Source: a virus | Taxonomy: Duplodnaviria > Caudoviricetes | Virus record (IMG/VR): IMGVR_UViG_3300028571_002339 | Location: 1-57,821 of that record | Strand: one strand, 5' to 3' | DNA length: 57,821 nucleotides | In this document: positions 1 through 57,821 of the stretch, in pieces | Numbering within the stretch: position 1 is the stretch's first letter | Layout: the number at the start of each line of letters is the position of its first letter | Made by a program: the position numbers and the translations under genes | The notes under the pieces: generated by a model | Seen by the model: the letters and a program-made list of their open reading frames with translations, nothing else | What the model was told of the DNA's origin: nothing | Database searches by the model: none

Positions 1-24
1 TAATTATTTAGTATAATAAAAAAG

Positions 25-96
25 ACCAGCTCTGGATTTCGGCAATAAAAAAACTGCCTTGCGACAGTTTTTGAAAAATCAGAGAAGTAGGGATTC
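25..96. repeat. att-like direct repeat, left copy (exact core 44..96)
   Basis: Matches 57742..57814; identity stops inside the tRNA T-loop (GGATTC|TCTT vs GGATTC|GAACCC). Confidence 0.9.
49..72 (-). terminator. intrinsic terminator hairpin (copy of the tRNA terminator)
   Basis: AAAAACTG-ccttgcga-CAGTTTTT inverted repeat with A/T tails. Confidence 0.6.
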
Positions 97-147
97 TCTT
101 TAGGCGTTTGCGAAGTATGAGCATTACTATCACTTTCCAGTTAAATA

Positions 148-500
148 CAGAAATATGTAATTGAAAGCCAATCGCTGAAGTTTAGGCTGTGTCTTGATAT
201 TGAGGCGGTTCCGCTGTGTCCAGAAATATGGAATTGAAATTAACGGAATTGACGATTTCTTATCCGAAAAGTTGACGATTTTTCCTACGAAATCCTTGCC
301 AAGTGCTACATTCAGGCGACACGTCTATAACATCGGCATAGGAATTTTTGGTAATTTTTCAATTACATTTTATGTAATTGAAGCAAGTCTTCCCCCTTGG
401 TGGGAAATGTTTTTAAAACAACACCTTTGGCGTTTAAATATATAAATGCCGAAAGTAAAATTTTTTCTCCAAAAATGTAATTGAAACTTGAAATGTAATC
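148..500. repeat. cluster of ATGTAATTGAA motifs (direct and inverted)
   Basis: CAGAAATATG(T/G)AATTGAAA at 148-166 and 221-239; palindrome TTCAATTACAT-TTT-ATGTAATTGAA 358-382; ATGTAATTGAAA 475-486. Confidence 0.75.
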
Positions 501-634
501 CAAAATTATTTTTTGTTATTAATCTATAAAATTAAAAACATGTTTTTCAAATATACATACCTGGGTAATAGATTTTTATAAATTATTATGTATGATTAAA
601 ATAATGGATATAGAATAAATTGGGTAGAGGAAGT

Positions 635-1162
635 ATGTTATTTACAAAAAGTCGCTTAAAAACAGAACCGTCTGATTATATTATTAAAGCCTCAATCAAT
701 GAAAGTAAATATAAAACAAGTTTTGATGTTTTTCTTTCACATAGTTTTGATGATAAACCTTATATTTATGAACTAAAAAATATTTTAGAAGGTCATGGCT
801 TATCCGTATATGTAGATTGGTTGGTAGATGGATACTTGGATAGGAATAATGTAACGACTAAAACTGCTGAAATTCTAAGAACCAGAATGAAGCAATCAAA
901 AAGTTTATTGTATGCAACCTCAATAAATAGCAGTTCCTCAAAATGGATGCCTTGGGAATTGGGGTTTTTTGACGGATATAAAGGTAAAGTCGCAATAATA
1001 CCTATTGTTGAAAATTCTTATTCTAAATATGAAGGTCAAGAATATTTAGGATTATACCCTTATATAGATGAAGCCAAAATTCAAAATAGTGATAATATGG
1101 CTCTTTGGATAAATAAAGCAGATAATTCGTCTTATAATATTAGGAGTTGGGTTAATGGTTAA
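635..1162 (+). CDS. TIR domain protein (Thoeris ThsB-like)
   Basis: FDVFLSHS and WMPWELG (catalytic Glu) TIR motifs; ATG at 635 follows AGAGG RBS (ORF track starts at TTG 620). Confidence 0.85.
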   Translation: MLFTKSRLKTEPSDYIIKASINESKYKTSFDVFLSHSFDDKPYIYELKNILEGHGLSVYVDWLVDGYLDRNNVTTKTAEILRTRMKQSKSLLYATSINSSSSKWMPWELGFFDGYKGKVAIIPIVENSYSKYEGQEYLGLYPYIDEAKIQNSDNMALWINKADNSSYNIRSWVNG

Positions 1163-2534
1163 TGAATATTCTAGTGAAAAAACTGTTTTTGTTGCAATGC
1201 CCTTCGGTTATAAAAAGCCATTAAAAGGAACTTACCAGATTAATTTCGACAATATTTATGAAAAATCTATAAAATCTGCCGTTATAGAAATGGGATTAAA
1301 TATTATAAGAGCGGATGAAGAAAATAACGGCGGCATTATTCATACATTAATGTATGAACGCTTAGTATGCTCCGATATAGTTATTGTTGATATTACTAAT
1401 CAAAACCCAAATGTGTATTATGAACTTGGATTTAGGCATTGTGCAAAACCATATCATACGATTATTATTTATGATAAAAAGCATCAAATACCATTTGATA
1501 TAGCCCTACTCCGTGCAATCCCGTATGAACTCAAAAGAGGTGAAATACCTTTAGAAAGTGCAAATAAGTTAAAAGAAGAAATTAAAAAACGGATTGAATT
1601 AGCTTTAAATTATGATGACACAAACGATAGTCCGGCTTTTGAATTAATTAGTGATTTCCCAACAACAGTATTATCAGATGGAAATATTAAAATATTTAAA
1701 AATACATATTCATTATGCGAAAAATTAAAAGATGAATTGCAGTCTGCCTGCAATACAGAAGAAATAGGACAAATTTTAACAGAAATAGAAAAAAGCAGTA
1801 TCCCTATATATTATATAGCCTACGAAATTATAAAAAGCTATAAGCGATTAAAGGAATGGACGGCACTTATTAATTTTCTAAATTGCCATAAAGATTCCGA
1901 TTTAAAAGATTTTGTACATGTAAAACAGCAATTAGCATTGGCTCTTAATAAAAGAGGTCAAAATACGGATAGAGAAAACGCTATAAGAATTTTAGAAAAT
2001 ATTTTAAAAGATATTGGTGAATCATCTGAAACTTATGGCTTACTCGGCAGTATAAATAAAGAATTAATGTTAAAATCAACAACCACAATGCAGGTAGGAG
2101 CCTTTTTAGATAAATCTATTTCTAATTATCGCAGCGGCTTTTTGTATGATACAACTAATTATTATACAGGTATAAATCTTGCAACTTTATTACTATATAA
2201 AAATGATATAAAATCTTCAATCGAATTACAAAAAATCATTCCTGTTATTGTATATAACATAGAATTACAAGATTTTAGCATCAGCGCTGATTATTGGCTA
2301 CTAGCTACTGTTTATGAAATATATGTACATTGTTTAAGGTTTGATGATGCTAAAAATATTTTAAAGCATATTTTGTCAATGCAAAAGAAACCAGATAACT
2401 GGGAAATAGAATCAACATTGAAAAATTTAAAGCTAATTAAAGAAATTTATGAACAAAAAGAATTACCAACTGACTGGTACGAGATTTACGAAGATGAACT
2501 AAACACAAAGGAGGTTAAAAATGTCTTGGAATAG
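1155..2534 (+). CDS. deoxyribohydrolase/NDT-like domain + TPR (DUF4071, MAP3K TRAF-binding-like) protein
   Basis: VFVAMPFG...RADE...DITNQNPNVYYELG; C-terminal QLALALNKR, SETYGLLG, YYTGINLATLL, DYWLLAT helical repeats. Confidence 0.8.
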   Translation: MVNEYSSEKTVFVAMPFGYKKPLKGTYQINFDNIYEKSIKSAVIEMGLNIIRADEENNGGIIHTLMYERLVCSDIVIVDITNQNPNVYYELGFRHCAKPYHTIIIYDKKHQIPFDIALLRAIPYELKRGEIPLESANKLKEEIKKRIELALNYDDTNDSPAFELISDFPTTVLSDGNIKIFKNTYSLCEKLKDELQSACNTEEIGQILTEIEKSSIPIYYIAYEIIKSYKRLKEWTALINFLNCHKDSDLKDFVHVKQQLALALNKRGQNTDRENAIRILENILKDIGESSETYGLLGSINKELMLKSTTTMQVGAFLDKSISNYRSGFLYDTTNYYTGINLATLLLYKNDIKSSIELQKIIPVIVYNIELQDFSISADYWLLATVYEIYVHCLRFDDAKNILKHILSMQKKPDNWEIESTLKNLKLIKEIYEQKELPTDWYEIYEDELNTKEVKNVLE

Positions 2535-2943
2535 AAGAGTTTTTATTTCGCACTGTTGGAGCTACGATACAGCTTACAACACAATAAAAGGTTGGCTAGA
2601 TGATGCTCCATACTATACATTTACAGATGGCAGTATTACAACGGATAAAGCTTTAACTGGACTAACTGATGAACAATTAGCACAGGCGATAAAAGAGAGA
2701 ATCCGTCAATGTAGTATTTTTGTTGTTCCTACAGGAATGTACTGCAATGGTAGTGATTGGATAACTTTTGAAGTTAATACCGCTGCTGCAATGGGTAAAC
2801 CTATTTTAGCTGTTAAACCTTGGGGACAAGAAAAAAATGCAAAAATAGTCACTGATAATGCTACATTAATTGTTGGATGGAATTCATCAAGTGTAATTGA
2901 CGGTATAAAAAAACTTACATCTACAAGTTATATTAACAAATAA
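2521..2943 (+). CDS. TIR-like protein (MTH538/DUF1863, ThsB-like)
   Basis: RVFISHCWSY, WITFEV, KPILAVKPWG, VGWNSSS motifs. Confidence 0.85.
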   Translation: MSWNRRVFISHCWSYDTAYNTIKGWLDDAPYYTFTDGSITTDKALTGLTDEQLAQAIKERIRQCSIFVVPTGMYCNGSDWITFEVNTAAAMGKPILAVKPWGQEKNAKIVTDNATLIVGWNSSSVIDGIKKLTSTSYINK

Positions 2944-3022
2944 AGAACTTCCAATCTACACATTCCAACACATTTCCCTCAAAACAGTTCCATTGTAGGA
3001 AGTTTGGAGTGATTAATGTAGT

Positions 3023-5110
3023 ATGGAAAATATTTTAAAAACCTTTAATACGACTGACACTTGGCTTGATGTAGAGACTGTCGCAGCTCTTAAAAAGATA
3101 TCAAATAGAGCCGTAAGATTATCACTCAAAAAGAAAAACCCTGACGGGGTAAACAAGTACAATTATCAGACAGAAACCGTCAGAGGCGGAAGTGCATATA
3201 AGATTCAGCTATCCAGCCTTGAGGAAGAATATCAAATTAAGTACATCAAAGAATACTACGACAATTTGACCCTAGTCGATAATAAAATCGAACTACATAA
3301 TTTTCAGCCCAAACCTGAGAAAATAATATCAGAAGTTCAACGCAAAAAAGCACTTGCAAAATATGACCTGATAAAATTTTGGGAAGAATACAGAAAAAAT
3401 AAAAAAGACAATAATATCCCCAATAAAAACTCAGATAGAATGTTTTTGGAAAGCTACAATACAGGACTTTTGTATCCTGAGATTTTTGCTGTAATAAATA
3501 CAATCGGAATCGGCTCTCTTTATTCCTGGAAGAATGTAATTGATAAGAACTCGGATTGGACAGCACTTGTCGGCAATTACAAATATTCTTCAAACAAAGT
3601 TTACCGAACAAAATTAAAGGAAGAAGAAATAACGGTCTTTCTAAAAATACTTTTATCCCCAAATAGATTTTCGATAGGCAAGGCAATCGGCTTAACAAGG
3701 CATATTTTGGAAGAAAAGGGATTTGAAAATATGCCAAAAGAAGTGACCTTCAGGCGATATGCAAAGTGGTATAAATCTGCAAATTATGACAAATGGGTGC
3801 TCGCAAGAGAAGGTGCTAAAGCACTTAAGGACAGAGTGGAACCGTATATTGTCAGAGATATAAGCGTGCTTGAGCCTGGGCAGGTTTTAATTGCAGACGG
3901 ACACACCCTTAACTTCCAAGTGATAAATCCTTTCACAGGAAAACCTTGCCGTGCAACACTACTTGGATTCCTTGATTGGAAATCAGGCGGACTTGTTGGA
4001 TACGATATTATGCTTGAAGAGTGTACCCAAAGTATTTCTTCAGCACTAAGGAATGCAATTTTGCACATGGACCATATCCCGAGTTTTGTTTATCAGGATA
4101 ATGGCAGAGCTTTTAAGAGTAAATTTTTTAACGGCGATACGAAATTCGAAGAATTAGGATTTACAGGAGTTTATGAAAAATTGGGAATAAAACCTGTTTA
4201 TGCAACTCCATACAATGCTCGGGCAAAAGTCATCGAGCGTTTCTTTTTGGAATTTCAAGAAAGCTTTGAAAAACTGATACCAAGCTATATAGGGACAAGT
4301 ATTGAGAATAAACCAGCGTATATGAATCGCAATGAGAAGCTCCATAAGGTGATACACCAAGAAAAGGCTAACTTTATTCCGACTATTGAACAAGCATTAT
4401 CATTAGTCAGAGAGTGGTTAAACTTTAGACACTCCCAGCCTTGTCCGAATGTCCCTGGCAAATCAATTCAGGAAGTTTTGGACTTAATTCCAAAACAAAA
4501 TATTTGCGAAGAAACATTGGACGATTTAATGATGGCACAAGAGGTAAAACACATCGGCAGAAACGGTATAAGGTTCTTAAAATCCAATTATTTTAATGAC
4601 GAACTTTATGGTATCAGAGAAAAAGCGGTTATAAAATACAACCTGAGCGATTTAAGTTACATCAAAGTGTATTCAGTCAAAGGCGAATTTTTGTGCAGGG
4701 CTGACAGAGTTACTGCAACGCATCCACTTGCTTATCAAATGGGCGACATCAAGGATATTGAAGATTACAAACACAAAATCAAAAAGCAAAATCAACTTAG
4801 AAACAAAACAATGAAAGCCGTTAAGGAACATTTTGCACTTGAAGATATCGAACTTATTAAAACTAACCTTATTGAAAATACTTTGATTGATGACAATTCG
4901 GTAATAGAAGCCGACATTATCAAACCTGCAAAACCTGAAAAAGAAAAACTAACAGAAACTTATGTAAACAATAGACCTCGACCACTTTTTAAAGATAATT
5001 ACGAACGCTATGAGTGGCATATAAAAAATGGATGTGTCGGAGTTGACGATAGAAGGTGGTTTGAAGAGTACATAAAATCAGAGGAGTATAGAAATATATA
5101 TGCAGAATAA
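3023..5110 (+). CDS. Mu-type DDE transposase (second copy, A1)
   Basis: IADGH, QDNGRAF, KVIERFF DDE triad; Mu transposase C-terminal region (GRNGIRF). Confidence 0.9.
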   Translation: MENILKTFNTTDTWLDVETVAALKKISNRAVRLSLKKKNPDGVNKYNYQTETVRGGSAYKIQLSSLEEEYQIKYIKEYYDNLTLVDNKIELHNFQPKPEKIISEVQRKKALAKYDLIKFWEEYRKNKKDNNIPNKNSDRMFLESYNTGLLYPEIFAVINTIGIGSLYSWKNVIDKNSDWTALVGNYKYSSNKVYRTKLKEEEITVFLKILLSPNRFSIGKAIGLTRHILEEKGFENMPKEVTFRRYAKWYKSANYDKWVLAREGAKALKDRVEPYIVRDISVLEPGQVLIADGHTLNFQVINPFTGKPCRATLLGFLDWKSGGLVGYDIMLEECTQSISSALRNAILHMDHIPSFVYQDNGRAFKSKFFNGDTKFEELGFTGVYEKLGIKPVYATPYNARAKVIERFFLEFQESFEKLIPSYIGTSIENKPAYMNRNEKLHKVIHQEKANFIPTIEQALSLVREWLNFRHSQPCPNVPGKSIQEVLDLIPKQNICEETLDDLMMAQEVKHIGRNGIRFLKSNYFNDELYGIREKAVIKYNLSDLSYIKVYSVKGEFLCRADRVTATHPLAYQMGDIKDIEDYKHKIKKQNQLRNKTMKAVKEHFALEDIELIKTNLIENTLIDDNSVIEADIIKPAKPEKEKLTETYVNNRPRPLFKDNYERYEWHIKNGCVGVDDRRWFEEYIKSEEYRNIYAE

Positions 5111-5789
5111 ATTTATTAAAACACAGAATGTAAAACGCTTTATATCATTGATGGATAACCTACAAAAAGCACCGCCGAATGTTCCAAAGATAGCCCTCGT
5201 GCATGGCGAATTCGGGCTTGGAAAGTCGCAAGCGATAATGTGGTGGGTTACAAATAATGATGCCATTTATGTTCGCTGTAACCATAAAATGAGTAGCCGT
5301 TGGCTGTTATCCGAAATAGTAAAAGAGCTTGACGAAGAACCTTGCAGGCAATCTTCGCAACTGTTTAGACAAATCGAGGATAAATTAAAAGCAGAATCCA
5401 AGGTGATAGTGGTTGATGAGATTGATTATCTTTTTACAAATACGCATACAATCGAAATATTGAGGGACATACACGATAAATTGGGAGTGCCGATTTTGCT
5501 TGTTGGAATGGGTTTGTCAAACAGAAAACTTCTAAAATATGGGCATATTAACGACAGAATTTTTGCGAAATTGAAATTTGAAAAAATCGGCAAGGAAGAT
5601 TTTAAAGAAATTATCTCAACGCTATCAGAAGTTGAGTTTACCGCCGAGGCAATAAAATATATCGAGTCTCGAAATCTTCAGTTCCGCCAACTTGTGAAAC
5701 TTATTAATAGAGCAGAAAATCTTGCAGATACTAATAAACTTAATCAGATTGACGAAGTAATAGTGAGGGAGCTATTTGATGAAAAATAA
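5100..5789 (+). CDS. AAA+ ATPase, MuB/TnsC-like (B1)
   Basis: Walker A GEFGLGKS, Walker B IVVDE; coupled to the transposase. Confidence 0.9.
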   Translation: MQNKFIKTQNVKRFISLMDNLQKAPPNVPKIALVHGEFGLGKSQAIMWWVTNNDAIYVRCNHKMSSRWLLSEIVKELDEEPCRQSSQLFRQIEDKLKAESKVIVVDEIDYLFTNTHTIEILRDIHDKLGVPILLVGMGLSNRKLLKYGHINDRIFAKLKFEKIGKEDFKEIISTLSEVEFTAEAIKYIESRNLQFRQLVKLINRAENLADTNKLNQIDEVIVRELFDEK

Positions 5790-6456
5790 GGTTTTGAAAC
5801 TGGCAAAAAGACTTGGTAAATTTTCTGTCGAAGATATTTCACAGATTATTACTACCGATAAAAACCAATTGGAAGAAATTTTACAAGAATTATTATCTGA
5901 AAAATCTATACTTAAAAGAGCAGATAGCACTTATTTTCATCAAGAAAAGAGTAAAAAGAAAACATCAAAACTTCCGCTATTTTTTGAATTCAGGACAAAA
6001 GAAGAACTTGATTTAATAATTAAATGTTTTTGTGCCGAAGTTTCTGTTTCGAAAAGTGTAATGATATGCAGTATTTCAGAAAATGTAATCTCTACATTTA
6101 CCCAGTATTTTAGAAAAGTCATTTATGAAAACCAATTACTAGAATTAAATAATTACTTTGAAAATAATCCACAGCAATTCCGACTGAGAACTTTTTATGA
6201 AAAGCCAACTTATTTTTATTTTTATGAAAATAGATTGTTTGTAAGTGACAATGTCCTATTATCGCCTAACGGCTGCATTAATTTTAAACAAGACGAAATC
6301 AAAAAGTTTAAAATCCTCTATTGCAGAATTAAAAGAATATTGAGCCACAATACTAGGCGGATATTATTACATCATCATATTTCAGAGAGCCTGTGGCGAG
6401 ATTCTAAAAGCTTTGAAGAATTAGTCAATGATTTGCATCAATTGCTAACGGCTTGA
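5779..6456 (+). CDS. winged-helix protein with degenerate IS1595/ISXO2-like C-terminus; third gene of transposase module
   Basis: Overlaps the ATPase stop; N-terminal wHTH-like pattern; IIKCFCAEV and HHHISESLWR resemble IS1595 segments, but no clear DDE triad. Confidence 0.5.
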   Translation: MKNKVLKLAKRLGKFSVEDISQIITTDKNQLEEILQELLSEKSILKRADSTYFHQEKSKKKTSKLPLFFEFRTKEELDLIIKCFCAEVSVSKSVMICSISENVISTFTQYFRKVIYENQLLELNNYFENNPQQFRLRTFYEKPTYFYFYENRLFVSDNVLLSPNGCINFKQDEIKKFKILYCRIKRILSHNTRRILLHHHISESLWRDSKSFEELVNDLHQLLTA

Positions 6457-7322
6457 AAATCAAACTTGAGATTATCCTCTACAGGTTGTAATTCTTCATC
6501 ATCAAAAACATCTTCTTGTATTATTTTACGGCGTTCTGGAGGTTTATTGTACAACTTATAAATATCTAATGGGATACGCATTTTTTTATTGTACATAAGC
6601 AACATAGCTTCTGCATATCCAAGAGAACCTGCCCTTCGCTCATTTGCGGTTCTGGATAATTCTTTTATGGAATATCTGCACATTTTTTCTTTAAAAATAT
6701 CATCATTAAGTTCGTTCGCATAGGCTGCAATTAATTTAGATACTCCTTTTAATATATTTGCCGACAATGAATTGATATCGCCCTCCCAAGTTCCGATACA
6801 AAGCCTCAGAGTTCTATCGAGATTATGAAAACCGAATTTTTTGTGTATATATTCTAAAGTCGATATGGCACAAATTCCGCCAATAACCTTAGTTGAGGTG
6901 AGAAATAAGTCATATGATTCTACCAAATCCTTTATTATAAGCTGTTCATCATTTCCGGCTTCAACATTTGCCATAAAAATTTCGTACGAAGTTAAAGATT
7001 TTACGTACTTTTGTTGGTTGGCAAAAATATCCGCTTCTTCTTGATAATCTAATTCATCATATATCATGCACCATACAGGAGTTTCACGTGATTCTGAAAC
7101 AGTCGCTACAATTTCAATCGTATGCTGCCCATTAAAAACATAGTTTATACCATCTCTTCTACTAACTTTCACTGGATTTATCTGACACAAATCAAAATTT
7201 GCGACTGCACGTTTAACATGTGCTTCAGACAAATTACGCTGATATTCTTGATTTGATACCAGGTTTTTTATCGGGATTTGCTCAAAATGTACATTTGGAA
7301 TAAATTGACTATACTCTTCCAT
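6438..7322 (-). CDS. ParB/DGQHR-like protein (DUF6551-like)
   Basis: NQEYQR and VFNGQHT motifs. Confidence 0.7.
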   Translation of the reverse strand: MEEYSQFIPNVHFEQIPIKNLVSNQEYQRNLSEAHVKRAVANFDLCQINPVKVSRRDGINYVFNGQHTIEIVATVSESRETPVWCMIYDELDYQEEADIFANQQKYVKSLTSYEIFMANVEAGNDEQLIIKDLVESYDLFLTSTKVIGGICAISTLEYIHKKFGFHNLDRTLRLCIGTWEGDINSLSANILKGVSKLIAAYANELNDDIFKEKMCRYSIKELSRTANERRAGSLGYAEAMLLMYNKKMRIPLDIYKLYNKPPERRKIIQEDVFDDEELQPVEDNLKFDFQAVSN

Positions 7323-8248
7323 TATTTCTCCTCTACTGCTAATAATATTGCATTTATTGTGTATTCTAAATTTTTTAACTCATTTTGTAGTTTTATTTTT
7401 GCCTTACTTGAAGCTTTACAAAAATTTGCATTTGATAAAGTTCTATTTATGGAACTAATCCAAGAGGGAAGTGTTAAAGTCAGGCTTGATATTTCTGCAT
7501 CAGGGTCATAAGCTGGCATATCCTTGACTGATAATGTATCACTCCGCTTCGGGATAACCTTGCGCACACTTGAATATGGTATAAAAGTTTCATCATTATT
7601 ATTCAATTTATTTTTGACCGTATTAATTGCTTTGAATGGTTGTTTTGATAATTTTTTAATATTATATTGAGAAATTTTTACGTTCCCATTTAAAACGTCC
7701 GAAATGAATTCGGGTTCTTTATTTGATAGCGTATCTATTGATCTTGCATAAGCAGCATATTTTCTAACAGTCTTTGGAGAAAGATGGTATTCCTCACCCA
7801 ATTGTTCTGCTGTATTTTGCATGGATTTTTTTATTGTTGAGTTATCTTTATGGGCGATCTCCATTTCATTATCTTTATATTGATTTTTACCCAAAGGATT
7901 CCTTTTCCCAAGTATTTTTTCCATTTCGTATCTTTTTCCTATTAAATATCTTTTAGTCTCTTCCGAAATATTCCTGCGACCCAATTGGTTTGCACAAATC
8001 CAAGTTATAATTTCTTCTCTGGAATCAAAATCGACATATTGTACAAAAAATGGGATTTGTAATCTTGTACAAATTTCATAGCGATTATGTCCATCAATAA
8101 TTATGTTTTCCCAAACGCATAATGGTTCTCTGCAACCATCTCTGGAAATATTTTCCTCCAGCTGAATACGTTCATTTTTGCTTAAGGGTGGAATTAATTG
8201 CTTAAATCTTTCATCTATTTGTAACTTATAAATTTGTTTTTCTGCCAT
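7322..8248 (-). CDS. ParB N-terminal domain protein with HTH
   Basis: LIPPLS..E...LEENI..DGCREPL, IIDGHNRY, NQLGRRN; start at ATG 8248 after GGAG (track: 8266). Confidence 0.75.
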   Translation of the reverse strand: MAEKQIYKLQIDERFKQLIPPLSKNERIQLEENISRDGCREPLCVWENIIIDGHNRYEICTRLQIPFFVQYVDFDSREEIITWICANQLGRRNISEETKRYLIGKRYEMEKILGKRNPLGKNQYKDNEMEIAHKDNSTIKKSMQNTAEQLGEEYHLSPKTVRKYAAYARSIDTLSNKEPEFISDVLNGNVKISQYNIKKLSKQPFKAINTVKNKLNNNDETFIPYSSVRKVIPKRSDTLSVKDMPAYDPDAEISSLTLTLPSWISSINRTLSNANFCKASSKAKIKLQNELKNLEYTINAILLAVEEK

Positions 8249-8258
8249 TTGGACTCCA

Positions 8259-8621
8259 TTATTCATTTATTGAAAATGATTCTAACATATTAAATCTAAT
8301 AACATTTTGACTGGGAACGTTTTCGCCATAGATTCTATACGCTTTATTATCAACCCAATCGTTGCATAAATTTCTTAAATTTTTTATTAAAGAGGTACTG
8401 TATAGCTCAACAGATTTTTTATTATTAAATGAATTTTTGAAAACATAGTGAGCCTTTGTATCAGTTCTATCACTTGGAAGAACAGCCAAAGAACATTCTC
8501 CTGGATTTACCAATAGTAAAATATATTCAGGATTCCCAATTGAGTATAATGTATCTTTATGGATTCTGATTAGTGGTTTTTTAAGGTCGACTAAAATAGC
8601 AGGTTTTAGTGTTTTATTCAT
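8259..8621 (-). CDS. hypothetical protein, paralogous to the recombinase C-terminal domain
   Basis: YILLLVNP...LAVLP...W....YRIYG pattern shared with neighbours. Confidence 0.7.
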   Translation of the reverse strand: MNKTLKPAILVDLKKPLIRIHKDTLYSIGNPEYILLLVNPGECSLAVLPSDRTDTKAHYVFKNSFNNKKSVELYSTSLIKNLRNLCNDWVDNKAYRIYGENVPSQNVIRFNMLESFSINE

Positions 8622-9273
8622 ATTTTACTTCCTCCGATTGAATAAAATTATCTTGTTGTTCTTGTCGATTATTTTCTTTATCTTTAATGCCAAAAACTGT
8701 ATAACCGTTAAATATATTTACTTGCAGTTGCTTACCATGTTCTTCAACAGGCAATCCAAACTGATTTTGCCATTGGGCAGGAAATACAGGAGTTCGAGAA
8801 GTTTTTGGTTTTTCACCTTCTTGAATTGTTCTTTGATAAATTTCGGTTGCCGTTAGGTCAAAAATGAATAAATACTCATTGCCGCTTTTGATTAATTTCC
8901 CAAGTAATTTATATCTGAACTCCGGATTCCAATCCATCAAGTCAACAATTTTGGCAAAGAATACTCGGCAGCTAATTTGCTTTGGCTTACGTTTGATCGT
9001 GCTCCAAGGGAAAGAATCTTTTTCATCTTCGCGACAGGGGCGTACAGCTAGTTTTCTTTCTTCAGAATTAACAAGAATTTGGACATAATCTACATGCGGT
9101 AGTCGCTTTAGACATGCAGTATTTAATGAAACTTTACTTCTATTAAAAGTTATAGAAGGTTCATGTAAATGGGCAAAATACTCGCCTCTTACAACTTGAT
9201 AGCCATCATAATTAAAATTAGAATCCTCAATAGCATCAAGGTTTTGTTCGTTGGTATTCCCATCTTCAGTCAT
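8614..9273 (-). CDS. hypothetical protein, paralogous to the recombinase C-terminal domain
   Basis: YQVVRGEYF, YVQILVN, LAVRPC, WNPEFRYK, FPAQWQNQFG; start at ATG 9273 after GGAG (track: 9297). Confidence 0.75.
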   Translation of the reverse strand: MTEDGNTNEQNLDAIEDSNFNYDGYQVVRGEYFAHLHEPSITFNRSKVSLNTACLKRLPHVDYVQILVNSEERKLAVRPCREDEKDSFPWSTIKRKPKQISCRVFFAKIVDLMDWNPEFRYKLLGKLIKSGNEYLFIFDLTATEIYQRTIQEGEKPKTSRTPVFPAQWQNQFGLPVEEHGKQLQVNIFNGYTVFGIKDKENNRQEQQDNFIQSEEVKYE

Positions 9274-11167
9274 TTGTAATCTCCTGCTCCATATCACTTA
9301 TGATATTTTTTATATTATTTCGAACTTCATCGGAACTGGTTACATTTAGTTCTGACTGCAAATAAGGTTTACCTTCTTCATTTGTTTTCCATTCATCATT
9401 TTTGTTTAAAAGTGCAAGTTCACTAGCCTGCATTTGTCTGTAGTAATTATTCCCAAAAGTGTTTGCCCAATTACTAGGAAAGGCCATAATATCTTTATTG
9501 GGACCGTTGGTAAAAGGCTCTAGACCTTTTGGGAAAGAATTATCTGGACATTCTTCACCTTCATTACTTTTTATTTCTTTTTGCGAAATAAAAATTTCAG
9601 TTTCATTCATATTGAAAATTATTAAAATTTCATCATTTTTTTGCCTGCGGATTCCGCGTACACGATATTTATACCCTGGATTCCAACCAAATAATTCATA
9701 TAAAGTTTTGATATAAGCGGCACCGCTTACCCCTCGAGAATAATATAAACCATTCTCCACCCTTGCCCATTGCACTGCGTTCCTTAGTTTATCTGAGCAA
9801 GGTCTTACTGCAAATAAATTTTGACTTGGGTTCACTAGCATTTCAACGTAAAGAACTTTATCAAACTTTCGAACGCATTCTGTGCTAAATTGTATGTTAT
9901 CAGGTGAAAATGTTACACATATTTTTTGGATTGTGTCGAAGAATTGTGAACGAGCCACTTCAAATTTGCGCAGGTCAAAATCTCCTGAATTAGCTTCTAT
10001 GTCTAAGTTTTCTGATAAATCCTCCCTTGCTTCAAAAACACTTTCAGATGCATCCAAATAGTCTTTTGCCTTAAATGCTGCCCATCTTGGATTTATTGAA
10101 ACAAAACCTTTTAGTGCTCCGTCATTCACAACTTTTAATTCGGGTAGGAAACCTTTATGTCCATATTTTGCATTACTTATTAATCTTTGTACGGCAATAA
10201 AATCGTCCCTAATTATAATTGCCTCGTGGTTATTTCTTTTTCTGTATTGATTTCTATCTTGCCTATTTCTTCTTGACTTATGGTCAAGATAATTTGGAGT
10301 CCAAGTTTTTCTTGCAAGTACATCCCCACAGTGACGTTCATTCTGAAGGACTTGTAATATTGTATTTGGAGACCAAGTCGTGTTACCTTTTTTGGTTGTA
10401 CATCTTAGATCAGTAAGGGTGTCTGCTATTTGTTGACAAGTATTTCCATGAAGATACATAAAGAAAACAAGGCGAACTATTTTTGCTTCTTCTTCATTAA
10501 TAACAAGTTTTCCGTCCTCATCTATATCATAACCCAGTAACGGTGGTGTTAAAAAAATACCTCGCCCAAAACGCATTTCAATAGAAGAATTCATAATATC
10601 ACTTTTAATATGTGATTCTTCTTGAGCCAATGTAGCCATAAAAGCTAAAATCATTTCACTATTATTATCTAGCGTATAGATATTTTCTGTTTCAAAAAAA
10701 ATACCAACTGGAGGCTGTAATTGCTTCAACTCTCTTGAATGACCGATGCAATCAACAACATTACGGGCAAAGCGACCTACGCTTTTTGTAACTATCAAGT
10801 CAATTTTTCCAGCATTACAGTCTTCTATCATTCTGACGAACGAATCTCTATGCCTAAGTGATGTTCCAGATATACCCTCATCAGCGTATATTTCAATAAG
10901 TTTCCAACCCTTATGCCTGTTAATAACATCCATATAGTGATTTTTTTGCAGCTCATAGGATGATGTTTGCCTTATATCATCAGTTGAAACACGAGCATAA
11001 ACAGCTACACGTTTTTCTTTTGTGTCTTCATGCAGATTAACTTGTGGAATCATAGGAATTACATCTAATTCGTCAAGACTAACGCCTTTGTACCTTTTTC
11101 GTATTTTTTCTTTTTTAGAGTCTGAATAATTCATTTGTAATTTCCCTTGATACCTGTACTTATGCAT
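9266..11167 (-). CDS. large serine recombinase with atypical C-terminal domain
   Basis: YARVST catalytic Ser, DEGISGT, TKSVGRFARN, recombinase domain PPLLGY; no CxxC zinc ribbon; alternative start 11134. Confidence 0.9.
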   Translation of the reverse strand: MHKYRYQGKLQMNYSDSKKEKIRKRYKGVSLDELDVIPMIPQVNLHEDTKEKRVAVYARVSTDDIRQTSSYELQKNHYMDVINRHKGWKLIEIYADEGISGTSLRHRDSFVRMIEDCNAGKIDLIVTKSVGRFARNVVDCIGHSRELKQLQPPVGIFFETENIYTLDNNSEMILAFMATLAQEESHIKSDIMNSSIEMRFGRGIFLTPPLLGYDIDEDGKLVINEEEAKIVRLVFFMYLHGNTCQQIADTLTDLRCTTKKGNTTWSPNTILQVLQNERHCGDVLARKTWTPNYLDHKSRRNRQDRNQYRKRNNHEAIIIRDDFIAVQRLISNAKYGHKGFLPELKVVNDGALKGFVSINPRWAAFKAKDYLDASESVFEAREDLSENLDIEANSGDFDLRKFEVARSQFFDTIQKICVTFSPDNIQFSTECVRKFDKVLYVEMLVNPSQNLFAVRPCSDKLRNAVQWARVENGLYYSRGVSGAAYIKTLYELFGWNPGYKYRVRGIRRQKNDEILIIFNMNETEIFISQKEIKSNEGEECPDNSFPKGLEPFTNGPNKDIMAFPSNWANTFGNNYYRQMQASELALLNKNDEWKTNEEGKPYLQSELNVTSSDEVRNNIKNIISDMEQEITND

Positions 11168-11208
11168 ATTTTAAAATTATAGAAAAGAATAATTTAAAAG
11201 AACATAGA

Positions 11209-11237
11209 CTGTAGGTCAAAAAAAATTTGACCTACAG
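11209..11237. promoter_or_regulatory. 12-bp perfect inverted repeat (operator or terminator)
   Basis: CTGTAGGTCAAA-aaaaa-TTTGACCTACAG between the HTH gene and the recombinase. Confidence 0.6.
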
Positions 11238-11242
11238 ACAAA

Positions 11243-11581
11243 TCAATAATTATTTCGAAGACTCCTCTTCATTGCTGTAACAAGGTCAAAGATTACTTTT
11301 TTTTCATAATTATTGCAGTCTTCAATAATCCACATTAATTTAGATTTATATTCTAAAAATTCATTATCTTGATTCCCATTTAAAAGTGTAGTTGTTGGGA
11401 TTTCTAAAACATCGCCAATCTTCACTAAGGATTTCAAGCTAGCTTTCTTTTTGCCGGATTCAATCCGACTTATATATGAAGTCGATAGATTGCACATTTC
11501 GGCTAAGTTTTCTTGTGATAATCTTCTACTTCCTCTGAATTTTTTTACTCTTTCGCCTATAACTTTAAAATTTAAATCCAT
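11243..11581 (-). CDS. XRE-family HTH regulator
   Basis: IGERVKKFR..LSQENLAE...STSYISRIESG. Confidence 0.9.
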   Translation of the reverse strand: MDLNFKVIGERVKKFRGSRRLSQENLAEMCNLSTSYISRIESGKKKASLKSLVKIGDVLEIPTTTLLNGNQDNEFLEYKSKLMWIIEDCNNYEKKVIFDLVTAMKRSLRNNY

Positions 11582-11659
11582 CTAGCCTCCTTTATACTGT
11601 ACCAAAACGGTTCTATATATAGGAATACCAAATGGATAATTAACAGTAAAATTCTATAT

Positions 11660-11827
11660 ATGCAACCAAGAAATTCTAAAAAAGGAAAAATTATTTATAA
11701 AGTTTTGGCAGATGTTATTCAGGACTTACGAAAAGAACAAAGCAAGTCCCATATGACATTATCTAACGAATATGACTATCCCAAATCACTTTTAGGTCGT
11801 ATTAAAAATGATGAAATAATTATTTAA
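11660..11827 (+). pseudogene. truncated XRE HTH gene (55 aa, not in ORF track)
   Basis: Manual translation MQPRNSKKGKIIYKVLADVIQDLRKEQSKSHMTLSNEYDYPKSLLGRIKNDEIII*; stops just after the recognition helix. Confidence 0.55.
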
Positions 11828-12153
11828 AACAAAATTTCCTCAATATATTTTTTTAATCTTTGAACATCTGACTTGAATTCATCCCCTGCTGCAGATGCTT
11901 TGCTTCTGTAAGTTACGTGGTAACAAAGTCCTTTTGGTGTGTTCATTTCTGAATAAGGGATTGAGTAAACTAGCTCCCATTTTTCATCTTTCAAAAGATA
12001 TGCCCTTACGTAGCATTGTTGGTCATAGGAATCCGATTTAATTTCGAGCTTTATTCGCTTTTCTTCTAGCTTATAAATTTCTCTAAAATTTATCGATTGT
12101 GAACCCTTATAAGTGATTTTTTCAATTGTTGTTTCTTTTATTTTTTTTGACAT
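11824..12153 (-). CDS. hypothetical protein
   Basis: ORF with AAGGAG RBS before MSKK. Confidence 0.65.
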   Translation of the reverse strand: MSKKIKETTIEKITYKGSQSINFREIYKLEEKRIKLEIKSDSYDQQCYVRAYLLKDEKWELVYSIPYSEMNTPKGLCYHVTYRSKASAAGDEFKSDVQRLKKYIEEILF

Positions 12154-12219
12154 GGCATTCTCCTTAAGTTCTCTATTCATGCTGGTTTAGGATTGGGGCA
12201 AATTGGAGCAAAAAATTTT

Positions 12220-12408
12220 TTATACTTCCACTGGAGTTATGTTATCCATCGCGGTATTGTATTTTTTACCTTGAGCATCAACGCAGGTTGCAAAATCTAC
12301 TTTGCCGTCAGCGTAAACGTTAATCCAAGTTGATATTAACAATCCAACTTCTTGTTTTTTGTGGTTGTAAATTTTAGTTCCGTACATTGTGTAATCTTTA
12401 GATGTCAT
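12220..12408 (-). CDS. small hypothetical protein
   Basis: ORF with AAGGAG RBS before MTSK. Confidence 0.6.
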   Translation of the reverse strand: MTSKDYTMYGTKIYNHKKQEVGLLISTWINVYADGKVDFATCVDAQGKKYNTAMDNITPVEV

Positions 12409-12447
12409 AATTTTATCTCCTTTGTTTTGTTTATCTACAATGACATT

Positions 12448-12499
12448 AATCACTCGCAATAGTCCGAATTGCAAGCTATTCGGACTATTGCGAGTGATT
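12448..12499. repeat. 22-bp perfect inverted repeat overlapping a putative promoter
   Basis: AATCACTCGCAATAGTCCGAAT-tgcaagct-ATTCGGACTATTGCGAGTGATT. Confidence 0.85.
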
Positions 12500-12517
12500 C
12501 AGACACATTGTTTTTTG

Positions 12518-13312
12518 TTATAGGTATTTGCTAAAAGTAGCTTGGAATTTTTGAGCTAATTCAATATGTGCTTTTATTGCTTCTTCTATTTTTGATTCAT
12601 CTGTAACATCAAATCCTATTGTTTTTCTTATTTTTGAGGATTTTTTATTCACCTCGTTTATCCAATCAAGAGTTCCTAGTTCTTTTTCAATTTTTTGCTG
12701 TTGTTTTTCCAGATTTTCAAATATCGATTTATCTTTGTTTATAAGAAGATCCACACAAATATATGGAACATCTGTTCCTACAGATAATTGCAGGCAAACT
12801 CCTGCTTTTCCCATCGGAATATATTGCCAGTGCTGTGGTTTTGGGTTTACTTGCATATCCGAACCGATTTCATCGCAGATTTCAAAATATCTTTCCCAAT
12901 ATTTAAGTTGAATTTGTTTTGCCTTACCTAGACTTTGTGATTTTTTATCAGGTTTTAAAAGGCATTTAAACCCTATTTTATCGTTGTTTAGAGAGGCTTT
13001 AAAAATAAAAACTCCAAAGTCTTTATTTGAAAATTTATTTAAGGTTTCTGCTGCCGTGATTAAATTTTCTCGCTCGTTTGCAACAATCCAAACTATAAAA
13101 GGTGATTGCGGTAGATTTTTGATTTCGCTCAGGGCATTGATAATCGTTTCAGGATTTTGTGTTAAATCTGCAATCGTAACAATTGCCTTGCCGTTCGCTT
13201 TTGGATAATCAGCAAGCACCGATATGATTTCAGGTGCGTTGTGATTTGCCATAAATTCTTCAAAATTCTTTTTACTTTTGAAGGCATCTTGAGGGATAAT
13301 TTTTTCTGTCAT
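12518..13312 (-). CDS. DUF4268-domain protein
   Basis: QLKYW, PKPQHW, FENL.....IEKELGTLDW...KKSSKI C-terminal pattern. Confidence 0.65.
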   Translation of the reverse strand: MTEKIIPQDAFKSKKNFEEFMANHNAPEIISVLADYPKANGKAIVTIADLTQNPETIINALSEIKNLPQSPFIVWIVANERENLITAAETLNKFSNKDFGVFIFKASLNNDKIGFKCLLKPDKKSQSLGKAKQIQLKYWERYFEICDEIGSDMQVNPKPQHWQYIPMGKAGVCLQLSVGTDVPYICVDLLINKDKSIFENLEKQQQKIEKELGTLDWINEVNKKSSKIRKTIGFDVTDESKIEEAIKAHIELAQKFQATFSKYL

Positions 13313-13412
13313 ATTTTTCTCCTTATATTTTTTGACATTGACATTCATCCCTCGCAATAGCTTTCAATTAAAGTCTTTTAGTCTATTCTGAATCATTTAG
13401 ACACAATAAAAG

Positions 13413-13440
13413 TAAAAGCGTGGGGCATTCCACGCTTTTA
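13413..13440. terminator. intrinsic terminator
   Basis: TAAAAGCGTGG-ggcatt-CCACGCTTTTA. Confidence 0.8.
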
Positions 13441-13468
13441 TCAATATTTTGCAATTATGAATTTGTGA

Positions 13469-14326
13469 TTATTTTTTATTTTTAGGCTCTATCTTTTTTA
13501 TTTCCCTTGAGGAAGGAAGATAATTGTTGGATGTAACAACCTTTTGCCCTGTCTGTTGCTCGAAATCTTCTTTTGCTCTTTTGGCAATACCGCCACCTTT
13601 TTTTGCAGCTTTTTTATTTTCGTCTATTCCTGTAGCTTCTTCAAGCTCTGCAACTTGCCTTGTTGAAAGTTCTGCTAATGCTGTAAAAATCAACTCAGCT
13701 TCTGACATGTGATCCCTTAAGTTTTGCGAGGTTAAATCTTTGAGGTTTTTATGCTCTTTGACTGACAAGTCAGCCCATTCTTGATGAATAATATTTGTCA
13801 AAATTGCATATTCTTCACCTTCTTTTATTTCGTGGTCTTTCCAATAATCAGTCAATTTACTTCTGGTTTCTTGCCCCATCATTCTTTGCTGAATCCACTT
13901 GTCACTTCTACCAAGCTTTTTATAAGTATCTCTTGCCCTGTCAATAGCAGTAGTAGGGTCAGCAATTTCCTGCATTCTTTCATATCCAACTTTAGCAAGC
14001 CATTGTTTAACAGGTTCTGCCTTTTTGCTTGGAACAGATTGTACAATACGCAACATCGTTTGAACATCCGTACAATCTGTTTCTCTTTTTTTACCGTCAG
14101 GAGCAAGTAATTTCAACTGTACGATTTTTTCGTACAGTTGGCTAAAACCCTCGTCTTCTTTGAGTTTTATTTTTAAATCACTCCAATATCTTCTGGAATT
14201 TTTACTATCAGTTAGCAATTCAATAATATCAATTACAGAAAAATACCACTTTTCTTGATTTTCATCATAAAGCGAGCGTATTTTTTTATCTTCAAATAAC
14301 TTAATTGATGTCTCATTGTCGGTCAT
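13469..14326 (-). CDS. Bro-N domain (antirepressor-like) protein
   Basis: KWYFSVIDII, YWSDLK, DGKKRETD, QSVPSKKAEP, NLRDHM. Confidence 0.85.
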   Translation of the reverse strand: MTDNETSIKLFEDKKIRSLYDENQEKWYFSVIDIIELLTDSKNSRRYWSDLKIKLKEDEGFSQLYEKIVQLKLLAPDGKKRETDCTDVQTMLRIVQSVPSKKAEPVKQWLAKVGYERMQEIADPTTAIDRARDTYKKLGRSDKWIQQRMMGQETRSKLTDYWKDHEIKEGEEYAILTNIIHQEWADLSVKEHKNLKDLTSQNLRDHMSEAELIFTALAELSTRQVAELEEATGIDENKKAAKKGGGIAKRAKEDFEQQTGQKVVTSNNYLPSSREIKKIEPKNKK

Positions 14327-14505
14327 GTTCCACCTCCTCAACCCTTACATATTAGCATAAATAAGGATTTTATTTAATTTTCAAAGTACAAGTAATTTGT
14401 AGTGATTTAAAATAATCTAACAAGGCGAATTTAATTTATTTAATTCACCCTGTTAAAGATTTTAATTAAAAAGTTGTTGTAGATTGGATTTTATATATTC
14501 AGAAT

Positions 14506-14796
14506 CTATTTTCTTAAATCTGCAACAATACCTGATAAGTGATTTGCAAATGATTCAAGAGCGTTTACACCCTGCTCAAAACAATAATTATCAACATCAT
14601 TCGGTGTTGTGTTGATTTTGTCTTTTAATTTAAACAGACTATCGACCGCCGGCTGTGTGTATTTGGCAAGATTCTCATAGAGTTTAGTTACACAATTGGG
14701 CACGTTTTTTTGAATCAGATTCATAATAAACGGCTCAATTAATAACCAAATTACGTTTAATTTTTTCCAGTTTGTGAGTAATGCTAAAAAATTCAT
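14506..14796 (-). CDS. phage protein downstream of the endolysin (possible lysis accessory)
   Basis: Overlaps the amidase stop; hydrophobic N-terminus. Confidence 0.55.
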   Translation of the reverse strand: MNFLALLTNWKKLNVIWLLIEPFIMNLIQKNVPNCVTKLYENLAKYTQPAVDSLFKLKDKINTTPNDVDNYCFEQGVNALESFANHLSGIVADLRK

Positions 14797-15305
14797 AGCT
14801 TTTTTCCTTTCTTGATTTGAGTAATATACCAACTGATTTTGTTTCTTAAATATTCTCCGGCTCTATCTCTGGAGATGTTTGGAAGATACGGTAGATAAGC
14901 AATATCAGACTTTCCCTCTCTTTCGCTTAACGGTCGTTTTTGGTCGAATTCATAGTGGGTAAAAACGTTTGCCTCGACAACTTCAATGCCGTATTTGATA
15001 CAGAGTTTCGCCGCTTTGCAGCACATGGATTCAACCTGTTTTTGGGTAATAGGATATTTTGTTTGTTTATTTTTTAGGTCAAATCCTGTCATTCCACAGC
15101 AAGACAAGCCAATGCACCCTGTATTACCTCCGCCGCAGTGTTTTGCATATTTCCCGTCATAACAATTAATATTGTCTTCAGGTACAAATTTCCCTTTGAA
15201 TTCTTTTCCTGCGAAATCAAAAATAAAGTGGTAGGCATCGATATCCGTTTGGCAAGGATTGTTTGAGCCTGCTGTCCAATGCATACATATTTTACTAATT
15301 GACAT
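14793..15305 (-). CDS. N-acetylmuramoyl-L-alanine amidase (endolysin)
   Basis: MHWTAG, YHF, HCGGGN..IG, TH.E motifs of Amidase_2. Confidence 0.8.
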   Translation of the reverse strand: MSISKICMHWTAGSNNPCQTDIDAYHFIFDFAGKEFKGKFVPEDNINCYDGKYAKHCGGGNTGCIGLSCCGMTGFDLKNKQTKYPITQKQVESMCCKAAKLCIKYGIEVVEANVFTHYEFDQKRPLSEREGKSDIAYLPYLPNISRDRAGEYLRNKISWYITQIKKGKKL

Positions 15306-15609
15306 TATTAATCACCTTCTTTCTTGCTTCTTGTCGCTCTTGCAGTAGTACCAAATATTCATCGGCCGTTAGAGATGTTTCAACTCCAAGTGCTAATTGA
15401 TCCATGTGTCTTATTACTTTCCAATCGGAACCATTTAAAAATTTGGTAGCTTCCTCTGAATCCGTTTCAGAAAAAAACGAATCCAAATTGACAACCCACT
15501 CACCGTTTTCAAAAGTTGCATCAGGAATCGGTCGCTCCGGCACCTCGATATCGTTTAACATCAGATTTTCAACAAATAAATATTCGCCGTTTCTAATAAC
15601 TGTTTTCAT
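15295..15609 (-). CDS. tail fibre assembly-like protein
   Basis: FLNGSDWKVIR...RQEAR motif; follows the fibre genes. Confidence 0.6.
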   Translation of the reverse strand: MKTVIRNGEYLFVENLMLNDIEVPERPIPDATFENGEWVVNLDSFFSETDSEEATKFLNGSDWKVIRHMDQLALGVETSLTADEYLVLLQERQEARKKVINNVN

Positions 15610-15610
15610 A

Positions 15611-17797
15611 TTAAAAATTCCTTTCAAGCTGAATGATAAGTGAACAATTCGAGGTTATAGACCTGTTTGTTCCGCCGTAATCTTTATATTGCATAAGCCC
15701 TGTACCTGTTCTGACATAGAACAAGCAGTCATCGTAGTAAAAGCCATTATTATTCCATTCGTGGCTGTAATCTAATATTGAGTCGATTTCCCACGGCATA
15801 ATAAAACCGTTTGTTTTATCTTTTATCCAGGTTGAAATTCGCATATTTTTGTAATCAAAGCCAAGATTATGAGAGAACGCAAAGGTTGATGATGCCCAAA
15901 TATTTGTTTCATCACTTATGTAGACCCCTTCTTGGGCATAGCTATTTACATCCGAAACAAAATTGTGCTGAGTTTTTATTCTGCCGATAAAATTAACTTC
16001 TTTTGCTTCGTATTTTCCTGTTGCCGGATTGTATTTGTAGAAAGTGTTTTCAGGAATCACGTAGCAGTAAGCAAGTTCAAATACCTCAAACTGTGCAATT
16101 TGAGCGTAAGTTGCTCCGTTCATAATATTAACTATTTCAAGTTTATATTTCGCACAAGGGGTAAAATTCGTTGCATCAAAATATCTGACTTCGTTTGCTC
16201 CCCATGCAGCTTGTGCAGGAATTTCAAGAAGAACAATCCATTTTTCACCGTCAAAACCTTTTATATAACCGTTATAAATACATCCTGTCGGAGTATCGAC
16301 ACTGGCGGTTATTCCAAATCTTGCAGCTATTCTTGGGTTCGGGAATTCTATTTGCAACCATTGGTTTCCGCCGACAATCGATGCCATCCATTTTGTTGCA
16401 AGGTTATGATTAAAGGCACAGACTGGGATATAACTTGCGTTGTAAGTTGAACTTGCAGTGGAGATATAGCCTTTTCTGAATTCGGATGTGGTAATATCGG
16501 ATGTCATAGTTGGAACTGAATTAACATCTGAATATTTTTGCAATTTATTTGTATAAACAGGACGAGCCGTTGTGATAATCGGCTGAAATTTGTTATTACT
16601 CTGCTTTTCCATTGCCAAATACATCATTGAATTATTGAGCAGGTTCTCGAGCATATAACTTTCGGTTATCGCAACCAGTTCATTAACTTTTCCGCTTGCA
16701 GACATTCCTTTGGCGTTGTTAATCAAAAGCGGATTATCAGCACTCAAGTCAAGCTTTGCAACCATTGGCATATAATCATTTGTCGCCGTGTAATACTCCA
16801 ATGCTCCTATTGAAAGGTAGCTTCCGGCACCTGAAATAGCAGTAACAGAAAGCCTATAAAATTTAAAGTTAGCAGAATAATTTAATGCAAAAATCCGTTT
16901 TTCACCCTGTCCCCAAGCACCAATGCCTGTATAATCCCCGAGCAGTTGCCAGTTTACATCATCATTGCTGCCTTCAAGTATAAAATTGTATGGGGAGTAT
17001 AAATTTGCATCTGCCGAATTCCTTGCAGTAATAGAAAATGCAATAATTTTTGGGGTAGATGTTTTAAATTCAATTTTTGTCCAACCTGTTGCGATTCCGC
17101 TTGTGGTAATCCAACCGTAAACATCAGAATTATAGCCCCTATAACATTTCCACGGCAGGTAGCTTGCATCATAATAAGATGAAGCGGTAATAACGCATTG
17201 CTCATGAACTGCACTTGTCATCGCAGGTACTATGTTTGCAGAAAGTTCAATTTTTCTTAAAAAATCAGCTCTTCCTGATGAATTTTTAGGACAATTTAAA
17301 ATTGTTTGAGGCTTAAAGGAATTGGTTCTGACTTCTTTAGCACCAAAGTATCCAATTTCTTTTACGCAGTTTTCTTCAAAGACATAAAAGGAAACATCGC
17401 CTTTTAAAACCAAACGGTCTGCGTTATTTTGCAAAGCTAAACTTTCTGAGTTTCTGATGGTCCTGGATTCTGAAAATTCAATAGTTGCAATTCCTGAAGT
17501 CCAACCTGTTATTTGGGTTATTGTTTCACCACCTGAAACTTTGAAATAATTTGTTTTGTTAGTTAGTGTAAGAACGCCATTTACACTGGATAGTTCTGCA
17601 AAGTTATTCAGCTTTAAGGCACCGCCAAGCGTTCCTCCACTTGCATCCATTTTTGTTTGGATTTCACTTTGAAGATTTACGATTTTGTTTTCCTGATCAT
17701 TATTTGAAAGTCTTAAAGTTTCAAAGTTTTGATTAACTTCTACCGCTTTTGCTTTTTCGCCAGGCTTAAATTCTGTTAATTCGTTTATTAAAGTCAT
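15611..17797 (-). CDS. tail fibre/receptor-binding protein with two discoidin (F5/8 type C) domains
   Basis: Two repeats of TASS.Y...W...W..IEF...F.I...P..F...GS.D...W. Confidence 0.75.
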   Translation of the reverse strand: MTLINELTEFKPGEKAKAVEVNQNFETLRLSNNDQENKIVNLQSEIQTKMDASGGTLGGALKLNNFAELSSVNGVLTLTNKTNYFKVSGGETITQITGWTSGIATIEFSESRTIRNSESLALQNNADRLVLKGDVSFYVFEENCVKEIGYFGAKEVRTNSFKPQTILNCPKNSSGRADFLRKIELSANIVPAMTSAVHEQCVITASSYYDASYLPWKCYRGYNSDVYGWITTSGIATGWTKIEFKTSTPKIIAFSITARNSADANLYSPYNFILEGSNDDVNWQLLGDYTGIGAWGQGEKRIFALNYSANFKFYRLSVTAISGAGSYLSIGALEYYTATNDYMPMVAKLDLSADNPLLINNAKGMSASGKVNELVAITESYMLENLLNNSMMYLAMEKQSNNKFQPIITTARPVYTNKLQKYSDVNSVPTMTSDITTSEFRKGYISTASSTYNASYIPVCAFNHNLATKWMASIVGGNQWLQIEFPNPRIAARFGITASVDTPTGCIYNGYIKGFDGEKWIVLLEIPAQAAWGANEVRYFDATNFTPCAKYKLEIVNIMNGATYAQIAQFEVFELAYCYVIPENTFYKYNPATGKYEAKEVNFIGRIKTQHNFVSDVNSYAQEGVYISDETNIWASSTFAFSHNLGFDYKNMRISTWIKDKTNGFIMPWEIDSILDYSHEWNNNGFYYDDCLFYVRTGTGLMQYKDYGGTNRSITSNCSLIIQLERNF

Positions 17798-17806
17798 ATT
17801 ATCTCC

Positions 17807-18826
17807 TTATGCAATTTCTTCAGGTCTATCTTTTCGCCAAATAGCAAGCCAATTAACAGTCGGCGTGTATCGTTGCTCTGAGTTGTAGCAGGTTATTGTA
17901 ACTTTCACGTCATCTTTTCCCCAATAGCAGTACAAAGAGTCATCGCCATTGACAACTCCTGAAAAGTATATGGTTCTGATTGACGGGATAAAAGCCAGTA
18001 AATCAGTCATCTTAAAGCCATCAGGAGGGTAAACATAACTTGTTGTCCCTTCATTTAGGCCAGATTCAATATGCATATTGTGGAATCCGTGAATAGCCTC
18101 GCTCGTTATAATGTCCGATATATTATGAGTGTGGTTTTTGTTTGCGTAGGGCTTTAAATTTTCCTCCGGCACAATCCCATCATCATCAAGCACAAGAACA
18201 TTATTGGGCTCGTTTCCTGCGTGGTGTCCGTCAATCAAGTCAGCGTTTAAGTCTTCGCATTTTGTTTTGTTGGAAACGGCGACTTGTTCGGTTTGGTTTC
18301 CTGCATGGTAACCATCCACTTTATCAGCATCGATTAACCTATGATGCGCGTTAACATCTTTATTGTGGCTGTTTTCAAGATAATCAAGGGAAACAACCGC
18401 AACACTCGGGTCGATTACAAGATTTGTATTTTCTAAGTTTTCAATTTCAACAATAATTTTGATGTAAAAATCTCGGGTTGAACCTTCATCTTCAATTGGT
18501 TTGTAACTTTCGGGAATACTTGCAATTGCAAACAGATTTCTGTCATTATCAAAAATCCCGACTTCTCTTATGTAATAACCGCCTGTATTTGAAGGAATCG
18601 CACATTCAATTACTAATCGATTGCTGTAATTAGTGTCCGCATAGATTCTTGAAATATTGTTTCTGTAAGTTTCATTCACAAGCTGTGTTTGATTTTCTTT
18701 AGGTTCATAATATCCGTCACCGCCATCTCCGACAGCAAAAGAGCTCAGTACAAGCGGAGCAGAGTTTACTTGTGCATCAATTATTTTATTTACGCCGATT
18801 TTTGTTAGTAGTGTATAAAATTCCAT
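17807..18826 (-). CDS. tail fibre protein (P2 gpH N-terminal/DUF3751-like)
   Basis: FYTLLTKIG, AVGDG, GGYYIREVGIFD; DADKVDGYHA and NADLIDGHHA repeats. Confidence 0.85.
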   Translation of the reverse strand: MEFYTLLTKIGVNKIIDAQVNSAPLVLSSFAVGDGGDGYYEPKENQTQLVNETYRNNISRIYADTNYSNRLVIECAIPSNTGGYYIREVGIFDNDRNLFAIASIPESYKPIEDEGSTRDFYIKIIVEIENLENTNLVIDPSVAVVSLDYLENSHNKDVNAHHRLIDADKVDGYHAGNQTEQVAVSNKTKCEDLNADLIDGHHAGNEPNNVLVLDDDGIVPEENLKPYANKNHTHNISDIITSEAIHGFHNMHIESGLNEGTTSYVYPPDGFKMTDLLAFIPSIRTIYFSGVVNGDDSLYCYWGKDDVKVTITCYNSEQRYTPTVNWLAIWRKDRPEEIA

Positions 18827-18834
18827 AAAGCCTC

Positions 18835-19503
18835 CTATCCAAATGCCCATACAGATTCATCAAATTTGGAATTATCAAAAAATAATGTTGAAAGATTGAG
18901 GTTGGTTTTGGAGTTTTTGCCCCAATTCTTTGCATCCCAATTGTCTGTATCCCAAAATAAATCAAATGGTTTTGGTAAAACTGTTACTGTTTCGCCTGTG
19001 ATTGCTGCAAGTTTTCCTTTGCAGGCTTTAACTTTTGATGACATTGAAATGCTAACGCTCGCTAGATGCGAACGCACATTTTTGTATTCATTTATCAAGT
19101 CTTCAAGTTTTGCGATGAGGTCATAGTCCAAGCCTTTTGAAACAAAATTCAGGTCAACAGAAAAAGTAAAAGGGTCACCGCCTGTTTCAAACCATTCTTG
19201 GATCTTGCCCTCGATGCCGAACATATCAAATATTCGTGTAAGCGCGTATTTTGTGCCTTTATGCCTGTGAACTTCAATCGCACGTTTTATCAAATCCCGT
19301 TTTTCATCATCATTTCTAGCTTGAAGCCAACCTTCATTCCCTGTAACGTGGTATTGTTCAGCCAAGTGTGGCAGTGCATCTGATGGCACATTATCAATAA
19401 TGGTTACTAAAAGACAGGTCAAATCTATGTTTGAGAATCGCTCATCGGCAATTGCATCAATTATTTTCAAATTCAAATCATTAATCGGAGTCAAATTACT
19501 CAT
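18835..19503 (-). CDS. phage tail protein I (P2 gpI-like)
   Basis: LPHLAEQY, AIEVHRHKGT, EWFE..GDPFTF, KNVRSHL. Confidence 0.9.
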   Translation of the reverse strand: MSNLTPINDLNLKIIDAIADERFSNIDLTCLLVTIIDNVPSDALPHLAEQYHVTGNEGWLQARNDDEKRDLIKRAIEVHRHKGTKYALTRIFDMFGIEGKIQEWFETGGDPFTFSVDLNFVSKGLDYDLIAKLEDLINEYKNVRSHLASVSISMSSKVKACKGKLAAITGETVTVLPKPFDLFWDTDNWDAKNWGKNSKTNLNLSTLFFDNSKFDESVWAFG

Positions 19504-20605
19504 TAGCGTATCCTCCGATTGTGATGTCAAAATTCTTTAAATCAGCCCACTGATAATCAAGAATGTCTATATCAACAGGCGTTGTTAAATCAACTTTAAA
19601 CACACCGTAAATGCTGTTTAAAATAGAAATAATTTGAGTTCTGATAACATCTTTTCCAAGTTTTTCAGCCAATGCAATTTTGTACTCGGTAAGTCTTGCA
19701 TTAATAGTTGCCATAACGCTTGTTTTATCTGCATATGAGAATAAAACAATACTTGCATTCAAGATGAATTCAATTCTTTCGGGAGATTTAACCACAACTT
19801 TGTCTGTTAGCGGCCGCACTTTGTCATCGCTCAAATAACTTTGAACTATACTCAAAATTTCTGTTGACGGATTGCCGGTTTTTGTTAAAGGATAAACTTC
19901 AACGACTCCGGGGCTTGGTGATAAAACGGCAACATCTGTTATACTTTGGTGTGCTGATAAAGTATGGAAACGATAAGCTCCTTTACTTCCTGCATTTGAA
20001 AAACTTTCCGGTGCTTGACGAATTCTTTCTCTTAAATTCTCGACATCTTCATCATCGGCTCCGCCTGAGCTTACAGTGATATTTTCAACTGCACTGATAT
20101 AAGAAAGCGGCGTAATTAAATCATTGATTGATTTTAGTGTGTAATTGTTCGCTGCAACACCTGCTGTTTGACAAACTGATTCAATATCAACATACAACTC
20201 ACCTGCTTTTAAAGTTGCAACCGCAGTTGTTTCAAATACAAAAAGTTCGTCTTTTGTTCCGACTTCTGCTCCTTGCTGAATAGTATAATCAAATTCCAGT
20301 GCTTCCTCTACTGAAAATCTCAAAGTCGTTGTTGCACAATCGGCAAGCAGTTTTGTAACACCTAAAGGTTCTCCGATATGCTCCAAAATATTGAGAGGGG
20401 CATAGCTTAATAAATTTTCTTTTGCAATTTCTTGGATTTTTATCCTCAAAAGATTTTCACGATACGCACAACTATCAATCATCAATCTTTCGATTTGTGC
20501 AGGCTGTAAAACTTTGCCTGACTTTGATTCATATAAATCAATCCATTCTTGAGTTATTTTATCCGCATCACGTTCAATAAAATTCGGTTCAGGAAGCTGT
20601 GTCAT
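19496..20605 (-). CDS. baseplate J protein
   Basis: GGADDED.ENLRERI, AGSKGAY.FH, VRPLTD. Confidence 0.9.
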   Translation of the reverse strand: MTQLPEPNFIERDADKITQEWIDLYESKSGKVLQPAQIERLMIDSCAYRENLLRIKIQEIAKENLLSYAPLNILEHIGEPLGVTKLLADCATTTLRFSVEEALEFDYTIQQGAEVGTKDELFVFETTAVATLKAGELYVDIESVCQTAGVAANNYTLKSINDLITPLSYISAVENITVSSGGADDEDVENLRERIRQAPESFSNAGSKGAYRFHTLSAHQSITDVAVLSPSPGVVEVYPLTKTGNPSTEILSIVQSYLSDDKVRPLTDKVVVKSPERIEFILNASIVLFSYADKTSVMATINARLTEYKIALAEKLGKDVIRTQIISILNSIYGVFKVDLTTPVDIDILDYQWADLKNFDITIGGYANE

Positions 20606-20964
20606 AGACTCACCTCCGCTGTTGATGTAGTAGAAGAATCTTCCTTTAAGCTCCATTGAACTTTTATATTTAACTGTGTTTGATTAATTTCTATGGTTAC
20701 AGAATCAACATTAACCCTTGTTTCCCAAAGATTTATCGCATCAATAACTTCTCTTGTGATGTTCGGTTTTGCAACATTTACAGGATAATCAACGTATTTT
20801 AAAATATCCGAGCCGAAAGTCGGGCGGTGTGGAACAGAGCCTTTTTGTGTTGATAAAATTATGGTAATGCATTGGTTAATATCCTCAATCCCCTCTGAAA
20901 CAGAGCCAATTTGATTGAGTTTTAATTGCCAATCTACATATTTAATTTCTGATAATGTTGTCAT
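20602..20964 (-). CDS. baseplate wedge GpW/gp25-like
   Basis: ILSTQKGSVPHRPTFGS, AINLWETRV. Confidence 0.9.
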   Translation of the reverse strand: MTTLSEIKYVDWQLKLNQIGSVSEGIEDINQCITIILSTQKGSVPHRPTFGSDILKYVDYPVNVAKPNITREVIDAINLWETRVNVDSVTIEINQTQLNIKVQWSLKEDSSTTSTAEVSL

Positions 20965-21473
20965 TACATAGCTCCATCAGGGGCAGAAGTAGGACTGCCC
21001 ATATTTCCTGTGTGAGTGTGTGGGTTGTAAACATCACGCATCGCCTGCATTGAAGATTTTTTGTCAGTAATATCTGCTGCAGAAGTTATTCCATCGGTGT
21101 TTTTGATTTTTCCTGTATTTAAAATATCCGCAACGATATTGAGCGTTTTTGCAACGATAGTCAGCATTTGAGTTTCTTTGTTGTATTCAATAAAACTGCC
21201 GTCTTCAAATTTTATAATGTGCTGATCCTTTGAAATCCCCGGAACTGAATCGACTCCGGTGTAAATTGCGCCAAGAATTACACCATCCTCGGAATTATCA
21301 TCCATAAGACATGCAACCTGTTCGCCAACATCTACCATCGAGTAGAATTTATCCTTGTTCGTTTTCTGCTGAAGCATAGGAAGCCAAAATGATGTAATAT
21401 CATCATCTGCAAACTGCACACGAGCCTTTGCAGTTAGAGGATTTATGTTAGTAACAACGCCGAATTTTAACAC
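20964..21473 (-). CDS. baseplate spike GpV
   Basis: KARVQF, GEQVACL, GVILGAIY, C-terminal HTH metal motif. Confidence 0.9.
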   Translation of the reverse strand: MLKFGVVTNINPLTAKARVQFADDDITSFWLPMLQQKTNKDKFYSMVDVGEQVACLMDDNSEDGVILGAIYTGVDSVPGISKDQHIIKFEDGSFIEYNKETQMLTIVAKTLNIVADILNTGKIKNTDGITSAADITDKKSSMQAMRDVYNPHTHTGNMGSPTSAPDGAM

Positions 21474-22435
21474 GATGTCACCTCCAAACTCGTTGTGTAT
21501 CCTGAACTACGATCGATTGTATGACGTGCTTCTTTTATGTGATATTTTCCTGAGAAGTACCCCAAATCTTTCAACTCGACATTCAAACCTGCTACAAGAT
21601 AAGGGTTTCCGCACATATCAATTGAACCTTCGATGGTGTCTTTACCTTTGGCAAGTGCTGCTTTGGCTTTTAAAATCGCTTGCTGTTTGTTTTCACAGCG
21701 AACATTTAATTTTAATGAATCACCTTTTACACAGCTTTGATTTTTTACAGTCGCACTAACCTTTTTGCCTATTTTTGGGTTGTGGTAGCTGACCGTTACT
21801 GATTTATAATTTTTGCTTGTTTTCTCTGACAAATTAATCCTTGCTAAATCAGTTCGATACAAGATTTTTGCAGAACTTGCATTAACAAGTTTTTCGGTTT
21901 TATAAAAAACAAGATTACCCTCGGCGATTTTGAAAATATATCCGTATTGTTCAGCAAGTTTTTTTAAGAAAGTTAAATCACGTTCTTGATTTTGAGTAAT
22001 ACGTTCAACTTTCACATCTTCAATTGAACCGACAAGTTTAAGGCTGTGGCGTTTTGCTATTTCGGATGCAATCTGTTTTAAAGTTTTATTTTCATAAGCA
22101 ATAGAATTATTTTGTCTTAAAGGTTTCTTAATCCCTGTCGCAATCGCTTTTACAATCAGAGTATCAGGCGGAGTTTCAAACTCAATTTCATCAATTTCAA
22201 ATAATCCGCAGTTTAGAAGTTTTTCGCCTTCATAGCCGATAAATAGTCTTAGTGAATCACCTTTACTTGGAATCCAAGCATTTTGCCAAAGTTTCTCTGA
22301 ATCCTCAAAAGTAATAGAAATTTCATCACTTTGTCCGTGTTCAAAATCAGTGTATTCAATATTTACAACGTAATTTGAAACATCCTTTGTGATGTCTTTT
22401 TTATTGTATTCAAGTTTAAATGTTGGTTTTAACAT
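21467..22435 (-). CDS. late control D / tail hub protein
   Basis: GQSDEISI, CGLFEIDEIE, QNQERDLTFL..LA..YG. Confidence 0.85.
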   Translation of the reverse strand: MLKPTFKLEYNKKDITKDVSNYVVNIEYTDFEHGQSDEISITFEDSEKLWQNAWIPSKGDSLRLFIGYEGEKLLNCGLFEIDEIEFETPPDTLIVKAIATGIKKPLRQNNSIAYENKTLKQIASEIAKRHSLKLVGSIEDVKVERITQNQERDLTFLKKLAEQYGYIFKIAEGNLVFYKTEKLVNASSAKILYRTDLARINLSEKTSKNYKSVTVSYHNPKIGKKVSATVKNQSCVKGDSLKLNVRCENKQQAILKAKAALAKGKDTIEGSIDMCGNPYLVAGLNVELKDLGYFSGKYHIKEARHTIDRSSGYTTSLEVTSC

Positions 22436-22650
22436 TAACTTCTCCAGGGTGGTAGTTCAAAAGTAATTTCGTTATTTGCATCAAGCACCGGAATTTTTAG
22501 CTTTATGCCGGATTCAAGAGTTGGGGTAATCGGGACTGAGGGGTTTGCCTGAATAATGACTTCATATTTGGTTGCATCTTGATAAAATTTGTATGCAATC
22601 GAATCCCATCGGTCATTGTCTTTTGTAATGTAGGAGTAGAATTCTGTCAT
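22435..22650 (-). CDS. tail protein X (LysM-like)
   Basis: DRWDSIAYKFY, IQANP, LPPW. Confidence 0.9.
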   Translation of the reverse strand: MTEFYSYITKDNDRWDSIAYKFYQDATKYEVIIQANPSVPITPTLESGIKLKIPVLDANNEITFELPPWRS

Positions 22651-23066
22651 TTCTTTTTCATTCCTCCCTGCTTTTGTTTTTTCTCAGGGATTTTGCCTGT
22701 GTATTCCCGAAGCTTCAAATCGACCTGCACCGAAATCAAATCGCCTTCTTTACTTGTCTGTTCTGTTGTAGAGATAATTTCAGACAAAACAAAAACACCA
22801 ACATACTCGCCGTTTCCTTTTATGAATTTCAACAGTTCAGCTTTATTTGCAACGGTTTTCAATTTTTTAATTTCATCTTCAGGGACACAAAAAGAGTTAT
22901 GAAAATTGAGCTTGATATTTTGTTCTTGCAAATTCATTCCCATAAACTGCAAGACAGGCTTGTTATTAATCCGCTCATGTTCAGCGTAATTATATGAAAC
23001 GGTTTCTTCGATGCCGTTAAAGTATGTTATTAATTCAAATTGAATATCGCCAAGTTGTGCAAACAT
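22647..23066 (-). CDS. phage tail protein GpU-like
   Basis: MFAQLGDIQF, YAEH..I..KP.LQ..G. Confidence 0.85.
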   Translation of the reverse strand: MFAQLGDIQFELITYFNGIEETVSYNYAEHERINNKPVLQFMGMNLQEQNIKLNFHNSFCVPEDEIKKLKTVANKAELLKFIKGNGEYVGVFVLSEIISTTEQTSKEGDLISVQVDLKLREYTGKIPEKKQKQGGMKKK

Positions 23067-25507
23067 CAGTAAGCAAGCCTCATTTTTCTTTCATTTTCTT
23101 TTCTTACCATCGTGAGAATTTCTTCTTTATGTTTTTTGAGCAGTGCAAGAAAATCATCTTTTGCACCCTGTTTTGCACCTGACATTGTAATAATAGGGTT
23201 GTAGTGAATGACTGTTGAGCCACCGCCGGAGTTTACTCCTCTTGATTGGGCTTTTAAGGGGAGTGATTTGAAGCTCAACGCCTTGTTCATCGCAGCAACA
23301 ATTGGTAACGGTTTTATTGCAGATGCAATAGTTTCTGAGATTTTGACCTTGTGCAAATCTTTCAACGGACCTGTTTTAGCAGGAGAATGTGGTAAGTGGT
23401 CCCTGATGATTTGTGCGTGTTTATTTATTGCAGCTTGAGTTTTGCCTGTCTTGCTTAAAAGTCCGAATGTCAGCATATCGCCAATTTTTGCACCAAACTC
23501 GAACGCTTTTTGAACAAGGTTTGCAAATTTAAGAATAATATTTGCAATCGCTTTGCCGAATTTCACACCCATTTTTTCTGCGGCTCCACCGACATCATCA
23601 ACAGGTGTAAACAACTTTTTAAGCCAGTCAAACACTGCTTTTATAGGTTTTGTTATTGGTTCAAGGGCTTGTGCTAATTTGTTAAAAACAGGCATTAAAG
23701 GAGCTAAACCTTCTTTTAAACCTTGAAAAACACCTTTGAAAAATCCTGTAATAGGCTTCCAATATTTGTAAATCACAAAGGCAACTCCTGCAATTGCAAG
23801 TGCAATCCAGCCCAAAGGAGAAGTCAAAAGGGTTAGAGAAAAGGCACGGAATGATACTATTGCGGTTCTAATTATTGATGGGATTGATAAAAATCCTGTT
23901 TTGAATGATTTTAAACCGTTCATAAAATTCGCAGGAATCGCTTTAACAGAATTTATCGTCCAATCTTTCAAAGCTATTGTTGATTTCAAAATATTTGAAG
24001 GAAGATTTTTAAAAGAATTTCTCAAGTCGTTATCAATTCTTCTGACATCTGCTCCAAAACCCAAAAGAACGTGTTTTGGCAAATCCAAGCCTAATTTATT
24101 GCCGGCTTTAAAAATGTTAAAAGCATTATTTAAGCTGTGAGAAGAGGAGTTAAGTCCCATAAATTCTAAAAGTGCTACGGAGTTTTTTACTAAAACAGGA
24201 GTCAGCGCTCGAGCTTTTTCTAAAAAAGTGCCGTAAAAACCAATGAGTTTTCCGGTTAACATTGTACTGACCCCAAGTAAAGTAAGTGCAAGACCTGCCC
24301 CGATTGTACCAATTACCGCAGTAAACAATCCTTTTTGCATAACAGGGTTTGAATTTATTTTGTTTAATAAATCGTTCAAGGCTTTTAAAGGTGCGTGTAA
24401 ATGAGGAAAAACTAGCTCTTTCATATTAATCCGAAGCTGTTTCCACTGCTCATTTGTCGTTGTCATCATATTGGTAAAATCGCTGTCGATAATGCCTGAA
24501 GCACCAAGAGCAGATGATTTAATCCTTTTGTATTCATCCAAATTCTGAAGCATTGGTTTTATAAAAGACAAAACCTGTTTATCCTGAAAGACTTCAGAGA
24601 CTTTAAAAATATCGCCTTTGCTTGCTTTTTTCATCACTTCAAGGACTTCTAAAATCGGGTCTTTACCTTGCTTGGCGGCATCTACCAAAACATTTTTCAA
24701 ATTGATGCCGAAAGTATCTTTGAAATTTTTAACAGCAAGCGGAGATGTTACTTTTTGAATAAAGTTTTCCAAATTGTTTGCAGCTTCAGATGCATCACCT
24801 GCACCTTTCATTGCAATTTGAAGAGCCGCACCAAGTGATGCAACCGCAGGAACACCTTTCATTCCAAGCATACTGGCACCTGCCGTTAAACTAGGAAACG
24901 CTGATGCCATATCTTTTAATTCAAAACGTCCTTCTTTACCTGACTGAGCAAGAATATCCATGGATTTCGAAAGGTCATTAATCGGGACTTTTAAGTTATC
25001 GGACACAGAAAAAGCAGTTTTAGAAATATCAATAATCGCAGCTTGCTCTGCTGTAGCAGTTTTGCCGATTACATTCATATAATCAAGTGCTTTTGTTGGA
25101 TCAACACCTGAAGCTACAAGAACGTTCAAACCCTCAATAATCTCAGGGCGATATTGGTTTGTGTATTTTGAAATTTGCCCTAGTTTTTCGTCCATATTAG
25201 CAATTTGCTTTGCAGTCAATTCGCCAACATTTCCAAGTTCTCTGAGTCGGTGCTCCATTTCAAAAGCCTCTTGAATAGCATCTGTCATACCTAATTGATG
25301 AGCGATTCCAACACCTGCAGCAGTGAGTCCTGCACCTGCGGTTGCAATCTTTTTACCCATTTCATCAAACATTCTTGAGGTTTCTTTTATTTCATTTTGG
25401 AGTTTTTGAAATTCTGTTTCGGATTTTTTTACAGCATCTTTGATTACCCTCGACATTTTATCGATGGCGACAAGCGTTAATGAAATTTTCATCATATTGT
25501 CTATCAT
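23066..25507 (-). CDS. tail tape measure protein (TP901-type core)
   Basis: GKEGRFELKDMA, GDASEAANN; long helical protein at the canonical position. Confidence 0.9.
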   Translation of the reverse strand: MIDNMMKISLTLVAIDKMSRVIKDAVKKSETEFQKLQNEIKETSRMFDEMGKKIATAGAGLTAAGVGIAHQLGMTDAIQEAFEMEHRLRELGNVGELTAKQIANMDEKLGQISKYTNQYRPEIIEGLNVLVASGVDPTKALDYMNVIGKTATAEQAAIIDISKTAFSVSDNLKVPINDLSKSMDILAQSGKEGRFELKDMASAFPSLTAGASMLGMKGVPAVASLGAALQIAMKGAGDASEAANNLENFIQKVTSPLAVKNFKDTFGINLKNVLVDAAKQGKDPILEVLEVMKKASKGDIFKVSEVFQDKQVLSFIKPMLQNLDEYKRIKSSALGASGIIDSDFTNMMTTTNEQWKQLRINMKELVFPHLHAPLKALNDLLNKINSNPVMQKGLFTAVIGTIGAGLALTLLGVSTMLTGKLIGFYGTFLEKARALTPVLVKNSVALLEFMGLNSSSHSLNNAFNIFKAGNKLGLDLPKHVLLGFGADVRRIDNDLRNSFKNLPSNILKSTIALKDWTINSVKAIPANFMNGLKSFKTGFLSIPSIIRTAIVSFRAFSLTLLTSPLGWIALAIAGVAFVIYKYWKPITGFFKGVFQGLKEGLAPLMPVFNKLAQALEPITKPIKAVFDWLKKLFTPVDDVGGAAEKMGVKFGKAIANIILKFANLVQKAFEFGAKIGDMLTFGLLSKTGKTQAAINKHAQIIRDHLPHSPAKTGPLKDLHKVKISETIASAIKPLPIVAAMNKALSFKSLPLKAQSRGVNSGGGSTVIHYNPIITMSGAKQGAKDDFLALLKKHKEEILTMVRKENERKMRLAY

Positions 25508-25680
25508 TGATTCTCAAACATTTCCTCTATATTGTCAGAATGCTTTTGGCTATATTTCATAGCTTCAAGCACCCAAAACTCTAATGTATCCAGGGGCATT
25601 TCTTTTAAATCCGAATAACTCCACCCGGTTATTTTTGAAAGATGGATTATGCATTCTGCACTGATGGCTGTAACTTCCCC
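25504..25680 (-). CDS. putative -1 frameshift extension of the tail assembly chaperone (gpE'/gpGT-like)
   Basis: Open -1 frame ...ECIIHLSKITGWSYSDLKEMPLDTLEFW...NQ* ending on the TMP start; GGGGAAG at 25680-25674. Confidence 0.7.
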   Translation of the reverse strand, partial: GEVTAISAECIIHLSKITGWSYSDLKEMPLDTLEFWVLEAMKYSQKHSDNIEEMFENQ

Positions 25681-25898
25681 GAAATAGCACCTTGAAGATT
25701 GATTACATCTTCAATCGGCAGTTCCAAAATATCCTCATAGACAAGGAAATTGCCGTCTATTTCGCAAAGTTCTGCAATCAAAGCATATGGGATTTCATCC
25801 GAAGTTTTTGCTTTTTTCTGCGCGTTCAAAAGGTCAAGACCTTTGCCGTCTTTAACTATTGCGATTTTGCCATCTGATAATGTGATTTCTTTTGTCAT
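25647..25898 (-). CDS. tail assembly chaperone
   Basis: Small acidic protein between tube and TMP; start MTKE after AAGGA. Confidence 0.75.
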   Translation of the reverse strand: MTKEITLSDGKIAIVKDGKGLDLLNAQKKAKTSDEIPYALIAELCEIDGNFLVYEDILELPIEDVINLQGAISGKLQPSVQNA

Positions 25899-25970
25899 TT
25901 TATAATCCTTTCTGTTAATCTTTTTGATAATCCACTTGAAATATAGTCGCATTTATGCTACTATATAAAT

Positions 25971-26297
25971 ATGAGTAAATATGAAATTGAAATTTATGAA
26001 ACACTTGATGGAAAAGAACCTTTCTATATTTGGTATGAATCAATTCAGGATTCAAGAACCAAAGTTAGAATAGATAAGCGATTGGACAGGGTTCAAGATG
26101 GAAACTTCGGAGATTTCAAATCTGTTTCTCAAGACTTATTTGAACTTCGCCTGGCTTTCGGTTCAGGTTATCGCATATATTACACCGTAGAAAATAGTAA
26201 AATAGTTATGTTATTAGTCGGTGGCGACAAGAAAAGCCAGTCAAGTGATATTCAAAAAGCTAAAAATTATTTAAAAGAATATAAGGAGAATAAATAA
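25971..26297 (+). CDS. RelE/ParE-family toxin (addiction module killer, HI1419-like)
   Basis: GNFGDFKSV, ELR..FGSGYRIYY, LL.GGDK.SQ..DI. Confidence 0.9.
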   Translation: MSKYEIEIYETLDGKEPFYIWYESIQDSRTKVRIDKRLDRVQDGNFGDFKSVSQDLFELRLAFGSGYRIYYTVENSKIVMLLVGGDKKSQSSDIQKAKNYLKEYKENK

Positions 26298-26632
26298 TGG
26301 GCAGAAAATTTCGTAAATGGAATGAAGTTATGGAAGAAAACTTTCAAAAAGAAGGTTATTCTGAACTTTACTTAGAAGCTGCCATCGAAGATTTCGAACA
26401 AGATGGTGATGCTACTTCCTTGATGCTTGCTATAAAGCGAGTCGCCGATGCTCAAGGTGGAGTGAAAGTTCTTTCAGAACGTTCTCATTTAAACAAACAA
26501 AATTTATATAAAATTTTCAATAACAAAACATCTCCACGTTTTGATACGCTTTCAAAAATTCTTAAAGCTTTAGGGTATAGTTTTTCAATTAAGTCATCTG
26601 GCACCTCCTTAAAGACTTGTCCTAATTGTTAG
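26297..26632 (+). CDS. HTH antitoxin (addiction module antidote, HI1420-like)
   Basis: YLEAAIE, VADAQGG, NLYK......PRFDTL.KILKALG. Confidence 0.9.
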   Translation: MGRKFRKWNEVMEENFQKEGYSELYLEAAIEDFEQDGDATSLMLAIKRVADAQGGVKVLSERSHLNKQNLYKIFNNKTSPRFDTLSKILKALGYSFSIKSSGTSLKTCPNC

Positions 26633-27150
26633 GCTCCTATATTTTTCTTAAATGTTTCTAACATATCGACTAGGTTTACTTTGTAGATGTTTTCAAGAAC
26701 ATCTATTTCAAAGATTTCCACTTTGTTTACTACTAATTTTGCGTAGGTAACCGACATTGTGGTTTCGTATTCTGCGTTATCGTGAGGTTTGATAGTGCCA
26801 AGCGGAAACTCTTTAAAAGTCCCTATGATAAAAGCAGTTGCAGGTACTTCTTCAATTCGACCTTGTCCGTTATAGGTTTCAAGCGAAGCTCTGACTTGAA
26901 TCATTGCAGCGGTAAAAGGAGTTGCAGCAGCAAGCAAAACTTCAGGATAAAGTGCGTTCCACTTAATTTTGCACTCCAGTTTTTCTATCCCTGAAAAGAA
27001 TTCAGCAGAACCAACCATACCGAGAGCTTTATGCTCCGCCATTTTGTGTTTAATCTGCGGAAGCTGAACTTCTTCTGCTCGGCCCAAAAGGTTTACACCA
27101 TTCATATAAACATTGGCGTTGGTTAATTTATTAATTTTTATCTTGCTCAT
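26629..27150 (-). CDS. major tail tube protein
   Basis: TNANVY.NG..LLG.AEEV.LP, EIDVLENIYKV. Confidence 0.9.
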   Translation of the reverse strand: MSKIKINKLTNANVYMNGVNLLGRAEEVQLPQIKHKMAEHKALGMVGSAEFFSGIEKLECKIKWNALYPEVLLAAATPFTAAMIQVRASLETYNGQGRIEEVPATAFIIGTFKEFPLGTIKPHDNAEYETTMSVTYAKLVVNKVEIFEIDVLENIYKVNLVDMLETFKKNIGA

Positions 27151-27151
27151 G

Positions 27152-27334
27152 TTATTTTCCTTTTTGGTACAATCCGCACTCACCTATTGCAATGTCTGAG
27201 TAGTGGAGTATTACTATTTCTTGGCTGATGGCTTGGATTAGTGGGCATTTCTCTACGTTTTTGCATTTGTGGCAGAGGTCATAATCTTCGCAAAATATGC
27301 TGAGTCGCCCTTGTTTATTTATTTCTGCTCGCAT
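27152..27334 (-). CDS. small Cys-rich phage protein
   Basis: 60 aa with CEDYDLCHKC..VEKCP...EC, tightly packed between sheath and tube. Confidence 0.6.
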   Translation of the reverse strand: MRAEINKQGRLSIFCEDYDLCHKCKNVEKCPLIQAISQEIVILHYSDIAIGECGLYQKGK

Positions 27335-28563
27335 TACGTTCCAAGCGATTTTAAAAGTTCAATATCGATGAAGCTTTCAAAAGTAATTCGCTCCGCAGGA
27401 GTCGGAGGCATAAACTCAACATCAAAGAGCAAATGTCCGTTTGCGATTTCTGTCACTGGGTTTTTATCAGGATTGTAGTAGCATTTGCCATCAATTAATG
27501 CACCACGCCCGATTAAGGTTCTAATAAAAGCATTCACTGATTCTGAAATTGAATCGATTAATCCGTTATCAATAGGGAAATCGATAAATTGCAACATTGA
27601 GTATTCAACACTTTCATGGAGAATATCTGCTGTTCGTCTGACATTGATAAAGTTTGTAGGATGAGTCGATGCAGGGAATGCAGCCGAACGGTTGCCCCAA
27701 GTTCTGAATCCTGAGCCATACGAATTAAAAACAGTAACAATGCCTGCTTCGTTTAAGGTGTTAACCTCGCTTGTCGGGTCGTTTATCATTGAAGTTAGCT
27801 GTTTTTCAACTCCGACAATTCCGTTGATTTCAGTATTTGAAGGCGACCAATGATAGCCTTTGTTGACATCCTTTGCTGCTATAACACCTGCAAGTCTTTG
27901 AGAATAAGGCTGTAAAACATTTGTATCCAATTCTGAATCGTAGACTTTCAAGTGTGGATAGCAAAGAATGACTCTATCAGAGGAAGTGTTGAAGTTGATT
28001 GTACCTTCCGGTCCTCTTCCGGTAATAGCTTCTTGAACGGTTGTGCCGATTGGAGCATCAACCAAGCCGATTGCTCTGATTTTGTCGCAAATAGCTTTCA
28101 TTTGAGATACCACTGCTGTTTCTTCACAGAAAACAGGAGCGATAATTGTTTTTGGAAAATACCCAAAAAGCGAGTAGCAATCCTCAAAGGCTTTCATACC
28201 TTTTCTTTTGCCTGTAAGAGTATCGACTCCTCCGTTAATGTCACCGATAGTCACATCAGAAACGCTTTGATGTTTCGCAGGATCAAAGACGTTTATAACA
28301 ATTACAACACCTGCACCCTGGTCAAAAATTGATTGCAGAGCTTGAGGAATTGTAAAACCTGAAGTCTGTTCGCCAAAATATTTAACCGCATCAATTTCGT
28401 TCAAAATTAAAGTCGGTTCGTTGATAGTTCTATATTCTGCTGCCACCGATGAAATCGGAGCAGTTCCGACAAGTCCGACAACCGCAGTTTTAACTGTTTT
28501 TATCGTTCTTGCACCTTTTTGTATTTCTATGGTTTCAACACCGTGTAAAAAACTAGCCGGCAT
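27334..28563 (-). CDS. tail sheath protein
   Basis: FLHGVETIE, GLVGTAP, WSPSN, GFRTWGNRS, PPTPAERI. Confidence 0.95.
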   Translation of the reverse strand: MPASFLHGVETIEIQKGARTIKTVKTAVVGLVGTAPISSVAAEYRTINEPTLILNEIDAVKYFGEQTSGFTIPQALQSIFDQGAGVVIVINVFDPAKHQSVSDVTIGDINGGVDTLTGKRKGMKAFEDCYSLFGYFPKTIIAPVFCEETAVVSQMKAICDKIRAIGLVDAPIGTTVQEAITGRGPEGTINFNTSSDRVILCYPHLKVYDSELDTNVLQPYSQRLAGVIAAKDVNKGYHWSPSNTEINGIVGVEKQLTSMINDPTSEVNTLNEAGIVTVFNSYGSGFRTWGNRSAAFPASTHPTNFINVRRTADILHESVEYSMLQFIDFPIDNGLIDSISESVNAFIRTLIGRGALIDGKCYYNPDKNPVTEIANGHLLFDVEFMPPTPAERITFESFIDIELLKSLGT

Positions 28564-28987
28564 TTATACCTCCTTCTTCTAAATCTTCAACGCTTGGGGT
28601 AGTAAGCGTAAATGTGATTTCGTACTGCCAAATACCGCTAACCTCAGACAAAAAGCCTTCTTTTACAGGGGTTAATTTTGAGCAACCTACGATTTTATAT
28701 CCGCATAAAACCTGCTTAATTTTGTCTAAAACTTCATAAGCACCATTGTTGGAGCGGAGGTTACGAGTGACAATAGTTAAGGCAAAGTCCATTTTTTTAT
28801 CCTGAGAAATAAAGCCAAGTGCATTTGTAGTTGAATAATTTCCACCACGATAATGAACGAGAATTGCACCGACAGGATGAAGCAAGGTGAATTCCTGCGG
28901 TTTTTCAGGGAAGCCCTGAACCAACAAGTTAGAAAAATTTGGTTTTAATTTTTCAATTATGGAATTTTCGATTTCACTAATATTCAC
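28553..28987 (-). CDS. Mu gp37-like tail terminator
   Basis: HPVGAILVHY.G, GIWQY; follows gp36. Confidence 0.75.
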   Translation of the reverse strand: MNISEIENSIIEKLKPNFSNLLVQGFPEKPQEFTLLHPVGAILVHYRGGNYSTTNALGFISQDKKMDFALTIVTRNLRSNNGAYEVLDKIKQVLCGYKIVGCSKLTPVKEGFLSEVSGIWQYEITFTLTTPSVEDLEEGGINAG

Positions 28988-29411
28988 TTAGTCGTCCTTT
29001 GTTGAATAATCTGTCTAACTCGGTTTTATTCGTGCGATATTGACCGTTTTGCATGGTTTGATTGTCTTGGGTTTCAAGAGTAATGATTCCTTTTTGCAAA
29101 TTTTCAAGAGTTTTAATTGCATTTTTGTACGCATCGCAAACCACTTCAGGAATTTCTGTCATAATTCTGCGAGAATATAATCTGTAAATGCTTAAATCCA
29201 TTGCTACTACTCGAAGTAAAGGAAATTGGGTATTGAGAGGTAGGTTGTATCTTCCTCTCAAATACCCATCGATTAGGGTTGAGGAGTAGAGTATGGCTTC
29301 CTCACAAACGACTGTGTCAATTGTGTTTTGTTCACAGTTGTCGTTCGTCAGCTGGATTAGGGGTTCTTTTCCAATTTGTATTTCAATGTCTTCAGCGGTG
29401 CAGTAGAACAT
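28977..29411 (-). CDS. Mu gp36-like head-tail connector (DUF1320)
   Basis: YCT..D, LIQLT, IDGYLRGRY.LPL, DLSIYRLY. Confidence 0.9.
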   Translation of the reverse strand: MFYCTAEDIEIQIGKEPLIQLTNDNCEQNTIDTVVCEEAILYSSTLIDGYLRGRYNLPLNTQFPLLRVVAMDLSIYRLYSRRIMTEIPEVVCDAYKNAIKTLENLQKGIITLETQDNQTMQNGQYRTNKTELDRLFNKGRLSEY

Positions 29412-29752
29412 TAAATACCTCTTACGATTCTGATGATTTCGCCTTCTGCTGATGCTGCATCTTGCGCATAGCCGTTTATTTTTTGAGCTTCTGAAGCTAC
29501 GATTGCTCTGCCTGATGCGTCTGAAGTTATTGCTGTACCTTGAACAATTGTTCCGCCTGCTTCAACGAGCAAGATTCCGACAACTCCGATTGGAGCTTGT
29601 TGTCCTGCATCTGTTTCAACATCACAAATGCCGATTGCTTTTGCACCTGCGGCACAAATTCCGCCATCAAATCCGACAAATCTGTGTTTTGGCAGATTGG
29701 TTGATGCTTTTACCGAGTCAATTAATAGAGGTTTGTATAATTTTTGTGCCAT
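29411..29752 (-). CDS. capsid cement/decoration protein (DUF2190-like)
   Basis: HRFVGFDG, VEAGGTI..G..ITSDASGRA. Confidence 0.75.
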   Translation of the reverse strand: MAQKLYKPLLIDSVKASTNLPKHRFVGFDGGICAAGAKAIGICDVETDAGQQAPIGVVGILLVEAGGTIVQGTAITSDASGRAIVASEAQKINGYAQDAASAEGEIIRIVRGI

Positions 29753-30093
29753 TATTTATCACCTCCGTCAGTAGTTGAAGCATCTACGTTTGCCGTATCA
29801 GTAGATACAGTTTCGTCAGTTGTTTCGGTTGTAGTTTCGTCTTTAACTTCATCTGCCGTTGCTGTAGTTTCAGCATCAGATTTAGCCTTGGCTGTTGTTT
29901 TAGTTTTTGCAGCAGTAGAAGTTTTTGTAGTTGTTTTGGTTGTTGAAGTGACTGTATTTTCTTCAATTGGAATCAAAATGTCTGCAAGTTTTTCTCCTTG
30001 CTTTTCATCAAGTTCAATGACATCGCCTATTTTATAGGTCGTTCCGCTATGTAGCAGATTGGTGTTTTTTACCGTATATTTTTTATTAGCCAT
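29752..30093 (-). CDS. phage protein with Thr/Lys-rich low-complexity tail (Mu gp35 position)
   Basis: LLHSG..Y..GDVIEL N-domain; follows the capsid gene. Confidence 0.65.
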   Translation of the reverse strand: MANKKYTVKNTNLLHSGTTYKIGDVIELDEKQGEKLADILIPIEENTVTSTTKTTTKTSTAAKTKTTAKAKSDAETTATADEVKDETTTETTDETVSTDTANVDASTTDGGDK

Positions 30094-31030
30094 TAGTTTC
30101 TCCCTGTGTTAAATCGATTACGTTTGAAATCAAATACCCTGCTTCAGCACCGACAAGAAAAGGAGTATAAATGTCTGTAGCTCTGATATATTTGACTTTG
30201 TTGCCTTCTTTTTTGTATTCATCGATTTGAAGTGCATCTTTTTTACGAACTGTATAAGCAAAAGCAGGGTCGTATTCAGTTCTCGAATCAAGTTTTGGGA
30301 CATATGCCAAGACAATGTTATTGCCCCAAACTCTTACAAATTCGTTCTTTTCATTGGCAAAAATCGATTTGCCGATAAAAATATTTTCAACTTCAAAAAA
30401 TTCTTTAAAATGGTCCAATGTAAGAACTTTATTTTTGTCAGTGGAAAGCATCAGTTTTAAACCTTCATGGTTTTTTAAAGCTCTCCAAACATCTTGCCCC
30501 ATAACTAAAGTATTTGGGTCTTGTCCAATGTTTTTGCAAACTTTATCTTTTGCATTGTCAATCGTTATAATTGGATTTGAAGAGCCATTATTAAATTGAC
30601 TGGTTCCAGATAATGCAACTTTATTAGTATCAGGATAGCTGTTAGGATTTTGGACAAGGTCTGCACACTGTTTTTCGTGCTTTAGCTTTAAGCCTTGCGT
30701 TACAACATTTGTAGCGTGAACTTGTAGCTTGACCTTTTTAGCAGCTTCTTCTTCCTCACGATAATCAATTGGGTATGCTAAATCGTGTTCGGACAAGGTC
30801 GCAGATTTTTTTGTAAAACCTTTTGGGCTGATTACGTTTGAATTGGCCCTAATTGCGCGTTCTGTATCGTACATTTGGAAAGCTTCTTTGTTAAATTCAA
30901 AGATATCAATCTTTTCAAGTTCAGATTCTATTGTCGGGAACAGACTTTCTGCAATGAAAGCATTATTACTGTAACCTCTTGCTACCTCTGATAGGTATGC
31001 GTTAATTCGTAGCTCTTCTAAGCGTCCCAT
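30086..31030 (-). CDS. major capsid protein
   Basis: LSEVARGY.N..FIAE.LFP, PNTLVMG..VW..LKNH, AGYLI. Confidence 0.85.
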   Translation of the reverse strand: MGRLEELRINAYLSEVARGYSNNAFIAESLFPTIESELEKIDIFEFNKEAFQMYDTERAIRANSNVISPKGFTKKSATLSEHDLAYPIDYREEEEAAKKVKLQVHATNVVTQGLKLKHEKQCADLVQNPNSYPDTNKVALSGTSQFNNGSSNPIITIDNAKDKVCKNIGQDPNTLVMGQDVWRALKNHEGLKLMLSTDKNKVLTLDHFKEFFEVENIFIGKSIFANEKNEFVRVWGNNIVLAYVPKLDSRTEYDPAFAYTVRKKDALQIDEYKKEGNKVKYIRATDIYTPFLVGAEAGYLISNVIDLTQGETNG

Positions 31031-32005
31031 CTATATCTCCTTTATTTTTAATAGTGCGTCTTTAAAGGAGATATTCTCTTTTTTAGCAAGGGCTTTAGCC
31101 TGTTTGTATATCTCCACACTTTCTTCATCTGCATCTGCGTACTTTTCTTCATCAACTTTTGTAGTCAATTTTTTCTTTGTAGCAACTTCACTAAACTCAA
31201 TCTGTTTAGGCATTGCAGTGATTAAAGTTTTAAAATCCTCGATGCTGTTGGATGCGTCATCAAACTTTTTAACATTGTCCAAGTCGCATAAAATAGAAAA
31301 AACAGCATCTTTCTGAGCAGGGGTCAAAGTCCCTGTTTCAATTTGTTTATCAATAAATTCGTTAAAATCTTTGGTTCTAAGATTGTCTTTGATATCTTTC
31401 AATTCTTTTGCAAGTTCATCCTTGCCTGCTGCATCATCTTTGAATTTAGCAAGCTGAATACTCAAATCTTTAACCTGAGATTTTAAGTCTTTAATTTCTG
31501 TATTCTTTTTTGCTTTTTCTTTAAAATCGGCAACCTGCTTTGTTAAATCATCAATAGTTGCCTTTAATCCTTCTGTGTCTTGATCTTCTTCGCTGTCTTG
31601 GATTACAGTTTCAAAAATGTATGTATCAGATTCGCCCTCTTTAAATTCGACAGCTTTCATTCCTTTTACTTGAGGGATACTTGCTCCCAAAAAAGAAACA
31701 GCCTTCAAATACGGCTTTTTACCCTCTAACTCTCTGTAAATTTCAATAGAGATTTTTTTGTATTTTCCCTGATTTACAAATTCCTTAAGGTCATCTGATA
31801 AATCTTTAAACGTGGCTTTTAGTACTCCGCCCTCTTCTTTAAGGTTTTCAACCCAACCGTATGCCGGTCCCTTTTGTTCATGGTCAAGTGTAATCGGAGC
31901 TTCGCAAAAACTCGGGTCATAGTTTTTTGCAAGTTCTTCAACTTCGGCTTTAGTAAATTTCCCTTGAGGATAATTACCTGCCTTAAATACTTCAAAAAAT
32001 TTCAT
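31031..32005 (-). CDS. Mu gpI-like prohead protease/scaffold
   Basis: EVFKAG, APITLDH...PAYGWV, YKKISIE, VSFLGA..P.VKG; coiled-coil scaffold C-terminus. Confidence 0.85.
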   Translation of the reverse strand: MKFFEVFKAGNYPQGKFTKAEVEELAKNYDPSFCEAPITLDHEQKGPAYGWVENLKEEGGVLKATFKDLSDDLKEFVNQGKYKKISIEIYRELEGKKPYLKAVSFLGASIPQVKGMKAVEFKEGESDTYIFETVIQDSEEDQDTEGLKATIDDLTKQVADFKEKAKKNTEIKDLKSQVKDLSIQLAKFKDDAAGKDELAKELKDIKDNLRTKDFNEFIDKQIETGTLTPAQKDAVFSILCDLDNVKKFDDASNSIEDFKTLITAMPKQIEFSEVATKKKLTTKVDEEKYADADEESVEIYKQAKALAKKENISFKDALLKIKEI

Positions 32006-32256
32006 TTAGTTTCTCCATCGGTTTTGTGCATTTTGAAAAAATATTTTGTATGTTCGCAGTATAAGCTCTCTTTTTGCACACTCTCAAATGTGCTTGGGCA
32101 GTTCTTTTATGACTGTGCAAGTCCACTGCGAAAGAGAGTGCCCACGAGAATTTGAAGTGTAATTGAGCGATGCGTTATCGTGAACAATAAAAGAGCCGTA
32201 GAGCTCGTTTTCTTTTTGGGGGAATCCCTCAAAAGTCAGTATAGAAAGGATAAACT

Positions 32257-32502
32257 GTGGAACTATCTTTATTATTAAAACTTTTTGAAAGTATCGGCTT
32301 CCCTGCTGTTATTTTTGTTATTTGGTATATCTACCACAACGCACAGGTCAAAACTTTTGAAAAAATTATTTCAAATAATTTTGAAATCCTGAAAGATTTG
32401 GTTGAAACCAACCAGTACAATGCGACAGTTTTATCTCGAATCGAAAGTAAAATTGACGGCAATCTTTGGTGTCCTATTTTAAAAAGGGAGATTTCTAAAT
32501 GA
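32257..32502 (+). CDS. small membrane protein (holin-like)
   Basis: N-terminal TM IGFPAVIFVIWYIY followed by coiled coil. Confidence 0.55.
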   Translation: MELSLLLKLFESIGFPAVIFVIWYIYHNAQVKTFEKIISNNFEILKDLVETNQYNATVLSRIESKIDGNLWCPILKREISK

Positions 32503-32744
32503 ATATTGAAAGAATTCAGCTAAAAGGGCAACTTTCAGAAGCCAAGTCAAAATACAGGAATCTCGATGTGGAAGCAGCGGCACTTATTCTTTTAATCCGT
32601 TCTTTGTTGAATCCGTACGAGGATGACACAACAAAGCAAGAAACAGAAAAAGCCCTTGTTTCCTTAACTCGCTTAAATGAAATAGTCACAGAACTCAGAA
32701 GATTAAAAAAGAAAATTTCTAACTTGGAGGACTATTTTGACTAA
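32499..32744 (+). CDS. hypothetical coiled-coil phage protein
   Basis: Translationally coupled ORF. Confidence 0.65.
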   Translation: MNIERIQLKGQLSEAKSKYRNLDVEAAALILLIRSLLNPYEDDTTKQETEKALVSLTRLNEIVTELRRLKKKISNLEDYFD

Positions 32745-33165
32745 GAAGGATTCCTTGGCGACTTGTGCAGAGCGAATGTATGTAATTGAGCAGATGACAA
32801 TAAATGAAATTGCATCTCAGCTTAAGGTGCATGAAAAATCAATCCGCAACTGGAAAGATGAATATTCTTGGGATAACAAGCGTAAGCAATATTTGGAATC
32901 AAAACAAATGTTCCATGAGGAACTGTACAATTTTGCACGTAAATTAATGATTTCCATTGAATACGATATGGAAAACAACGAAAAAGTTGATCCCGGAAGA
33001 ATGTTCGCTTTTACAAAAATGCTCCCACTGATTACAAAAATCAAAGAATACGAAGATGAAGTTTCTAAAAAAGGAACTGAAGATACAGGTTCAAAAGAGC
33101 TTTCGCCTGAATTTATGAAAACCATAAATGAAGAATTTTTGGGGATAAAAAGTTATGAGCAATAA
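32737..33165 (+). CDS. putative terminase small subunit (DUF1804-like HTH)
   Basis: AERMYV, EIASQL.V..KSIRNWK...W; directly upstream of terL. Confidence 0.75.
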   Translation: MTKKDSLATCAERMYVIEQMTINEIASQLKVHEKSIRNWKDEYSWDNKRKQYLESKQMFHEELYNFARKLMISIEYDMENNEKVDPGRMFAFTKMLPLITKIKEYEDEVSKKGTEDTGSKELSPEFMKTINEEFLGIKSYEQ

Positions 33166-34492
33166 ATATTTTTTACCCTATCAAATGCGTTGGCTAGACG
33201 ATAATTCAAAGATAAAGATATGGGAAAAATCTCGCCGTATCGGTGCAACCTATGTCCAAAGTTTTGAAGATGTAAGCGACTGCATTAACAAAAAAGTTCC
33301 TGCTGTTTGGTTTTCTTCAGCTGACGAATCTGCTGCGAAAGAATACATTGATTACTGCGAAAAATGGGTTAAATTTTTCCACGCAGTTGCTCAAAGCAGG
33401 GGCGAAATTGTTATTGATTCTGAAAAAGATATAAAAGCACTGGTAATTGAATTTAAAAACGGCACAAAAATTCACGCATTATCTTCAAATCCAAAAGGCT
33501 TCCGCTCAAAAGGCGGTAAAGTTATCCTTGATGAATTTGCCTTTCACAATAATCCTGAAGAACTTTGGAAAGCAGCTCGACCTTGTATTACTTGGGGTTT
33601 CCCTTTAAGGATTTTATCCACGCACAATGGACAAAGCTGTTTATATTATAAATTTATCGAGCAGGTACAAAAGGGCAAATTACATTGGAGCCATCACAAA
33701 ACTCCAATTCAAGTTGCTGTATCTGAGGGTTTGGTTGATAAAATTACGCAGAAAAAAACCACCCATCAAGAACAAGAAGAGTGGTTGCAGAATGAAAGAG
33801 ACAACTGTTTTGATGAATACACTTGGCTTCAGGAATACTGCTGTGTTGCCGTTGATGAAGCCTGTGCCTTTTTGCCATATGACTTAATCGTTACCTGCGA
33901 ATTGGACGATATTTTAAAGTCCTTAAACGATACTCAAAACGACCTGTTTGTAGGGATGGATGTCGGCAGAAAAAAAGATTTAACAGTTATTTGGGTATTA
34001 GAAAAGTTTGAAAATATTTTGTACACAAGATGCGTTATTGAACTTGCAAAAATGCCGTTTCACAAGCAAGAAGAAATATTATCAGGTGTTTTGTCCTACC
34101 GGAATTTTAGAAGATGTTGCCCTGATTCGACAGGAATAGGAATGCAGTTAAGTGAAAACGCCCAACGCAAATTCGGGCAATATCGGGTAGAGCCAATTAT
34201 GTTCACCAACCGAATAAAGGAAGAACTGGCTTATACGCTTCGAACTCATTTTGAAAACAGGACTGTTTTTATCCCCAAGCAGCACGAAATCAGAGAAGAC
34301 TTGCACTCGGTCAGGAGAATAACAACTGCCGCAAACAACATTCGCTTTGATGCTGACCATTCGGATAACGGACACGCAGACAGATTTTGGGCTTTAGCAC
34401 TTGCTCTGCATGCAGCCGGCAACGGCTCCGGTGAAATCCATATTTCAACTCGTAAAAAAATGGAAACCTTAAAAATTACAGACGGCTTTTAA
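33155..34492 (+). CDS. terminase large subunit (Mu gp28-like)
   Basis: LPYQ, EKSRRIGAT, ILDEFAFH, STHNG, GMDVGR..D, DSTGIG, HADRFWALALA. Confidence 0.95.
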   Translation: MSNKYFLPYQMRWLDDNSKIKIWEKSRRIGATYVQSFEDVSDCINKKVPAVWFSSADESAAKEYIDYCEKWVKFFHAVAQSRGEIVIDSEKDIKALVIEFKNGTKIHALSSNPKGFRSKGGKVILDEFAFHNNPEELWKAARPCITWGFPLRILSTHNGQSCLYYKFIEQVQKGKLHWSHHKTPIQVAVSEGLVDKITQKKTTHQEQEEWLQNERDNCFDEYTWLQEYCCVAVDEACAFLPYDLIVTCELDDILKSLNDTQNDLFVGMDVGRKKDLTVIWVLEKFENILYTRCVIELAKMPFHKQEEILSGVLSYRNFRRCCPDSTGIGMQLSENAQRKFGQYRVEPIMFTNRIKEELAYTLRTHFENRTVFIPKQHEIREDLHSVRRITTAANNIRFDADHSDNGHADRFWALALALHAAGNGSGEIHISTRKKMETLKITDGF

Positions 34493-34607
34493 GCGACCGT
34501 TTTTGATTTTTACCACCCAATACACCTAATCCGCATTAAAAAACGATTTTAAAACACGTTAAAAGGGTTTTAAAAATGGTTTTGACTAACTTCATAAAGG
34601 ATTTTTT

Positions 34608-36029
34608 ATGCCAAACAAATTATCAGACGAAATTGCAACACGAAAACGAAGCCTGAATTTTTATTCTTTAGGCTCATATTTGCCCGATCCAGATGTGGTT
34701 TTGAGAAAACAGGGCAAAGATGTCAAAGTTTATAAAGAATTGATGTGCGATGCTCACGTTTTTGCCTGCGTACAATCTCGCAAATCAGGGGTTATGTCGC
34801 TTGAATGGGAGATAAAAAACGAATCAGAAAAGGACGAAACTACAGAAAAACTTGAAAAACTATTAAAGAAACTAGATATTTATAAGCTGATTAACGACAT
34901 TTTGGAGGCAACTTTATTCGGTTTTCAGCCGATAGAAATAATTTGGGGCAAAGTCGATAACCTTATTTTGCCGATTGAATTAAAGTCAAAACCTACTGAA
35001 TGGTTTTGTTTTGACGATGACAACCATCTAAAATTCAGAACAAAAGAGCATTACTATGGAGAAGAACTTCCGCCTAAAAAGTTTTTGTGTCCGCAATCTA
35101 ATCCGAGCTACGAAAATCCATACGGAGAAAGAACTTTATCAAGAGTGTTCTGGCCCGTCACATTTAAAAAAGGCGGATTGAAATTTTGGGTTATCTTCAC
35201 TGAAAAATATGGAATTCCAAATCTTGTGGGCAAACATCCCCGTGGGGCAAGTAAAGAAGAAACAGACAAACTCGCTGATTTACTTGAAGATATGGTACAA
35301 GATGCGGTTGCTGTGATTCCTGATGACAGCTCTGTTGAAATCCAGGAGGCAAACAAATCTTCCTCTGCTGAAATATTTGAAAAACTGATTGATAAAATGA
35401 ATGCTGAGATTTCAAAAGCAATCTTGGGGCAAACTCTAACAACCGAAATCGGAGCAAATGGAAGTTATGCAGCATCAAATACCCACTTTGCTGTCCGTCA
35501 AGACATTATTGATTCTGACAGAAAACTTGTTGAAAAAACTATTAATCAACTCCTGCAATGGATTTATGAAATCAATTTTACTAATCAGGATGTACCTGTT
35601 TTTGAAATGTATCAGGAAGAAGATGTCGATTTAACTTTGGCACAGCGAGATAAAATCATTTCAGAATGCGGAGTTAAATTCACTAAAGAATATTTTATCA
35701 AGGCTTTTGGCTATGATGCTGAAGATTTTGAAATTATAGAAAATGCCCCATCCGACTCTCAATTTTCACAGTTTAAGGAAGAACCTGAAATAGAGGGGCA
35801 AGTTCAGATTGATGAATTGTTTAAATTCCTTTCTGAAACAGAATTAAGCATTCAAGCTCAAAAAATGCTTAATCCTTTGATTTCGCTTCTTGAGTCCTGC
35901 GAAAGTTTTGAAGAAGCAAAAGAACTTTTGACAGATAAAAACTTGAAAAGTAAGCAATTTGAACAATCACTTCAAAAGGCACTTTTCTTATGTGAACTGC
36001 AAGGAAGGAGTGATGGATTAGATGACTAA
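34608..36029 (+). CDS. portal protein (Mu gp29/DUF935)
   Basis: DAHV.AC.QSRK, NPYG..LS, EKYGIP..VGK, ISKAILGQTLT. Confidence 0.95.
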   Translation: MPNKLSDEIATRKRSLNFYSLGSYLPDPDVVLRKQGKDVKVYKELMCDAHVFACVQSRKSGVMSLEWEIKNESEKDETTEKLEKLLKKLDIYKLINDILEATLFGFQPIEIIWGKVDNLILPIELKSKPTEWFCFDDDNHLKFRTKEHYYGEELPPKKFLCPQSNPSYENPYGERTLSRVFWPVTFKKGGLKFWVIFTEKYGIPNLVGKHPRGASKEETDKLADLLEDMVQDAVAVIPDDSSVEIQEANKSSSAEIFEKLIDKMNAEISKAILGQTLTTEIGANGSYAASNTHFAVRQDIIDSDRKLVEKTINQLLQWIYEINFTNQDVPVFEMYQEEDVDLTLAQRDKIISECGVKFTKEYFIKAFGYDAEDFEIIENAPSDSQFSQFKEEPEIEGQVQIDELFKFLSETELSIQAQKMLNPLISLLESCESFEEAKELLTDKNLKSKQFEQSLQKALFLCELQGRSDGLDD

Positions 36030-37146
36030 CAAAACTCCCCTTAAATTTCTCGACCTTTTCTCCGGCATAGGCGGTTTTAAAATCGCACTTGAAAATGTCG
36101 GATTTGAAGGCATCGGGTTTTGTGACAACGATAAATACGCCGTCCAGTTATACTTGGCGTATCACAGCAAAGATAATGAGGTTTACTATGACGATGTACG
36201 AACAATCGATACAAAACAACTCCCTGACTTTGATATCCTTTGTGCAGGATTTCCTTGCCAATCTTTTTCAATTGCAGGCAAAAGACGAGGATTTGACGAC
36301 ACCAGAGGCACACTCTTTTTTGAAGTCGCACGGATTTTATCCGACAAAAAGCCCAAATACTTTATTCTCGAAAACGTTAAAGGGCTACTTAACCACGACT
36401 CTGGACGAACTTTCAGGACTATCATTAAAGTTCTCACCGACCTTGGGTATAGCGTGCAATGGCAAGTTCTTAATTCTAAGTTCTTCGGAGTTCCTCAAAA
36501 CAGGGAAAGAGTGTACATTGTCGGATGTCTTGGAACAGAATGTATCGGAAAAATATTTCCTCTCACTGGAATCGCAGAAGAGAATATTAGCGAAATCCGA
36601 AAACATCCGCTGAGTACAAAAACATCCCAAGGCGACAGAGTTTACGAAACTGATGGTTTAAGCACCTGCTTGACTTCAAACGGCGGTGGCTTGGGCGGTA
36701 AGACAGGTTTGTATTTCATTAATAAACCTAGATTTGATAAATACAAAGCCTCAAATATAGTTGAAACCTTAAAAGTTGGCGGCGATACACCATTGATGCG
36801 GATAAAAAACGGAACTAAAAAAGGCTACGATGAAGCAACAATCGGCGATGGAATTAATCTTGCATTCCCTAATTCAAAGACCAGAAGAGGCAGAGTCGGT
36901 AAAAAGGTTTCTCAAACCTTAGACACCCACTGCAATATGGGAACGATTGACGATGATTTCAGGATAAGAAGGTTAACCCCTACTGAATGCTTCAGGCTTC
37001 AGGGCTTTCCTGATGCGATGGTACAGCAAGCAAGAGAGCTTGGCATATCCGATTCTCAACTTTATAAAATGGCAGGAAATGCTGTGACCGTAAATGTAGC
37101 ACAAGCCGTTGCACAAAAGATTTGGGAGGTTGAATATGGAACTTAA
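36022..37146 (+). CDS. orphan C5 cytosine DNA methyltransferase
   Basis: DLFSGIGG, GFPCQ, ENVKG, PQNRER, RRLTP.EC.RLQGF, GNAV. Confidence 0.95.
   Translation: MTNKTPLKFLDLFSGIGGFKIALENVGFEGIGFCDNDKYAVQLYLAYHSKDNEVYYDDVRTIDTKQLPDFDILCAGFPCQSFSIAGKRRGFDDTRGTLFFEVARILSDKKPKYFILENVKGLLNHDSGRTFRTIIKVLTDLGYSVQWQVLNSKFFGVPQNRERVYIVGCLGTECIGKIFPLTGIAEENISEIRKHPLSTKTSQGDRVYETDGLSTCLTSNGGGLGGKTGLYFINKPRFDKYKASNIVETLKVGGDTPLMRIKNGTKKGYDEATIGDGINLAFPNSKTRRGRVGKKVSQTLDTHCNMGTIDDDFRIRRLTPTECFRLQGFPDAMVQQARELGISDSQLYKMAGNAVTVNVAQAVAQKIWEVEYGT
36089..36613 (+). CDS. alternative-frame ORF inside the C5 MTase (M.EcoHK31I beta-like)
   Basis: 174-codon open frame ending ECTLSDVLEQNVSEKYFLS. Confidence 0.5.
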   Translation: MKMSDLKASGFVTTINTPSSYTWRITAKIMRFTMTMYEQSIQNNSLTLISFVQDFLANLFQLQAKDEDLTTPEAHSFLKSHGFYPTKSPNTLFSKTLKGYLTTTLDELSGLSLKFSPTLGIACNGKFLILSSSEFLKTGKECTLSDVLEQNVSEKYFLSLESQKRILAKSENIR

Positions 37147-37888
37147 AGCCTTATTTAAACTCTCCCCTGCTGCTGCGATTAAATACTTCAAAGGCAAAGA
37201 AAACAAATTATCCTGGGATTGGTACGAACTTTGGCAAGATGCACACAAAAAATCTTTCACAGTTGCAAAGGCGATGAGGGAAGATATTTTAAAGGATATT
37301 CGCTCTGCACTTGAAAAAGCACTGGAAGACGGACAAACGTTTCAATCTTTCCAAAAAGAATTAAAACCAACTTTGCAGAAAAAAGGTTGGTGGGGCGAAC
37401 AATTTATCGGCGATTCACAAGGAAATATCGAAAAAGTACAACTCGGTTCAATGTATCGGCTAAAAACAATTTATTCAGTAAATATGCAAACAGCATACCA
37501 AACCGGACGGTACAAGACACAGTTTGATAACGCTGACAATAGACCGTATTGGGAATACGTATCAGTTTTGGACCAGCGTACACGCCCTGAACACGCACAA
37601 TTAAGCGGACTGGTCTTTAGATATGACGACCCGTTTTGGAATTCTTTTTACCCACCAAATGGTTGGCGATGTCGGTGCAGAGTGAGGGCTTTAGCTGATT
37701 ACAACCTGAAAGAGAAAAATTTATCCGTTGATGATTCGGACGGAAGATTATCAGAAGAAAAACAGCTTGTTTCCAAGAAATCGGGTAACTACATGCCTGT
37801 AACCGTTTATACGGACCCGCTGACAGGCAAGAAAATTGCACCCGATGTCGGATGGTCGCATAATCCGGCGAACGGATTGGTAAAATGA
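37136..37888 (+). CDS. head morphogenesis protein (Mu gpF/SPP1 gp7)
   Basis: SFTVAK, LQKKGWW, RTRPEH, PPNGWRCRC. Confidence 0.95.
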   Translation: MELKALFKLSPAAAIKYFKGKENKLSWDWYELWQDAHKKSFTVAKAMREDILKDIRSALEKALEDGQTFQSFQKELKPTLQKKGWWGEQFIGDSQGNIEKVQLGSMYRLKTIYSVNMQTAYQTGRYKTQFDNADNRPYWEYVSVLDQRTRPEHAQLSGLVFRYDDPFWNSFYPPNGWRCRCRVRALADYNLKEKNLSVDDSDGRLSEEKQLVSKKSGNYMPVTVYTDPLTGKKIAPDVGWSHNPANGLVK

Positions 37889-37928
37889 ATTAAAAGAGAT
37901 TTAAAACACATTTAAAAGGAGTTTAAAA

Positions 37929-38741
37929 ATGACTATTGATACAAAACATTTATTAAATTGGGTCGGCGGCAAAAGATTGCTAAGAAAAACAATCGCACCA
38001 CTTATCCCGACTGACATCAAATCTTATGTTGAACCTTTCGGCGGCGGCGGTTGGGTTCTGTTTTACAAACCCCGTTGGGCAGATTTAGAGATTTACAATG
38101 ACTTAGACGGCAGGCTTGTAAACCTTTTCAGAATTGTAAAATATCACCCTGAAGCGTTGAAAGAAGAACTTAGATACTTACTTGGCTCTCGTGAAATGTT
38201 TGTGCAATTTTTAAATTCAAAACCTTATACTGATATCCAAAAAGCAGTCCAATTCTTATTTTTAATCACTCGCTCCTTTGGCGGTAGAGGCGAAACTTAT
38301 GGAACAGTCAAAAAATCTTCAGGCGGAGCAAGCAAAAGTCAGACAAATATTTTATTTAAAATTGATGCAATTCACAAACGCTTGGACAAAGTTTTGGTTG
38401 AAAACAGGGATTTTGAAAAGCTAATTAAGCAATATGACCACGAAGATGCATTTTTCTATTGCGACCCACCATATACTTGCGGATGCGGATATGAAGTAAC
38501 CACCACAGAAGGCTTCGCACATGAAAAGTTACGAGATACTTTGAAAAATATTCAGGGTAGATTTTTACTTTCCTATGATGATTGCCCGAAAATCCGTGAG
38601 CTGTACAAAGACTTTGAAATGATTGCAGTCGAACGACTAAACGGTATCAATAATAAAACCGGCGACAGAAAAAATAAAATGTTTAAGGAGCTACTGATTG
38701 CGAATTATCCAATCCAGGACCTACATAAAAATGTCGGATAA
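37929..38741 (+). CDS. orphan DNA adenine methyltransferase (D12 class)
   Basis: WVGGK, YVEPFGGGG, YND, YCDPPY. Confidence 0.95.
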   Translation: MTIDTKHLLNWVGGKRLLRKTIAPLIPTDIKSYVEPFGGGGWVLFYKPRWADLEIYNDLDGRLVNLFRIVKYHPEALKEELRYLLGSREMFVQFLNSKPYTDIQKAVQFLFLITRSFGGRGETYGTVKKSSGGASKSQTNILFKIDAIHKRLDKVLVENRDFEKLIKQYDHEDAFFYCDPPYTCGCGYEVTTTEGFAHEKLRDTLKNIQGRFLLSYDDCPKIRELYKDFEMIAVERLNGINNKTGDRKNKMFKELLIANYPIQDLHKNVG

Positions 38742-39177
38742 TATTGAAATCAGAATTGACAATAAAGCTGTGGAAGAAGCCCTTTTGAAGGTTGCAAGTA
38801 AATGCGAAGAAATGAAACCTTTGATGAAAAACATTGCAGGTATTATGGCTGATGCTGTGGAAGAAAATTTTGAGCAAGAAGGTCGACCTGCCAAATGGCA
38901 GGAATTGGCTGAATCTACAATTAAAAAACGGAAGAAAACAAAGCACTGGCCCGGCAGAATTTTGCAGGTAGAAGGGCAGCTCGCTACCTCTATTACAACT
39001 CAATACGATAGCGAAAGTGCCGTTATCGGCTCAAACTTGGAATACGCAGCAATCCATCAACTCGGCGGTAACGCTGGCAAAGGCAAAAAAGTCACAATCC
39101 CTGCACGACCGTATTTATCGCTAAATAGCACAATTGTTGGAGAAATTCTTAGCGCTACTGAACAATATTTAATCTAA
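38731..39177 (+). CDS. virion morphogenesis protein (Mu gpG/P2 gpS-like)
   Basis: ENFEQEGRP.W, GSNLEYAAIHQ.GG, IPARPYL. Confidence 0.95.
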   Translation: MSDNIEIRIDNKAVEEALLKVASKCEEMKPLMKNIAGIMADAVEENFEQEGRPAKWQELAESTIKKRKKTKHWPGRILQVEGQLATSITTQYDSESAVIGSNLEYAAIHQLGGNAGKGKKVTIPARPYLSLNSTIVGEILSATEQYLI

Positions 39178-39191
39178 ATTCTAAATAATTC

Positions 39192-41012
39192 TTAAACATT
39201 AACTTCTTGATTTCTAAATTGCATTTCGTATAAATGTTTATATTGCCCATTTTCTTTTTGGATTAATTCTTCATGCGTTCCCAATTCAACTAATTCACCC
39301 TCATTTATTACTGCAATCCTATCTGCATTTTTAATAGTAGAAAGTCTGTGAGCTATAATGAATACGGTGCGATCTTCCACCAAATTATCCATTGCAGCTT
39401 GAACTATTGCTTCTGATTCGTTATCTAATGCAGAAGTTGCTTCATCCAAAATTACAATTGGAGCATTCCTAAGCATTGCCCGAGCAATTGCAACACGCTG
39501 TCTTTGTCCGCCAGAAAGAGTTAACCCTCGTTCACCAAGCATCGTCTCTAAGCCTTCAGGTAATTCTTGCATCATATCCTGCAAATGTGCTGATTGTATT
39601 GCTTGCATTACTTGATCCGTTGTGGCATCAGGATTTCCCATAAGAATATTTTCTTTTATAGTTCCAGAATACAAAAAATTATCTTGAAAAACCATTGAGA
39701 TATTGCGTCTTAATGATTTCAATGAGAAGTTTCTTATATCAACTTCGTCTATTTTTATTGAACCTGTCTTGATATCATAAAAACGTGGAATTAAATTAAC
39801 CAATGTTGACTTTCCGCCACCTGAATTTCCAACAATTGCGAGTGTTTCATTTTTATTTACAGTTAAAGTTAAGTTTTTTAAAACAGGTTGATCTGGAGTA
39901 TATTCAAAAACTATATTTTCAAATTTGATGTTATTATTTAAACTAGTCATTTTGATTGGTTTTTTGCAATCTGCAATATTCGGTTCTAAGTCAAATAATT
40001 CAAATACACGCCCCATTGCAACAAAGATATTTTGAATACCAGCTAATGTTCCGCCTAAAGTTTTTACTGGTTTATACAATAATAATAAAGAAGTTACAAA
40101 AGAAGCAAATGATCCTGCTGTCATATTACCAATATTTATTAAATATGTACCATAACCTAATACAATAGCAATACCACATGATGCAATCAAATACATCAAG
40201 GGTGACATCCAAGCTGTACGTTTTAGTAAAGATATGCCAATATTATATCCTTCCAAGAGTTGCTCTTTAAAATATTTTTCGTGTCTCTCTTGTAATTCAT
40301 AAGCTGCCATCACTTTGTTACCACCATATGTTTCATTCATATTAGTAGTAATTTTACCACCGATAACCATATTTTTATTAGAAGTTTCTTGTATTAGTTT
40401 TCTAATTAAAGCAACAGGAATAAAGGCAATGCAAAGAACCAATACACCAATAAAAGCAAGTTTCCAAGAACTATAAATCATTACTAAAATTAAACCTAAT
40501 GCTCCACAAGTAGCAGTTGTAATAGTTTTTATATTATCTACAATTCCTGCAGATGCAGCAGCAGGATCGCCAACATATCTTGCAAGTATAATTCCTGAAG
40601 AATTTTCATCAAAAAATTGAGGGTGCATATGAATCAAGCGATTGAACAAATCAAATCTTACATCATTAGTTATATGGGCACTTGTCCAAGCGGATAAATA
40701 TTCATTTAAATATCTTAAAACACCTTGAATTAAAGCAAACATAACAATTCCAATAGGAATAAGAAAAGACATTTCAAGCGATGTTATGTTTAAAGAATAA
40801 TTAAAGGCACTAAGCTCAAAATTTTTACCACCGATAACGAAATCCATATAAGGCTTTAAAGCAAATGCTGTAACACCATCAAGTAAACCTAGTGGTATCG
40901 CAATTAAAAAACCTAAAAATATTCTAAATAAGTATGGCTTAATGTATGGGAATATTCTTAATAATAACCATTTATATTCAAATGAATTTGCTGTTGAGTT
41001 ATTTAATTTCAT
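39192..41012 (-). CDS. MsbA-like ABC exporter (TMD + NBD)
   Basis: Six-TM region, GNSGGGKST, LSGGQRQR, LDEATSALD, IAHRLST. Confidence 0.9.
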   Translation of the reverse strand: MKLNNSTANSFEYKWLLLRIFPYIKPYLFRIFLGFLIAIPLGLLDGVTAFALKPYMDFVIGGKNFELSAFNYSLNITSLEMSFLIPIGIVMFALIQGVLRYLNEYLSAWTSAHITNDVRFDLFNRLIHMHPQFFDENSSGIILARYVGDPAAASAGIVDNIKTITTATCGALGLILVMIYSSWKLAFIGVLVLCIAFIPVALIRKLIQETSNKNMVIGGKITTNMNETYGGNKVMAAYELQERHEKYFKEQLLEGYNIGISLLKRTAWMSPLMYLIASCGIAIVLGYGTYLINIGNMTAGSFASFVTSLLLLYKPVKTLGGTLAGIQNIFVAMGRVFELFDLEPNIADCKKPIKMTSLNNNIKFENIVFEYTPDQPVLKNLTLTVNKNETLAIVGNSGGGKSTLVNLIPRFYDIKTGSIKIDEVDIRNFSLKSLRRNISMVFQDNFLYSGTIKENILMGNPDATTDQVMQAIQSAHLQDMMQELPEGLETMLGERGLTLSGGQRQRVAIARAMLRNAPIVILDEATSALDNESEAIVQAAMDNLVEDRTVFIIAHRLSTIKNADRIAVINEGELVELGTHEELIQKENGQYKHLYEMQFRNQEVNV

Positions 41013-42123
41013 TTTCTACTCCAATTTTGATATTAGACTTTGGAACTTCTGCTAATAATGCAGTTTCGACAAAAATATTGGTTATTGAAGGCTTGGTAAT
41101 TTTAAACTTATAGCCCAAATTCCAACTTTCAATTAAAGGTTTTATTTTAAAGAAATCCTCAGCATTATGATAAATTGAAATATTTAATGCCGGTTTTTGG
41201 GATTTTATTGTATTAATCGCACCTTGCAACAAATATCTTTCAGCTCCTTCTACATCAACTTTTATTAATCCAACCTTGATATCATGTTGTTTTACAAAAT
41301 TATCTATTGTCGTAAAATGAACTTTTTCAATATTGGAACCACTATTTCTATAAGAATTTATAGATGTAGACTGTCCTGCAATACCAGCGACATAAATATC
41401 CTTGTCAGTTTCTTTATCTAATAATCCTAGTTTTACTGGGATTACATTTTTTAGATTATTAATTTCAATTGTTTTAGTTAAAGATTCATAAAGTTTACTA
41501 ACGGGTTCAAAGCTATAAACATTATCTGATGTAAGCCTTGAGAACAATACTGCTGAATCACCAATTGAGGCACCTGCATCTATTACACTTTTTGAAAAAT
41601 CAATATTGTCAAATTCTTTTAAATTATGTTCGTAGTAGAAAACTGATGAATCAAAAAATGAATTTGGTAATAAATAATCTTTGTATGCCCAAATCTCTTT
41701 ATCCACTTGCACAATAGATTTCACAAAATTTGCTTGCAAATTTCTTAATTCGGATAATTCCTCGTTACTAAGAAAATAAAAGCGATTGTTAGTATTTTTC
41801 AATTGTTGTATTCTTGCTAAAGCTTTTTGAACATTCAAAACACTTTCATCATCTAATCCTTTTATTAAATTTAAATAATCATCTTTAATGTTAATTTTGT
41901 TTAAATAAGGATAAAAATCATTGGATAATATAACTGGTTCATCTAATAAATCCATGATATTATTTTGTATTCGACATAATGAATCACTTTTTAAATTAAC
42001 TTCTGTAATTTTATCAAGTATTAAATTTGATAATTTAAGTTTAATTTTTAAACCTAAAATAGTTATAACTTTGTGACCATTTTGATTTTTAATAGAAAGT
42101 ATCGTATTTAATAGTTTTTTCAT
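40999..42123 (-). CDS. FkbM-family methyltransferase
   Basis: VIDAGASIGD, SFEP, IKVDVEGAE, ISIYH; start MKKLL after GGAG. Confidence 0.9.
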   Translation of the reverse strand: MKKLLNTILSIKNQNGHKVITILGLKIKLKLSNLILDKITEVNLKSDSLCRIQNNIMDLLDEPVILSNDFYPYLNKINIKDDYLNLIKGLDDESVLNVQKALARIQQLKNTNNRFYFLSNEELSELRNLQANFVKSIVQVDKEIWAYKDYLLPNSFFDSSVFYYEHNLKEFDNIDFSKSVIDAGASIGDSAVLFSRLTSDNVYSFEPVSKLYESLTKTIEINNLKNVIPVKLGLLDKETDKDIYVAGIAGQSTSINSYRNSGSNIEKVHFTTIDNFVKQHDIKVGLIKVDVEGAERYLLQGAINTIKSQKPALNISIYHNAEDFFKIKPLIESWNLGYKFKITKPSITNIFVETALLAEVPKSNIKIGVENEIK

Positions 42124-42124
42124 T

Positions 42125-43366
42125 TTAACTCCATTCCGTAATTTCTTTTTTTGATATAGCAAATTTTTGTACTTTTCTATTTTTAATATCACAATATTTG
42201 CAAAAATCACTTCTATGAGTGCAGAATTCAGCTATTTCTTCATAAGAGTTGGCTTTATAAATATCGATATAGTCATTTTCTGTTACCTCTAAATTTTGAT
42301 TAAAATGCTTATTAAAATAGCCAACATAAGGTATAAATGGACAGGTATATATTTTACCGTGTCTTAAAGTTATACTTTCATTAAATTGATAACAAGATAC
42401 ATACTGGTATTTTTCAACATTCCCTTTTAAATCAAAAGGGTGATGAACAGAGAGTTTATCAATATCTTTACCAAAATATTTATTTTGTCCGGCTTCATTT
42501 GGATTTACTTTTCCGATTTCAACAAATCGTTCATATTTTAAACCATATTGTTTTGCTTTTGTATCAATTTTTTGAAAATCTAATTTTACAGGATATGATG
42601 TAACCATCAATGTTACATCATAATCTTTCATTGCTTGCCATAAATTACCATTTTCACAATTTTCAAGCTGTAATAATAAAATTCCGTTAGTAAAGAAAAA
42701 TATTGTAGATGTTGGGAATTTTTCTCTTGTTATGCGCATAAAATCTATTAATTGTGGGTGTAGAGTTGGCTCTCCACCTTGAATTTTAAAAATGCCCATT
42801 TCGTTATTCATTAATTCTGCAAGACGAGACATATCTTTTTCAAATTCATTAATATCAAGTAACTTTTTATCTGCAATCGGTGAAAAATGATCACAACATT
42901 GGCAATTTAAATTACAGTGGTCTGCAATATTAACTTCTAACCAAAAATTTTCTTTTGAGCGTGGAGTCATTTTATGAGGAATAGTTCTTTTATTCCATTC
43001 TGTCATAAAATATATTTCATCAAATCCATATTTTTTAAGTTGGTTATATGTCCAATTACACATATAATCTTCATTACCGACAATAACACAGGTATCACGT
43101 TGAATTCGTCTTGTTTTATGAAAAATATTTGATTTTGCGACTCTGTCATGAGCTTGCTGCAGAGTATATACTGGTTTGGCTGCATTAACAATCTGATCAT
43201 TATTATCAATCAAAAAGCCTTCTACCACTATATCACACGATTTTAAGAATTTTTCAAGTAATATCTGTGAACATTTACAGTCATAAATAAAAACATGTTT
43301 ATGTTTCCCACAATATTTTACTAAGTCTTCAACTTGAACTATATTTGGGTTATCATTATTAGCCAT
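42125..43366 (-). CDS. radical SAM protein with C-terminal Fe-S domain
   Basis: CNLNCQCC (CxxxCxxC), GGEPTLHP, TNG, GKIYTC, FCKYC. Confidence 0.9.
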   Translation of the reverse strand: MANNDNPNIVQVEDLVKYCGKHKHVFIYDCKCSQILLEKFLKSCDIVVEGFLIDNNDQIVNAAKPVYTLQQAHDRVAKSNIFHKTRRIQRDTCVIVGNEDYMCNWTYNQLKKYGFDEIYFMTEWNKRTIPHKMTPRSKENFWLEVNIADHCNLNCQCCDHFSPIADKKLLDINEFEKDMSRLAELMNNEMGIFKIQGGEPTLHPQLIDFMRITREKFPTSTIFFFTNGILLLQLENCENGNLWQAMKDYDVTLMVTSYPVKLDFQKIDTKAKQYGLKYERFVEIGKVNPNEAGQNKYFGKDIDKLSVHHPFDLKGNVEKYQYVSCYQFNESITLRHGKIYTCPFIPYVGYFNKHFNQNLEVTENDYIDIYKANSYEEIAEFCTHRSDFCKYCDIKNRKVQKFAISKKEITEWS

Positions 43367-44588
43367 TATGTGCTCCTATTAATTTATTTGTATCTTTTAT
43401 TTTATTCAATTTAGCGATGACGTCATCTATAATCAATTTCTCATCACTGTATTTGTTTACATCATATTCAAAAATAATTTCATTATTCACATTCGGTAAT
43501 TTTTTAATTGAAAAACCACTTAAAACTTTACTTGATTGAATTCTTTTAAACCCAGGACGCTTAGGAAAATCTGTATAAAAAGCAAATAAAGGTACTCCAG
43601 ATTGTGATAGACATTCCAAGAAGCCACTCCTTAAACCGATAATAGCTTTAGCGTATTTTGAAAGTTCTATAGCTTCTTCATATGTTAAAAATGCAGATTG
43701 AGTTCCTACAACTAAATTTCTAAATTCCATTGAGTTGCAAAAAACTTCATAGCCTAAACTTCTAAATTTTTTACATAAATTTTCCCAAAAATCTTTTTCC
43801 ATTGGTTCATTACTTAATGTTTCAGGAGATATAAAAATGAAATTATTGTTCAATATATAATTCGCAATGTTATTAATTTTGTTTTTTGTTTCAGGAGATA
43901 TTGAAAAATTTGAAAGACTGCAGTATTTCAAATTTAAATGTTGTTTTAAGCATTCATAATAATGTGCGTTATTATTTCTAATTTTATCTTCAGTTTCTAT
44001 GAAATATTTTTCACAAGTTGGAATATATATCGTTTTAGATTTGTAATTCATTTTTATTTTATTAATTGCTCTGGAAACTAAAGGGACATTTACTTTTTTA
44101 ACATAAACCATGGGAATATGAGGGAAGAACATTTTGCATATATTTAAATGATATTTTGCTGTAAAAATAAGAATAAAATTTTTAGATTTATTATTTTCCA
44201 ACCACTGTGCAAAATGGTGCATTAGTAAATAAAATTCACCGCTACGAGAAAGAAATATATAATAATCGTCATATTCATCATATTTATTTAAAATTTTATC
44301 TAAAAATTCGTTTTTGAATTGCCCAGTTGTCTTTTTTATCCAAATTGGCAATGAGAATAAATAAAATATTTTATGTGAATTTTGTAGCTTACTTTGAAAA
44401 AAACGAAAACCAAATACTCTTAAAGTAAAAATGTGTTCGTCTTTATTAAATTTAAAGTAAATTAAATTTAATAATAATTTAATTTTAACTTCCGAATCTT
44501 CTTTATCGATGGATTTGCTGTATATGGTACAACCGCAAATTTTTACTTTGAGTTTTCTTTTTTCTTTTTTCACTTTAATTATTTGCAT
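43359..44588 (-). CDS. putative GT-B glycosyltransferase (GT9/heptosyltransferase-like)
   Basis: SGEFYLL, FISPETLS, FW, IIGLRSGFLE; N-terminal beta-hairpin repeats. Confidence 0.6.
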   Translation of the reverse strand: MQIIKVKKEKRKLKVKICGCTIYSKSIDKEDSEVKIKLLLNLIYFKFNKDEHIFTLRVFGFRFFQSKLQNSHKIFYLFSLPIWIKKTTGQFKNEFLDKILNKYDEYDDYYIFLSRSGEFYLLMHHFAQWLENNKSKNFILIFTAKYHLNICKMFFPHIPMVYVKKVNVPLVSRAINKIKMNYKSKTIYIPTCEKYFIETEDKIRNNNAHYYECLKQHLNLKYCSLSNFSISPETKNKINNIANYILNNNFIFISPETLSNEPMEKDFWENLCKKFRSLGYEVFCNSMEFRNLVVGTQSAFLTYEEAIELSKYAKAIIGLRSGFLECLSQSGVPLFAFYTDFPKRPGFKRIQSSKVLSGFSIKKLPNVNNEIIFEYDVNKYSDEKLIIDDVIAKLNKIKDTNKLIGAHNG

Positions 44589-45802
44589 AAATCTTTTTCC
44601 TGTTGTTTTTTTACTGTAAAGGAATTTACAATCTGCATGAGTACATTTTTATTAGATAATTCTGACATATTGAATTCATAGAGATTATCTGGATTTATAT
44701 TTGGCAATTTATTCAACCCAAAACCTGACAATACAAATTCAACTGCCATATCGTTAAAGACATATCTATTTCTGAATTTTGTATATAAGCTAAATAACGG
44801 AACATTAGTTTGCAGAAGAGATTCTGTTAATCCACTTCGTAAAGAAACAACGCCTTTGGATAATTTAGCTAATGCAAAAGCTTCACTGAAAGTTAATTTA
44901 CAAGTCTTATAATCACAGCCGATAATATCTGTATCTTTATCAACAATATTCATAAAAACGTCAATTCCAGCATTGTTAAATTCTTCACATAAGTCAACCC
45001 AAAAATCATTGTCATATTCCTCACAAGAGACAGCTTCAGGAGCAATAAACACAAAATTATTAAGATTTAATTTCGTTTTCTTTATTTTTTTTAATAGTGA
45101 ATGGTGAATACCAGCAGGAACTTTGGCTTCCCTAAAATCTAAATCCTTTTCGTCTATTTTAAGTTCATCTATAATTGAATAAAAATAGTGAGAAGTATCA
45201 ATCGGATTATTTTTTATATCCTGTTCAACCTTGATAAAATGTTCCCCTCTAAATAGAGTAAAAAACCTTTGGCGATTAATAGTTGTGCAAAGGTTTTTGA
45301 AATTTTTCTCTAGCTTTGGAATGTAAATATAAGGCACATCAGCCCATAACAATTTTATCAAATCAACATGATATTTTTTTGTCGCAACTAAAATAAAATT
45401 GGTGCTATTAATTTTTTTCAAAAATGGAACTAATAAATAAGTTAAAAACAGGTATATTTCTCCGCTGTTTGCATTTAAAATCAAAACATCATCATATCCG
45501 TTAAAATATTTTCTGTTTTTTTCCTGAAAAATTTGCTTTAAATTTTTTGAGCAAACAAGTTTTTCAAGAAAATATACTTTTCTGTAATTTTCATCTTCTA
45601 TCCTTTTAGTAATTTCTTTCCCAAAAACTTTTGTAGATTTTATCTCTGTATCATCTTCTAGTTTAACTTTTAATGTCAGAATAAGATTCCCTAAAAATCT
45701 TTGAGTTCTCTTTTTGTAACCATTAGTTACAATGTATACTACATTTCCAAATATTTTTACTATTCTTGAACATCCACGTTTTTTATTTTCAAATAACCAC
45801 AT
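44579..45802 (-). CDS. putative GT-B glycosyltransferase (GT9-like), paralogue
   Basis: SGEIYLF, FIAPEAVS, FW, VVSLRSGLTE. Confidence 0.6.
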   Translation of the reverse strand: MWLFENKKRGCSRIVKIFGNVVYIVTNGYKKRTQRFLGNLILTLKVKLEDDTEIKSTKVFGKEITKRIEDENYRKVYFLEKLVCSKNLKQIFQEKNRKYFNGYDDVLILNANSGEIYLFLTYLLVPFLKKINSTNFILVATKKYHVDLIKLLWADVPYIYIPKLEKNFKNLCTTINRQRFFTLFRGEHFIKVEQDIKNNPIDTSHYFYSIIDELKIDEKDLDFREAKVPAGIHHSLLKKIKKTKLNLNNFVFIAPEAVSCEEYDNDFWVDLCEEFNNAGIDVFMNIVDKDTDIIGCDYKTCKLTFSEAFALAKLSKGVVSLRSGLTESLLQTNVPLFSLYTKFRNRYVFNDMAVEFVLSGFGLNKLPNINPDNLYEFNMSELSNKNVLMQIVNSFTVKKQQEKDLCK

Positions 45803-46791
45803 TATATTACTCCGCTATTTAAGCAATCATGGATATGTATAACCCCGACAGGTTTGTTATTTTCTATTACAAACAAATTTGTAATTTTCTTTTCATTCAT
45901 TATTTTTATTGCTTCTGTTGCCATTGCTGAAGGTATAATTGTTTTAGGGCATTTTGTCATCAAGTCAATCGCATTTTTATTTAAAACGTTTGCAGACAGA
46001 CATCTTCTTAAGTCGCCATCTGTTAGAATACCAATGAACTCTCCCAGTGAATTTACAAATCCAACACAGCCTAATCTTTTAGATGTCATTTCTAACAATG
46101 CTTCCTGCATAGAAACTTGTTCTCCCAAAATTGGCAACTCACTACCTGTATGCATTAAATCTGAAACCTTCAATAGCACTGAACCAAGTTTTCCGCCTGG
46201 ATGTCTTTGATTAAAATCAGTTTTCGTAAAACATTTTCGCTCCATTAATGCAACCGTTAAAATATCACCAAGTACAAGCGTTGCCGTAGTTGATGAGGTT
46301 GGAGCTAATCCAAGAGGACAAGCTTCTCTTGCGTTTGGAAGTTTTAGAATGATATCACAGGCTTTTCCAAGTGTACTTTCTTCTTTTTTTGCGATTCCAA
46401 CTAATGGAATGCCAAATCTTTTGCAATAATTTAAAATATCAGCTAGTTCTTTTGATTCTCCGCTATTAGAAATTGCAAAAACAACATCTTCTACTGTTAA
46501 CATTCCTAAATCGCCATGACTGGCTTCTGCCGGATGTATAAAAAATGCAGGTGTTCCTGTTGAGGCTAAAGATGAAACAATCTTGCGTCCTATAATACCT
46601 GATTTTCCCATTCCTGTAAATACAATTCTCCCTGTAGTTTTCTGCATTAAATCTAATACTTTTGTAAGAGATTCATCCAAGCTATCTTCCAAAACTCTTA
46701 AGCTTTCTATTTCTTTTTCAATAGTTTTTTTTGCGGAAATTATATCTGAATTTTCTAATTTTGATATATCTTTAATTATTGTAGATTGCAT
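45802..46791 (-). CDS. kdsD: arabinose-5-phosphate isomerase (KdsD/KpsF/GutQ; SIS + CBS)
   Basis: GMGKSG, STGTP, HPAEASHGDLG, SNSGES, APTSSTT, HPGG.LG, TDGDLRR. Confidence 0.92.
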   Translation of the reverse strand: MQSTIIKDISKLENSDIISAKKTIEKEIESLRVLEDSLDESLTKVLDLMQKTTGRIVFTGMGKSGIIGRKIVSSLASTGTPAFFIHPAEASHGDLGMLTVEDVVFAISNSGESKELADILNYCKRFGIPLVGIAKKEESTLGKACDIILKLPNAREACPLGLAPTSSTTATLVLGDILTVALMERKCFTKTDFNQRHPGGKLGSVLLKVSDLMHTGSELPILGEQVSMQEALLEMTSKRLGCVGFVNSLGEFIGILTDGDLRRCLSANVLNKNAIDLMTKCPKTIIPSAMATEAIKIMNEKKITNLFVIENNKPVGVIHIHDCLNSGVI

Positions 46792-46800
46792 TTTACCCCC

Positions 46801-47166
46801 CTATAGTTGTGCATTTATTTTATAATTAATCTCTAATTTTTCATCACGTTTTTTATTGATTGCATAAGCTGTTTTTAGTCCTGATGGCTTTTCATCATTG
46901 ACTAAAATCCGCTCACCCATGGGCATATCACAAATCAAATTATTATAACGTAGGTTATTTTCTTTCAAAAATTTAATTAAGCATTCAAGATGTTCAGCTT
47001 TTCTTGCTGTCAAAAGAATTATTTTATCTTCAGGGTTAAGACTATCAAAAAAATCTCTTACTCCATCTAATAAAATGTCACCGCCATTTAGGTGTCCATT
47101 GTGTTTTAATAATGTCCCGTCGACATCTATTATCCAAGTTTTTGCCAAAGGAGATAGTTCAATCAT
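46801..47166 (-). CDS. minimal HAD-family phosphatase
   Basis: IDVDGT, LTAR, VNDEKP. Confidence 0.8.
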   Translation of the reverse strand: MIELSPLAKTWIIDVDGTLLKHNGHLNGGDILLDGVRDFFDSLNPEDKIILLTARKAEHLECLIKFLKENNLRYNNLICDMPMGERILVNDEKPSGLKTAYAINKKRDEKLEINYKINAQL

Positions 47167-48669
47167 TTAAAAAACCTCCCCAAGTTTCACAATTCCGTTG
47201 TAAAAAGCACCACAAATGGAATCATAATCTTCCCAAGCATATGTAGTTAATGACAACCAAATTATGGCATGTAGTAGTTTGATTTTTCTTTTGTTAACCA
47301 ATGGAAGACAATCGAAGAAAAATTCTTCCATATCTGCCCAGTTATTAGGTTTTATAGCAAATTCAACATCTTCTTTTCTAATATCAAGAGTGAATTTTTT
47401 ACGATTAAACTGGTCATATTCGCCATTTATTGAATAAAATAGTTTGGCCCAATCATAATCCACATCACCATAGAATTTTGTTTTCCCAAAATAACCTCTG
47501 GGATCAATTAAAATAGCCTTCATATCAAACGTATCAAACATTAAATTTGAAAAAGTACAATCTCCGTGAATCAATTTAAATTCTTTTGGAAACATAGTTT
47601 CGATGGTCGTATTTAACTTTTCTTTATTGAAAAACACATTTTTGTAATAACAACCATTAATTTTAATAAATTCATCTTCAGCAAACGGCACAAGTTTTTC
47701 TATTTCTGAAAGTCTATCAAATGTTTTTATAATATAGTTTTCTCTGATATCTTCTACGCAAACAGGCTTTATTGGCTCAAGATTATGTAGTTCTTTTAAG
47801 GCTTCAATAAGTTTTCTTAGAATTTCTCTCTTTTGCGATTTTGTAAGACAATCATATTCATAAATATTCTTCCCTTGAACTCGCTTCATTTTTAGAGGTT
47901 CATACTCGAGTATTTCTGGAATATTTTTATAACCTAAATCTTTGACATGTTTATACCAAGCTATTTCGTCTACTGCTATTTTTTTCCCTTGTTCATTAAT
48001 GCCTGTTTTTATTACTAAATCACCTTCAAAAAACATTTTATTAAATGGGCGGCAACAAGGTCTATCACAATTTGTTTCACTATAAGAAAGCATCGTTCCT
48101 ATCTCTTTAGTTCCGTATAAATCTAATCTTTTGAATTCAATATCTTGTTTTTCAAGCCAGCCAACCAAAGCACCTTCAATTGCAATATTTTTCAAAGGTT
48201 GTTTATTTTCAAAAACAAATAATCCAGCAACACCATTTTCTCTTGATGGGTCTTTAATAAATTCCCCATCAATAAATGACCATCTGCATTCAAAATCTTT
48301 TGATATACCAACAAAATTACCTTTTTCACTTGGAATTTTAAAGTCTTTAGAGAAAATTAAATCACACCATAGAATAATAACCTGTTCTTCCTCTGAAAAA
48401 TCTGTTAATGCTTCTTTAATCCCAGATGCCGTACCTTTTTTTGTTGCTTCAATAATCTTGTAATTGTATTTCGAGCCAAAGGCTTCAAGATATTTGTTCA
48501 ATACATCTGTTTTATAATCCGCAATAATAGAAAATTCTGCATCTGGAAATTTCTGAAAAATATGAAAAATAATCGGCAAATTATCAACAGGCACCAAACA
48601 TTTTGGTTTATTTCTTGTTAATTGTTCTAATCTTGTACCTTTTCCACCTGCTTGGATTATAATTTTCAT
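47167..48669 (-). CDS. nucleotidyltransferase + sugar/aminoglycoside-type kinase fusion
   Basis: QAGGKGTRL..LT..KPK, WCD; C-terminal IHGDCTFSN, IDPRG, YDWAK. Confidence 0.85.
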   Translation of the reverse strand: MKIIIQAGGKGTRLEQLTRNKPKCLVPVDNLPIIFHIFQKFPDAEFSIIADYKTDVLNKYLEAFGSKYNYKIIEATKKGTASGIKEALTDFSEEEQVIILWCDLIFSKDFKIPSEKGNFVGISKDFECRWSFIDGEFIKDPSRENGVAGLFVFENKQPLKNIAIEGALVGWLEKQDIEFKRLDLYGTKEIGTMLSYSETNCDRPCCRPFNKMFFEGDLVIKTGINEQGKKIAVDEIAWYKHVKDLGYKNIPEILEYEPLKMKRVQGKNIYEYDCLTKSQKREILRKLIEALKELHNLEPIKPVCVEDIRENYIIKTFDRLSEIEKLVPFAEDEFIKINGCYYKNVFFNKEKLNTTIETMFPKEFKLIHGDCTFSNLMFDTFDMKAILIDPRGYFGKTKFYGDVDYDWAKLFYSINGEYDQFNRKKFTLDIRKEDVEFAIKPNNWADMEEFFFDCLPLVNKRKIKLLHAIIWLSLTTYAWEDYDSICGAFYNGIVKLGEVF

Positions 48670-49721
48670 TTATTCCCCTCCTTATAGACACAAATACAAG
48701 CAAATAAATAATGCTTTCTACTGTTTGGTTCTTTTCTAATTAACCAAACAGGAATACCTAACATTGAATACTTAATGTATTCTCTTTTTTCTTTTACTCT
48801 CAAAGCTGTGAAGCAAAATCTATACATTTTTTGATTACTCTTTGTCTCAATCTGAAAAAATGGTCCTATTTTATCTACTTGTGACCCAGTCGCAATAATT
48901 TCTTCTATATTTTTACCAGGTATTTTTTTTAGACTATATAAAGAATAAGTTTCTGTATCTGGATAAAATACTGTCATTTTATCTATATAATTTAAAATCA
49001 AGTCAACAAAACCTGAGCGAACAGCATAAACACCAGCACAATTTATACCAATGGCAAGTGATTCTTCCATGCTTAAATCTAAATAAACGGTACCCTTAAT
49101 TGCTTCTTTTTTATCAAGTACACTTGAGATAACTGTGAACCCTTTTTCAAAAAGTCTTTCAACTTCAAGTTCTAAAACTCTTCGATTTATTTTTTTTGTG
49201 GAGAAAGCTTCAGGAGAAAATAAAATTATTTTCTCCAAAGGAGCTATTTTTGAAAGTTTTTGTTCTAATGATGGTGTTATATATGGAGTATTTTTTGGCT
49301 CTTTCCAAACACTGTAATCAGGTAACGCTATGGTCTTTTGAAAAAGCTTGATGAAATCAATTTTTAAATCAGCAAAAGAATTTAATAATTTGTGGTTGTC
49401 ATCTAAAAAATAAGGGTGAGCAACAAAGTACTTACCAATTTGCATTGTAGGGTTTTTATCTGCAATTTGCTCCAATTCATCTTCTGTAAATGCCTTAATT
49501 GAATAATCCGAAATATTAAACAACTTCATTACAATTTCATGCTGTTGCTTGATAATAAAATTTACTTTAGCTTTATAAAAGTCCTCAATAGCCTCTTTAA
49601 AACCACATAGTGCCATGATATCACCATATCCATAAGGAGATATGAGGTTAAATTTATCAGGTGCAATTTCCTGTTTTAAATTATTTAAAAATACGATGTT
49701 ATCTTTACTTGATACCGCCAA
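48666..49721 (-). CDS. putative GT-B glycosyltransferase (GT9-like), first gene of the cargo operon
   Basis: GYGDIMAL, LFSPEAFS, YAVRSGFVD; TTG start after AGAGG. Confidence 0.6.
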   Translation of the reverse strand: MAVSSKDNIVFLNNLKQEIAPDKFNLISPYGYGDIMALCGFKEAIEDFYKAKVNFIIKQQHEIVMKLFNISDYSIKAFTEDELEQIADKNPTMQIGKYFVAHPYFLDDNHKLLNSFADLKIDFIKLFQKTIALPDYSVWKEPKNTPYITPSLEQKLSKIAPLEKIILFSPEAFSTKKINRRVLELEVERLFEKGFTVISSVLDKKEAIKGTVYLDLSMEESLAIGINCAGVYAVRSGFVDLILNYIDKMTVFYPDTETYSLYSLKKIPGKNIEEIIATGSQVDKIGPFFQIETKSNQKMYRFCFTALRVKEKREYIKYSMLGIPVWLIRKEPNSRKHYLFACICVYKEGNK

Positions 49722-49746
49722 CTATATGCCTCTTTAATCTTTTCAA

Positions 49747-49774
49747 GCACCACATAATAAACCTTATGTGACGT
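49747..49774 (+). other. dif-like tyrosine recombinase site 1
   Basis: GCACCACATAA-TAAACC-TTATGTGACGT (11-6-11). Confidence 0.7.
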
Positions 49775-49800
49775 TTCCACTATTTTTATCGCCATTTTAA

Positions 49801-49828
49801 CACAAACATAATAAACCTTGTGTGGTGA
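49801..49828 (+). other. dif-like tyrosine recombinase site 2
   Basis: CACAAACATAA-TAAACC-TTGTGTGGTGA. Confidence 0.75.
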
Positions 49829-49848
49829 ATTCCGTTCCCGTCAATGAA

Positions 49849-49878
49849 ACCATACCACAAAAACAGTTGCCATAACAA
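49849..49878 (-). promoter_or_regulatory. candidate sigma70 promoter in the invertible segment, facing the cargo operon
   Basis: Minus strand TTGTTA-N18-TATGGT with TG extended -10. Confidence 0.4.
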
Positions 49879-49996
49879 TTTGTAGCAAGTTTATTAACAT
49901 TATTTAAAATATGTTTTTTAAATTTATGTTGTATTAGAAGTATTTTTAGTAAAACAAATACCCTTAAACAGCAAAGAAATAAGGGTTTTATTTTAT

Positions 49997-50024
49997 ACAC
50001 CACATAAGGTTTATTAAGTTGTTT
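49997..50024 (-). other. dif-like tyrosine recombinase site 3 (inverted)
   Basis: ACACCACATAA-GGTTTA-TTAAGTTGTTT; reverse complement has the same TAAACC spacer; 21/24 identical to site 2. Confidence 0.75.
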
Positions 50025-50071
50025 TAATAATTAAGTTGTCTTAAGCTTTTAAAACCTTTGTTGATAAGGAG

Positions 50072-50614
50072 TTACAGAACAAAGTTATTGTAACTTTCGT
50101 CAATTTCTTCTTGTTCAATTCCAATGTATCTTAATGTTGTACTTGGCGACGAATGGTTAAATATTTTTTGAAGAATAACAACATCTTTGAATTGTTGATA
50201 GTGGTGGTAGCCAAAAGTTTTTCTTAGAGAGTGAGTCCCGATTTTACAATCTAAGCCTGCTTCACGACAAGCACCGTTTATAATTTTATAGGCTTGAAAG
50301 CGGTCCAACCTCCCATTAAATCTTGTTTTAAAAAGAGGCTCATCCCCTGATTTTCCCTCAATAAAATTATCAATCATAGCTTTTAATTTGATATTTATTG
50401 GAAATTTTTTGTGTTTTCCTGTTTTCTTCTCAACAACAGCAATATGTGTTTTATTTTGAACATCCTTAATGTTTAGCCCCAAAATATCAGATATTCTTAG
50501 ACCACTGTTTGTACCCATAACAAACATAAGCAGGTTACGCTTGCTCCCTGCTAGTAAAATTTTTTCTACACATTTGATAATTTTTTTATCTCGTATCGGT
50601 TCGACAATGTTCAT
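50072..50614 (-). CDS. small tyrosine recombinase (catalytic domain only; invertase/resolvase-like)
   Basis: GLRISD (R), EKKTGK (K), HSLRKT (HxxR), FNHS (H), RYIG (Y); 180 aa, no arm-binding domain. Confidence 0.92.
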   Translation of the reverse strand: MNIVEPIRDKKIIKCVEKILLAGSKRNLLMFVMGTNSGLRISDILGLNIKDVQNKTHIAVVEKKTGKHKKFPINIKLKAMIDNFIEGKSGDEPLFKTRFNGRLDRFQAYKIINGACREAGLDCKIGTHSLRKTFGYHHYQQFKDVVILQKIFNHSSPSTTLRYIGIEQEEIDESYNNFVL

Positions 50615-50689
50615 TTTTTCTCCTTATACTGTCCTGTACCTCCTAAAAAGCCACAGGCTCAAAATTAGAGAGTATTTGCTGTTGTATTA

Positions 50690-51001
50690 TTATTTAAGTC
50701 CAGTACGTTGTCTTGCAATTTTGTAAATATATCCTTCAGAAACTCCGCATACTTTTGCAAGCTCATAACGAGATTTTTTGGAACCGTCATAATGTTTTTT
50801 TATGTAGCGGATTTTGGCATTTGCTGCAGCTTTTTGAGGTATGGAAATGTTTATGCCTTGCAGTTCACACATCATCTTTACTGCTACTTCAAGGCTTATT
50901 AAATCGGCAACGATTCTTAAATCCTCATTTGGCAAATCATCTTTTGTTATTTCTTGAGCCCATGGTTGTTTAATTTCTAATTGTTCGTCCAAAATAACCA
51001 C
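50690..51001 (-). CDS. Mor/C-family transcription activator
   Basis: DLP...R.VADLI, G..ISIP, YDG....ELA...GVSE..IY. Confidence 0.8.
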   Translation of the reverse strand: MVILDEQLEIKQPWAQEITKDDLPNEDLRIVADLISLEVAVKMMCELQGINISIPQKAAANAKIRYIKKHYDGSKKSRYELAKVCGVSEGYIYKIARQRTGLK

Positions 51002-51089
51002 CTTTATTGAATATTAACGGTATTTAGTCTCATCAGTTGAGGTATTACCTCAAGACGAGAAGGTTGTTCTATTACCCTCTCGTTTCGAC

Positions 51090-51335
51090 TTATGCTGACA
51101 TTAATGCCATTTTACCTGCACTAATTAAAGGAATCTCCTTTATTATTTTTCTTAAAATTGCAATTTGAGCCTCTAGCATTTTGCAGGTCATTTTGCGTTC
51201 ATACTTACATTGCCAATCGTTTTCGTCAAGAGAACTGTTTGCAAAATCGATTTTGGCAGTTAATAAATCTGACTCTAAAGTTGCAATTTCTGTGTGCATC
51301 ATTTCTAAGACTACAAGTTGTCTGTTGGTTTCCAT
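51090..51335 (-). CDS. hypothetical phage protein
   Basis: ORF with AAGGAG RBS in the early operon. Confidence 0.65.
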   Translation of the reverse strand: METNRQLVVLEMMHTEIATLESDLLTAKIDFANSSLDENDWQCKYERKMTCKMLEAQIAILRKIIKEIPLISAGKMALMSA

Positions 51336-51375
51336 AATTTTTCTCCTTTTCTTTTTATCTACAATTAAAAGCCGT

Positions 51376-51810
51376 TTAAAGGGCTTTTAAATACTTTTTA
51401 ATTTTGATTTTTTCTAGAACTGCGATGATTTTTCCTGCTTTGATTTTTGTAATGAATCGAATATCCTCAAGGTGGAACTGTTTTTTGATGAATTTTCTCA
51501 GAGATTTTTTTGCAGAATCCTTGTCCGTAAATGTATGCATATCTTTCCATACAACTTCAATTTTTCTAAGCTGTGCCGGCGTTGCCATTGCATTGTCCCT
51601 GGATTTAAAATCATCGTATTTTTTATGACTATTTCCTTTGAGGCTGACTTTATCTTCAAGAATTTCTATAAATATCTGTGCTTCGGTTTCTGTAAGATTT
51701 TTAGAACTTCCGACACCAAAGCTTGCAAGCATATCTCTGTAAAGTTCCTCTTCCAATCCAAGGATATTTTTCAAAGTATGGATTTTTTTAATTTGAGTAA
51801 AATTGCTCAT
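51376..51810 (-). CDS. GemA/gp16-like protein (DUF1018)
   Basis: QIKKIH.LK..LGL.EE.YR.ML...GV.SSK.L; ATPAQLRKIE..W. Confidence 0.8.
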   Translation of the reverse strand: MSNFTQIKKIHTLKNILGLEEELYRDMLASFGVGSSKNLTETEAQIFIEILEDKVSLKGNSHKKYDDFKSRDNAMATPAQLRKIEVVWKDMHTFTDKDSAKKSLRKFIKKQFHLEDIRFITKIKAGKIIAVLEKIKIKKYLKAL

Positions 51811-51931
51811 AATAGCCCTCCGCTTGTAGTTTTCGACCTTGATGAATTCCGCACTGAACGCCTAAAATAAAAATTGCCAAAACTATCAGGGACATATATA
51901 GTATTTTTTCGCTTTTTGAATATTCTTCCAT
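51788..51931 (-). CDS. 47-aa membrane peptide (not in ORF track)
   Basis: Manual translation MEEYSKSEKILYMSLIVLAIFILGVQCGIHQGRKLQAEGYYEQFYSN*; GAGGGG RBS; fills the B-gemA gap. Confidence 0.55.
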   Translation of the reverse strand: MEEYSKSEKILYMSLIVLAIFILGVQCGIHQGRKLQAEGYYEQFYSN

Positions 51932-51938
51932 CTTACCC

Positions 51939-52817
51939 TCACACTATTATTTGGCTGATACTAGCCTGCAAAACATCCTCATTCACTTCCATATTGTTGA
52001 TTTCTGCAATACGGATTGCTCTGACCAACAGCTTGGTCAGAACTCTCGTATTACCTGAACAATATTCAGATAGGGTAGTATATATTGATTTGTAGTTAGG
52101 GAGGATGGAGGATATTATTGCTTTTTTGTCTTCTTCAACAAGTGAATTCAGGCGAATAGAGATGCCAACTCTTGAAAAAAGCTGTGCATATTGCCTTTTT
52201 TCACCTTTAAGGTTCATAATCAAACGAGGCATTCCGACAAGTAAAATTCCTACTTGTGCCTTGTCGTAAATTCTTCTCAAAAGCTCTAACGACTTATATG
52301 GCAGGTGTTCCGCTTCATCAATAATTATTAAACGACCCGAAGATTTTAGCTTATTAATTATGTCTAAAAACATTCCGTGGATTGTGCCACAACCGTCAAA
52401 GCCAAGTTTTTTATGAATTTCTGAGAATAAAACTTTTGGAGTGTAGCCCAAATCTGCTTCTACCAAAATTACATCGGTGTTATCAATTGCATATTTTTTG
52501 ACCGCATAAGTTTTGCCGATTCCTGCATCGCCACAGCAAACTCCGATTTCATTTTCAACGTGGCAGATTTTAGCGATGTCAAAAACATCATCAACAATAG
52601 TGGTTTTGACAAAATCAACCTTAATTCTGCCCTCTCTCAATTTTTCAATTTCAAGAAAATTTGCAACCGCATCATCAATCTTTTTCACGTTGCCTTTGTA
52701 ATTACTGTTCATCCACAGGTGCAAAGTCGCATTCGAAACGTTTATAGCCTTTGCAGCATATGCCACCGTATATTTTTTATTCTTTAATAATTCTTTTAAT
52801 TCTTCAATTAAACTCAT
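51939..52817 (-). CDS. MuB-like transposition ATPase (B2)
   Basis: N-terminal HTH, GDAGIGKT, LIIIDEAE, LRRIYD. Confidence 0.92.
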   Translation of the reverse strand: MSLIEELKELLKNKKYTVAYAAKAINVSNATLHLWMNSNYKGNVKKIDDAVANFLEIEKLREGRIKVDFVKTTIVDDVFDIAKICHVENEIGVCCGDAGIGKTYAVKKYAIDNTDVILVEADLGYTPKVLFSEIHKKLGFDGCGTIHGMFLDIINKLKSSGRLIIIDEAEHLPYKSLELLRRIYDKAQVGILLVGMPRLIMNLKGEKRQYAQLFSRVGISIRLNSLVEEDKKAIISSILPNYKSIYTTLSEYCSGNTRVLTKLLVRAIRIAEINNMEVNEDVLQASISQIIV

Positions 52818-52825
52818 TTTTCCTC

Positions 52826-54778
52826 CTACATAGCCCTTTTTGCAATATCACGCTTTTTCTCGGTTTCAGTGAGATACAGCTTCTGTTTTTCTTTTATTGG
52901 CGTGACATACTTTTCAGCCCTAAAAGTAGATTGTTTGTTGCTTTTAACAACCTTATCCATTTTGGTGTTTGTGATTTTTGAAATTTTAGGATTATTTTCA
53001 AAGTTTGTTTGGGGTAATCCGTTTTTCAAATTGTTCACAATCTCAGCATTTGTCGGGTTATACTTGCATTTGATGTATGATTTTAAAAGTTTCTTTTCTT
53101 TATTTTTAGCCTCAACTGCCTTTTTATACTGAGCTTTTTCAATATTTGTTTTTGCCATAAATGATACAGCTTGGTTGACATTCGCATTGCCCAAAAATTC
53201 TTCTGTAGCAGCATCAAATACCCAAGCTTCCTGATAGGCGTTTATATCTCTTCTCAGGTAAACTTTTGTGCCTTTTTTAGCAATCATCCACTCATCCCAA
53301 TATGTAAGCTGAAGCTGTGAATCATATATGCCGTTTCTGCCGATTGAAACATCTTTTGAAGTTCGCATACAGAAAAGTTTGAGAGCATCTTTGCTGATTA
53401 TTTTCTTTATAGAATACTCTTCAGACCACAATTCGTCAGGGCATTTGCCCTGCAAGACCTTACCGCTTGAGGGCATTTTATTCAGAACATTGAGGATAAA
53501 ATCGTCAAACAAGGTTTTGAAATCCTCAAAAGGCATAATTTGGTCGTTTTTGATTTCGGTTTTTAATTTCTCAGGTCTTTCGGTAATTTTTCCGCCACGG
53601 TAGCCGACCATATGCTTTGAAAGATATGTTTTTACTTTTAAAAAATCTCTTTCAATAGGCTTTGTTTGCGCGTTATATGGCAGAGCAAAATGTACATTTA
53701 TACCTAGATTTTTCAGTAAAGAATTTTCTTTGGATGAGTTGTGTAAAACTTTTATTGAACCACTTCTGCCACCTGCAAAATCTTTGCAGCGATAGTCTTT
53801 TCCGTTATCAAGATAAATATCAATCGGAAGCCCAAACAGCAAAACTCCGTAATAAAAAGCTTGAAAAATATGGTCAGAATTTGGACTTTCAGCGTGCAAA
53901 AACCATCCTAACCATTTTGAAGATTTAATATCTCTAAAAACTGTCACCCACGGAAAACATACGCTACCGTTAAAATTAACGGCAACGTCAATTTGTGCGT
54001 GATCCGAAACCCAAAAGCTTCCGGCAGTGATGTTTGAATAATCTCTTGGAATATATGAAGCATACTTTTTATTCCAAGCCGCTTCGCCGTATCTTGCAAG
54101 GTAAATAGCTTGCTCGGGGACATCTTTTCTTAACATTCTGATAAAAGATTTAGAACTTGGAAAGTTTTTAATATCAATATTACAGGTTTCTTTTGCAAAA
54201 CCTAATGTCATTATCCACGCTGATTGAGCTGATGGAGCACCTTCTTTCAAGTATAGACTTTTGAAATAGTCAAAATATTCAGTGTCTATTTTAAAGCAAC
54301 CTTTTCTGTGTCCATATTTACTCAGTAGTGCTTCAATGCCGTTCTTTTCATATTTCCTTTTTGCTTCCATCAAAGTAGAATAGGCCGTTTTCCGCTCAGG
54401 ATATTTTTCATTCCATTTTGCTATAAAATCTTGTGTTTCCTTGTATGTCAGTTTTTCTGTCAAAGTGAACAGCTCAAGATATTTTTCTGCTTGTTTTCTT
54501 GCCCACGCAGGGGCGTTTGAATATTCTTCTAACGAGCAACTAATCTCCACTACTGGTGTTAAAATGACTTCATTTTTGTTTTTTGATTTCAAATATGTTT
54601 TTTGAAGTTCATCTTTTAGCGAAGATAAAGCAACGTAATAATGTTTGAATTTGCCGATTTTTTTAAAAGTAGAAACAAGCTCGCCAGCTTTGCATTTGCG
54701 TCTGATAGTTTCCTTTTTATCGCCGGATAAATCGCAAACCTCTTCAATTGTTAGCCATATCTCTTTATCTTCTTGCAT
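52826..54778 (-). CDS. MuA-like DDE transposase (A2)
   Basis: WVSDH, YLDNGKDY, KPIERDF; N-terminal HTH; Mu C-terminal domain. Confidence 0.92.
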   Translation of the reverse strand: MQEDKEIWLTIEEVCDLSGDKKETIRRKCKAGELVSTFKKIGKFKHYYVALSSLKDELQKTYLKSKNKNEVILTPVVEISCSLEEYSNAPAWARKQAEKYLELFTLTEKLTYKETQDFIAKWNEKYPERKTAYSTLMEAKRKYEKNGIEALLSKYGHRKGCFKIDTEYFDYFKSLYLKEGAPSAQSAWIMTLGFAKETCNIDIKNFPSSKSFIRMLRKDVPEQAIYLARYGEAAWNKKYASYIPRDYSNITAGSFWVSDHAQIDVAVNFNGSVCFPWVTVFRDIKSSKWLGWFLHAESPNSDHIFQAFYYGVLLFGLPIDIYLDNGKDYRCKDFAGGRSGSIKVLHNSSKENSLLKNLGINVHFALPYNAQTKPIERDFLKVKTYLSKHMVGYRGGKITERPEKLKTEIKNDQIMPFEDFKTLFDDFILNVLNKMPSSGKVLQGKCPDELWSEEYSIKKIISKDALKLFCMRTSKDVSIGRNGIYDSQLQLTYWDEWMIAKKGTKVYLRRDINAYQEAWVFDAATEEFLGNANVNQAVSFMAKTNIEKAQYKKAVEAKNKEKKLLKSYIKCKYNPTNAEIVNNLKNGLPQTNFENNPKISKITNTKMDKVVKSNKQSTFRAEKYVTPIKEKQKLYLTETEKKRDIAKRAM

Positions 54779-54977
54779 TGAACTTCGCTCCGTTTAAATC
54801 ATCAAGATAGACATTGTCTTTTAGCCAGTTATCAAATTTTTCATTAGTTCTTTGTCCTGAAATTAGCATACTGATGTAGCTTTCAGAAAAGCCTAAAATA
54901 TTTGCAGCTTCACGTTGGGTTACACCAATTCTCATAAGAGCTATTTTATATTTCATACTGATAAAATTTTTACTCAT
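54765..54977 (-). CDS. Ner/Cro-like HTH regulator
   Basis: GVTQREAANILGFSESYISMLISG; divergent from the repressor. Confidence 0.8.
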   Translation of the reverse strand: MSKNFISMKYKIALMRIGVTQREAANILGFSESYISMLISGQRTNEKFDNWLKDNVYLDDLNGAKFNARR

Positions 54978-55059
54978 TTCCCCTACTCGATTTTTCTTAC
55001 TGCACGATATTGCATAGAGTATGACAAATTGTGCGGGCGGTCAAGGGAAATTGCTAAAC

Positions 55060-55208
55060 TGTGAAACTCTTTACAGAAAGATGGGAGAAGCTAAACCCCT
55101 CAAAATTAATAATTATCTCGTGTTGACACATTGTGCAATAGTTAAGAATTATTACACGATACTTCATAGAAGGGTTGAAGTTTTGTGCGAGTTGTGAAAT
55201 ACTTTACA
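55060..55208. promoter_or_regulatory. two candidate operators in the immunity region
   Basis: TGTGAAACTCTTTACA (55060-75) and TGTGAAATACTTTACA (55193-208), quasi-palindromic. Confidence 0.55.
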
Positions 55209-55226
55209 ATGAAAAGGAATGTGTAA

Positions 55227-55925
55227 ATGTCAAACTTACAATCAAGAATTAAAAAAGTTAGAACTGAACATGGCATGTCAGTGGAAGAAGTTGCTAAAAA
55301 ACTTGCAGAAAACGGCATTAAAATTTCTGCTAGGACTATCTATTCCTATGAATTAAACGAAAGACAGCCGAGTGTTATGTACCTGCAAGCACTTGTCGAC
55401 TATTTAGAAGTTAATCCCGAGTGGCTTTTAAGCGGCAGGGGCGAAGTTTTTCCGTCAGAAACATCCGCAACCGATATGCCTGCACATGTTGATTTATCGC
55501 AAATGGTGTTTTTGCCATTAATAAATATGGCAGCATCCGCAGGATATGGAGCATTGATTGAAGAACGGGAAATGACAAAAGATTTCATTGCTTTTGCCAA
55601 AAAATGGCTGACTGATATAACAGTTACATCACCGAAGCATCTTTTAGCTTTTACGGTTAAAGGGAATTCGATGGCAGGCGAAATCAATGACGGGGACTTG
55701 ATTATTGTGAATGATACAATGAATGATTTAGCCAATGACGGAACTTATGTCGTAAGTATTGACGATAAATTATATGTTAAACTCCTGCAAAGAATTCCAG
55801 GAAACAAAGTTCAGGTCGTAAGCAAAAACCAAGAATACTCACCTTTCACCGTAGACTTGAAAACCGAGCACTTCAAAATTATTGGCAAAGTTATTTGGTC
55901 TGGTGGAAAAAAGGATAGGTATTGA
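55227..55925 (+). CDS. CI-like repressor (XRE HTH + S24 peptidase)
   Basis: HTH, ASAGYG cleavage site, VKGNSM (Ser), YVKLL (Lys). Confidence 0.93.
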   Translation: MSNLQSRIKKVRTEHGMSVEEVAKKLAENGIKISARTIYSYELNERQPSVMYLQALVDYLEVNPEWLLSGRGEVFPSETSATDMPAHVDLSQMVFLPLINMAASAGYGALIEEREMTKDFIAFAKKWLTDITVTSPKHLLAFTVKGNSMAGEINDGDLIIVNDTMNDLANDGTYVVSIDDKLYVKLLQRIPGNKVQVVSKNQEYSPFTVDLKTEHFKIIGKVIWSGGKKDRY

Positions 55926-55953
55926 TAAATATAAAAGGTTCTAAGGAGTTGGA

Positions 55954-56469
55954 ATGTTATTAGAAAAAGATAAATTTTTTGAATGGGCATACAGTGATTT
56001 ACTTATAAACAGCCAAAGAGGACACCTTGCCGAATATATTGTAGCGGTTGCTCTAGGACTCACCGGACAAAAAAGGCAGGAGTGGGACCCCTATGATTTG
56101 GAATACGGCAATATAAAAATTGAAGTTAAAAGTGCTGCATATATTCAAGGTTGGGAGCAAAATAAACACTCTGTTATTGGTTTTGATATTAAGCCAACAA
56201 GATTCTTAAACCTTGATAACAATAGATATGAAGATGAAGATAAAAGACAGTCAGATGTATATGTATTTTGTCATTTAAAACACAAAGATAGAGAAACTAT
56301 AAATCCTGCGGATGTGACTCAATGGGATTTTTATATTGCATCAACCGAAACTTTAAACGAAAGATTGAAGGAGCAAAAAAGAGTTTCTCTTTCTGTTCTG
56401 AAGACTATTTGCAGTAATAAAATTTGTTTTGAAAATATAAAAGAAGAAATTGACAAGATTGGAAATTAA
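55954..56469 (+). CDS. PD-(D/E)XK-like nuclease, putative defence protein
   Basis: RGHLAEYIV, YDL, IEVKSAAY, DVYVF. Confidence 0.65.
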   Translation: MLLEKDKFFEWAYSDLLINSQRGHLAEYIVAVALGLTGQKRQEWDPYDLEYGNIKIEVKSAAYIQGWEQNKHSVIGFDIKPTRFLNLDNNRYEDEDKRQSDVYVFCHLKHKDRETINPADVTQWDFYIASTETLNERLKEQKRVSLSVLKTICSNKICFENIKEEIDKIGN

Positions 56470-56483
56470 ATAATAACGCTAAA

Positions 56484-57575
56484 ATGTTACTAAAAAATAT
56501 AATAAAAAGCATAAAAAATATGGTACTAAACAAATGCAGGCTTTCAGTAGAGAATCTGCCATATAAGCATATAAACAGAGAAGATATGATATTCTCTGAT
56601 AAAACTTTATGCATTATCGGGAATGGATTTGATTTAGCACACGGCGTAAAATCTAGCTACTATGATTTTAGAAAGTTTTTAGGTGAAAATTCAGATTTGC
56701 GAGAAATAATGGAAGCATATATCAGCAAACCTGACATATGGGGGGACTTTGAAAACAGCTTGGCGCATCTAGATAGAGAAATGTTGATAAATGACATTGA
56801 CGATACCCTTAATGATTTTAATGTTAAAGATGACGATGAGGATGATTTTTCTGCTGCTGATTATCATCTAGCTATTGAGTGTGCGGCGATGCCGGCTATA
56901 ATGATTGAACAGGAGCTTCCTGTAAAATTTAGACAATGGATAAATAAGTTACCAGCCGTAAACAATTCAAATCCTTTAAAACAAATCATAAATACAAATG
57001 CAAGATTTATAAACTTTAACTATACTGAATTTCTTGAAACCATTTACGGGGTTGAACATAAAAATATTTTATATATACATGGATGCCGAAAAAATAAAAA
57101 AGAAGAGTTAGTTCTAGGTCATGGTTATAATACTGAGAAATTATACGAGGAATGGTACGATGAGAACAAGTCAAGATGTGTATCGGAAAATAATCCAACA
57201 AAATTGGCATATTTTGCTGATGATGATGAGAATCTTGATGAATACAAAAGCCCCATTAGATATTATGCAATACAAGAAGCTCTAGGGCTAATTGAAGAAT
57301 ATTATGACAATTCTGCAAAGAAAACAGAAGACGTATTAAAGCAAAATAAGACCTACTTTGAAACTTTATATGATATTGAAAAAATACTAGTAGTAGGACA
57401 TTCCTTATCCCTAGCGGATTATTCATATTTTAAAGAAATTATTAATAGCAATATTAATAAAGAAGATTTATTGTGGCAAATTAGTTATTATAATAATGAA
57501 GACTTAAAAAGAATTGGCGTTTTTCTAGATAATATGAACATAAAATCAAAACAAGTTACTTTGTTTCACATATAG
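56484..57575 (+). CDS. AbiH-family abortive infection protein (SIR2-like fold)
   Basis: IIGNGFDLAHG, W.DFE, NFNYT, IHG, VGHSL..D..YF. Confidence 0.85.
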   Translation: MLLKNIIKSIKNMVLNKCRLSVENLPYKHINREDMIFSDKTLCIIGNGFDLAHGVKSSYYDFRKFLGENSDLREIMEAYISKPDIWGDFENSLAHLDREMLINDIDDTLNDFNVKDDDEDDFSAADYHLAIECAAMPAIMIEQELPVKFRQWINKLPAVNNSNPLKQIINTNARFINFNYTEFLETIYGVEHKNILYIHGCRKNKKEELVLGHGYNTEKLYEEWYDENKSRCVSENNPTKLAYFADDDENLDEYKSPIRYYAIQEALGLIEEYYDNSAKKTEDVLKQNKTYFETLYDIEKILVVGHSLSLADYSYFKEIINSNINKEDLLWQISYYNNEDLKRIGVFLDNMNIKSKQVTLFHI

Positions 57576-57741
57576 AAAAAGTTTTGCTTTTTTTAATTAT
57601 CTTTCAAAAAATAAAACTTCCGACTCTTAAAAATTTAATTCTAAAATTTATGGTTTTATGTGTCAGACATTATGGATTTAAGTGTCCAATTATAATTACG
57701 CCTAAGGATACCCGAACGGGTAGAACCCGTAGGGTGAGAAA

Positions 57742-57814
57742 ACCAGCTTTGGATTTCGGGTAATAAAAAAACTGCCTTGCGACAGTTTTTGAAAAATCAG
57801 AGAAGTAGGGATTC
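57742..57814. repeat. att-like direct repeat, right copy (exact core 57762..57814)
   Basis: Matches 25..96. Confidence 0.9.
57767..57790 (-). terminator. tRNA terminator hairpin
   Basis: AAAAACTG-N8-CAGTTTTT just 3' of the tRNA. Confidence 0.6.
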
Positions 57815-57821
57815 GAACCCT
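57798..57821 (-). tRNA. 3' part of a tRNA gene, probably tRNA-Ser (truncated by the window edge)
   Basis: Minus strand AGGG-TTCGAAT-CCCTA-CTTCTCT-G: T-arm, acceptor 3' strand, G discriminator, no encoded CCA; anticodon lies outside the window. Confidence 0.7.

What the first reader, a model, noticed from the sequence alone, without database searches (positions are those of the whole stretch)
44..57814. Mu-like prophage inside a tRNA att duplication, with no canonical integrase
Seen: a 53-bp exact direct repeat whose identity starts inside the tRNA T-loop, and no full-length integrase near either end. Known: Mu-type phages insert by transposition with 5-bp duplications, whereas T-loop crossovers are typical of tyrosine integrases. 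The only recombinases here are two DDE transposases, one internal serine recombinase and a 180-aa tyrosine recombinase without an arm-binding domain. Inference: either this is a hybrid that integrates site-specifically but replicates by transposition, or a Mu-like phage landed in an older island.
Basis: partly seen in the sequence, partly recalled or inferred. Interest (0 to 1): 0.7.

Follow-up and report, generated by a model that had tools for sequence, protein, structure and literature searches.

The report
Mu-like prophage transposed beside tRNA-Ser
The 57.6-kb Mu-like prophage got here by ordinary transposition, with a 5-base target duplication, into a short gap between two older copies of a tRNA-end repeat, and its relatives also nearly always sit just downstream of tRNA or other small stable RNA genes.

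Summary
The repeat is real: 53 nt exact, 73 nt at 96%, ending in the T-loop of a tRNA-Ser(GCT) that the window end cuts. It is not the phage's att.

The mobile unit is 128-57694. It has degenerate inverted ends and is flanked by a 5-nt duplication, ATTAC. Two metagenome contigs overlap the window ends by exactly 127 nt and stop at these junctions. Contigs of one sequencing run include an empty allele that joins 127 directly to 57700. That allele still carries both repeat copies, only 73 nt apart. Depths are about 44 (empty) plus 20 (occupied), against a host depth of about 60.

So a Mu-like myovirus transposed into an old att-like scar. No integrase is needed. The large serine recombinase and the 180-aa tyrosine recombinase lie in variable cargo regions.

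An unexpected pattern appeared in the relatives:
- 82 of 401 genomes of this host order carry them.
- 22 of 39 regions upstream of the transposase hold tRNA genes: 24 tRNAs, all co-oriented with it.
- One tmRNA and one SRP RNA gene are also co-oriented.
- Where phage ends could be read, they lie about 36-180 nt past the RNA gene.
- The family carries two MuA/MuB pairs and a conserved winged-helix protein.

Targeting of stable-RNA genes by a transposable phage would be new. Its mechanism is inferred only.

The parts
25..96 (.). Left copy of the 73-nt repeat: host DNA with a terminator hairpin and the last ~18 nt of tRNA-Ser. It is present in the empty allele too.
   Evidence: L037 (host contig) ends with window 1-127; the 53-nt repeat unitig has depth 102.6 against a host depth of ~60
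97..127 (.). Host spacer, left part. 97-107 (TCTTTAGGCGT) is an inverted repeat of 57698-57708. 123-127 (ATTAC) is the left copy of the target-site duplication.
   Evidence: run X1 record 4 covers 67-127 at depth 55.5, and the loose end at 127 runs on as window 57700-57724
128..57694 (.). The transposable Mu-like prophage, 57,567 nt. It is absent as one block from the empty allele.
128..520 (+). Phage end next to the MuA1 module. The terminus TATCACTTTCCAGTTAAATACAG matches 17 of the first 25 nt of the other end read inwards. Five copies of ATGTAATTGAA lie at 155-485.
   Evidence: the homologous end with the same motif lies beside the MuA1 homologue in G002
620..2943 (+). Defence-like cargo: ThsB-type TIR protein (620-1162), TPR-S/MAP3K_TRAF_bd protein (1155-2534), second ThsB-type TIR protein (2521-2943). 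G002 lacks it.
3023..6456 (+). Second transposition module: MuA1 (3023-5110, phrog_310, Mu-transpos_C), MuB1 (5100-5789, phrog_296, AAA_22/TniB) and orf226 (5776-6456), which has an N-terminal winged helix and otherwise belongs to no known family.
6438..11581 (-). Variable block absent from G002 and not found in the stretch of G151 examined: DUF6551/ParB-like protein, three unknown ORFs, large serine recombinase (9266-11167), HTH regulator (11243-11581).
11824..32005 (-). Late genes: protease, major head protein, adaptor, sheath, head closure, tape measure, baseplate, tail fibres, endolysin and conserved unknown genes. A Gp49-type toxin/antidote pair sits at 25971-26632 on the + strand.
32257..39177 (+). 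Packaging and head module on the opposite strand: small and large terminase, portal, MuF-like minor head protein, two DNA methyltransferases, Neck1.
   Evidence: the same divergent layout occurs in all relatives seen
39192..50614 (-). Variable cargo at 26-30% G+C: ABC exporter, FkbM methyltransferase, radical SAM, SIS-CBS isomerase, nucleotidyltransferase-kinase and unknown ORFs, followed by the 180-aa tyrosine recombinase (50072-50614). The 92%-identical relatives carry other DNA here.
50690..54778 (-). Mu-type early region: Mor-like activator, two small genes, MuB2 (51939-52817, phrog_296), MuA2 (52826-54778; DDE_2, HTH_Tnp_Mu_2, Mu-transpos_C, phrog_310).
55227..55925 (+). CI-type repressor (HTH plus S24 peptidase).
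55954..57575 (+). Cargo between the repressor and the phage end: unknown orf171, and AbiH (56484-57575). Each close relative has different genes here.
57576..57694 (-). Phage end nearest the tRNA. Read inwards it begins TATAATTGGACAC..., the terminus conserved in relatives (TATAA.T.GACA).
57695..57741 (.). Host spacer, right part. 57695-57699 (ATTAC) is the right copy of the target-site duplication.
   Evidence: L036 starts exactly at 57695; loose end
57742..57814 (.). Right copy of the repeat, continuous with the tRNA gene.
57797..57821 (-). 3' part of tRNA-Ser(GCT). The gene runs on beyond the window.
   Evidence: L036 103-191, minus strand

Best explanation
Bases 128-57694 are one Mu-like transposable myovirus prophage. 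It entered by DDE transposition with a 5-bp target duplication (ATTAC), 103 nt downstream of tRNA-Ser(GCT). The target was a 73-nt spacer between two copies of a 73-nt block (tRNA 3' end plus terminator) that already existed in the host.

That block is most likely a scar of earlier tyrosine-integrase traffic at this tRNA; this step is inferred. It plays no part in the phage's integration. The serine and tyrosine recombinases are cargo or nested elements inside the phage.

Shown: the junctions, the duplication, the empty allele, the gene content and the synteny with relatives. Inferred: which of the two MuA/MuB pairs made the insertion, and that the phage is still active.
For: 1. L037 ends with window 1-127 and L036 starts with window 57695-57821. 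Both overlaps are exact and 127 nt long, the kind of overlap that neighbouring edges of a k=127 assembly graph have. The host sequence therefore branches exactly at 127/128 and 57694/57695.

2. ATTAC stands at 123-127 and again at 57695-57699. The ends read inwards match at 17 of the first 25 nt.

3. In run X1 a 55-nt contig (depth 43.7) covers 98-127 and runs on as GCCTAAGGATACCCGAACGGGTAGA, which is window 57700-57724. That is the empty site. The phage contig has depth 19.6, the host flanks 59.9 and 60.1, and the 53-nt repeat 102.6. 43.7 + 19.6 is about the host depth, and both repeat copies are present at host depth.

4. The tRNA-proximal terminus TATAATTGGACAC recurs at the ends of relatives, each with a different flank: L004, L005, G002 and L040, L041, L045, L049, L053.

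5. Gene content is Mu-type:
- MuA2 has DDE_2, HTH_Tnp_Mu_2 and Mu-transpos_C.
- Both A proteins match phrog_310 over their full length (3.7e-89 and 1.1e-86).
- Both B proteins match phrog_296.
- There is a CI-type repressor, a Mor-like activator, a MuF-like protein and myovirus tail genes.

6. G002:C11 and three IMG/VR records are syntenic but lack the TIR genes, the serine recombinase block, the cargo with the tyrosine recombinase, and AbiH.

7. TA-TA ends are reported for other transposable prophages (PMC8705779, passages read).
Against: - X1 may be the sample the window was assembled from, and it is held as contigs, not raw reads. It is a second assembly of possibly the same data, not an independent sample.
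- I could not confirm a 5-bp duplication in any relative. Attempts on G002, G151 and two copies in G022 failed because the far end could not be placed.
- The termini are TA...TA, not the classical TG...CA.
- At 57.6 kb the element is far larger than Mu (36-39 kb as stated in PMC8705779). Whether it can be packaged is unknown.
- Phage depth is below host depth, so the data show no replication.
Confidence: 0.87

Rival explanations
1. Hybrid phage. The element integrates by site-specific recombination between a phage attP and the tRNA-Ser attB, catalysed by the 180-aa tyrosine recombinase or the large serine recombinase. This creates the 53-bp repeat. The Mu-type genes serve only for replication.
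For: The repeat ends in the T-loop, as tyrosine-integrase crossovers typically do (the link to integrases is from my knowledge of the field). Two recombinases are encoded. The short recombinase belongs to a conserved family: 120 of the 120 best hits listed are 179-197 aa.
Against: The empty allele keeps both repeat copies at host depth and lacks exactly 128-57694 plus one ATTAC. Neither recombinase was found by tblastn in the syntenic relatives G002, G403, G404 and G405. Neither gene is near an end. Serine integrases do not make long duplications (from my knowledge).
Confidence: 0.03
2. Simple nesting in a sizeable older island. Part of the 57.6 kb, for example the TIR genes, the MuA1 module, the serine recombinase block or AbiH, belongs to an island that integrated at the tRNA. 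A smaller Mu-like phage then sits inside it.
For: Defence genes sit at both extremes and the G+C content is heterogeneous. Phages with similar head and early genes in G022 span only about 35-36 kb between the points where two copies stop matching.
Against: The empty allele has 73 nt between the repeats, so everything from 128 to 57694 came or went as one piece. The MuA1 module at the far end is conserved in G002 and G151. The outer ends are inverted repeats of each other.
Confidence: 0.05
3. Assembly artefact. The repeat reflects a circular or concatemeric phage genome or a chimeric join.
For: The repeat lies close to both ends of the record.
Against: The copies are not at the very ends, and they differ by two substitutions and one indel outside the exact core. 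The flanks continue into 12.5 kb and 2.4 kb of host DNA in L037 and L036, the latter with a complete tRNA gene. A second assembly shows the same junctions.
Confidence: 0.02

Closest known systems
Phage Mu and other transposable phages (D3112/B3-type saltoviruses, Leptospira transposable prophages)
   Same: It has a MuA-type DDE transposase with a MuB-type ATPase, a repressor next to one end, a Mor-like activator, MuF/portal head genes and a contractile tail, and a 5-bp target duplication. TA-TA ends are described for some Leptospira prophages (PMC8705779, passages read).
   Different: - There are two A/B pairs, about 25% identical for A.
- The genome is 57.6 kb with about 21 kb of cargo.
- The head module lies on the opposite strand.
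- Family members sit next to stable-RNA genes in one orientation. Mu-type phages are described as integrating near-randomly, with hotspots near hairpin-forming repeats in some Pseudomonas phages (PMC5977238, passages read).
Tn7-like transposons and CRISPR-associated transposons that home to tRNA genes (CAST I-B2, I-D, V-K)
   Same: Insertion is orientation-specific and a few tens of nt downstream of a tRNA gene. The transposase is of the MuA/TnsB superfamily with an AAA+ partner. MuB1's best solved relative is ShCAST TnsC (2.8e-7). In many relatives the layout is RNA gene, then element end, then A, B and a third protein. TnsD-dependent homing 30-33 nt past a tRNA is shown for CAST I-D (PMC10293859, passages read).
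   Different: No TniQ/TnsD, TnsA or Cas gene was recognised. Both A and B proteins fall in the phage families phrog_310 and phrog_296. Many different tRNAs, a tmRNA and an SRP RNA are used, at variable distance (about 36-180 nt). The element is a complete phage.
tRNA-integrating prophages and genomic islands with tyrosine integrases
   Same: A direct repeat made of the tRNA 3' end from the T-loop onward, downstream of an intact tRNA.
   Different: Here the repeat predates the phage and persists without it. No integrase sits at the ends, and the insertion has its own 5-bp duplication.
Retrotransposons of yeast and Dictyostelium that target RNA polymerase III genes (Ty3, TRE elements); recalled, no call
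   Same: Mobile elements that sit next to tRNA and other small stable RNA genes as safe havens.
   Different: These are eukaryotic and RNA-mediated, and they are tethered to Pol III factors that bacteria lack. This is only an analogy.

Membership tests
Mu-like transposable phage | MuA-type DDE transposase | tested here: met
   52826-54778: DDE_2 3e-8, HTH_Tnp_Mu_2 2.3e-6, Mu-transpos_C 4.9e-6; phrog_310 1.1e-86. 3023-5110: Mu-transpos_C 2.2e-12, phrog_310 3.7e-89.
Mu-like transposable phage | MuB-type AAA+ target activator next to the transposase | tested here: met
   51939-52817: phrog_296 3.4e-75. 5100-5789: phrog_296 3.4e-45; solved MuB 3.6e-5.
Mu-like transposable phage | 5-bp target-site duplication flanking the prophage | tested here: met
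   ATTAC at 123-127 and 57695-57699, and single in the empty allele. Not confirmed in relatives.
Mu-like transposable phage | Terminal 5'-TG...CA-3' with inverted transposase-binding sites | tested here: not met
   The ends are TA...TA (TATCAC... / ...AATTATA) with 17 of 25 inverted matches. Relatives show TGTA or TATA termini by my reading. TA-TA variants are in print.
Mu-like transposable phage | Replicative transposition and virions carrying variable host DNA at their ends | not testable with these tools
   Only contigs were available. Phage depth of 19.6 is below the host depth of ~60.
Mu-like transposable phage | Near-random choice of integration site | tested here: not met
   22 of 39 upstream regions hold tRNA genes: 24 tRNAs, all on the transposase strand. 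A co-oriented tmRNA and SRP RNA add to this.
tRNA-integrating tyrosine-integrase prophage or island | The att repeat is created by integration, so the empty site has one copy | tested here: not met
   The empty allele has both copies. Repeat unitig depth is 102.6 against a host depth of ~60, and the spacer 67-127 is at 55.5.
tRNA-integrating tyrosine-integrase prophage or island | Full-length integrase gene next to an att site | tested here: not met
   The end-proximal genes are TIR proteins and AbiH. The only tyrosine recombinase is 7 kb from the nearer end and has the catalytic domain only.
Tn7-like / CAST tRNA-homing transposon | TniQ/TnsD target selector | tested here: inconclusive
   For orf226: no Pfam family in any of its 21 aligned members at a meaningful E-value; no PDB sequence match; no Foldseek match at E<=0.001. 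VIA-align matched only residues 1-60, as a winged helix (Z about 10). The C-terminal domain was not searched on its own.
Tn7-like / CAST tRNA-homing transposon | TnsB/TnsC-type core rather than phage A/B | tested here: inconclusive
   MuB1 scores slightly better against ShTnsC (2.8e-7) than against MuB (3.6e-5). MuA2 ties between ShTnsB and MuA. PHROGs place both pairs in the phage families.
Tn7-like / CAST tRNA-homing transposon | One fixed orientation, a short distance downstream of the target gene | tested here: met
   24 of 24 tRNAs, the tmRNA and the SRP RNA are co-oriented. By my reading, the ends lie about 36-180 nt beyond the RNA gene.
Large serine recombinase (phage-type integrase) | Resolvase catalytic domain, Recombinase domain and a long C-terminal part | tested here: met
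   9266-11167, 633 aa: Resolvase 4.4e-24, Recombinase 1.9e-22; phrog_95 2.1e-86. Its att sites were not sought.

The most novel reading that the evidence does not exclude
This phage belongs to a large family of transposable phages of Gastranaerophilales-type hosts. The family aims its integration at the 3' flank of stable-RNA genes (many tRNAs, tmRNA, SRP RNA) in a fixed orientation, and it carries two diverged MuA/MuB pairs.

One pair, together with the conserved winged-helix protein orf226, would do safe-site lysogenic integration in the manner of Tn7. The other pair would do replicative transposition. That would be a phage solution to site-specific lysogeny without an integrase, and a bacterial counterpart of Pol III-gene targeting by retrotransposons.
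Probability: 0.4. Interest if true: 0.85.

Novelty: new variant of a known kind. Interest (0 to 1): 0.6.

Why it matters
For the finding as posed, the puzzle dissolves. A tRNA-type att repeat around a prophage does not prove integrase-mediated integration. Here assembly-graph overlaps and an empty allele show that the repeat is older than the phage.

The wider pattern matters more. Transposable phages are textbook near-random integrators. A family that reliably lands just past tRNA, tmRNA and SRP RNA genes, always facing the same way, and that keeps two transposase/ATPase pairs, would point to a target-selection mechanism not described for Mu-type phages. It would be a natural link between Mu and Tn7-like targeted transposition, and a possible source of orientation-specific DNA insertion machinery.

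It also shows how much defence and surface-modification cargo such phages carry at module junctions.

Tried and rejected
Searches that found nothing useful:
- Megablast of 14400-39200 against annotated phages gave no match.
- The exact att core occurs in 0 stretches of viral contigs.
- Window 1-96 matched in 0 of 5 relatives' genomes. In 401 genomes of the order, 19 had hits, but only G028 matches the att core (81% over 44-96). I judged the rest to be short AT-rich matches.

Phage ends:
- blastn-short between the right end and the rest of the window found no inverted repeat. The inverted ends are too degenerate and were seen only once the junctions were known.
- ATGTAATTGAA is not enriched window-wide: 9 matches against 4.98 expected, and 8 of 100 shuffles reach 9. 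Only its clustering at 155-485 and its conservation in G002 are informative.
- My first guesses for G002's ends, TGCCTAA at 2163 and 66059, were dropped when the conserved terminus turned up at 7206.
- Target duplications could not be found in G002, G151 or G022.

The repeat: outside the ~76-nt block the two host stretches share nothing above chance (336 of 500 shuffles score as high). It is therefore not part of a longer tandem duplication.

orf226: Pfam, PDB sequence search, Foldseek and NCBIfam gave nothing. The Atlas returned its own unnamed cluster of 1372 members.

Other points:
- Runs X2-X4 hold only small, diverged parts of 1-3000, so I draw nothing from them about habitat or about this site.
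- Literature searches listed no paper on tRNA-directed Mu-like phages or on phages with two MuA/MuB pairs. This covers only the held library. Supplements were not read.

Full report
**The observation**

The direct repeat is real. The repeat finder gives 41-96 vs 57759-57814, 56 nt with one mismatch. A gapped alignment extends it to 25-96 vs 57742-57814, 73 columns at 95.9%. The 53 exact bases are 44-96 and 57762-57814.

ARAGORN sees no tRNA in the window, because the window stops 7 nt past the repeat, inside the gene. Metagenome contig L036 begins with window 57695-57821 and carries the complete tRNA-Ser(GCT) at window 57797-57885 on the minus strand. The repeat therefore runs from inside the T-loop through the tRNA's last ~18 nt, its terminator hairpin and about 20 nt more.

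**Gene content**

| Coordinates | Strand | Content |
|---|---|---|
| 620-2943 | + | Two ThsB-type TIR proteins around a TPR-S protein |
| 3023-6456 | + | Transposase MuA1, ATPase MuB1, orf226 |
| 6438-11581 | - | Block with a 633-aa large serine recombinase |
| 11.8-32.0 kb | - | Myovirus late genes |
| 32.3-39.2 kb | + | Terminase, portal, MuF-like protein, two methyltransferases, Neck1 |
| 39.2-49.7 kb | - | Cargo at 26-30% G+C (ABC exporter, FkbM, radical SAM, SIS-CBS, nucleotidyltransferase-kinase) |
| 50072-50614 | - | 180-aa tyrosine recombinase |
| 50.7-54.8 kb | - | Mor-like activator, MuB2, MuA2 |
| 55227-55925 | + | CI/S24 repressor |
| 55954-57575 | + | orf171 and AbiH |

The short tyrosine recombinase is a conserved short family, not a fragment: all 120 best hits listed are 179-197 aa.

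**Where the element really ends**

A pattern fitting both repeat copies found two metagenome contigs. L037 is the end of a 65-kb contig. Its last 127 nt equal window 1-127, and the 128th base does not match. L036 is the start of a 30-kb contig. Its first 127 nt equal window 57695-57821.

Exact 127-nt overlaps at both ends are what adjacent edges of a k=127 assembly graph look like. The host sequence therefore forks exactly after 127 and before 57695. The five bases before the first fork and after the second are the same, ATTAC. Read inwards, the two ends are TATCACTTTCCAGTTAAATACAG... and TATAATTGGACACTTAAATCCAT..., which match at 17 of the first 25 nt.

**The empty site**

I laid the contigs of four coded runs on window 1-3000. 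In X1, which may be the source sample, a 55-nt contig of depth 43.7 covers 98-127 and continues GCCTAAGGATACCCGAACGGGTAGA. That is window 57700-57724.

| Piece in X1 | Depth |
|---|---|
| Empty-site contig | 43.7 |
| Phage-bearing contig (98-3000) | 19.6 |
| Host flanks | 59.9 and 60.1 |
| Spacer 67-127 | 55.5 |
| Collapsed 53-nt repeat | 102.6 |

About two thirds of the host population thus lack the phage. In them both repeat copies are present, 73 nt apart, with a single ATTAC. The repeat predates the phage and is not its att.

The insertion point lies at the edge of a small hairpin: 97-107 pairs with 57698-57708 at 10 of 11 positions (read). A related genome, G028, has the same tRNA with an 81% match to the core and a shorter second copy of the tRNA end about 90 nt downstream. 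Such scars are therefore older than this insertion. That they come from integrase traffic is my inference. Outside the ~76-nt block the flanks share nothing above chance.

**Relatives**

MuA2 homologues brought in five genome loci and three IMG/VR records that are about 92% identical in DNA.

- G002:C11 is syntenic from the repressor to the MuA1 module. That module again sits at the far end, reading inward, next to the same ATGTAATTGAA-type sites.
- None of these relatives gave a tblastn hit for the TIR genes, the serine recombinase block, the cargo with the tyrosine recombinase, or AbiH. Each has other DNA at the same junctions.
- The conserved terminus TATAA.T.GACA marks the repressor-side end in L004, L005 and G002, and in L040, L041, L045, L049 and L053. 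The flanks differ in each.

**An unexpected regularity**

MuA2 homologues occur in 82 of 401 sampled genomes of the order. I fetched up to 8 kb upstream of 40 of the 107 listed places. These were the best-scoring ones not yet examined, and I skipped some where the hit lay at a contig edge. One region of 113 nt was dropped, and seven of the remaining 39 are shorter than 2.8 kb.

ARAGORN found tRNA genes in 8 of 19 and 14 of 20 regions. That is 24 tRNAs, all on the transposase strand and none on the other. The identities are:

- Met (6)
- Ser-CGA (6)
- Gln (3)
- Ala (2)
- Arg (2)
- Ser-GGA (1)
- Phe (1)
- a Pro-Gly-His cluster

Outside this set, the window has Ser-GCT, L004 has Ser-TGA, and G005:C36 has Asp.

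Rfam, run on 12 of the regions, adds a co-oriented tmRNA (L076) and a co-oriented SRP RNA (L048). Other fetched DNA, 281,625 nt and much of it prophage interior, holds 4 tRNAs, against 24 in 273,037 nt.

By my reading of the sequences, the phage ends (TGTA... or TATA...) start about 36-180 nt past the RNA gene, usually just after its terminator. In G022 the same phage end lies downstream of both tRNA-Arg and tRNA-Met. So one phage type can use different tRNAs.

Eight long regions show no known RNA gene, so the bias is strong but not absolute. Some of the repeated tRNA types may be inherited insertions. At least 13 distinct target genes are involved.

**Two transposition modules**

In 23 of the 39 regions, plus 3 cut ones, the order is RNA gene, then phage end, then MuA1, MuB1 and orf226, then sometimes the repressor, then MuA2 and MuB2. 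In the window's subgroup the MuA1 module sits at the other end, inverted.

- Both A proteins fall in phrog_310 and both B proteins in phrog_296, so both pairs are phage-type.
- MuB1 scores slightly better against ShCAST TnsC than against MuB.
- orf226 folds confidently (pLDDT 92). It has an N-terminal winged helix (Z about 10). No match was found for the rest, but its C-terminal domain was not searched alone.
- A TniQ-like selector is therefore neither shown nor excluded.

**What is known**

- Mu-type phages are described as near-random integrators with 5-6-bp duplications (PMC8705779, passages read).
- Some Pseudomonas saltoviruses have hotspots near hairpin-forming repeats (PMC5977238, passages read).
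- Tn7-like CASTs home 30-33 nt past tRNA genes through TnsD (PMC10293859, passages read).
- Four library searches listed nothing on tRNA-directed Mu-like phages or on double A/B pairs. This holds for that library only.

**Verdict**

The att-recombination hybrid is refuted. The phage transposed as one 57.6-kb unit into an old tRNA-end scar.

The family's placement beside stable-RNA genes and its duplicated transposition machinery are the parts worth following up. Whether that placement reflects targeting or survival of harmless insertions is open.

Noticed in passing
620-2943: A Thoeris-like cluster without a recognised ThsA: two ThsB-type TIR proteins (PADLOC 3.2e-61 and 1.7e-15) flank a 459-aa TPR-S/MAP3K_TRAF_bd protein. 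It sits between the phage end sites and MuA1, and G002 lacks it.
   Followed up: partly
39192-49721: A 10.5-kb low-G+C cargo that looks like a surface-glycan or secreted-product pathway. Its ABC exporter is 71% identical, and its FkbM protein 34% identical, to genes about 6 kb beyond the prophage's MuA1 gene in G151:C3 (66.8-69.8 kb). That suggests capture of host DNA.
   Followed up: partly
6438-11581: A block with a large serine recombinase, a DUF6551/ParB-like protein and an HTH regulator. It occupies the gap between orf226 and the last late genes. G002 has about 1 kb of other sequence there. It is probably a nested integrative element. Its att sites were not sought.
   Followed up: no
25971-26632: A Gp49-type toxin plus HTH antidote pair on the opposite strand, between the tail tube region and the tape-measure chaperone region. 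G403 gave no hit for either gene. G404 and G405 have only a weak antidote-like hit.
   Followed up: no
50072-50614: The 180-aa catalytic-domain-only tyrosine recombinase belongs to a very large, well conserved family of 179-197-aa proteins (64-97% identity among the 120 best hits). Source names place members in Helicobacter and Gastranaerophilales. Its substrate is unknown.
   Followed up: partly
L066 (flipped) ~36-130 nt past tRNA-Ser(CGA): The terminal ~45 nt of the phage end (TGTACTTTAACAGGAC...) is present twice in tandem next to the tRNA.
   Followed up: no
L070, L072, L004, L073; window 57719-57729: Short T-arm-like hairpins (GGATTCGAACCC, GGGATGAGAACCC, GGGTAGAACCC) lie between the RNA gene's terminator and the phage end in several loci. 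They could be older att scars or part of what is recognised.
   Followed up: no
G022:C2 14.0-48.8 kb and G022:C1 31.7-68.0 kb: One genome holds two related phages of only about 35-36 kb, measured from the tRNA-side end to where the two copies stop matching just after Neck1. One lies beside tRNA-Arg, the other beside tRNA-Met. In this group the early A2 block lies between the MuA1 module and the late genes, unlike in the window.
   Followed up: partly
36022-37146 and 37929-38741: Two DNA methyltransferase genes are embedded in the head module on either side of the MuF-like gene. They are conserved at 97-99% in the close relatives, though one is missing in G405.
   Followed up: no
L024 (G001:C1) 8.8-13.9 kb: Another arrangement: late genes orf84 and phrog_10108 diverge from MuA1-MuB1-orf226, and a tRNA-Ser(CGA) and a tRNA-Gln follow on the opposite strand about 400 nt after orf226.
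   Followed up: no

Follow-up and report, generated by a model that had tools for sequence, protein, structure and literature searches.

Gene organization and encoded proteins

Three overlapping genes lie on the + strand near the left end of the window, by which we mean the whole 57,821-nucleotide stretch of viral DNA analyzed here. The ORF listing of the window places them at 635-1162, 1155-2534 and 2521-2943, with overlaps of 8 nt and 14 nt between neighbors; the first is listed as 620/635-1162 (alternative starts). Shine-Dalgarno-like stretches were found 5' of each ATG (GAGGAAG ahead of 635, AGGAG ahead of 1155 and AAGGAGG ahead of 2521). The first gene, TIR-A (635..1162, + strand), is thsB-like and encodes a classical ThsB-type TIR protein of 175 aa with E108 in the motif WMPWELG, assigned from Pfam, PADLOC and PDB 8BTN. 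The second, termed the core (1155..2534, + strand), encodes a thsI-like effector of 459 aa, in which an N-glycosidase domain is followed by TPR-S, as judged from Pfam, alignments and a structure model. TIR-B (2521..2943, + strand) is a second thsB-like gene, assigned from Pfam, PADLOC, PDB and its relatives; its product is a small ThsB_TIR protein of 140 aa carrying S78-x-W80-xxx-E84. The three overlapping genes of the original prediction were thus recovered.

That prediction also had two different ThsB-like TIRs flanking the core, and both proteins matched ThsB models in Pfam and PADLOC. TIR-A matched Pfam TIR_2 (1e-6) and ThsB_TIR (1e-4), the PADLOC ThsB model PDLC00422 (3.2e-61) and PDB 8BTN (E 4.8e-46). 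About half of the positions aligned with 8BTN are identical, and E108 aligns with the same motif of that entry. At E<=1e-10, TIR-A has 2611 relatives. TIR-B matched Pfam ThsB_TIR (7.1e-13) and the PADLOC ThsB model PDLC00418 (1.7e-15), and its S78, W80 and E84 are kept in 14 of 14 relatives. Each TIR was said to keep its glutamate; E108 of TIR-A and E84 of TIR-B are present, and from general knowledge of TIR domains we take them to be the catalytic residues. TIR-B also gave a weak match to PDB 8FZ9 (E 0.0057 over 76 residues), an entry that we infer to be the Bacillus cereus protein BcTir from its mention in the BcTir/Tpr preprint.

The core matched PF13281 MAP3K_TRAF_bd, formerly DUF4071 (2.6e-33), and PF20308 TPR-S (8.4e-20). 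Its residues ~10-165 form a MilB/NDT/TIR-like N-glycosidase domain and residues ~175-455 an ASK1-type TPR-S solenoid. The N-domain model (pLDDT 85.5) had its best PDB matches in the MilB CMP N-glycosidase, led by 4OHR at E 4.7e-5; the MilB entries 4OHR, 4JEL, 4OHB and 4JEM fell at E 5e-5 to 1.5e-4 and were followed by TIR-STING, NDT and DNPH1. The motif NPNVYYELG occupies residues 84-92, and N84, N86, V87, Y89, E90, L91 and G92 are invariant in 20/20 and 45/45 aligned homologues. Across all 45 N domains, M15, P16, F17, R52, D54, E56, H63, D79, N84, N86 and E90 are invariant, as are R94, H95 and P113-F114-D115. The C-terminal part matched the central regulatory TPR of ASK1 at 4.5e-31 (profile against PDB sequences) and 4.4e-10 (Foldseek). 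Pfam, alignment and structure matches therefore agree with the earlier description of an NDT/deoxyribohydrolase-like N-domain with NPNVYYELG joined to an ASK1-like TPR.

Human ASK1 (MAP3K5; PDB 5ULM, 8QGY) has a homologous TPR (5ULM, Foldseek E 2e-7, TM 0.49/0.59), and a faint match also precedes the TPR (8QGY residues 56-100). Unlike ASK1, the core has no kinase domain by Pfam and stops at residue 459 after the TPR. Conversely, ASK1 lacks the N-P-N...E motif, and its aligned stretch reads RQPSLFYHLG.

In agreement with the claim that a SIR2-SLOG or Macro effector is missing, Pfam gave no SIR2, SLOG or Macro domain match in the core. Type I or II Thoeris was ruled out for the trio on this ground, from Pfam and PADLOC together. 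The sole PADLOC match of the core was 'Effector TIR' PDLC00733 (2.9e-9, residues 43-124), which we read as the TIR/NDT-like fold common to the N domain; a CBASS-type TIR effector was rejected accordingly. A PADLOC search had been proposed as a check on novelty. PADLOC-DB 2.0.0 (2023) contains no effector model for the core, so that absence of a match would wrongly suggest novelty. Neither the core nor TIR-B is represented by a model in NCBIfam.

Relation to type VIII Thoeris and gene neighborhoods

The architecture seen here goes back to a 2020 prediction by Burroughs & Aravind (J Bacteriol, as represented in papers citing it). In those accounts, DrHyd-TPR core systems fuse a deoxyribohydrolase-superfamily domain to an ASK-type TPR, as the core does, and their partners are TIR, SLOG/YspA, patatin, LSDAT and others, a list reproduced by our neighborhood survey. 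They are presented there as a computational prediction only, and the trio is one more TIR-linked instance.

A name for this architecture already exists. In the accessible text of Yirmiya et al. (2025, bioRxiv 10.64898/2025.12.03.692087), ThsI comprises a CMP-hydrolase domain plus the Burroughs & Aravind TPR, is encoded beside ThsB and belongs to type VIII Thoeris. We infer that the core is ThsI, equating the two via published descriptions of the tested ThsI proteins and not via sequence alignment. As in type VIII Thoeris, ThsB-type TIR genes adjoin the effector gene (through the 8-nt and 14-nt overlaps), the N domain is MilB (CMP hydrolase)-like and the C part is TPR-S. Relatives of the trio also have operons with SLATT or DUF4231 genes, and these neighbors of the core family match the operons with both ThsH (SLATT) and ThsI reported in the same preprint. 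The trio differs in that its effector gene is flanked by two dissimilar TIR genes, that it is carried, next to a Mu-type transposase, by a viral record, and that its host probably falls outside the Pseudomonadota.

The B. cereus pair BcTir/BcTpr, a TIR and a glycosidase-TPR protein that together defend (Liu et al. 2023, bioRxiv 10.1101/2023.05.26.542521, accessible text), also resembles the trio. Both combine a small TIR with a MilB-like glycosidase (N-P-N...E)-TPR protein of ~415-460 aa. According to that preprint, BcTpr has a MilB-like N terminus with catalytic N80-P81-N82 and E86 and a TPR C terminus, and the N82A and E86A substitutions abolish defense. N84-P85-N86 and E90 of the core have the same spacing, and two Bacillaceae homologues of the core (P0043, P0079) carry N80, N82 and E86, numbers equal to those of BcTpr by hand count on the alignment. 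The B. cereus operon has two genes, to which the trio adds a classical ThsB (TIR-A); moreover, BcTir was published as inactive, whereas TIR-B retains its Glu. Type I Thoeris (ThsA SIR2-SLOG plus ThsB) shares with the trio the ThsB family of the PADLOC Thoeris models, to which TIR-A belongs, but the effector fold differs, with neither SIR2-SLOG nor Macro in the trio. Several ThsB genes per locus are already known in Thoeris, and in B. cereus MSX-D12 a single effector is reported to have two thsB genes around it that differ from each other.

We consider it likely that the three genes form a type VIII Thoeris-like system against phages, in the order thsB - thsI - thsB', carried as low-GC cargo directly upstream of a Mu-type transposase pair. 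The defense operon is real and probably functional, and the Thoeris-like reading of the original prediction, with the DUF4071 protein in the putative effector or receptor place, is retained. The proposal of a candidate new system is not. Matching a previously named system had been set beforehand as what would refute it, and the architecture is type VIII Thoeris (ThsI) in the available preprint text (bioRxiv 10.64898/2025.12.03.692087); the novelty claim therefore fails. The trio is a further member of a family already predicted, tested and named, and for that reason it carries no weight as a new defense system. A literature search under DUF4071 together with TIR returned nothing on a system of this type.

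Conserved gene linkage was examined in nine close-relative loci (core identity 45-51%). In 8 of the 9, the gene directly 3' of the core is an orthologue of TIR-B, at 50-67% identity, and 4 of the 9 have a second TIR gene. Among annotated plasmid loci, TIR genes adjoin the core in 5/6 and number two or more in 4/6; an Acinetobacter pittii plasmid has the order TIR-TIR-core-TIR. Several TIR genes around one core is a recurring layout. In the wider family, a TIR-like ORF occurred within ~4 kb in 25 of 80 species-representative loci (the profile was iterated locally, and drift may have affected it). Immediate same-strand neighbors were TIR_2 (5/68) or ThsB_TIR (3/68) upstream and TIR_2 (2/64) or ThsB_TIR (3/64) downstream. 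TIR linkage is thus not universal in the core family, which also includes SLATT and DUF4231 genes among its neighbors. What the present analysis itself shows is the structure of the genes, the folds of their domains, the conservation of active-site residues and of gene linkage, and the mobile setting.

Mobile element context

The trio sits at an element boundary, as had been claimed: an att-like repeat marks the left end of the 57.8-kb viral record, and the first gene of the operon begins 540 nt inward from it. The left copy of this 75-nt direct repeat lies at 22..96 and the right copy at 57739-57814, on the same strand and with 95% identity. The right copy continues into GGGATTCGAACCCT at the very end of the record, a stretch that we take for the 3' portion of a - strand tRNA gene; ARAGORN reported no whole tRNA in the window. 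Between the left repeat and the operon, a cluster of short repeats at 148..486 contains two copies of CAGAAATATGKAATTGAAA, AAAATGTAATTGAAA together with its inverse, and TTGACGATTT in tandem. Proteins may bind at these repeats, which would then be operator or transposase sites. With one mismatch allowed, ATGTAATTGAA has 9 matches in the window, 5 of them within 155-485; its window-wide count is not above chance, since 8 of 100 shuffled sequences had at least 9.

Downstream, 80 nt 3' of TIR-B, lies a gene for a Mu-type DDE transposase (A; 3023..5110, + strand), with matches to Mu-transpos_C (2.2e-12), rve and, over its full length, the transposase family phrog_310 (3.7e-89). It is followed by a gene for a MuB/TniB-type AAA+ transposition ATPase (B; 5100..5789, + strand), which matched AAA_22 (1.5e-17), TniB (1.2e-8) and phrog_296, a DNA transposition protein family (3.4e-45). 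The window carries the MuA-type DDE transposase, the MuB-type ATPase, a Mu-type portal, F and GemA, and the carrier of the trio is a prophage-like element. GC content is 29.7% in the trio, 35.9% in A/B and 36.2% in the phage body. To locate the ends of the Mu-type element, inverted repeats were sought in the whole window and in 1-7500, and 1-640 was compared with the window by short-word blastn; no inverted partner was found, and the only repeat at the record ends is the 75-nt direct one. The trio lies either inside the Mu-type element or between that element and the att-like repeat.

A scan of viral contigs with the transposase gave one relative, L183, which is the closest A/B relative (A 66% identical) and has no trio upstream; a scan with the single core protein gave none. 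This absence from L183 and the lower GC content of the trio both support its status as cargo. The core was the sole full-length ThsI-like gene among the phage and viral-contig matches. What is modestly new is this context, namely the Mu-type transposase neighbor near an att-like repeat and the lack of another full-length core among those matches. The nearest named relatives come from Gastranaerophilales and 'Cyanobacteria bacterium SIG28' MAGs, and the host lineage is probably low-GC, gut Melainabacteria. The trio would thereby extend type VIII Thoeris to this lineage and to a transposable-phage context.

The trio could also be inert cargo or a decaying remnant, or serve the mobile element in a way unrelated to defense. 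The adjoining A-B block may be a truncated second Mu-type module, and at another locus (L168) a related core adjoins a broken MuA, without TIR-B. In the promoter/terminator scan, promoter-like sites across 1-3200 were no commoner than in shuffles (21 against a shuffle mean of 18.5). Against these points, none of the three frames is broken and each has a good ribosome-binding site, all family-invariant residues are retained, and a 95% identical copy of TIR-A occurs on another contig (P0121). We regard this explanation as extremely unlikely. A defense operon in this position might also, though this is rather improbable, be transcribed together with the transposition genes and act in phage-phage competition rather than in host protection. 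Co-expression is suggested by the location of the operon directly upstream of the Mu-type transposase and by the lack of a terminator-like site in the 80-nt gap between TIR-B and that gene.

Proposed mechanism and alternatives

A mechanism for the trio can be drawn from its published relatives, and it is by this analogy that sensing, signal identity, effector substrate and protection itself would be assigned to it. The two dissimilar TIR proteins would act as alternative infection sensors. A triggered TIR would use its Glu (E108 in TIR-A, E84 in TIR-B) to turn NAD+ into a cyclic ADP-ribose signal, which is canonical cADPR in two tested type VIII systems. The core would perceive the signal, probably through its TPR-S solenoid, and perception would turn on the MilB-like N-glycosidase domain (N84, N86, E90). 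The active enzyme would then destroy a nucleotide or NAD+ pool, and the resulting growth arrest or abortive infection would stop the phage from replicating. In the accessible text of the type VIII preprint (bioRxiv 10.64898/2025.12.03.692087), the signal is canonical cADPR, the TIR makes it upon infection only, and cADPR is toxic to system-bearing cells. That text gives cADPR production, effector activation and protection for the Pseudomonas-metagenome and Yersinia systems only.

The source of the signal is disputed between the two preprints, in the parts available: BcTpr itself, with BcTir inactive, in one (bioRxiv 10.1101/2023.05.26.542521) and the TIRs in the other (bioRxiv 10.64898/2025.12.03.692087). 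If the trio worked as described for the B. cereus pair, the core itself would be an NADase/cyclase making a cADPR isomer and depleting NAD+, TIR-B a silent bound regulatory subunit and TIR-A an added sensor. Liu et al. (bioRxiv 10.1101/2023.05.26.542521, accessible text) attribute NADase activity and cADPR-isomer production to BcTpr and not BcTir, report a BcTir-BcTpr complex by pull-down and find defense lost with N82A or E86A. The residues matching those of BcTpr are invariant in the core family, and TIR-B is the partner that stays with the core in 8 of the 9 close relatives. The conservation of S78, W80 and E84 in every TIR-B relative nevertheless argues for an active TIR, and type VIII TIRs alone gave cADPR, post-infection only, in the available text of Yirmiya et al. 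(bioRxiv 10.64898/2025.12.03.692087). Moreover, BcTir may not be inactive: the Liu preprint, in its accessible part, puts the catalytic Glu of BcTir at position 37 (K37), whereas in our alignment 8FZ9 has a Glu in the W..xE motif. Complex prediction for the core with TIR-B (score 0.01, mark 0.32) speaks neither for nor against binding. Taken together, we consider a core that makes its own signal unlikely.

The roles could also be reversed, with the TPR-S of the core sensing a phage component, its N domain making a nucleotide signal and the TIRs serving as NAD+-depleting effectors. The Pfam title of the repeat is 'Tetratricopeptide Repeats-Sensor', and Aravind and colleagues, in the portions of their work available, class DrHyd as signal-generating enzymes and TIR as NADase effectors. 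The core family also occurs without TIR, adjoining Patatin, SLATT, CHAT and trypsin effectors. Both TIRs of the trio, however, are short, stand-alone and ThsB-type, a class of sensors and signal makers in Thoeris. The toxicity of externally supplied cADPR to type VIII cells, in the accessible part of that preprint (bioRxiv 10.64898/2025.12.03.692087), likewise indicates that the ThsI side acts after the signal. This arrangement therefore appears very unlikely, and TIRs signaling to the core remain our preferred reading.

The trio may even join the two conflicting published mechanisms. The small, tightly linked TIR-B would then serve the core as a regulatory or priming subunit in the manner of BcTir, and the swapped-in classical ThsB, TIR-A, would be a diffusible-signal sensor, so that one effector would integrate two TIR inputs, possibly two ADPR isomers. 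We offer this as a speculative and rather improbable scheme. The trio is a natural construct in which one effector has a BcTir-like TIR on one side and a classical ThsB on the other. With both in one operon, single-gene Glu mutants could help choose between the two published mechanisms.

Proteins Encoded by the Operon

The three genes form a real operon on the plus strand, with TIR-A at 635-1162 (ORF 620/635-1162; 175 aa when started at the 635 ATG), the core gene at 1155-2534 (459 aa), and TIR-B at 2521-2943 (140 aa). According to the ORF listing, TIR-A overlaps the core gene by 8 nt and the core gene overlaps TIR-B by 14 nt, and a Shine-Dalgarno-like stretch lies just ahead of every ATG. The core protein matched Pfam PF13281 (MAP3K_TRAF_bd, formerly DUF4071; 2.6e-33, residues 88-435) and PF20308 (TPR-S; 8.4e-20), which occur together in nearly all of its listed relatives. 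Scoring of 8000 candidates yielded 969 related proteins at E ≤ 0.001. Conservation was highest in the N-terminal 170 residues, where M15, P16, F17, R52, D54, E56, G60, H63, D79, N84, N86, V87, Y89, E90, L91, G92, R94, H95, P113, F114, and D115 were invariant in 45/45 sequences and also in the 20/20 alignment.

The AlphaFold2 model of the whole core (pLDDT 84.5, pTM 0.71) predicted an alpha/beta domain of five strands and, C-terminal to it, an all-helical solenoid. Among PDB entries, the model best matched ASK1 (8QGY, E 4.4e-10; 5ULM, E 2e-7, TM 0.49/0.59), and the core-family profile matched ASK1 sequences at 4.5e-31. Residues 1-175 modeled on their own (pLDDT 85.5, pTM 0.82) best matched the CMP N-glycosidase MilB (4OHR, 4.7e-5; also 4JEL, 4OHB, and 4JEM), followed by the TIR of TIR-STING (7UN8, 9LMQ), a nucleoside 2'-deoxyribosyltransferase (8QC0), and DNPH1 (9IA6). 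These model matches, together with those to Pfam, therefore bear out the original prediction of an NDT/deoxyribohydrolase-like N-terminal domain joined to an ASK1-like TPR region. Aravind and colleagues group the DrHyd, TIR, and SLOG domains as a single clade of domains that process NAD+ or nucleotides (PMC9503650) and see the origin of the ASK signalosome in bacterial conflict systems (PMC8195603).

Both TIR proteins are ThsB-like. TIR-A matched Pfam TIR_2 (1e-6) and ThsB_TIR (1e-4), and the PADLOC ThsB model PDLC00422 over nearly its whole length (3.2e-61). The solved structure 8BTN ("TIR domain-containing protein") matched TIR-A at E 4.8e-46, with approximately 80 of 152 aligned positions identical by count on the alignment, including the motif WMPWELG(F/Y)FDG. 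TIR-A belongs to a large family, with 2611 proteins at E ≤ 1e-10, and one member, P0121, is 95% identical and lies on a separate 1.3-kb contig. TIR-B matched Pfam ThsB_TIR (7.1e-13) and the PADLOC ThsB model PDLC00418 (1.7e-15), with weak PDB matches to 1EIW (MTH538; E 0.0021) and 8FZ9 ("TIR"; E 0.0057). F8, S10, S78, W80, and E84 were invariant in the 14 aligned TIR-B-type sequences. An S-x-W-x(2,3)-E context holds E108 of TIR-A and E84 of TIR-B, which we take to be the catalytic glutamate position of TIR enzymes.

Relation to Type VIII Thoeris

The original prediction presented the trio as a candidate new defense system, and its novelty was not borne out. The prediction of the core-type family dates from 2020, reportedly by Burroughs and Aravind, its testing from 2023, and its naming from 2025; the trio is one more instance of it. 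PADLOC-DB 2.0.0 (2023), proposed earlier as a novelty test, recognized both ThsB proteins and contained no effector model for the core. The check would thus have misled toward novelty.

Yirmiya et al. (bioRxiv 10.64898/2025.12.03.692087) report the validation of seven new Thoeris types, among which type VIII consists of ThsB and ThsI. They describe canonical cADPR made by two type VIII TIRs only after infection, growth arrest of type VIII-carrying cells by cADPR in the medium, and a defense left unblocked by Tad1 or MoTad2. All three features described for ThsI systems are present here: a domain resembling MilB, the Aravind TPR, and a neighboring ThsB gene. The same preprint reports rare operons combining ThsH (SLATT) with ThsI and a type VIII distribution mostly in Pseudomonadota; likewise, in several genomes and plasmids the core has SLATT and DUF4231 genes as neighbors, and the plasmid relatives of the core are mostly from Pseudomonadota.

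Liu et al. (bioRxiv 10.1101/2023.05.26.542521) report that the Bacillus cereus pair BcTir/BcTpr defends. BcTpr is described there as MilB-like over residues 1-189 (4JEM), with active site N80, P81, N82, and E86, and as TPR over 190-415; the N82A and E86A substitutions abolished defense. The window core has the same N-P-N...E catalytic motif spacing, and by hand count on the alignment the N80, N82, and E86 numbering is exact in two Bacillaceae core homologues (P0043 and P0079). A BcTir crystal structure is also reported, and 8FZ9, the weak match of TIR-B, is named in that preprint alone among the papers searched (bioRxiv 10.1101/2023.05.26.542521). Compared with ThsI through its published description, the trio is very likely a type VIII-like Thoeris system, and it is probably a functional defense operon.

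The two preprints are at odds on mechanism (bioRxiv 10.64898/2025.12.03.692087, 10.1101/2023.05.26.542521). What the sequence shows is the set of gene parts and the conserved residues. The type VIII model is our best reading: TIR-A and TIR-B would serve as alternative sensors making a cADPR-type signal, the core would perceive this signal, and its glycosidase domain would then degrade a nucleotide or NAD+ pool. The chief competing explanation, the BcTir/BcTpr model, makes the core itself the NADase/cyclase and gives the small TIR a regulatory role; the invariant TIR-B glutamate and the cADPR production by TIRs alone that Yirmiya et al. report (bioRxiv 10.64898/2025.12.03.692087) argue against it.

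Conservation of the Gene Neighborhood

Scanning a single genome for each species gave at least 572 core relatives out of 600 pattern matches; the best 80 loci were used. A script picked immediate same-strand neighbors, finding 68 upstream and 64 downstream (none at 12 and 16 loci, respectively). Among the upstream neighbors of these best 80 loci were five TIR_2 and three ThsB_TIR proteins, and among the downstream neighbors three ThsB_TIR and two TIR_2. Other neighbors at these best 80 loci included TPR-S (9 upstream, 2 downstream), SLATT, Patatin, DUF4231, CHAT, trypsin-like, and LSDAT proteins. With a TIR profile iterated from the window TIRs, a TIR-like ORF was found within ~4-kb flanks at 25 of these best 80 loci, a count in which the profile may have drifted and some matches are long ORFs in GC-rich DNA. 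These frequencies indicate that TIR linkage is limited to a subset of the core family, agreeing with Liu et al., who count 78 operons with a BcTpr-type core, including 29 with the core alone and 28 Tir-Tpr (bioRxiv 10.1101/2023.05.26.542521).

Nine close loci (L001, L002, L164-L169, and L171) carry cores 45-51% identical to that of the window. The gene immediately after the core is a TIR-B orthologue (50-67% identity) at eight of them, the exception being L168, and four of the nine have a second TIR gene after TIR-B. This second TIR is TIR-A-like in L002, L167, and L169 (38-41% identity); in L001 it is a canonical TIR protein of 480 aa, and in L164 an HNH protein takes its place. Compared with these nine loci, only the window has its second TIR 5' of the core. 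TIR-A is nearer to 8BTN than to the TIR-A-like genes of L002, L167, and L169, which suggests sensor swapping.

Core matches were present in 67 plasmid records, and six annotated loci were inspected. TIR genes adjoin the core in five of the six, with two or more TIRs in four. The arrangements are TIR, recombinase, TIR, core (Lactiplantibacillus); core, TIR (Pseudomonas pA7J1); TIR on the opposite strand, kinase, core, DUF4231, TIR (Rhizobium); core, TIR, TIR (Klebsiella); TIR, TIR, core, TIR (Acinetobacter pittii pC54_003); and core with only "hypothetical" neighbors (Aliarcobacter). Therefore, the TIR-core-TIR layout already exists in public annotated records. The modest extra interest of the trio lies in its dual-TIR layout and its Mu-type mobile context.

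Mobile Context and Viral Carriage

TIR-B is separated by 80 nt from a Mu-type DDE transposase on the same strand (A, 3023-5110), followed by a MuB/TniB-type ATPase (B, 5100-5789, plus strand). At 29.7% GC, the trio lies below both A/B (35.9%) and 6438-39177 (36.2%). L183, the closest A/B relative found (A 66% identical), lacks the trio upstream of A, where ~1.2 kb is without long plus-strand ORFs. L168 (1-4361), a metagenome contig, carries a core between an ABC transporter homologue (74% nt identity to that of the window) and a broken MuA on the opposite strand (70% aa identity to A). A 31-nt repeat of the 3' end of the transporter gene precedes its ThsI-like core, which is without TIR-B; L168 resembles a decayed relative of this pairing of cargo and transposase. 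The low GC of the trio, its absence from L183, and the core beside MuA in L168 thus indicate that the trio behaves as accessory cargo tied to this transposase lineage. Inverted-repeat searches of the window and short-word blastn of 1-640 did not find the inverted ends of the Mu-type element, and the trio lies either inside this element or just outside it.

A second pair, transposase A' (52826-54778) and ATPase B' (51939-52817), lies on the minus strand with GemA (51376-51810). A/B and A'/B' are only 27-30% identical, and by sequence the window holds two unrelated, oppositely oriented Mu-type transposition modules. IMG/VR classes the 57,821-base record as linear and 86% complete. Both ends carry a direct repeat of 75 nt (22-96 and 57739-57814, 95% identical), and its right copy continues into ...GGGATTCGAACCCT in the final bases of the record, a sequence we read as the 3' portion of a minus-strand tRNA gene cut by the record end. 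We interpret the repeats as attL/attR of a tRNA-integrated element. Integration at a tRNA would be unusual for a Mu-type phage; positions 50072-50614 encode a Phage_integrase fragment of 180 aa. The right end carries, in order, a CI/LexA-like repressor (55227-55925), an ORF without a family match (55954-56469), and AbiH (56484-57575; PF14253, 3e-53). AbiH is a second defense gene, at the opposite record end from the trio and just inside the right att-like repeat.

Myovirus genes for major head (30086-31030), sheath (27334-28563), and tape measure (23066-25507) lie on the minus strand; a large serine recombinase is encoded at 9266-11167. The plus-strand packaging block (32737-39177) comprises a TerS-like gene, TerL (33155-34492), Mu portal (34608-36029), C5 cytosine methylase (36022-37146), Mu F (37109-37888), N6 adenine methylase (37929-38741), and a Mu G-like virion morphogenesis protein (38698-39177), and is divergent from the minus-strand head/tail genes (11000-32005). 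The late region of phage Mu runs in a single direction; the divergent block may be an inversion or the native layout. A low-GC (28.9%) minus-strand ABC transporter/sugar-modification cluster at 39192-49721, encoding an ABC transporter and FkbM methyltransferase, radical SAM, SIS-CBS isomerase-like, and NTP-transferase/APH-like proteins, lies within this record classed as viral and could represent either host DNA separating two portions of prophage or cargo for surface polysaccharides.

The core matched 37 of 50,697 records in the phage collection; the 15 listed cover 25-27% of the query, and none of the 37 reached 80% coverage. In IMG/VR, 76 of 167 pattern matches were core relatives, all confined to residues 1-210, in scans that may exclude the window's own record and, where pattern-based, are non-exhaustive. 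Given these partial matches, carriage of a ThsI-like gene of full length by viral DNA looks uncommon. Short proteins homologous to only the MilB/TIR-like N domain (~110-210 matched residues) are common in phages, accounting for all 76 IMG/VR relatives (L088-L163) and also occurring in phage records of Streptococcus and Staphylococcus; they may act in anti-Thoeris defense, in nucleotide modification, or as NADases. A TIR-A relative (P0135, 62% identical) and the core homologue nearest to that of the window (P0002, 53% identity) both come from a Candidatus Gastranaerophilales MAG, which hints at a gut Melainabacteria host.

Follow-up and report, generated by a model that had tools for sequence, protein, structure and literature searches.

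The whole stretch of viral DNA analysed here (57,821 nucleotides, hereafter the window) quite probably carries an inverton, in which a tyrosine recombinase reduced to its catalytic domain would flip the DNA between two sites, S2 and S3, and thereby switch a phage-borne glycan operon. Comparison of related loci indicates that segments of this kind flip in close and distant relatives, and because of this the phage can probably switch the surface sugars of its host. The initial annotation had seen in the locus a recombinase-driven invertible segment fronting the glycan operon, a view that the sequences largely support. It had also offered the locus as a candidate new system; the kind of switch, an invertible one, is already known.

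The features of the locus, in positions of the window, are the following.

39192-49721, minus strand: cargo operon of nine genes, 10.5 kb (Pfam and NCBIfam)
49751-49770, plus strand: site S1, 0 mismatches, an extra direct copy at the junction with the cargo
49771-49804, no strand: stretch of 34 bp separating S1 from S2, absent from the two-site form
49805-49824, plus strand: site S2, 2 mismatches, spacer 49812-49817, distal boundary of the putative invertible segment
49825-50000, no strand: putative invertible segment, 176 bp between the 20-mers of S2 and S3
49849-49878, minus strand: candidate outward promoter, facing the operon
49950-49996, both strands: hairpin with stem 49960-49966 / 49980-49986, set between an A-run and a T-run
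50001-50020, minus strand: site S3, 2 mismatches, spacer 50008-50013, recombinase-proximal and inverted relative to S1 and S2
50072-50614, minus strand: tyrosine recombinase (P0001), 180 aa, catalytic domain only (Pfam PF00589)
50690-51001, minus strand: mor-like activator of middle genes, immediately upstream of the recombinase (Pfam PF08765, E 9.3e-07)

The tyrosine recombinase

The recombinase matches Pfam PF00589 over residues 22-166 with 85.5 bits (cut-off 27.1) and PHROG 216, 'integrase', with an E-value of 1.9e-57. Residues R40, K64/K67, H128, R131, H154 and Y163 are the same in all aligned homologues (18 of 18). Judged from this alignment, the enzyme is intact with a complete catalytic hexad; the window copy is presumed to be active. 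Its family is large: at least 7993 relatives have an E-value of 0.001 or lower among 8000 candidates scored. The Pfam search found no Resolvase domain in the protein; the sole Resolvase-domain protein of the window is a large serine recombinase of 633 aa, encoded at 9266-11167.

An AF2 model of the recombinase (pLDDT 87.5) has its best fold matches in the catalytic domains of XerA, XerH and XerD and in the catalytic core of lambda Int, with a Foldseek probability of 1.00 to XerA (5hxy, 4a8e) and a TM-score of 0.70, normalised by target length, to the lambda Int core (1ae9). By sequence and fold alike, the nearest solved relatives are Xer catalytic domains, and the PDB matches are restricted to C-terminal halves. 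The alignments to the Xer models are partial, covering positions 107-263 of 263 in XerA, 126-288 of 295 in XerC and 125-286 of 290 in XerD, with scores of 93.1, 72.3 and 68.4 against cut-offs of 220, 335 and 330, respectively. The description of the sites as dif-like holds for their arm-spacer-arm shape only; the enzyme is devoid of the Xer N-terminal domain and far below the Xer cut-offs.

The locus had also been likened to FimB/E-type switches. Size, architecture and the adjacent segment agree with this, but the profile cut-offs of the FimB/FimE models NF007371 and NF007370 are missed (43.7 vs 222 and 32.2 vs 221 bits, respectively); the alignment covers positions 25-172 of the 198-position invertase model. 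The integron-integrase models are missed as well, with 39.3 vs 265 for TIGR02249 and 19.8 vs 435 for NF011946. On these profile and fold comparisons, the enzyme is a catalytic-domain-only recombinase with a FimB/FimE-like architecture, and not a Xer protein.

The three recombination sites

A 20-mer composed of a 7-bp arm, the spacer TAAACC and a second 7-bp arm has three matches in the whole window, against 0.02 expected. None of 100 shuffled controls reached three matches, and a fourth copy is absent from the window at up to three mismatches. All three sites, S1, S2 and S3, share the TAAACC spacer and are placed, just as first annotated, between the recombinase stop codon and the leading gene of the operon, which starts at 49721 on the minus strand; the site nearest to the stop codon begins 52 nt past it. 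S1 and S2 were located as the direct repeats that had been claimed, 54 bp apart from start to start. The inverted relation of S2 and S3 was recounted with the same outcome, S2 and the reverse complement of S3 agreeing at 21 of 24 nt. In the repeat search this pair appears with 37-nt arms that are 78% complementary and 164 nt apart. From spacer to spacer, the S2-S3 segment extends over 49818-50007, and S2 is the point where public contigs break.

The S2-S3 segment is conserved in the homologous loci L010 and L012. Hardly any differences separate the window, L010 and L012 in the promoter-side half of the segment, in S2, in the 34-bp stretch and in S1. At the other end, the outer S3 arm of the window departs at two of seven positions from the form that L010 and L012 retain, with a 1-nt indel beside it; given this degenerate arm, the window copy may flip poorly.

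Inside the segment: candidate promoter and hairpin

The candidate promoter, found by reading the sequence, is composed of a -35 element TTGTTA (49878-49873), an 18-nt spacer and a TGn motif with a -10 element TATGGT (49854-49849). The block is kept in three of three clade members, and it is placed where the L004 group has a strong TTGAAA...TATAAT element. It was left unlisted by the promoter scan because only 8 of 12 consensus positions match. From its position only, we infer a putative promoter within the segment that would direct expression of the operon. Across 57 units, the consensus promoter scan did no better than shuffled controls: the mean best score was 9.83, against 9.72 in shuffles, and the fraction of units scoring at least 10 was 0.42, against 0.39 in shuffles. 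By hand count, the best -10 element lies 39-55 nt from a unit end in 26 of the 57 units, and only this recurring position hints at a promoter common to the units.

The hairpin folds as RNA with -12.9 kcal/mol on the minus strand (z -2.77) and with -9.5 kcal/mol on the plus strand (z -3.15). Its stem is retained in L012 with one G-U pair. It was not picked up by a simple terminator scan, and Rfam returned two matches only, each under its gathering score. The hairpin appears terminator-like on both strands and could function as a terminator.

A promoter-like match across S3 (TTAATA, 16 nt, TAAAAT) was rejected because neither L010 nor L012 retains it and it runs straight into the hairpin. A 68-aa open reading frame inside the segment (49797-50003) is spurious, as stop codons break it in L010 and L012.

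Inversion and deletion in relatives and public contigs

In 69 of 141 related loci, the 650 nt downstream of the recombinase gene hold an inverted-repeat pair that matches at 19 or more positions. Its left arm typically starts 45-50 nt after the stop codon and its interior measures 130-190 bp. The repeat sequence varies among clades, yet it matches within each locus. Deduplication leaves 63 unique units. Nine clusters of near-identical relatives have at least two members, and three of these contain both orientations with unchanged flanks (1 vs 12, 5 vs 1 and 1 vs 1). Between L024 and L004, the interior is 100% identical in reverse and 55% forward, while both flanks are 100% identical forward.

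For the sister, L012-type allele, one public contig carries the predicted S2xS3 inverted junction (run X1, record 2; 345 nt, depth 16.9). It runs from the L012-type cargo junction through S1 and outer S2 into 13 nt of the S3 inner flank of the same allele, and stops exactly at a 30-mer common to the un-inverted path. Cargo junctions of the window type and of the L012 type are both present in run X1. In run X4, one contig (record 8, depth 5.2) joins outer S1 to inner S2, the product expected under the earlier claim that S1xS2 recombination would delete 54 bp; the three-site form has a depth of 13.4 in this run. The cargo-junction variant of the two-site contig differs from that of the three-site contig, so the two-site form may be a fixed strain difference. 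Both the inverted and the deleted forms are loose ends of one short contig each, with no joints listed.

A flipped window allele was not seen in the record or in the contigs of run X1, where rare variants get dropped, and the S1xS3 product was not seen among public contigs. In a scan of viral contigs, the predicted inverted junction was not found, and the S3 inner junction was matched by G001 only. The proposed S2xS3 switch is supported by relatives in both orientations and by the junction of the sister allele, whereas the window allele itself is seen ON-facing only.

The cargo operon and its phage

The nine genes of the operon encode three glycosyltransferase-like proteins (351, 407 and 409 aa), a sugar-phosphate nucleotidyltransferase fused to a kinase, a KpsF/KdsD-type isomerase, a 121-aa protein, a radical SAM enzyme, an FkbM methyltransferase and an MsbA-like ABC exporter. 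For the 351-aa and 407-aa proteins, the Atlas gave GT9-like leads, with nearest clusters from Melainabacteria, and phmmer against the PDB returned nothing useful. The 407-aa and 409-aa genes have a repeat in common, and the 121-aa protein has a weak PHROG match to phosphoheptose isomerase. Family names and the Atlas leads together suggest a glycan function. Most likely, a Kdo/heptose-type surface glycan would be made and exported in a diderm host, which is probably a melainabacterium.

Mu-like genes of the window include those of an S24 repressor, a MuA-type transposase, a MuB ATPase, GemA and Mor, as well as a Mu portal, MuF, MuG, MuI and a sheath protein. By this gene content, the module sits inside a Mu-like phage. 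The mor-recombinase junction is common to the window, L010 and L011. A repeat search of the whole window found no transposon-type terminal inverted repeats; the record edges carry an imperfect direct repeat of 75 nt.

Probable cargo exchange at the sites

Homology of the window to L010, L011 and L012 ends at 49748, which is the outer edge of S1. In the L004 group, a different cargo sets in right behind the distal repeat in L029, L030, L033, L034 and L116, and slightly beyond it in L031; in the printed sequences, a ribosome-binding site and a start codon follow within about 25-35 nt. Because one cargo operon gives way to another precisely where the distal site has its outer edge, the sites are probably also crossover points, and crossover sites common to related phages would thus double as breakpoints of the cargo operons.

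Two different glycan operons follow the same module. The module, 884 bp long, follows mor in the window; in G001 it follows MuG and has the opposite orientation. The differing order of phage modules in the two could not be derived from a single inversion. The layout recurs in a Helicobacter sp. locus, where the next gene is homologous to the nucleotidyltransferase gene of the window, with 87.5% identity over the short stretch available. Melainabacteria and their Mu-like phages form the centre of the family.

Tentatively, the recombinase, its sites and the genes downstream could be a portable unit at operon ends in Mu-like phages of Melainabacteria and in some chromosomes, with sites that both flip the promoter and swap glycan operons between co-infecting phages. 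The cargo would then be phase-variable in the lysogen, because the sites flip the promoter. Such phages would carry phase-variable and swappable serotype-conversion operons, and the three-site version would allow four arrangements with two different leader sequences.

Proposed mechanism and alternatives

We propose that the 180-aa recombinase would bind the arm-spacer-arm sites directly downstream of its own gene and invert the segment of about 180 bp between S3 and S2. This segment would bear a hairpin terminator beside S3 and an outward promoter at the opposite end, beside S2. In the window orientation, the terminator would shield the operon from read-through out of the phage early and middle genes, and the promoter would read through S2 and S1 into the nine-gene operon. 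As the promoter reads out into the glycan operon, this orientation would be ON. After S2xS3 inversion, the promoter would face the recombinase gene and the hairpin, which folds on both strands, would come to lie just before S2: OFF. S1 would permit the 54-bp deletion and might in principle allow another inversion over a longer stretch. The operon would build and export a Kdo/heptose-type surface glycan, leading to phase-variable lysogenic conversion, with a presumed ON/OFF effect on the operon and on the phenotype of the host surface.

The window copy might instead be a relic locked ON within a true inverton family, the operon being constitutively expressed from the segment promoter because the S3 outer arm has decayed. 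The two deviating positions out of seven in that arm, the adjacent indel and the ON-only state of the window-type allele in the record and in the run X1 contigs would all fit a relic. We nevertheless hold it to be unlikely: the recombinase gene is undamaged and encodes every catalytic residue, S1 and S2 are intact, as are the spacer and the inner arm of S3, and a minority orientation is invisible in contigs. In other tyrosine invertases, working sites tolerate imperfect arms.

The breakpoints described above bear on another explanation, in which the sites mainly serve for attachment or crossover in an integron-like platform, one that captures and swaps cargo operons, inversion being a by-product. 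The loss of homology to L010, L011 and L012 at the S1 outer edge, the cargo changes after the distal repeat in the L004 group and the different places of the 884-bp module in the window and in G001 could be read this way. This is quite improbable, since the far cargo end has no site (at up to three mismatches in the window and up to four in G001) and the integron-integrase models lie far below cut-off; three extra 14-mer matches were found, all at unrelated places. The conserved feature is moreover an inverted pair around a short segment, which occurs in both orientations, and a single crossover between collinear phages suffices for cargo exchange. It is scarcely credible that the sites form a dif- or cer-like multimer-resolution locus of a Xer-type enzyme, in spite of their arm-spacer-arm shape and of the Xer catalytic domains being the closest solved relatives of the recombinase. 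The enzyme has no N-terminal core-binding domain and falls under all Xer cut-offs, three sites of mixed orientation directly after the gene make the wrong layout, and the orientation polymorphism of the relatives already contradicts a resolution locus.

Significance

Bacteroides, enterobacteria and Clostridioides are well-known carriers of invertible promoters. Our literature search found no report of invertible promoters in Melainabacteria, nor of a tyrosine-invertase switch on a transposable phage. A 2026 methods paper presents 16 unvalidated candidates as 'viral invertons', a term that the search found in this paper only (PMC13501310).

If the proposed promoter inversion works, a temperate phage would confer on its host a surface glycan that is reversibly ON or OFF, with effects on phage superinfection, on grazing and, in gut relatives, on immune recognition. 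The sharp cargo breakpoints would account for a trade of accessory operons among such phages. As the module is easy to recognise, it could enter inverton catalogues.

Comparison with known systems

The fimS element of Escherichia coli, which governs type 1 fimbriae, is a short invertible segment with inverted repeats and an outward promoter, served by FimB and FimE. The present locus resembles it in having a single-domain tyrosine recombinase of about 200 aa encoded beside a short segment and a surface-structure operon. It differs in having one recombinase gene instead of two, three sites instead of two, and a 20-nt core in longer imperfect repeats where fim has 9-bp repeats. It is furthermore carried by a phage, in a host of another phylum, and its enzyme scores far below the family cut-offs.

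The serine invertases are represented by Gin with the G segment of Mu, Cin of P1 and, in Salmonella, Hin; Gin flips tail-fibre coding sequence and so alters host range. Here as there, a Mu-type phage brings along an invertase together with a segment for it to flip, close to accessory genes. In contrast to Gin, however, the enzyme is a tyrosine recombinase and the segment is non-coding and presumably regulatory, placed before host-directed glycan genes. The gtr operons of P22-like prophages confer phase-variable O-antigen glucosylation that is controlled epigenetically, via Dam and OxyR. They share with our locus a prophage-borne glycan-modification operon; for ours, too, an ON/OFF regime is proposed, with DNA inversion as the switch instead.

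The capsular polysaccharide loci of Bacteroides have chromosomal invertible promoters, mostly flipped by a global serine invertase located elsewhere. In our case every module comes with a small tyrosine invertase and is borne by a phage. Shared with these loci is the arrangement of invertible promoters before alternative surface-glycan operons, a general theme in two papers (PMC11892184, PMC11602134).

RecV of Clostridioides difficile, a tyrosine recombinase described as belonging to the XerC/XerD family, inverts short segments between inverted repeats, among them the cwpV and flagellar switches, and thereby switches surface proteins (PMC2784873, PMC5386303, PMC7446863). The first of these papers mentions fimB and fimE beside the fim switch, describes the cwpV switch as acting through an intrinsic terminator, and places recV away from its switches, one enzyme serving several loci (PMC2784873). 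Compared with RecV by description, our system differs in that the gene adjoins its own sites.

Cultured phages supply 305 homologues of the recombinase. The closest parallels in cultured phages of Firmicutes are the recombinases of phi3626 (ORF46), BtCS33 (gp49) and phi105, which are 47-49% identical to ours over the full length. In BtCS33, the recombinase gene follows a transcriptional activator, assigned to the ArpU family in the annotation of sister records. A flipped form was not seen among 13 Bacillus phage records related to BtCS33. In both phi3626 and BtCS33, a gap of 180-207 bp after the recombinase gene holds two palindromic sites, which differ from those of the window in being only about 50-85 bp apart; the annotation of these loci goes no further than 'integrase'. 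Should the module indeed be a portable unit of the kind outlined above, these homologues, with their paired sites behind the late activator, would point to a much wider, unrecognised class of phage regulatory recombinases.

The phage genome and its cargo operon

The 57,821 bases of the window make up a complete IMG/VR virus record, organized as follows:

55227-55925, plus strand: S24-type repressor
leftward of the repressor, minus strand, in this order: small HTH protein, MuA-type transposase, MuB-type ATPase, GemA, 81-aa protein, Mor
50072-50614, minus strand, left of Mor: 180-aa tyrosine recombinase
49721 down to 39192, minus strand, left of the recombinase: nine co-directional genes (cargo operon)
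beyond the cargo operon, plus strand: terminase, Mu portal, MuF, MuG
minus strand: MuI, capsid, sheath and tail genes

On its sugar side, the cargo operon encodes three glycosyltransferase-like proteins, a sugar-phosphate nucleotidyltransferase-kinase fusion and a KpsF/KdsD-type isomerase; its other named products are a radical SAM enzyme, an FkbM methyltransferase and an MsbA-like exporter. Two DNA methyltransferases, C5-cytosine and Dam-type, lie inside the head-morphogenesis operon (36022-37146 and 37929-38741), and the Dam-type gene stands just ahead of MuG in most relatives.

The record may combine two transposable elements. It has two separate transposase/ATPase pairs (3023-5789 and 51939-54778): a 695-aa protein carrying a Mu-transposase C-terminal domain and an rve domain, next to a TniB-like ATPase, and the MuA/MuB pair. 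The two are adjacent to each other in G001, a relative's contig with the same switch module. Each end of the record has one copy of a direct repeat, imperfect and roughly 75 nt long (22-96 and 57739-57814; 56 nt at 98% identity). The right-hand copy extends into an apparent tRNA T-arm and acceptor end, truncated by the window end, where ARAGORN found no complete tRNA. The repeats resemble attL and attR of an element inserted into a tRNA gene, an unusual feature for a Mu-like phage. A large serine recombinase of 633 aa (9266-11167; Resolvase and Recombinase domains), encoded between the tail genes and the pair with the 695-aa transposase, could be their integrase. Both ends also carry defence-type genes (620-2943 and 56484-57575): at one, a TPR-sensor protein of 459 aa has a TIR/ThsB-like protein on either side; at the other, an AbiH-family protein lies past the repressor. 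Near the end of the tail region, beside a DUF4268 gene, lies a near-perfect 25-nt palindrome (12448-12499; 96% complementary, 2-nt loop).

Architecture of the switch

Exactly three copies of a palindromic site, against 0.02 matches expected by chance, lie in the gap that separates the recombinase stop from the first operon gene:

49751-49770, plus strand: S1, 7-bp inverted arms, spacer TAAACC
49805-49824, plus strand: S2, 7-bp inverted arms, spacer TAAACC
50001-50020, minus strand: S3, 7-bp inverted arms, spacer TAAACC

The initial annotation, which had described three sites with this spacer at this location, is correct in every detail that could be checked. Aligning the window with two related alleles (loci L010 and L012) shows that the S2-side half of the invertible segment, S2, a 34-bp stretch and S1 are almost invariant, and that conservation drops strongly in the middle of the segment.

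A candidate promoter directed at the operon lies about 25 nt inside S2: a conserved TTGTTA, an 18-nt spacer and TGn-TATGGT. It sits at the position of the consensus-like promoter in relatives of the L004 group. The initial annotation likewise had a promoter-like sequence facing the operon. The element agrees with the promoter consensus at only 8 of 12 positions, and in consensus scans such AT-rich units were not separable from shuffles. Beside S3 we found a hairpin with a 7-bp stem, an A-run on one side and a T-run on the other, which folds on both strands (z-scores -2.8 and -3.2) and is retained in L012 with one G-U pair.

Given this promoter-like element facing the operon and the hairpin next to S3, we infer that the present orientation would be ON, with the putative terminator first and the promoter reading outward via S2 and S1. 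After a flip, the switch would be OFF: the promoter would run antisense to the recombinase gene and the hairpin would stop read-through just before S2.

The recombinase is a minimal catalytic domain

The recombinase consists of a catalytic domain and little else. Its Pfam match spans residues 22-166, and with Xer models and solved Xer structures it aligns to the C-terminal halves only. The structure, predicted with confidence (pLDDT 87.5), matches Xer catalytic domains and the isolated catalytic core of lambda Int. All six catalytic residues are invariant in all 18 homologues compared (47-76% identical to the recombinase). It falls under the curated cut-offs of every named family model scored.

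Scores of the recombinase against family models (bits, with cut-off)
XerA: 93.1, cut-off 220, below
XerC: 72.3, cut-off 335, below
XerD: 68.4, cut-off 330, below
FimE-type invertase: 43.7, cut-off 222, below
integron integrase: 39.3, cut-off 265, below

It is like FimB/FimE in size and layout, but judged by score it is not a member of that family. Recombinases 47-49% identical to it occur in the cultured Firmicutes phages phi3626 (L167), BtCS33 (L168) and phi105 (L169). In BtCS33 the gene comes after a transcriptional activator, of the ArpU family by annotation in sister records; two palindromic sites 50-85 bp apart lie in the post-gene gap of phi3626 (L167 3048-3164) and BtCS33 (L168 3072-3187).

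The module is conserved among relatives

Judging from database searches the recombinase family is very large, with 7993 of 8000 scored candidates at E ≤ 0.001. We took related loci from viral (8), metagenome (71) and genome contigs (80). An inverted-repeat pair, defined by at least 19 matching positions no more than 650 nt after the gene, is present in 69 of the 141 loci with enough downstream sequence. In relatives about 60-70% identical, the left arm begins 45-50 nt past the stop and the interior measures 130-150 bp. The repeat sequence varies between clades, and both arms match within each locus.

Among the 80 genome-contig loci, 42 are titled Gastranaerophilales, Melainabacteria, Vampirovibrio or Cyanobacteria MAGs; 25 are without a name and the remainder are scattered. 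In 56 of 157 loci the gene immediately upstream, on the same strand, is MuG, usually with MuF and a Dam-type methylase ahead; the module therefore typically resides at the end of the head-morphogenesis operon in Mu-like phages of that host group. In the window, L010 and L011 the module directly follows mor instead; L004 has just a weak Mor match, about 4.3 kb upstream. At L014 a reverse-transcriptase gene (1371-2294; Pfam RVT_1) precedes the module in place of MuG, and at L038 an ORF comparable in size and location is present (1482-2390). Downstream of the module the two loci differ, with a PDZ protein gene in L014 and a gene for a SecDF-head-like protein in L038.

The segment inverts in relatives

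Removing duplicates left 63 unique units (repeat pair plus interior), of which near-identical ones were grouped. Both orientations of the interior, with unchanged flanks, are found in three of the nine groups with at least two members.

Groups with both interior orientations
L004 group: orientation A, 1 (L004, on three contigs); orientation B, 12
second group: orientation A, 5; orientation B, 1
third group: orientation A, 1; orientation B, 1

The L024 interior is 100% identical to that of L004 in reverse and 55% forward, while both flanks are 100% identical forward. A strong TTGAAA...TATAAT element is directed at the downstream genes in L004 and at the recombinase in the twelve flipped units. 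The segment between the repeats therefore really inverts in relatives.

The window, L010 (equal to L011 over the region compared) and L012 (on the same contig as L002 and G001) each have the three sites, and the arrangement has the same orientation in all of them. We compared public contigs with window 49300-50700. In run X1, record 2 (345 nt, depth 16.9) begins in L012-type cargo and continues across S1 and S2, where it shows all three letter differences between L012 and the window and no others. Past the inner arm it carries 13 nt of the flank located inside S3 in L012, and it ends exactly where its last 30 letters equal the un-inverted path. This short contig is the product expected of an S2xS3 inversion in the L012-type allele. 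The window-type allele appears in these contigs in the record's orientation only. Inversion is borne out in relatives and, on one contig as the proposed 2x3 product, in the sister allele.

The initial annotation also foresaw a 54-bp deletion between S1 and S2 and a multi-state switch. In record 8 of run X4 (depth 5.2), the cargo-side arm of S1 is linked to the inner arm of S2, which is, on one short contig, the predicted deletion form. A three-site contig accompanies it at depth 13.4; since the two differ at one letter of the cargo junction, they may be different strains. As for the multi-state switch, the 2x3 product is seen on one contig and an S1xS3 product on none of the public contigs compared.

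Cargo changes at the distal site

Homology of the window to L010, L011 and L012 extends to 49748, which is the outer edge of S1, and no further. The same module is followed in G001 by a different glycan pathway: a DegT aminotransferase, two hexapeptide acyltransferases, an AMP-binding enzyme, a GFO/IDH oxidoreductase, a radical SAM/SPASM enzyme, an FkbM methyltransferase and a KdsA-like synthase. Cargo likewise switches directly past the distal repeat in the L004 group, in whose printed sequences a ribosome-binding site and start codon lie within about 25-35 nt of that repeat. In L090, from Helicobacter sp., the recombinase is accompanied by similar sites and a 189-bp interior, and a homologue of the window nucleotidyltransferase gene starts ten nt past the distal repeat.

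Such junctions could reflect integron-like capture or single crossovers between collinear phages at shared sites. Site scans of the window and G001 showed no second copy of the site at the cargo's far end, and we therefore prefer single crossovers.

Within the phage backbone of G001, the 884-bp module has the opposite orientation and another location; no single event was found that would account for this. In both phages, the window and G001 (loci L083-L085), the terminase-to-MuG block (window 32005-39192) and the MuI-capsid-tail block run divergently. The two records place the early region and the recombinase-cargo block on different sides and in different orientations, and one inversion is inadequate to account for the block order. 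A 44-residue C-terminal fragment of MuG is found at G001 53232-53362, minus strand. On the 417-kb contig of L010 (region L010 1-2062), a truncated copy of the 695-aa transposase gene, fused directly to a 484-nt tail-gene fragment (window 17204-17687), precedes the mor-recombinase-switch-cargo block; this resembles a decayed prophage that has retained switch and cargo.

Comparison with known systems

Our literature searches found nothing related on invertible elements in Melainabacteria (hsdS inverton work is unrelated), no report on phase variation in Gastranaerophilales, only a review on prophage invertons with a tyrosine recombinase, and no report on inversion by ArpU plus tyrosine recombinase in prophages. 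A 2026 methods paper proposes 16 putative viral invertons without validation (PMC13501310). By a term search, the main text of a large inverton survey mentions neither cyanobacteria, Melainabacteria nor phage; its supplement may list such loci (PMC11602134).

As read here, the window switch would operate in the manner of fimS with FimB/FimE and of the C. difficile RecV switches (RecV mechanism and gene location from PMC2784873). It differs from both in being carried by a transposable phage, in its host lineage, in its three sites and in the cargo junction at its distal site.
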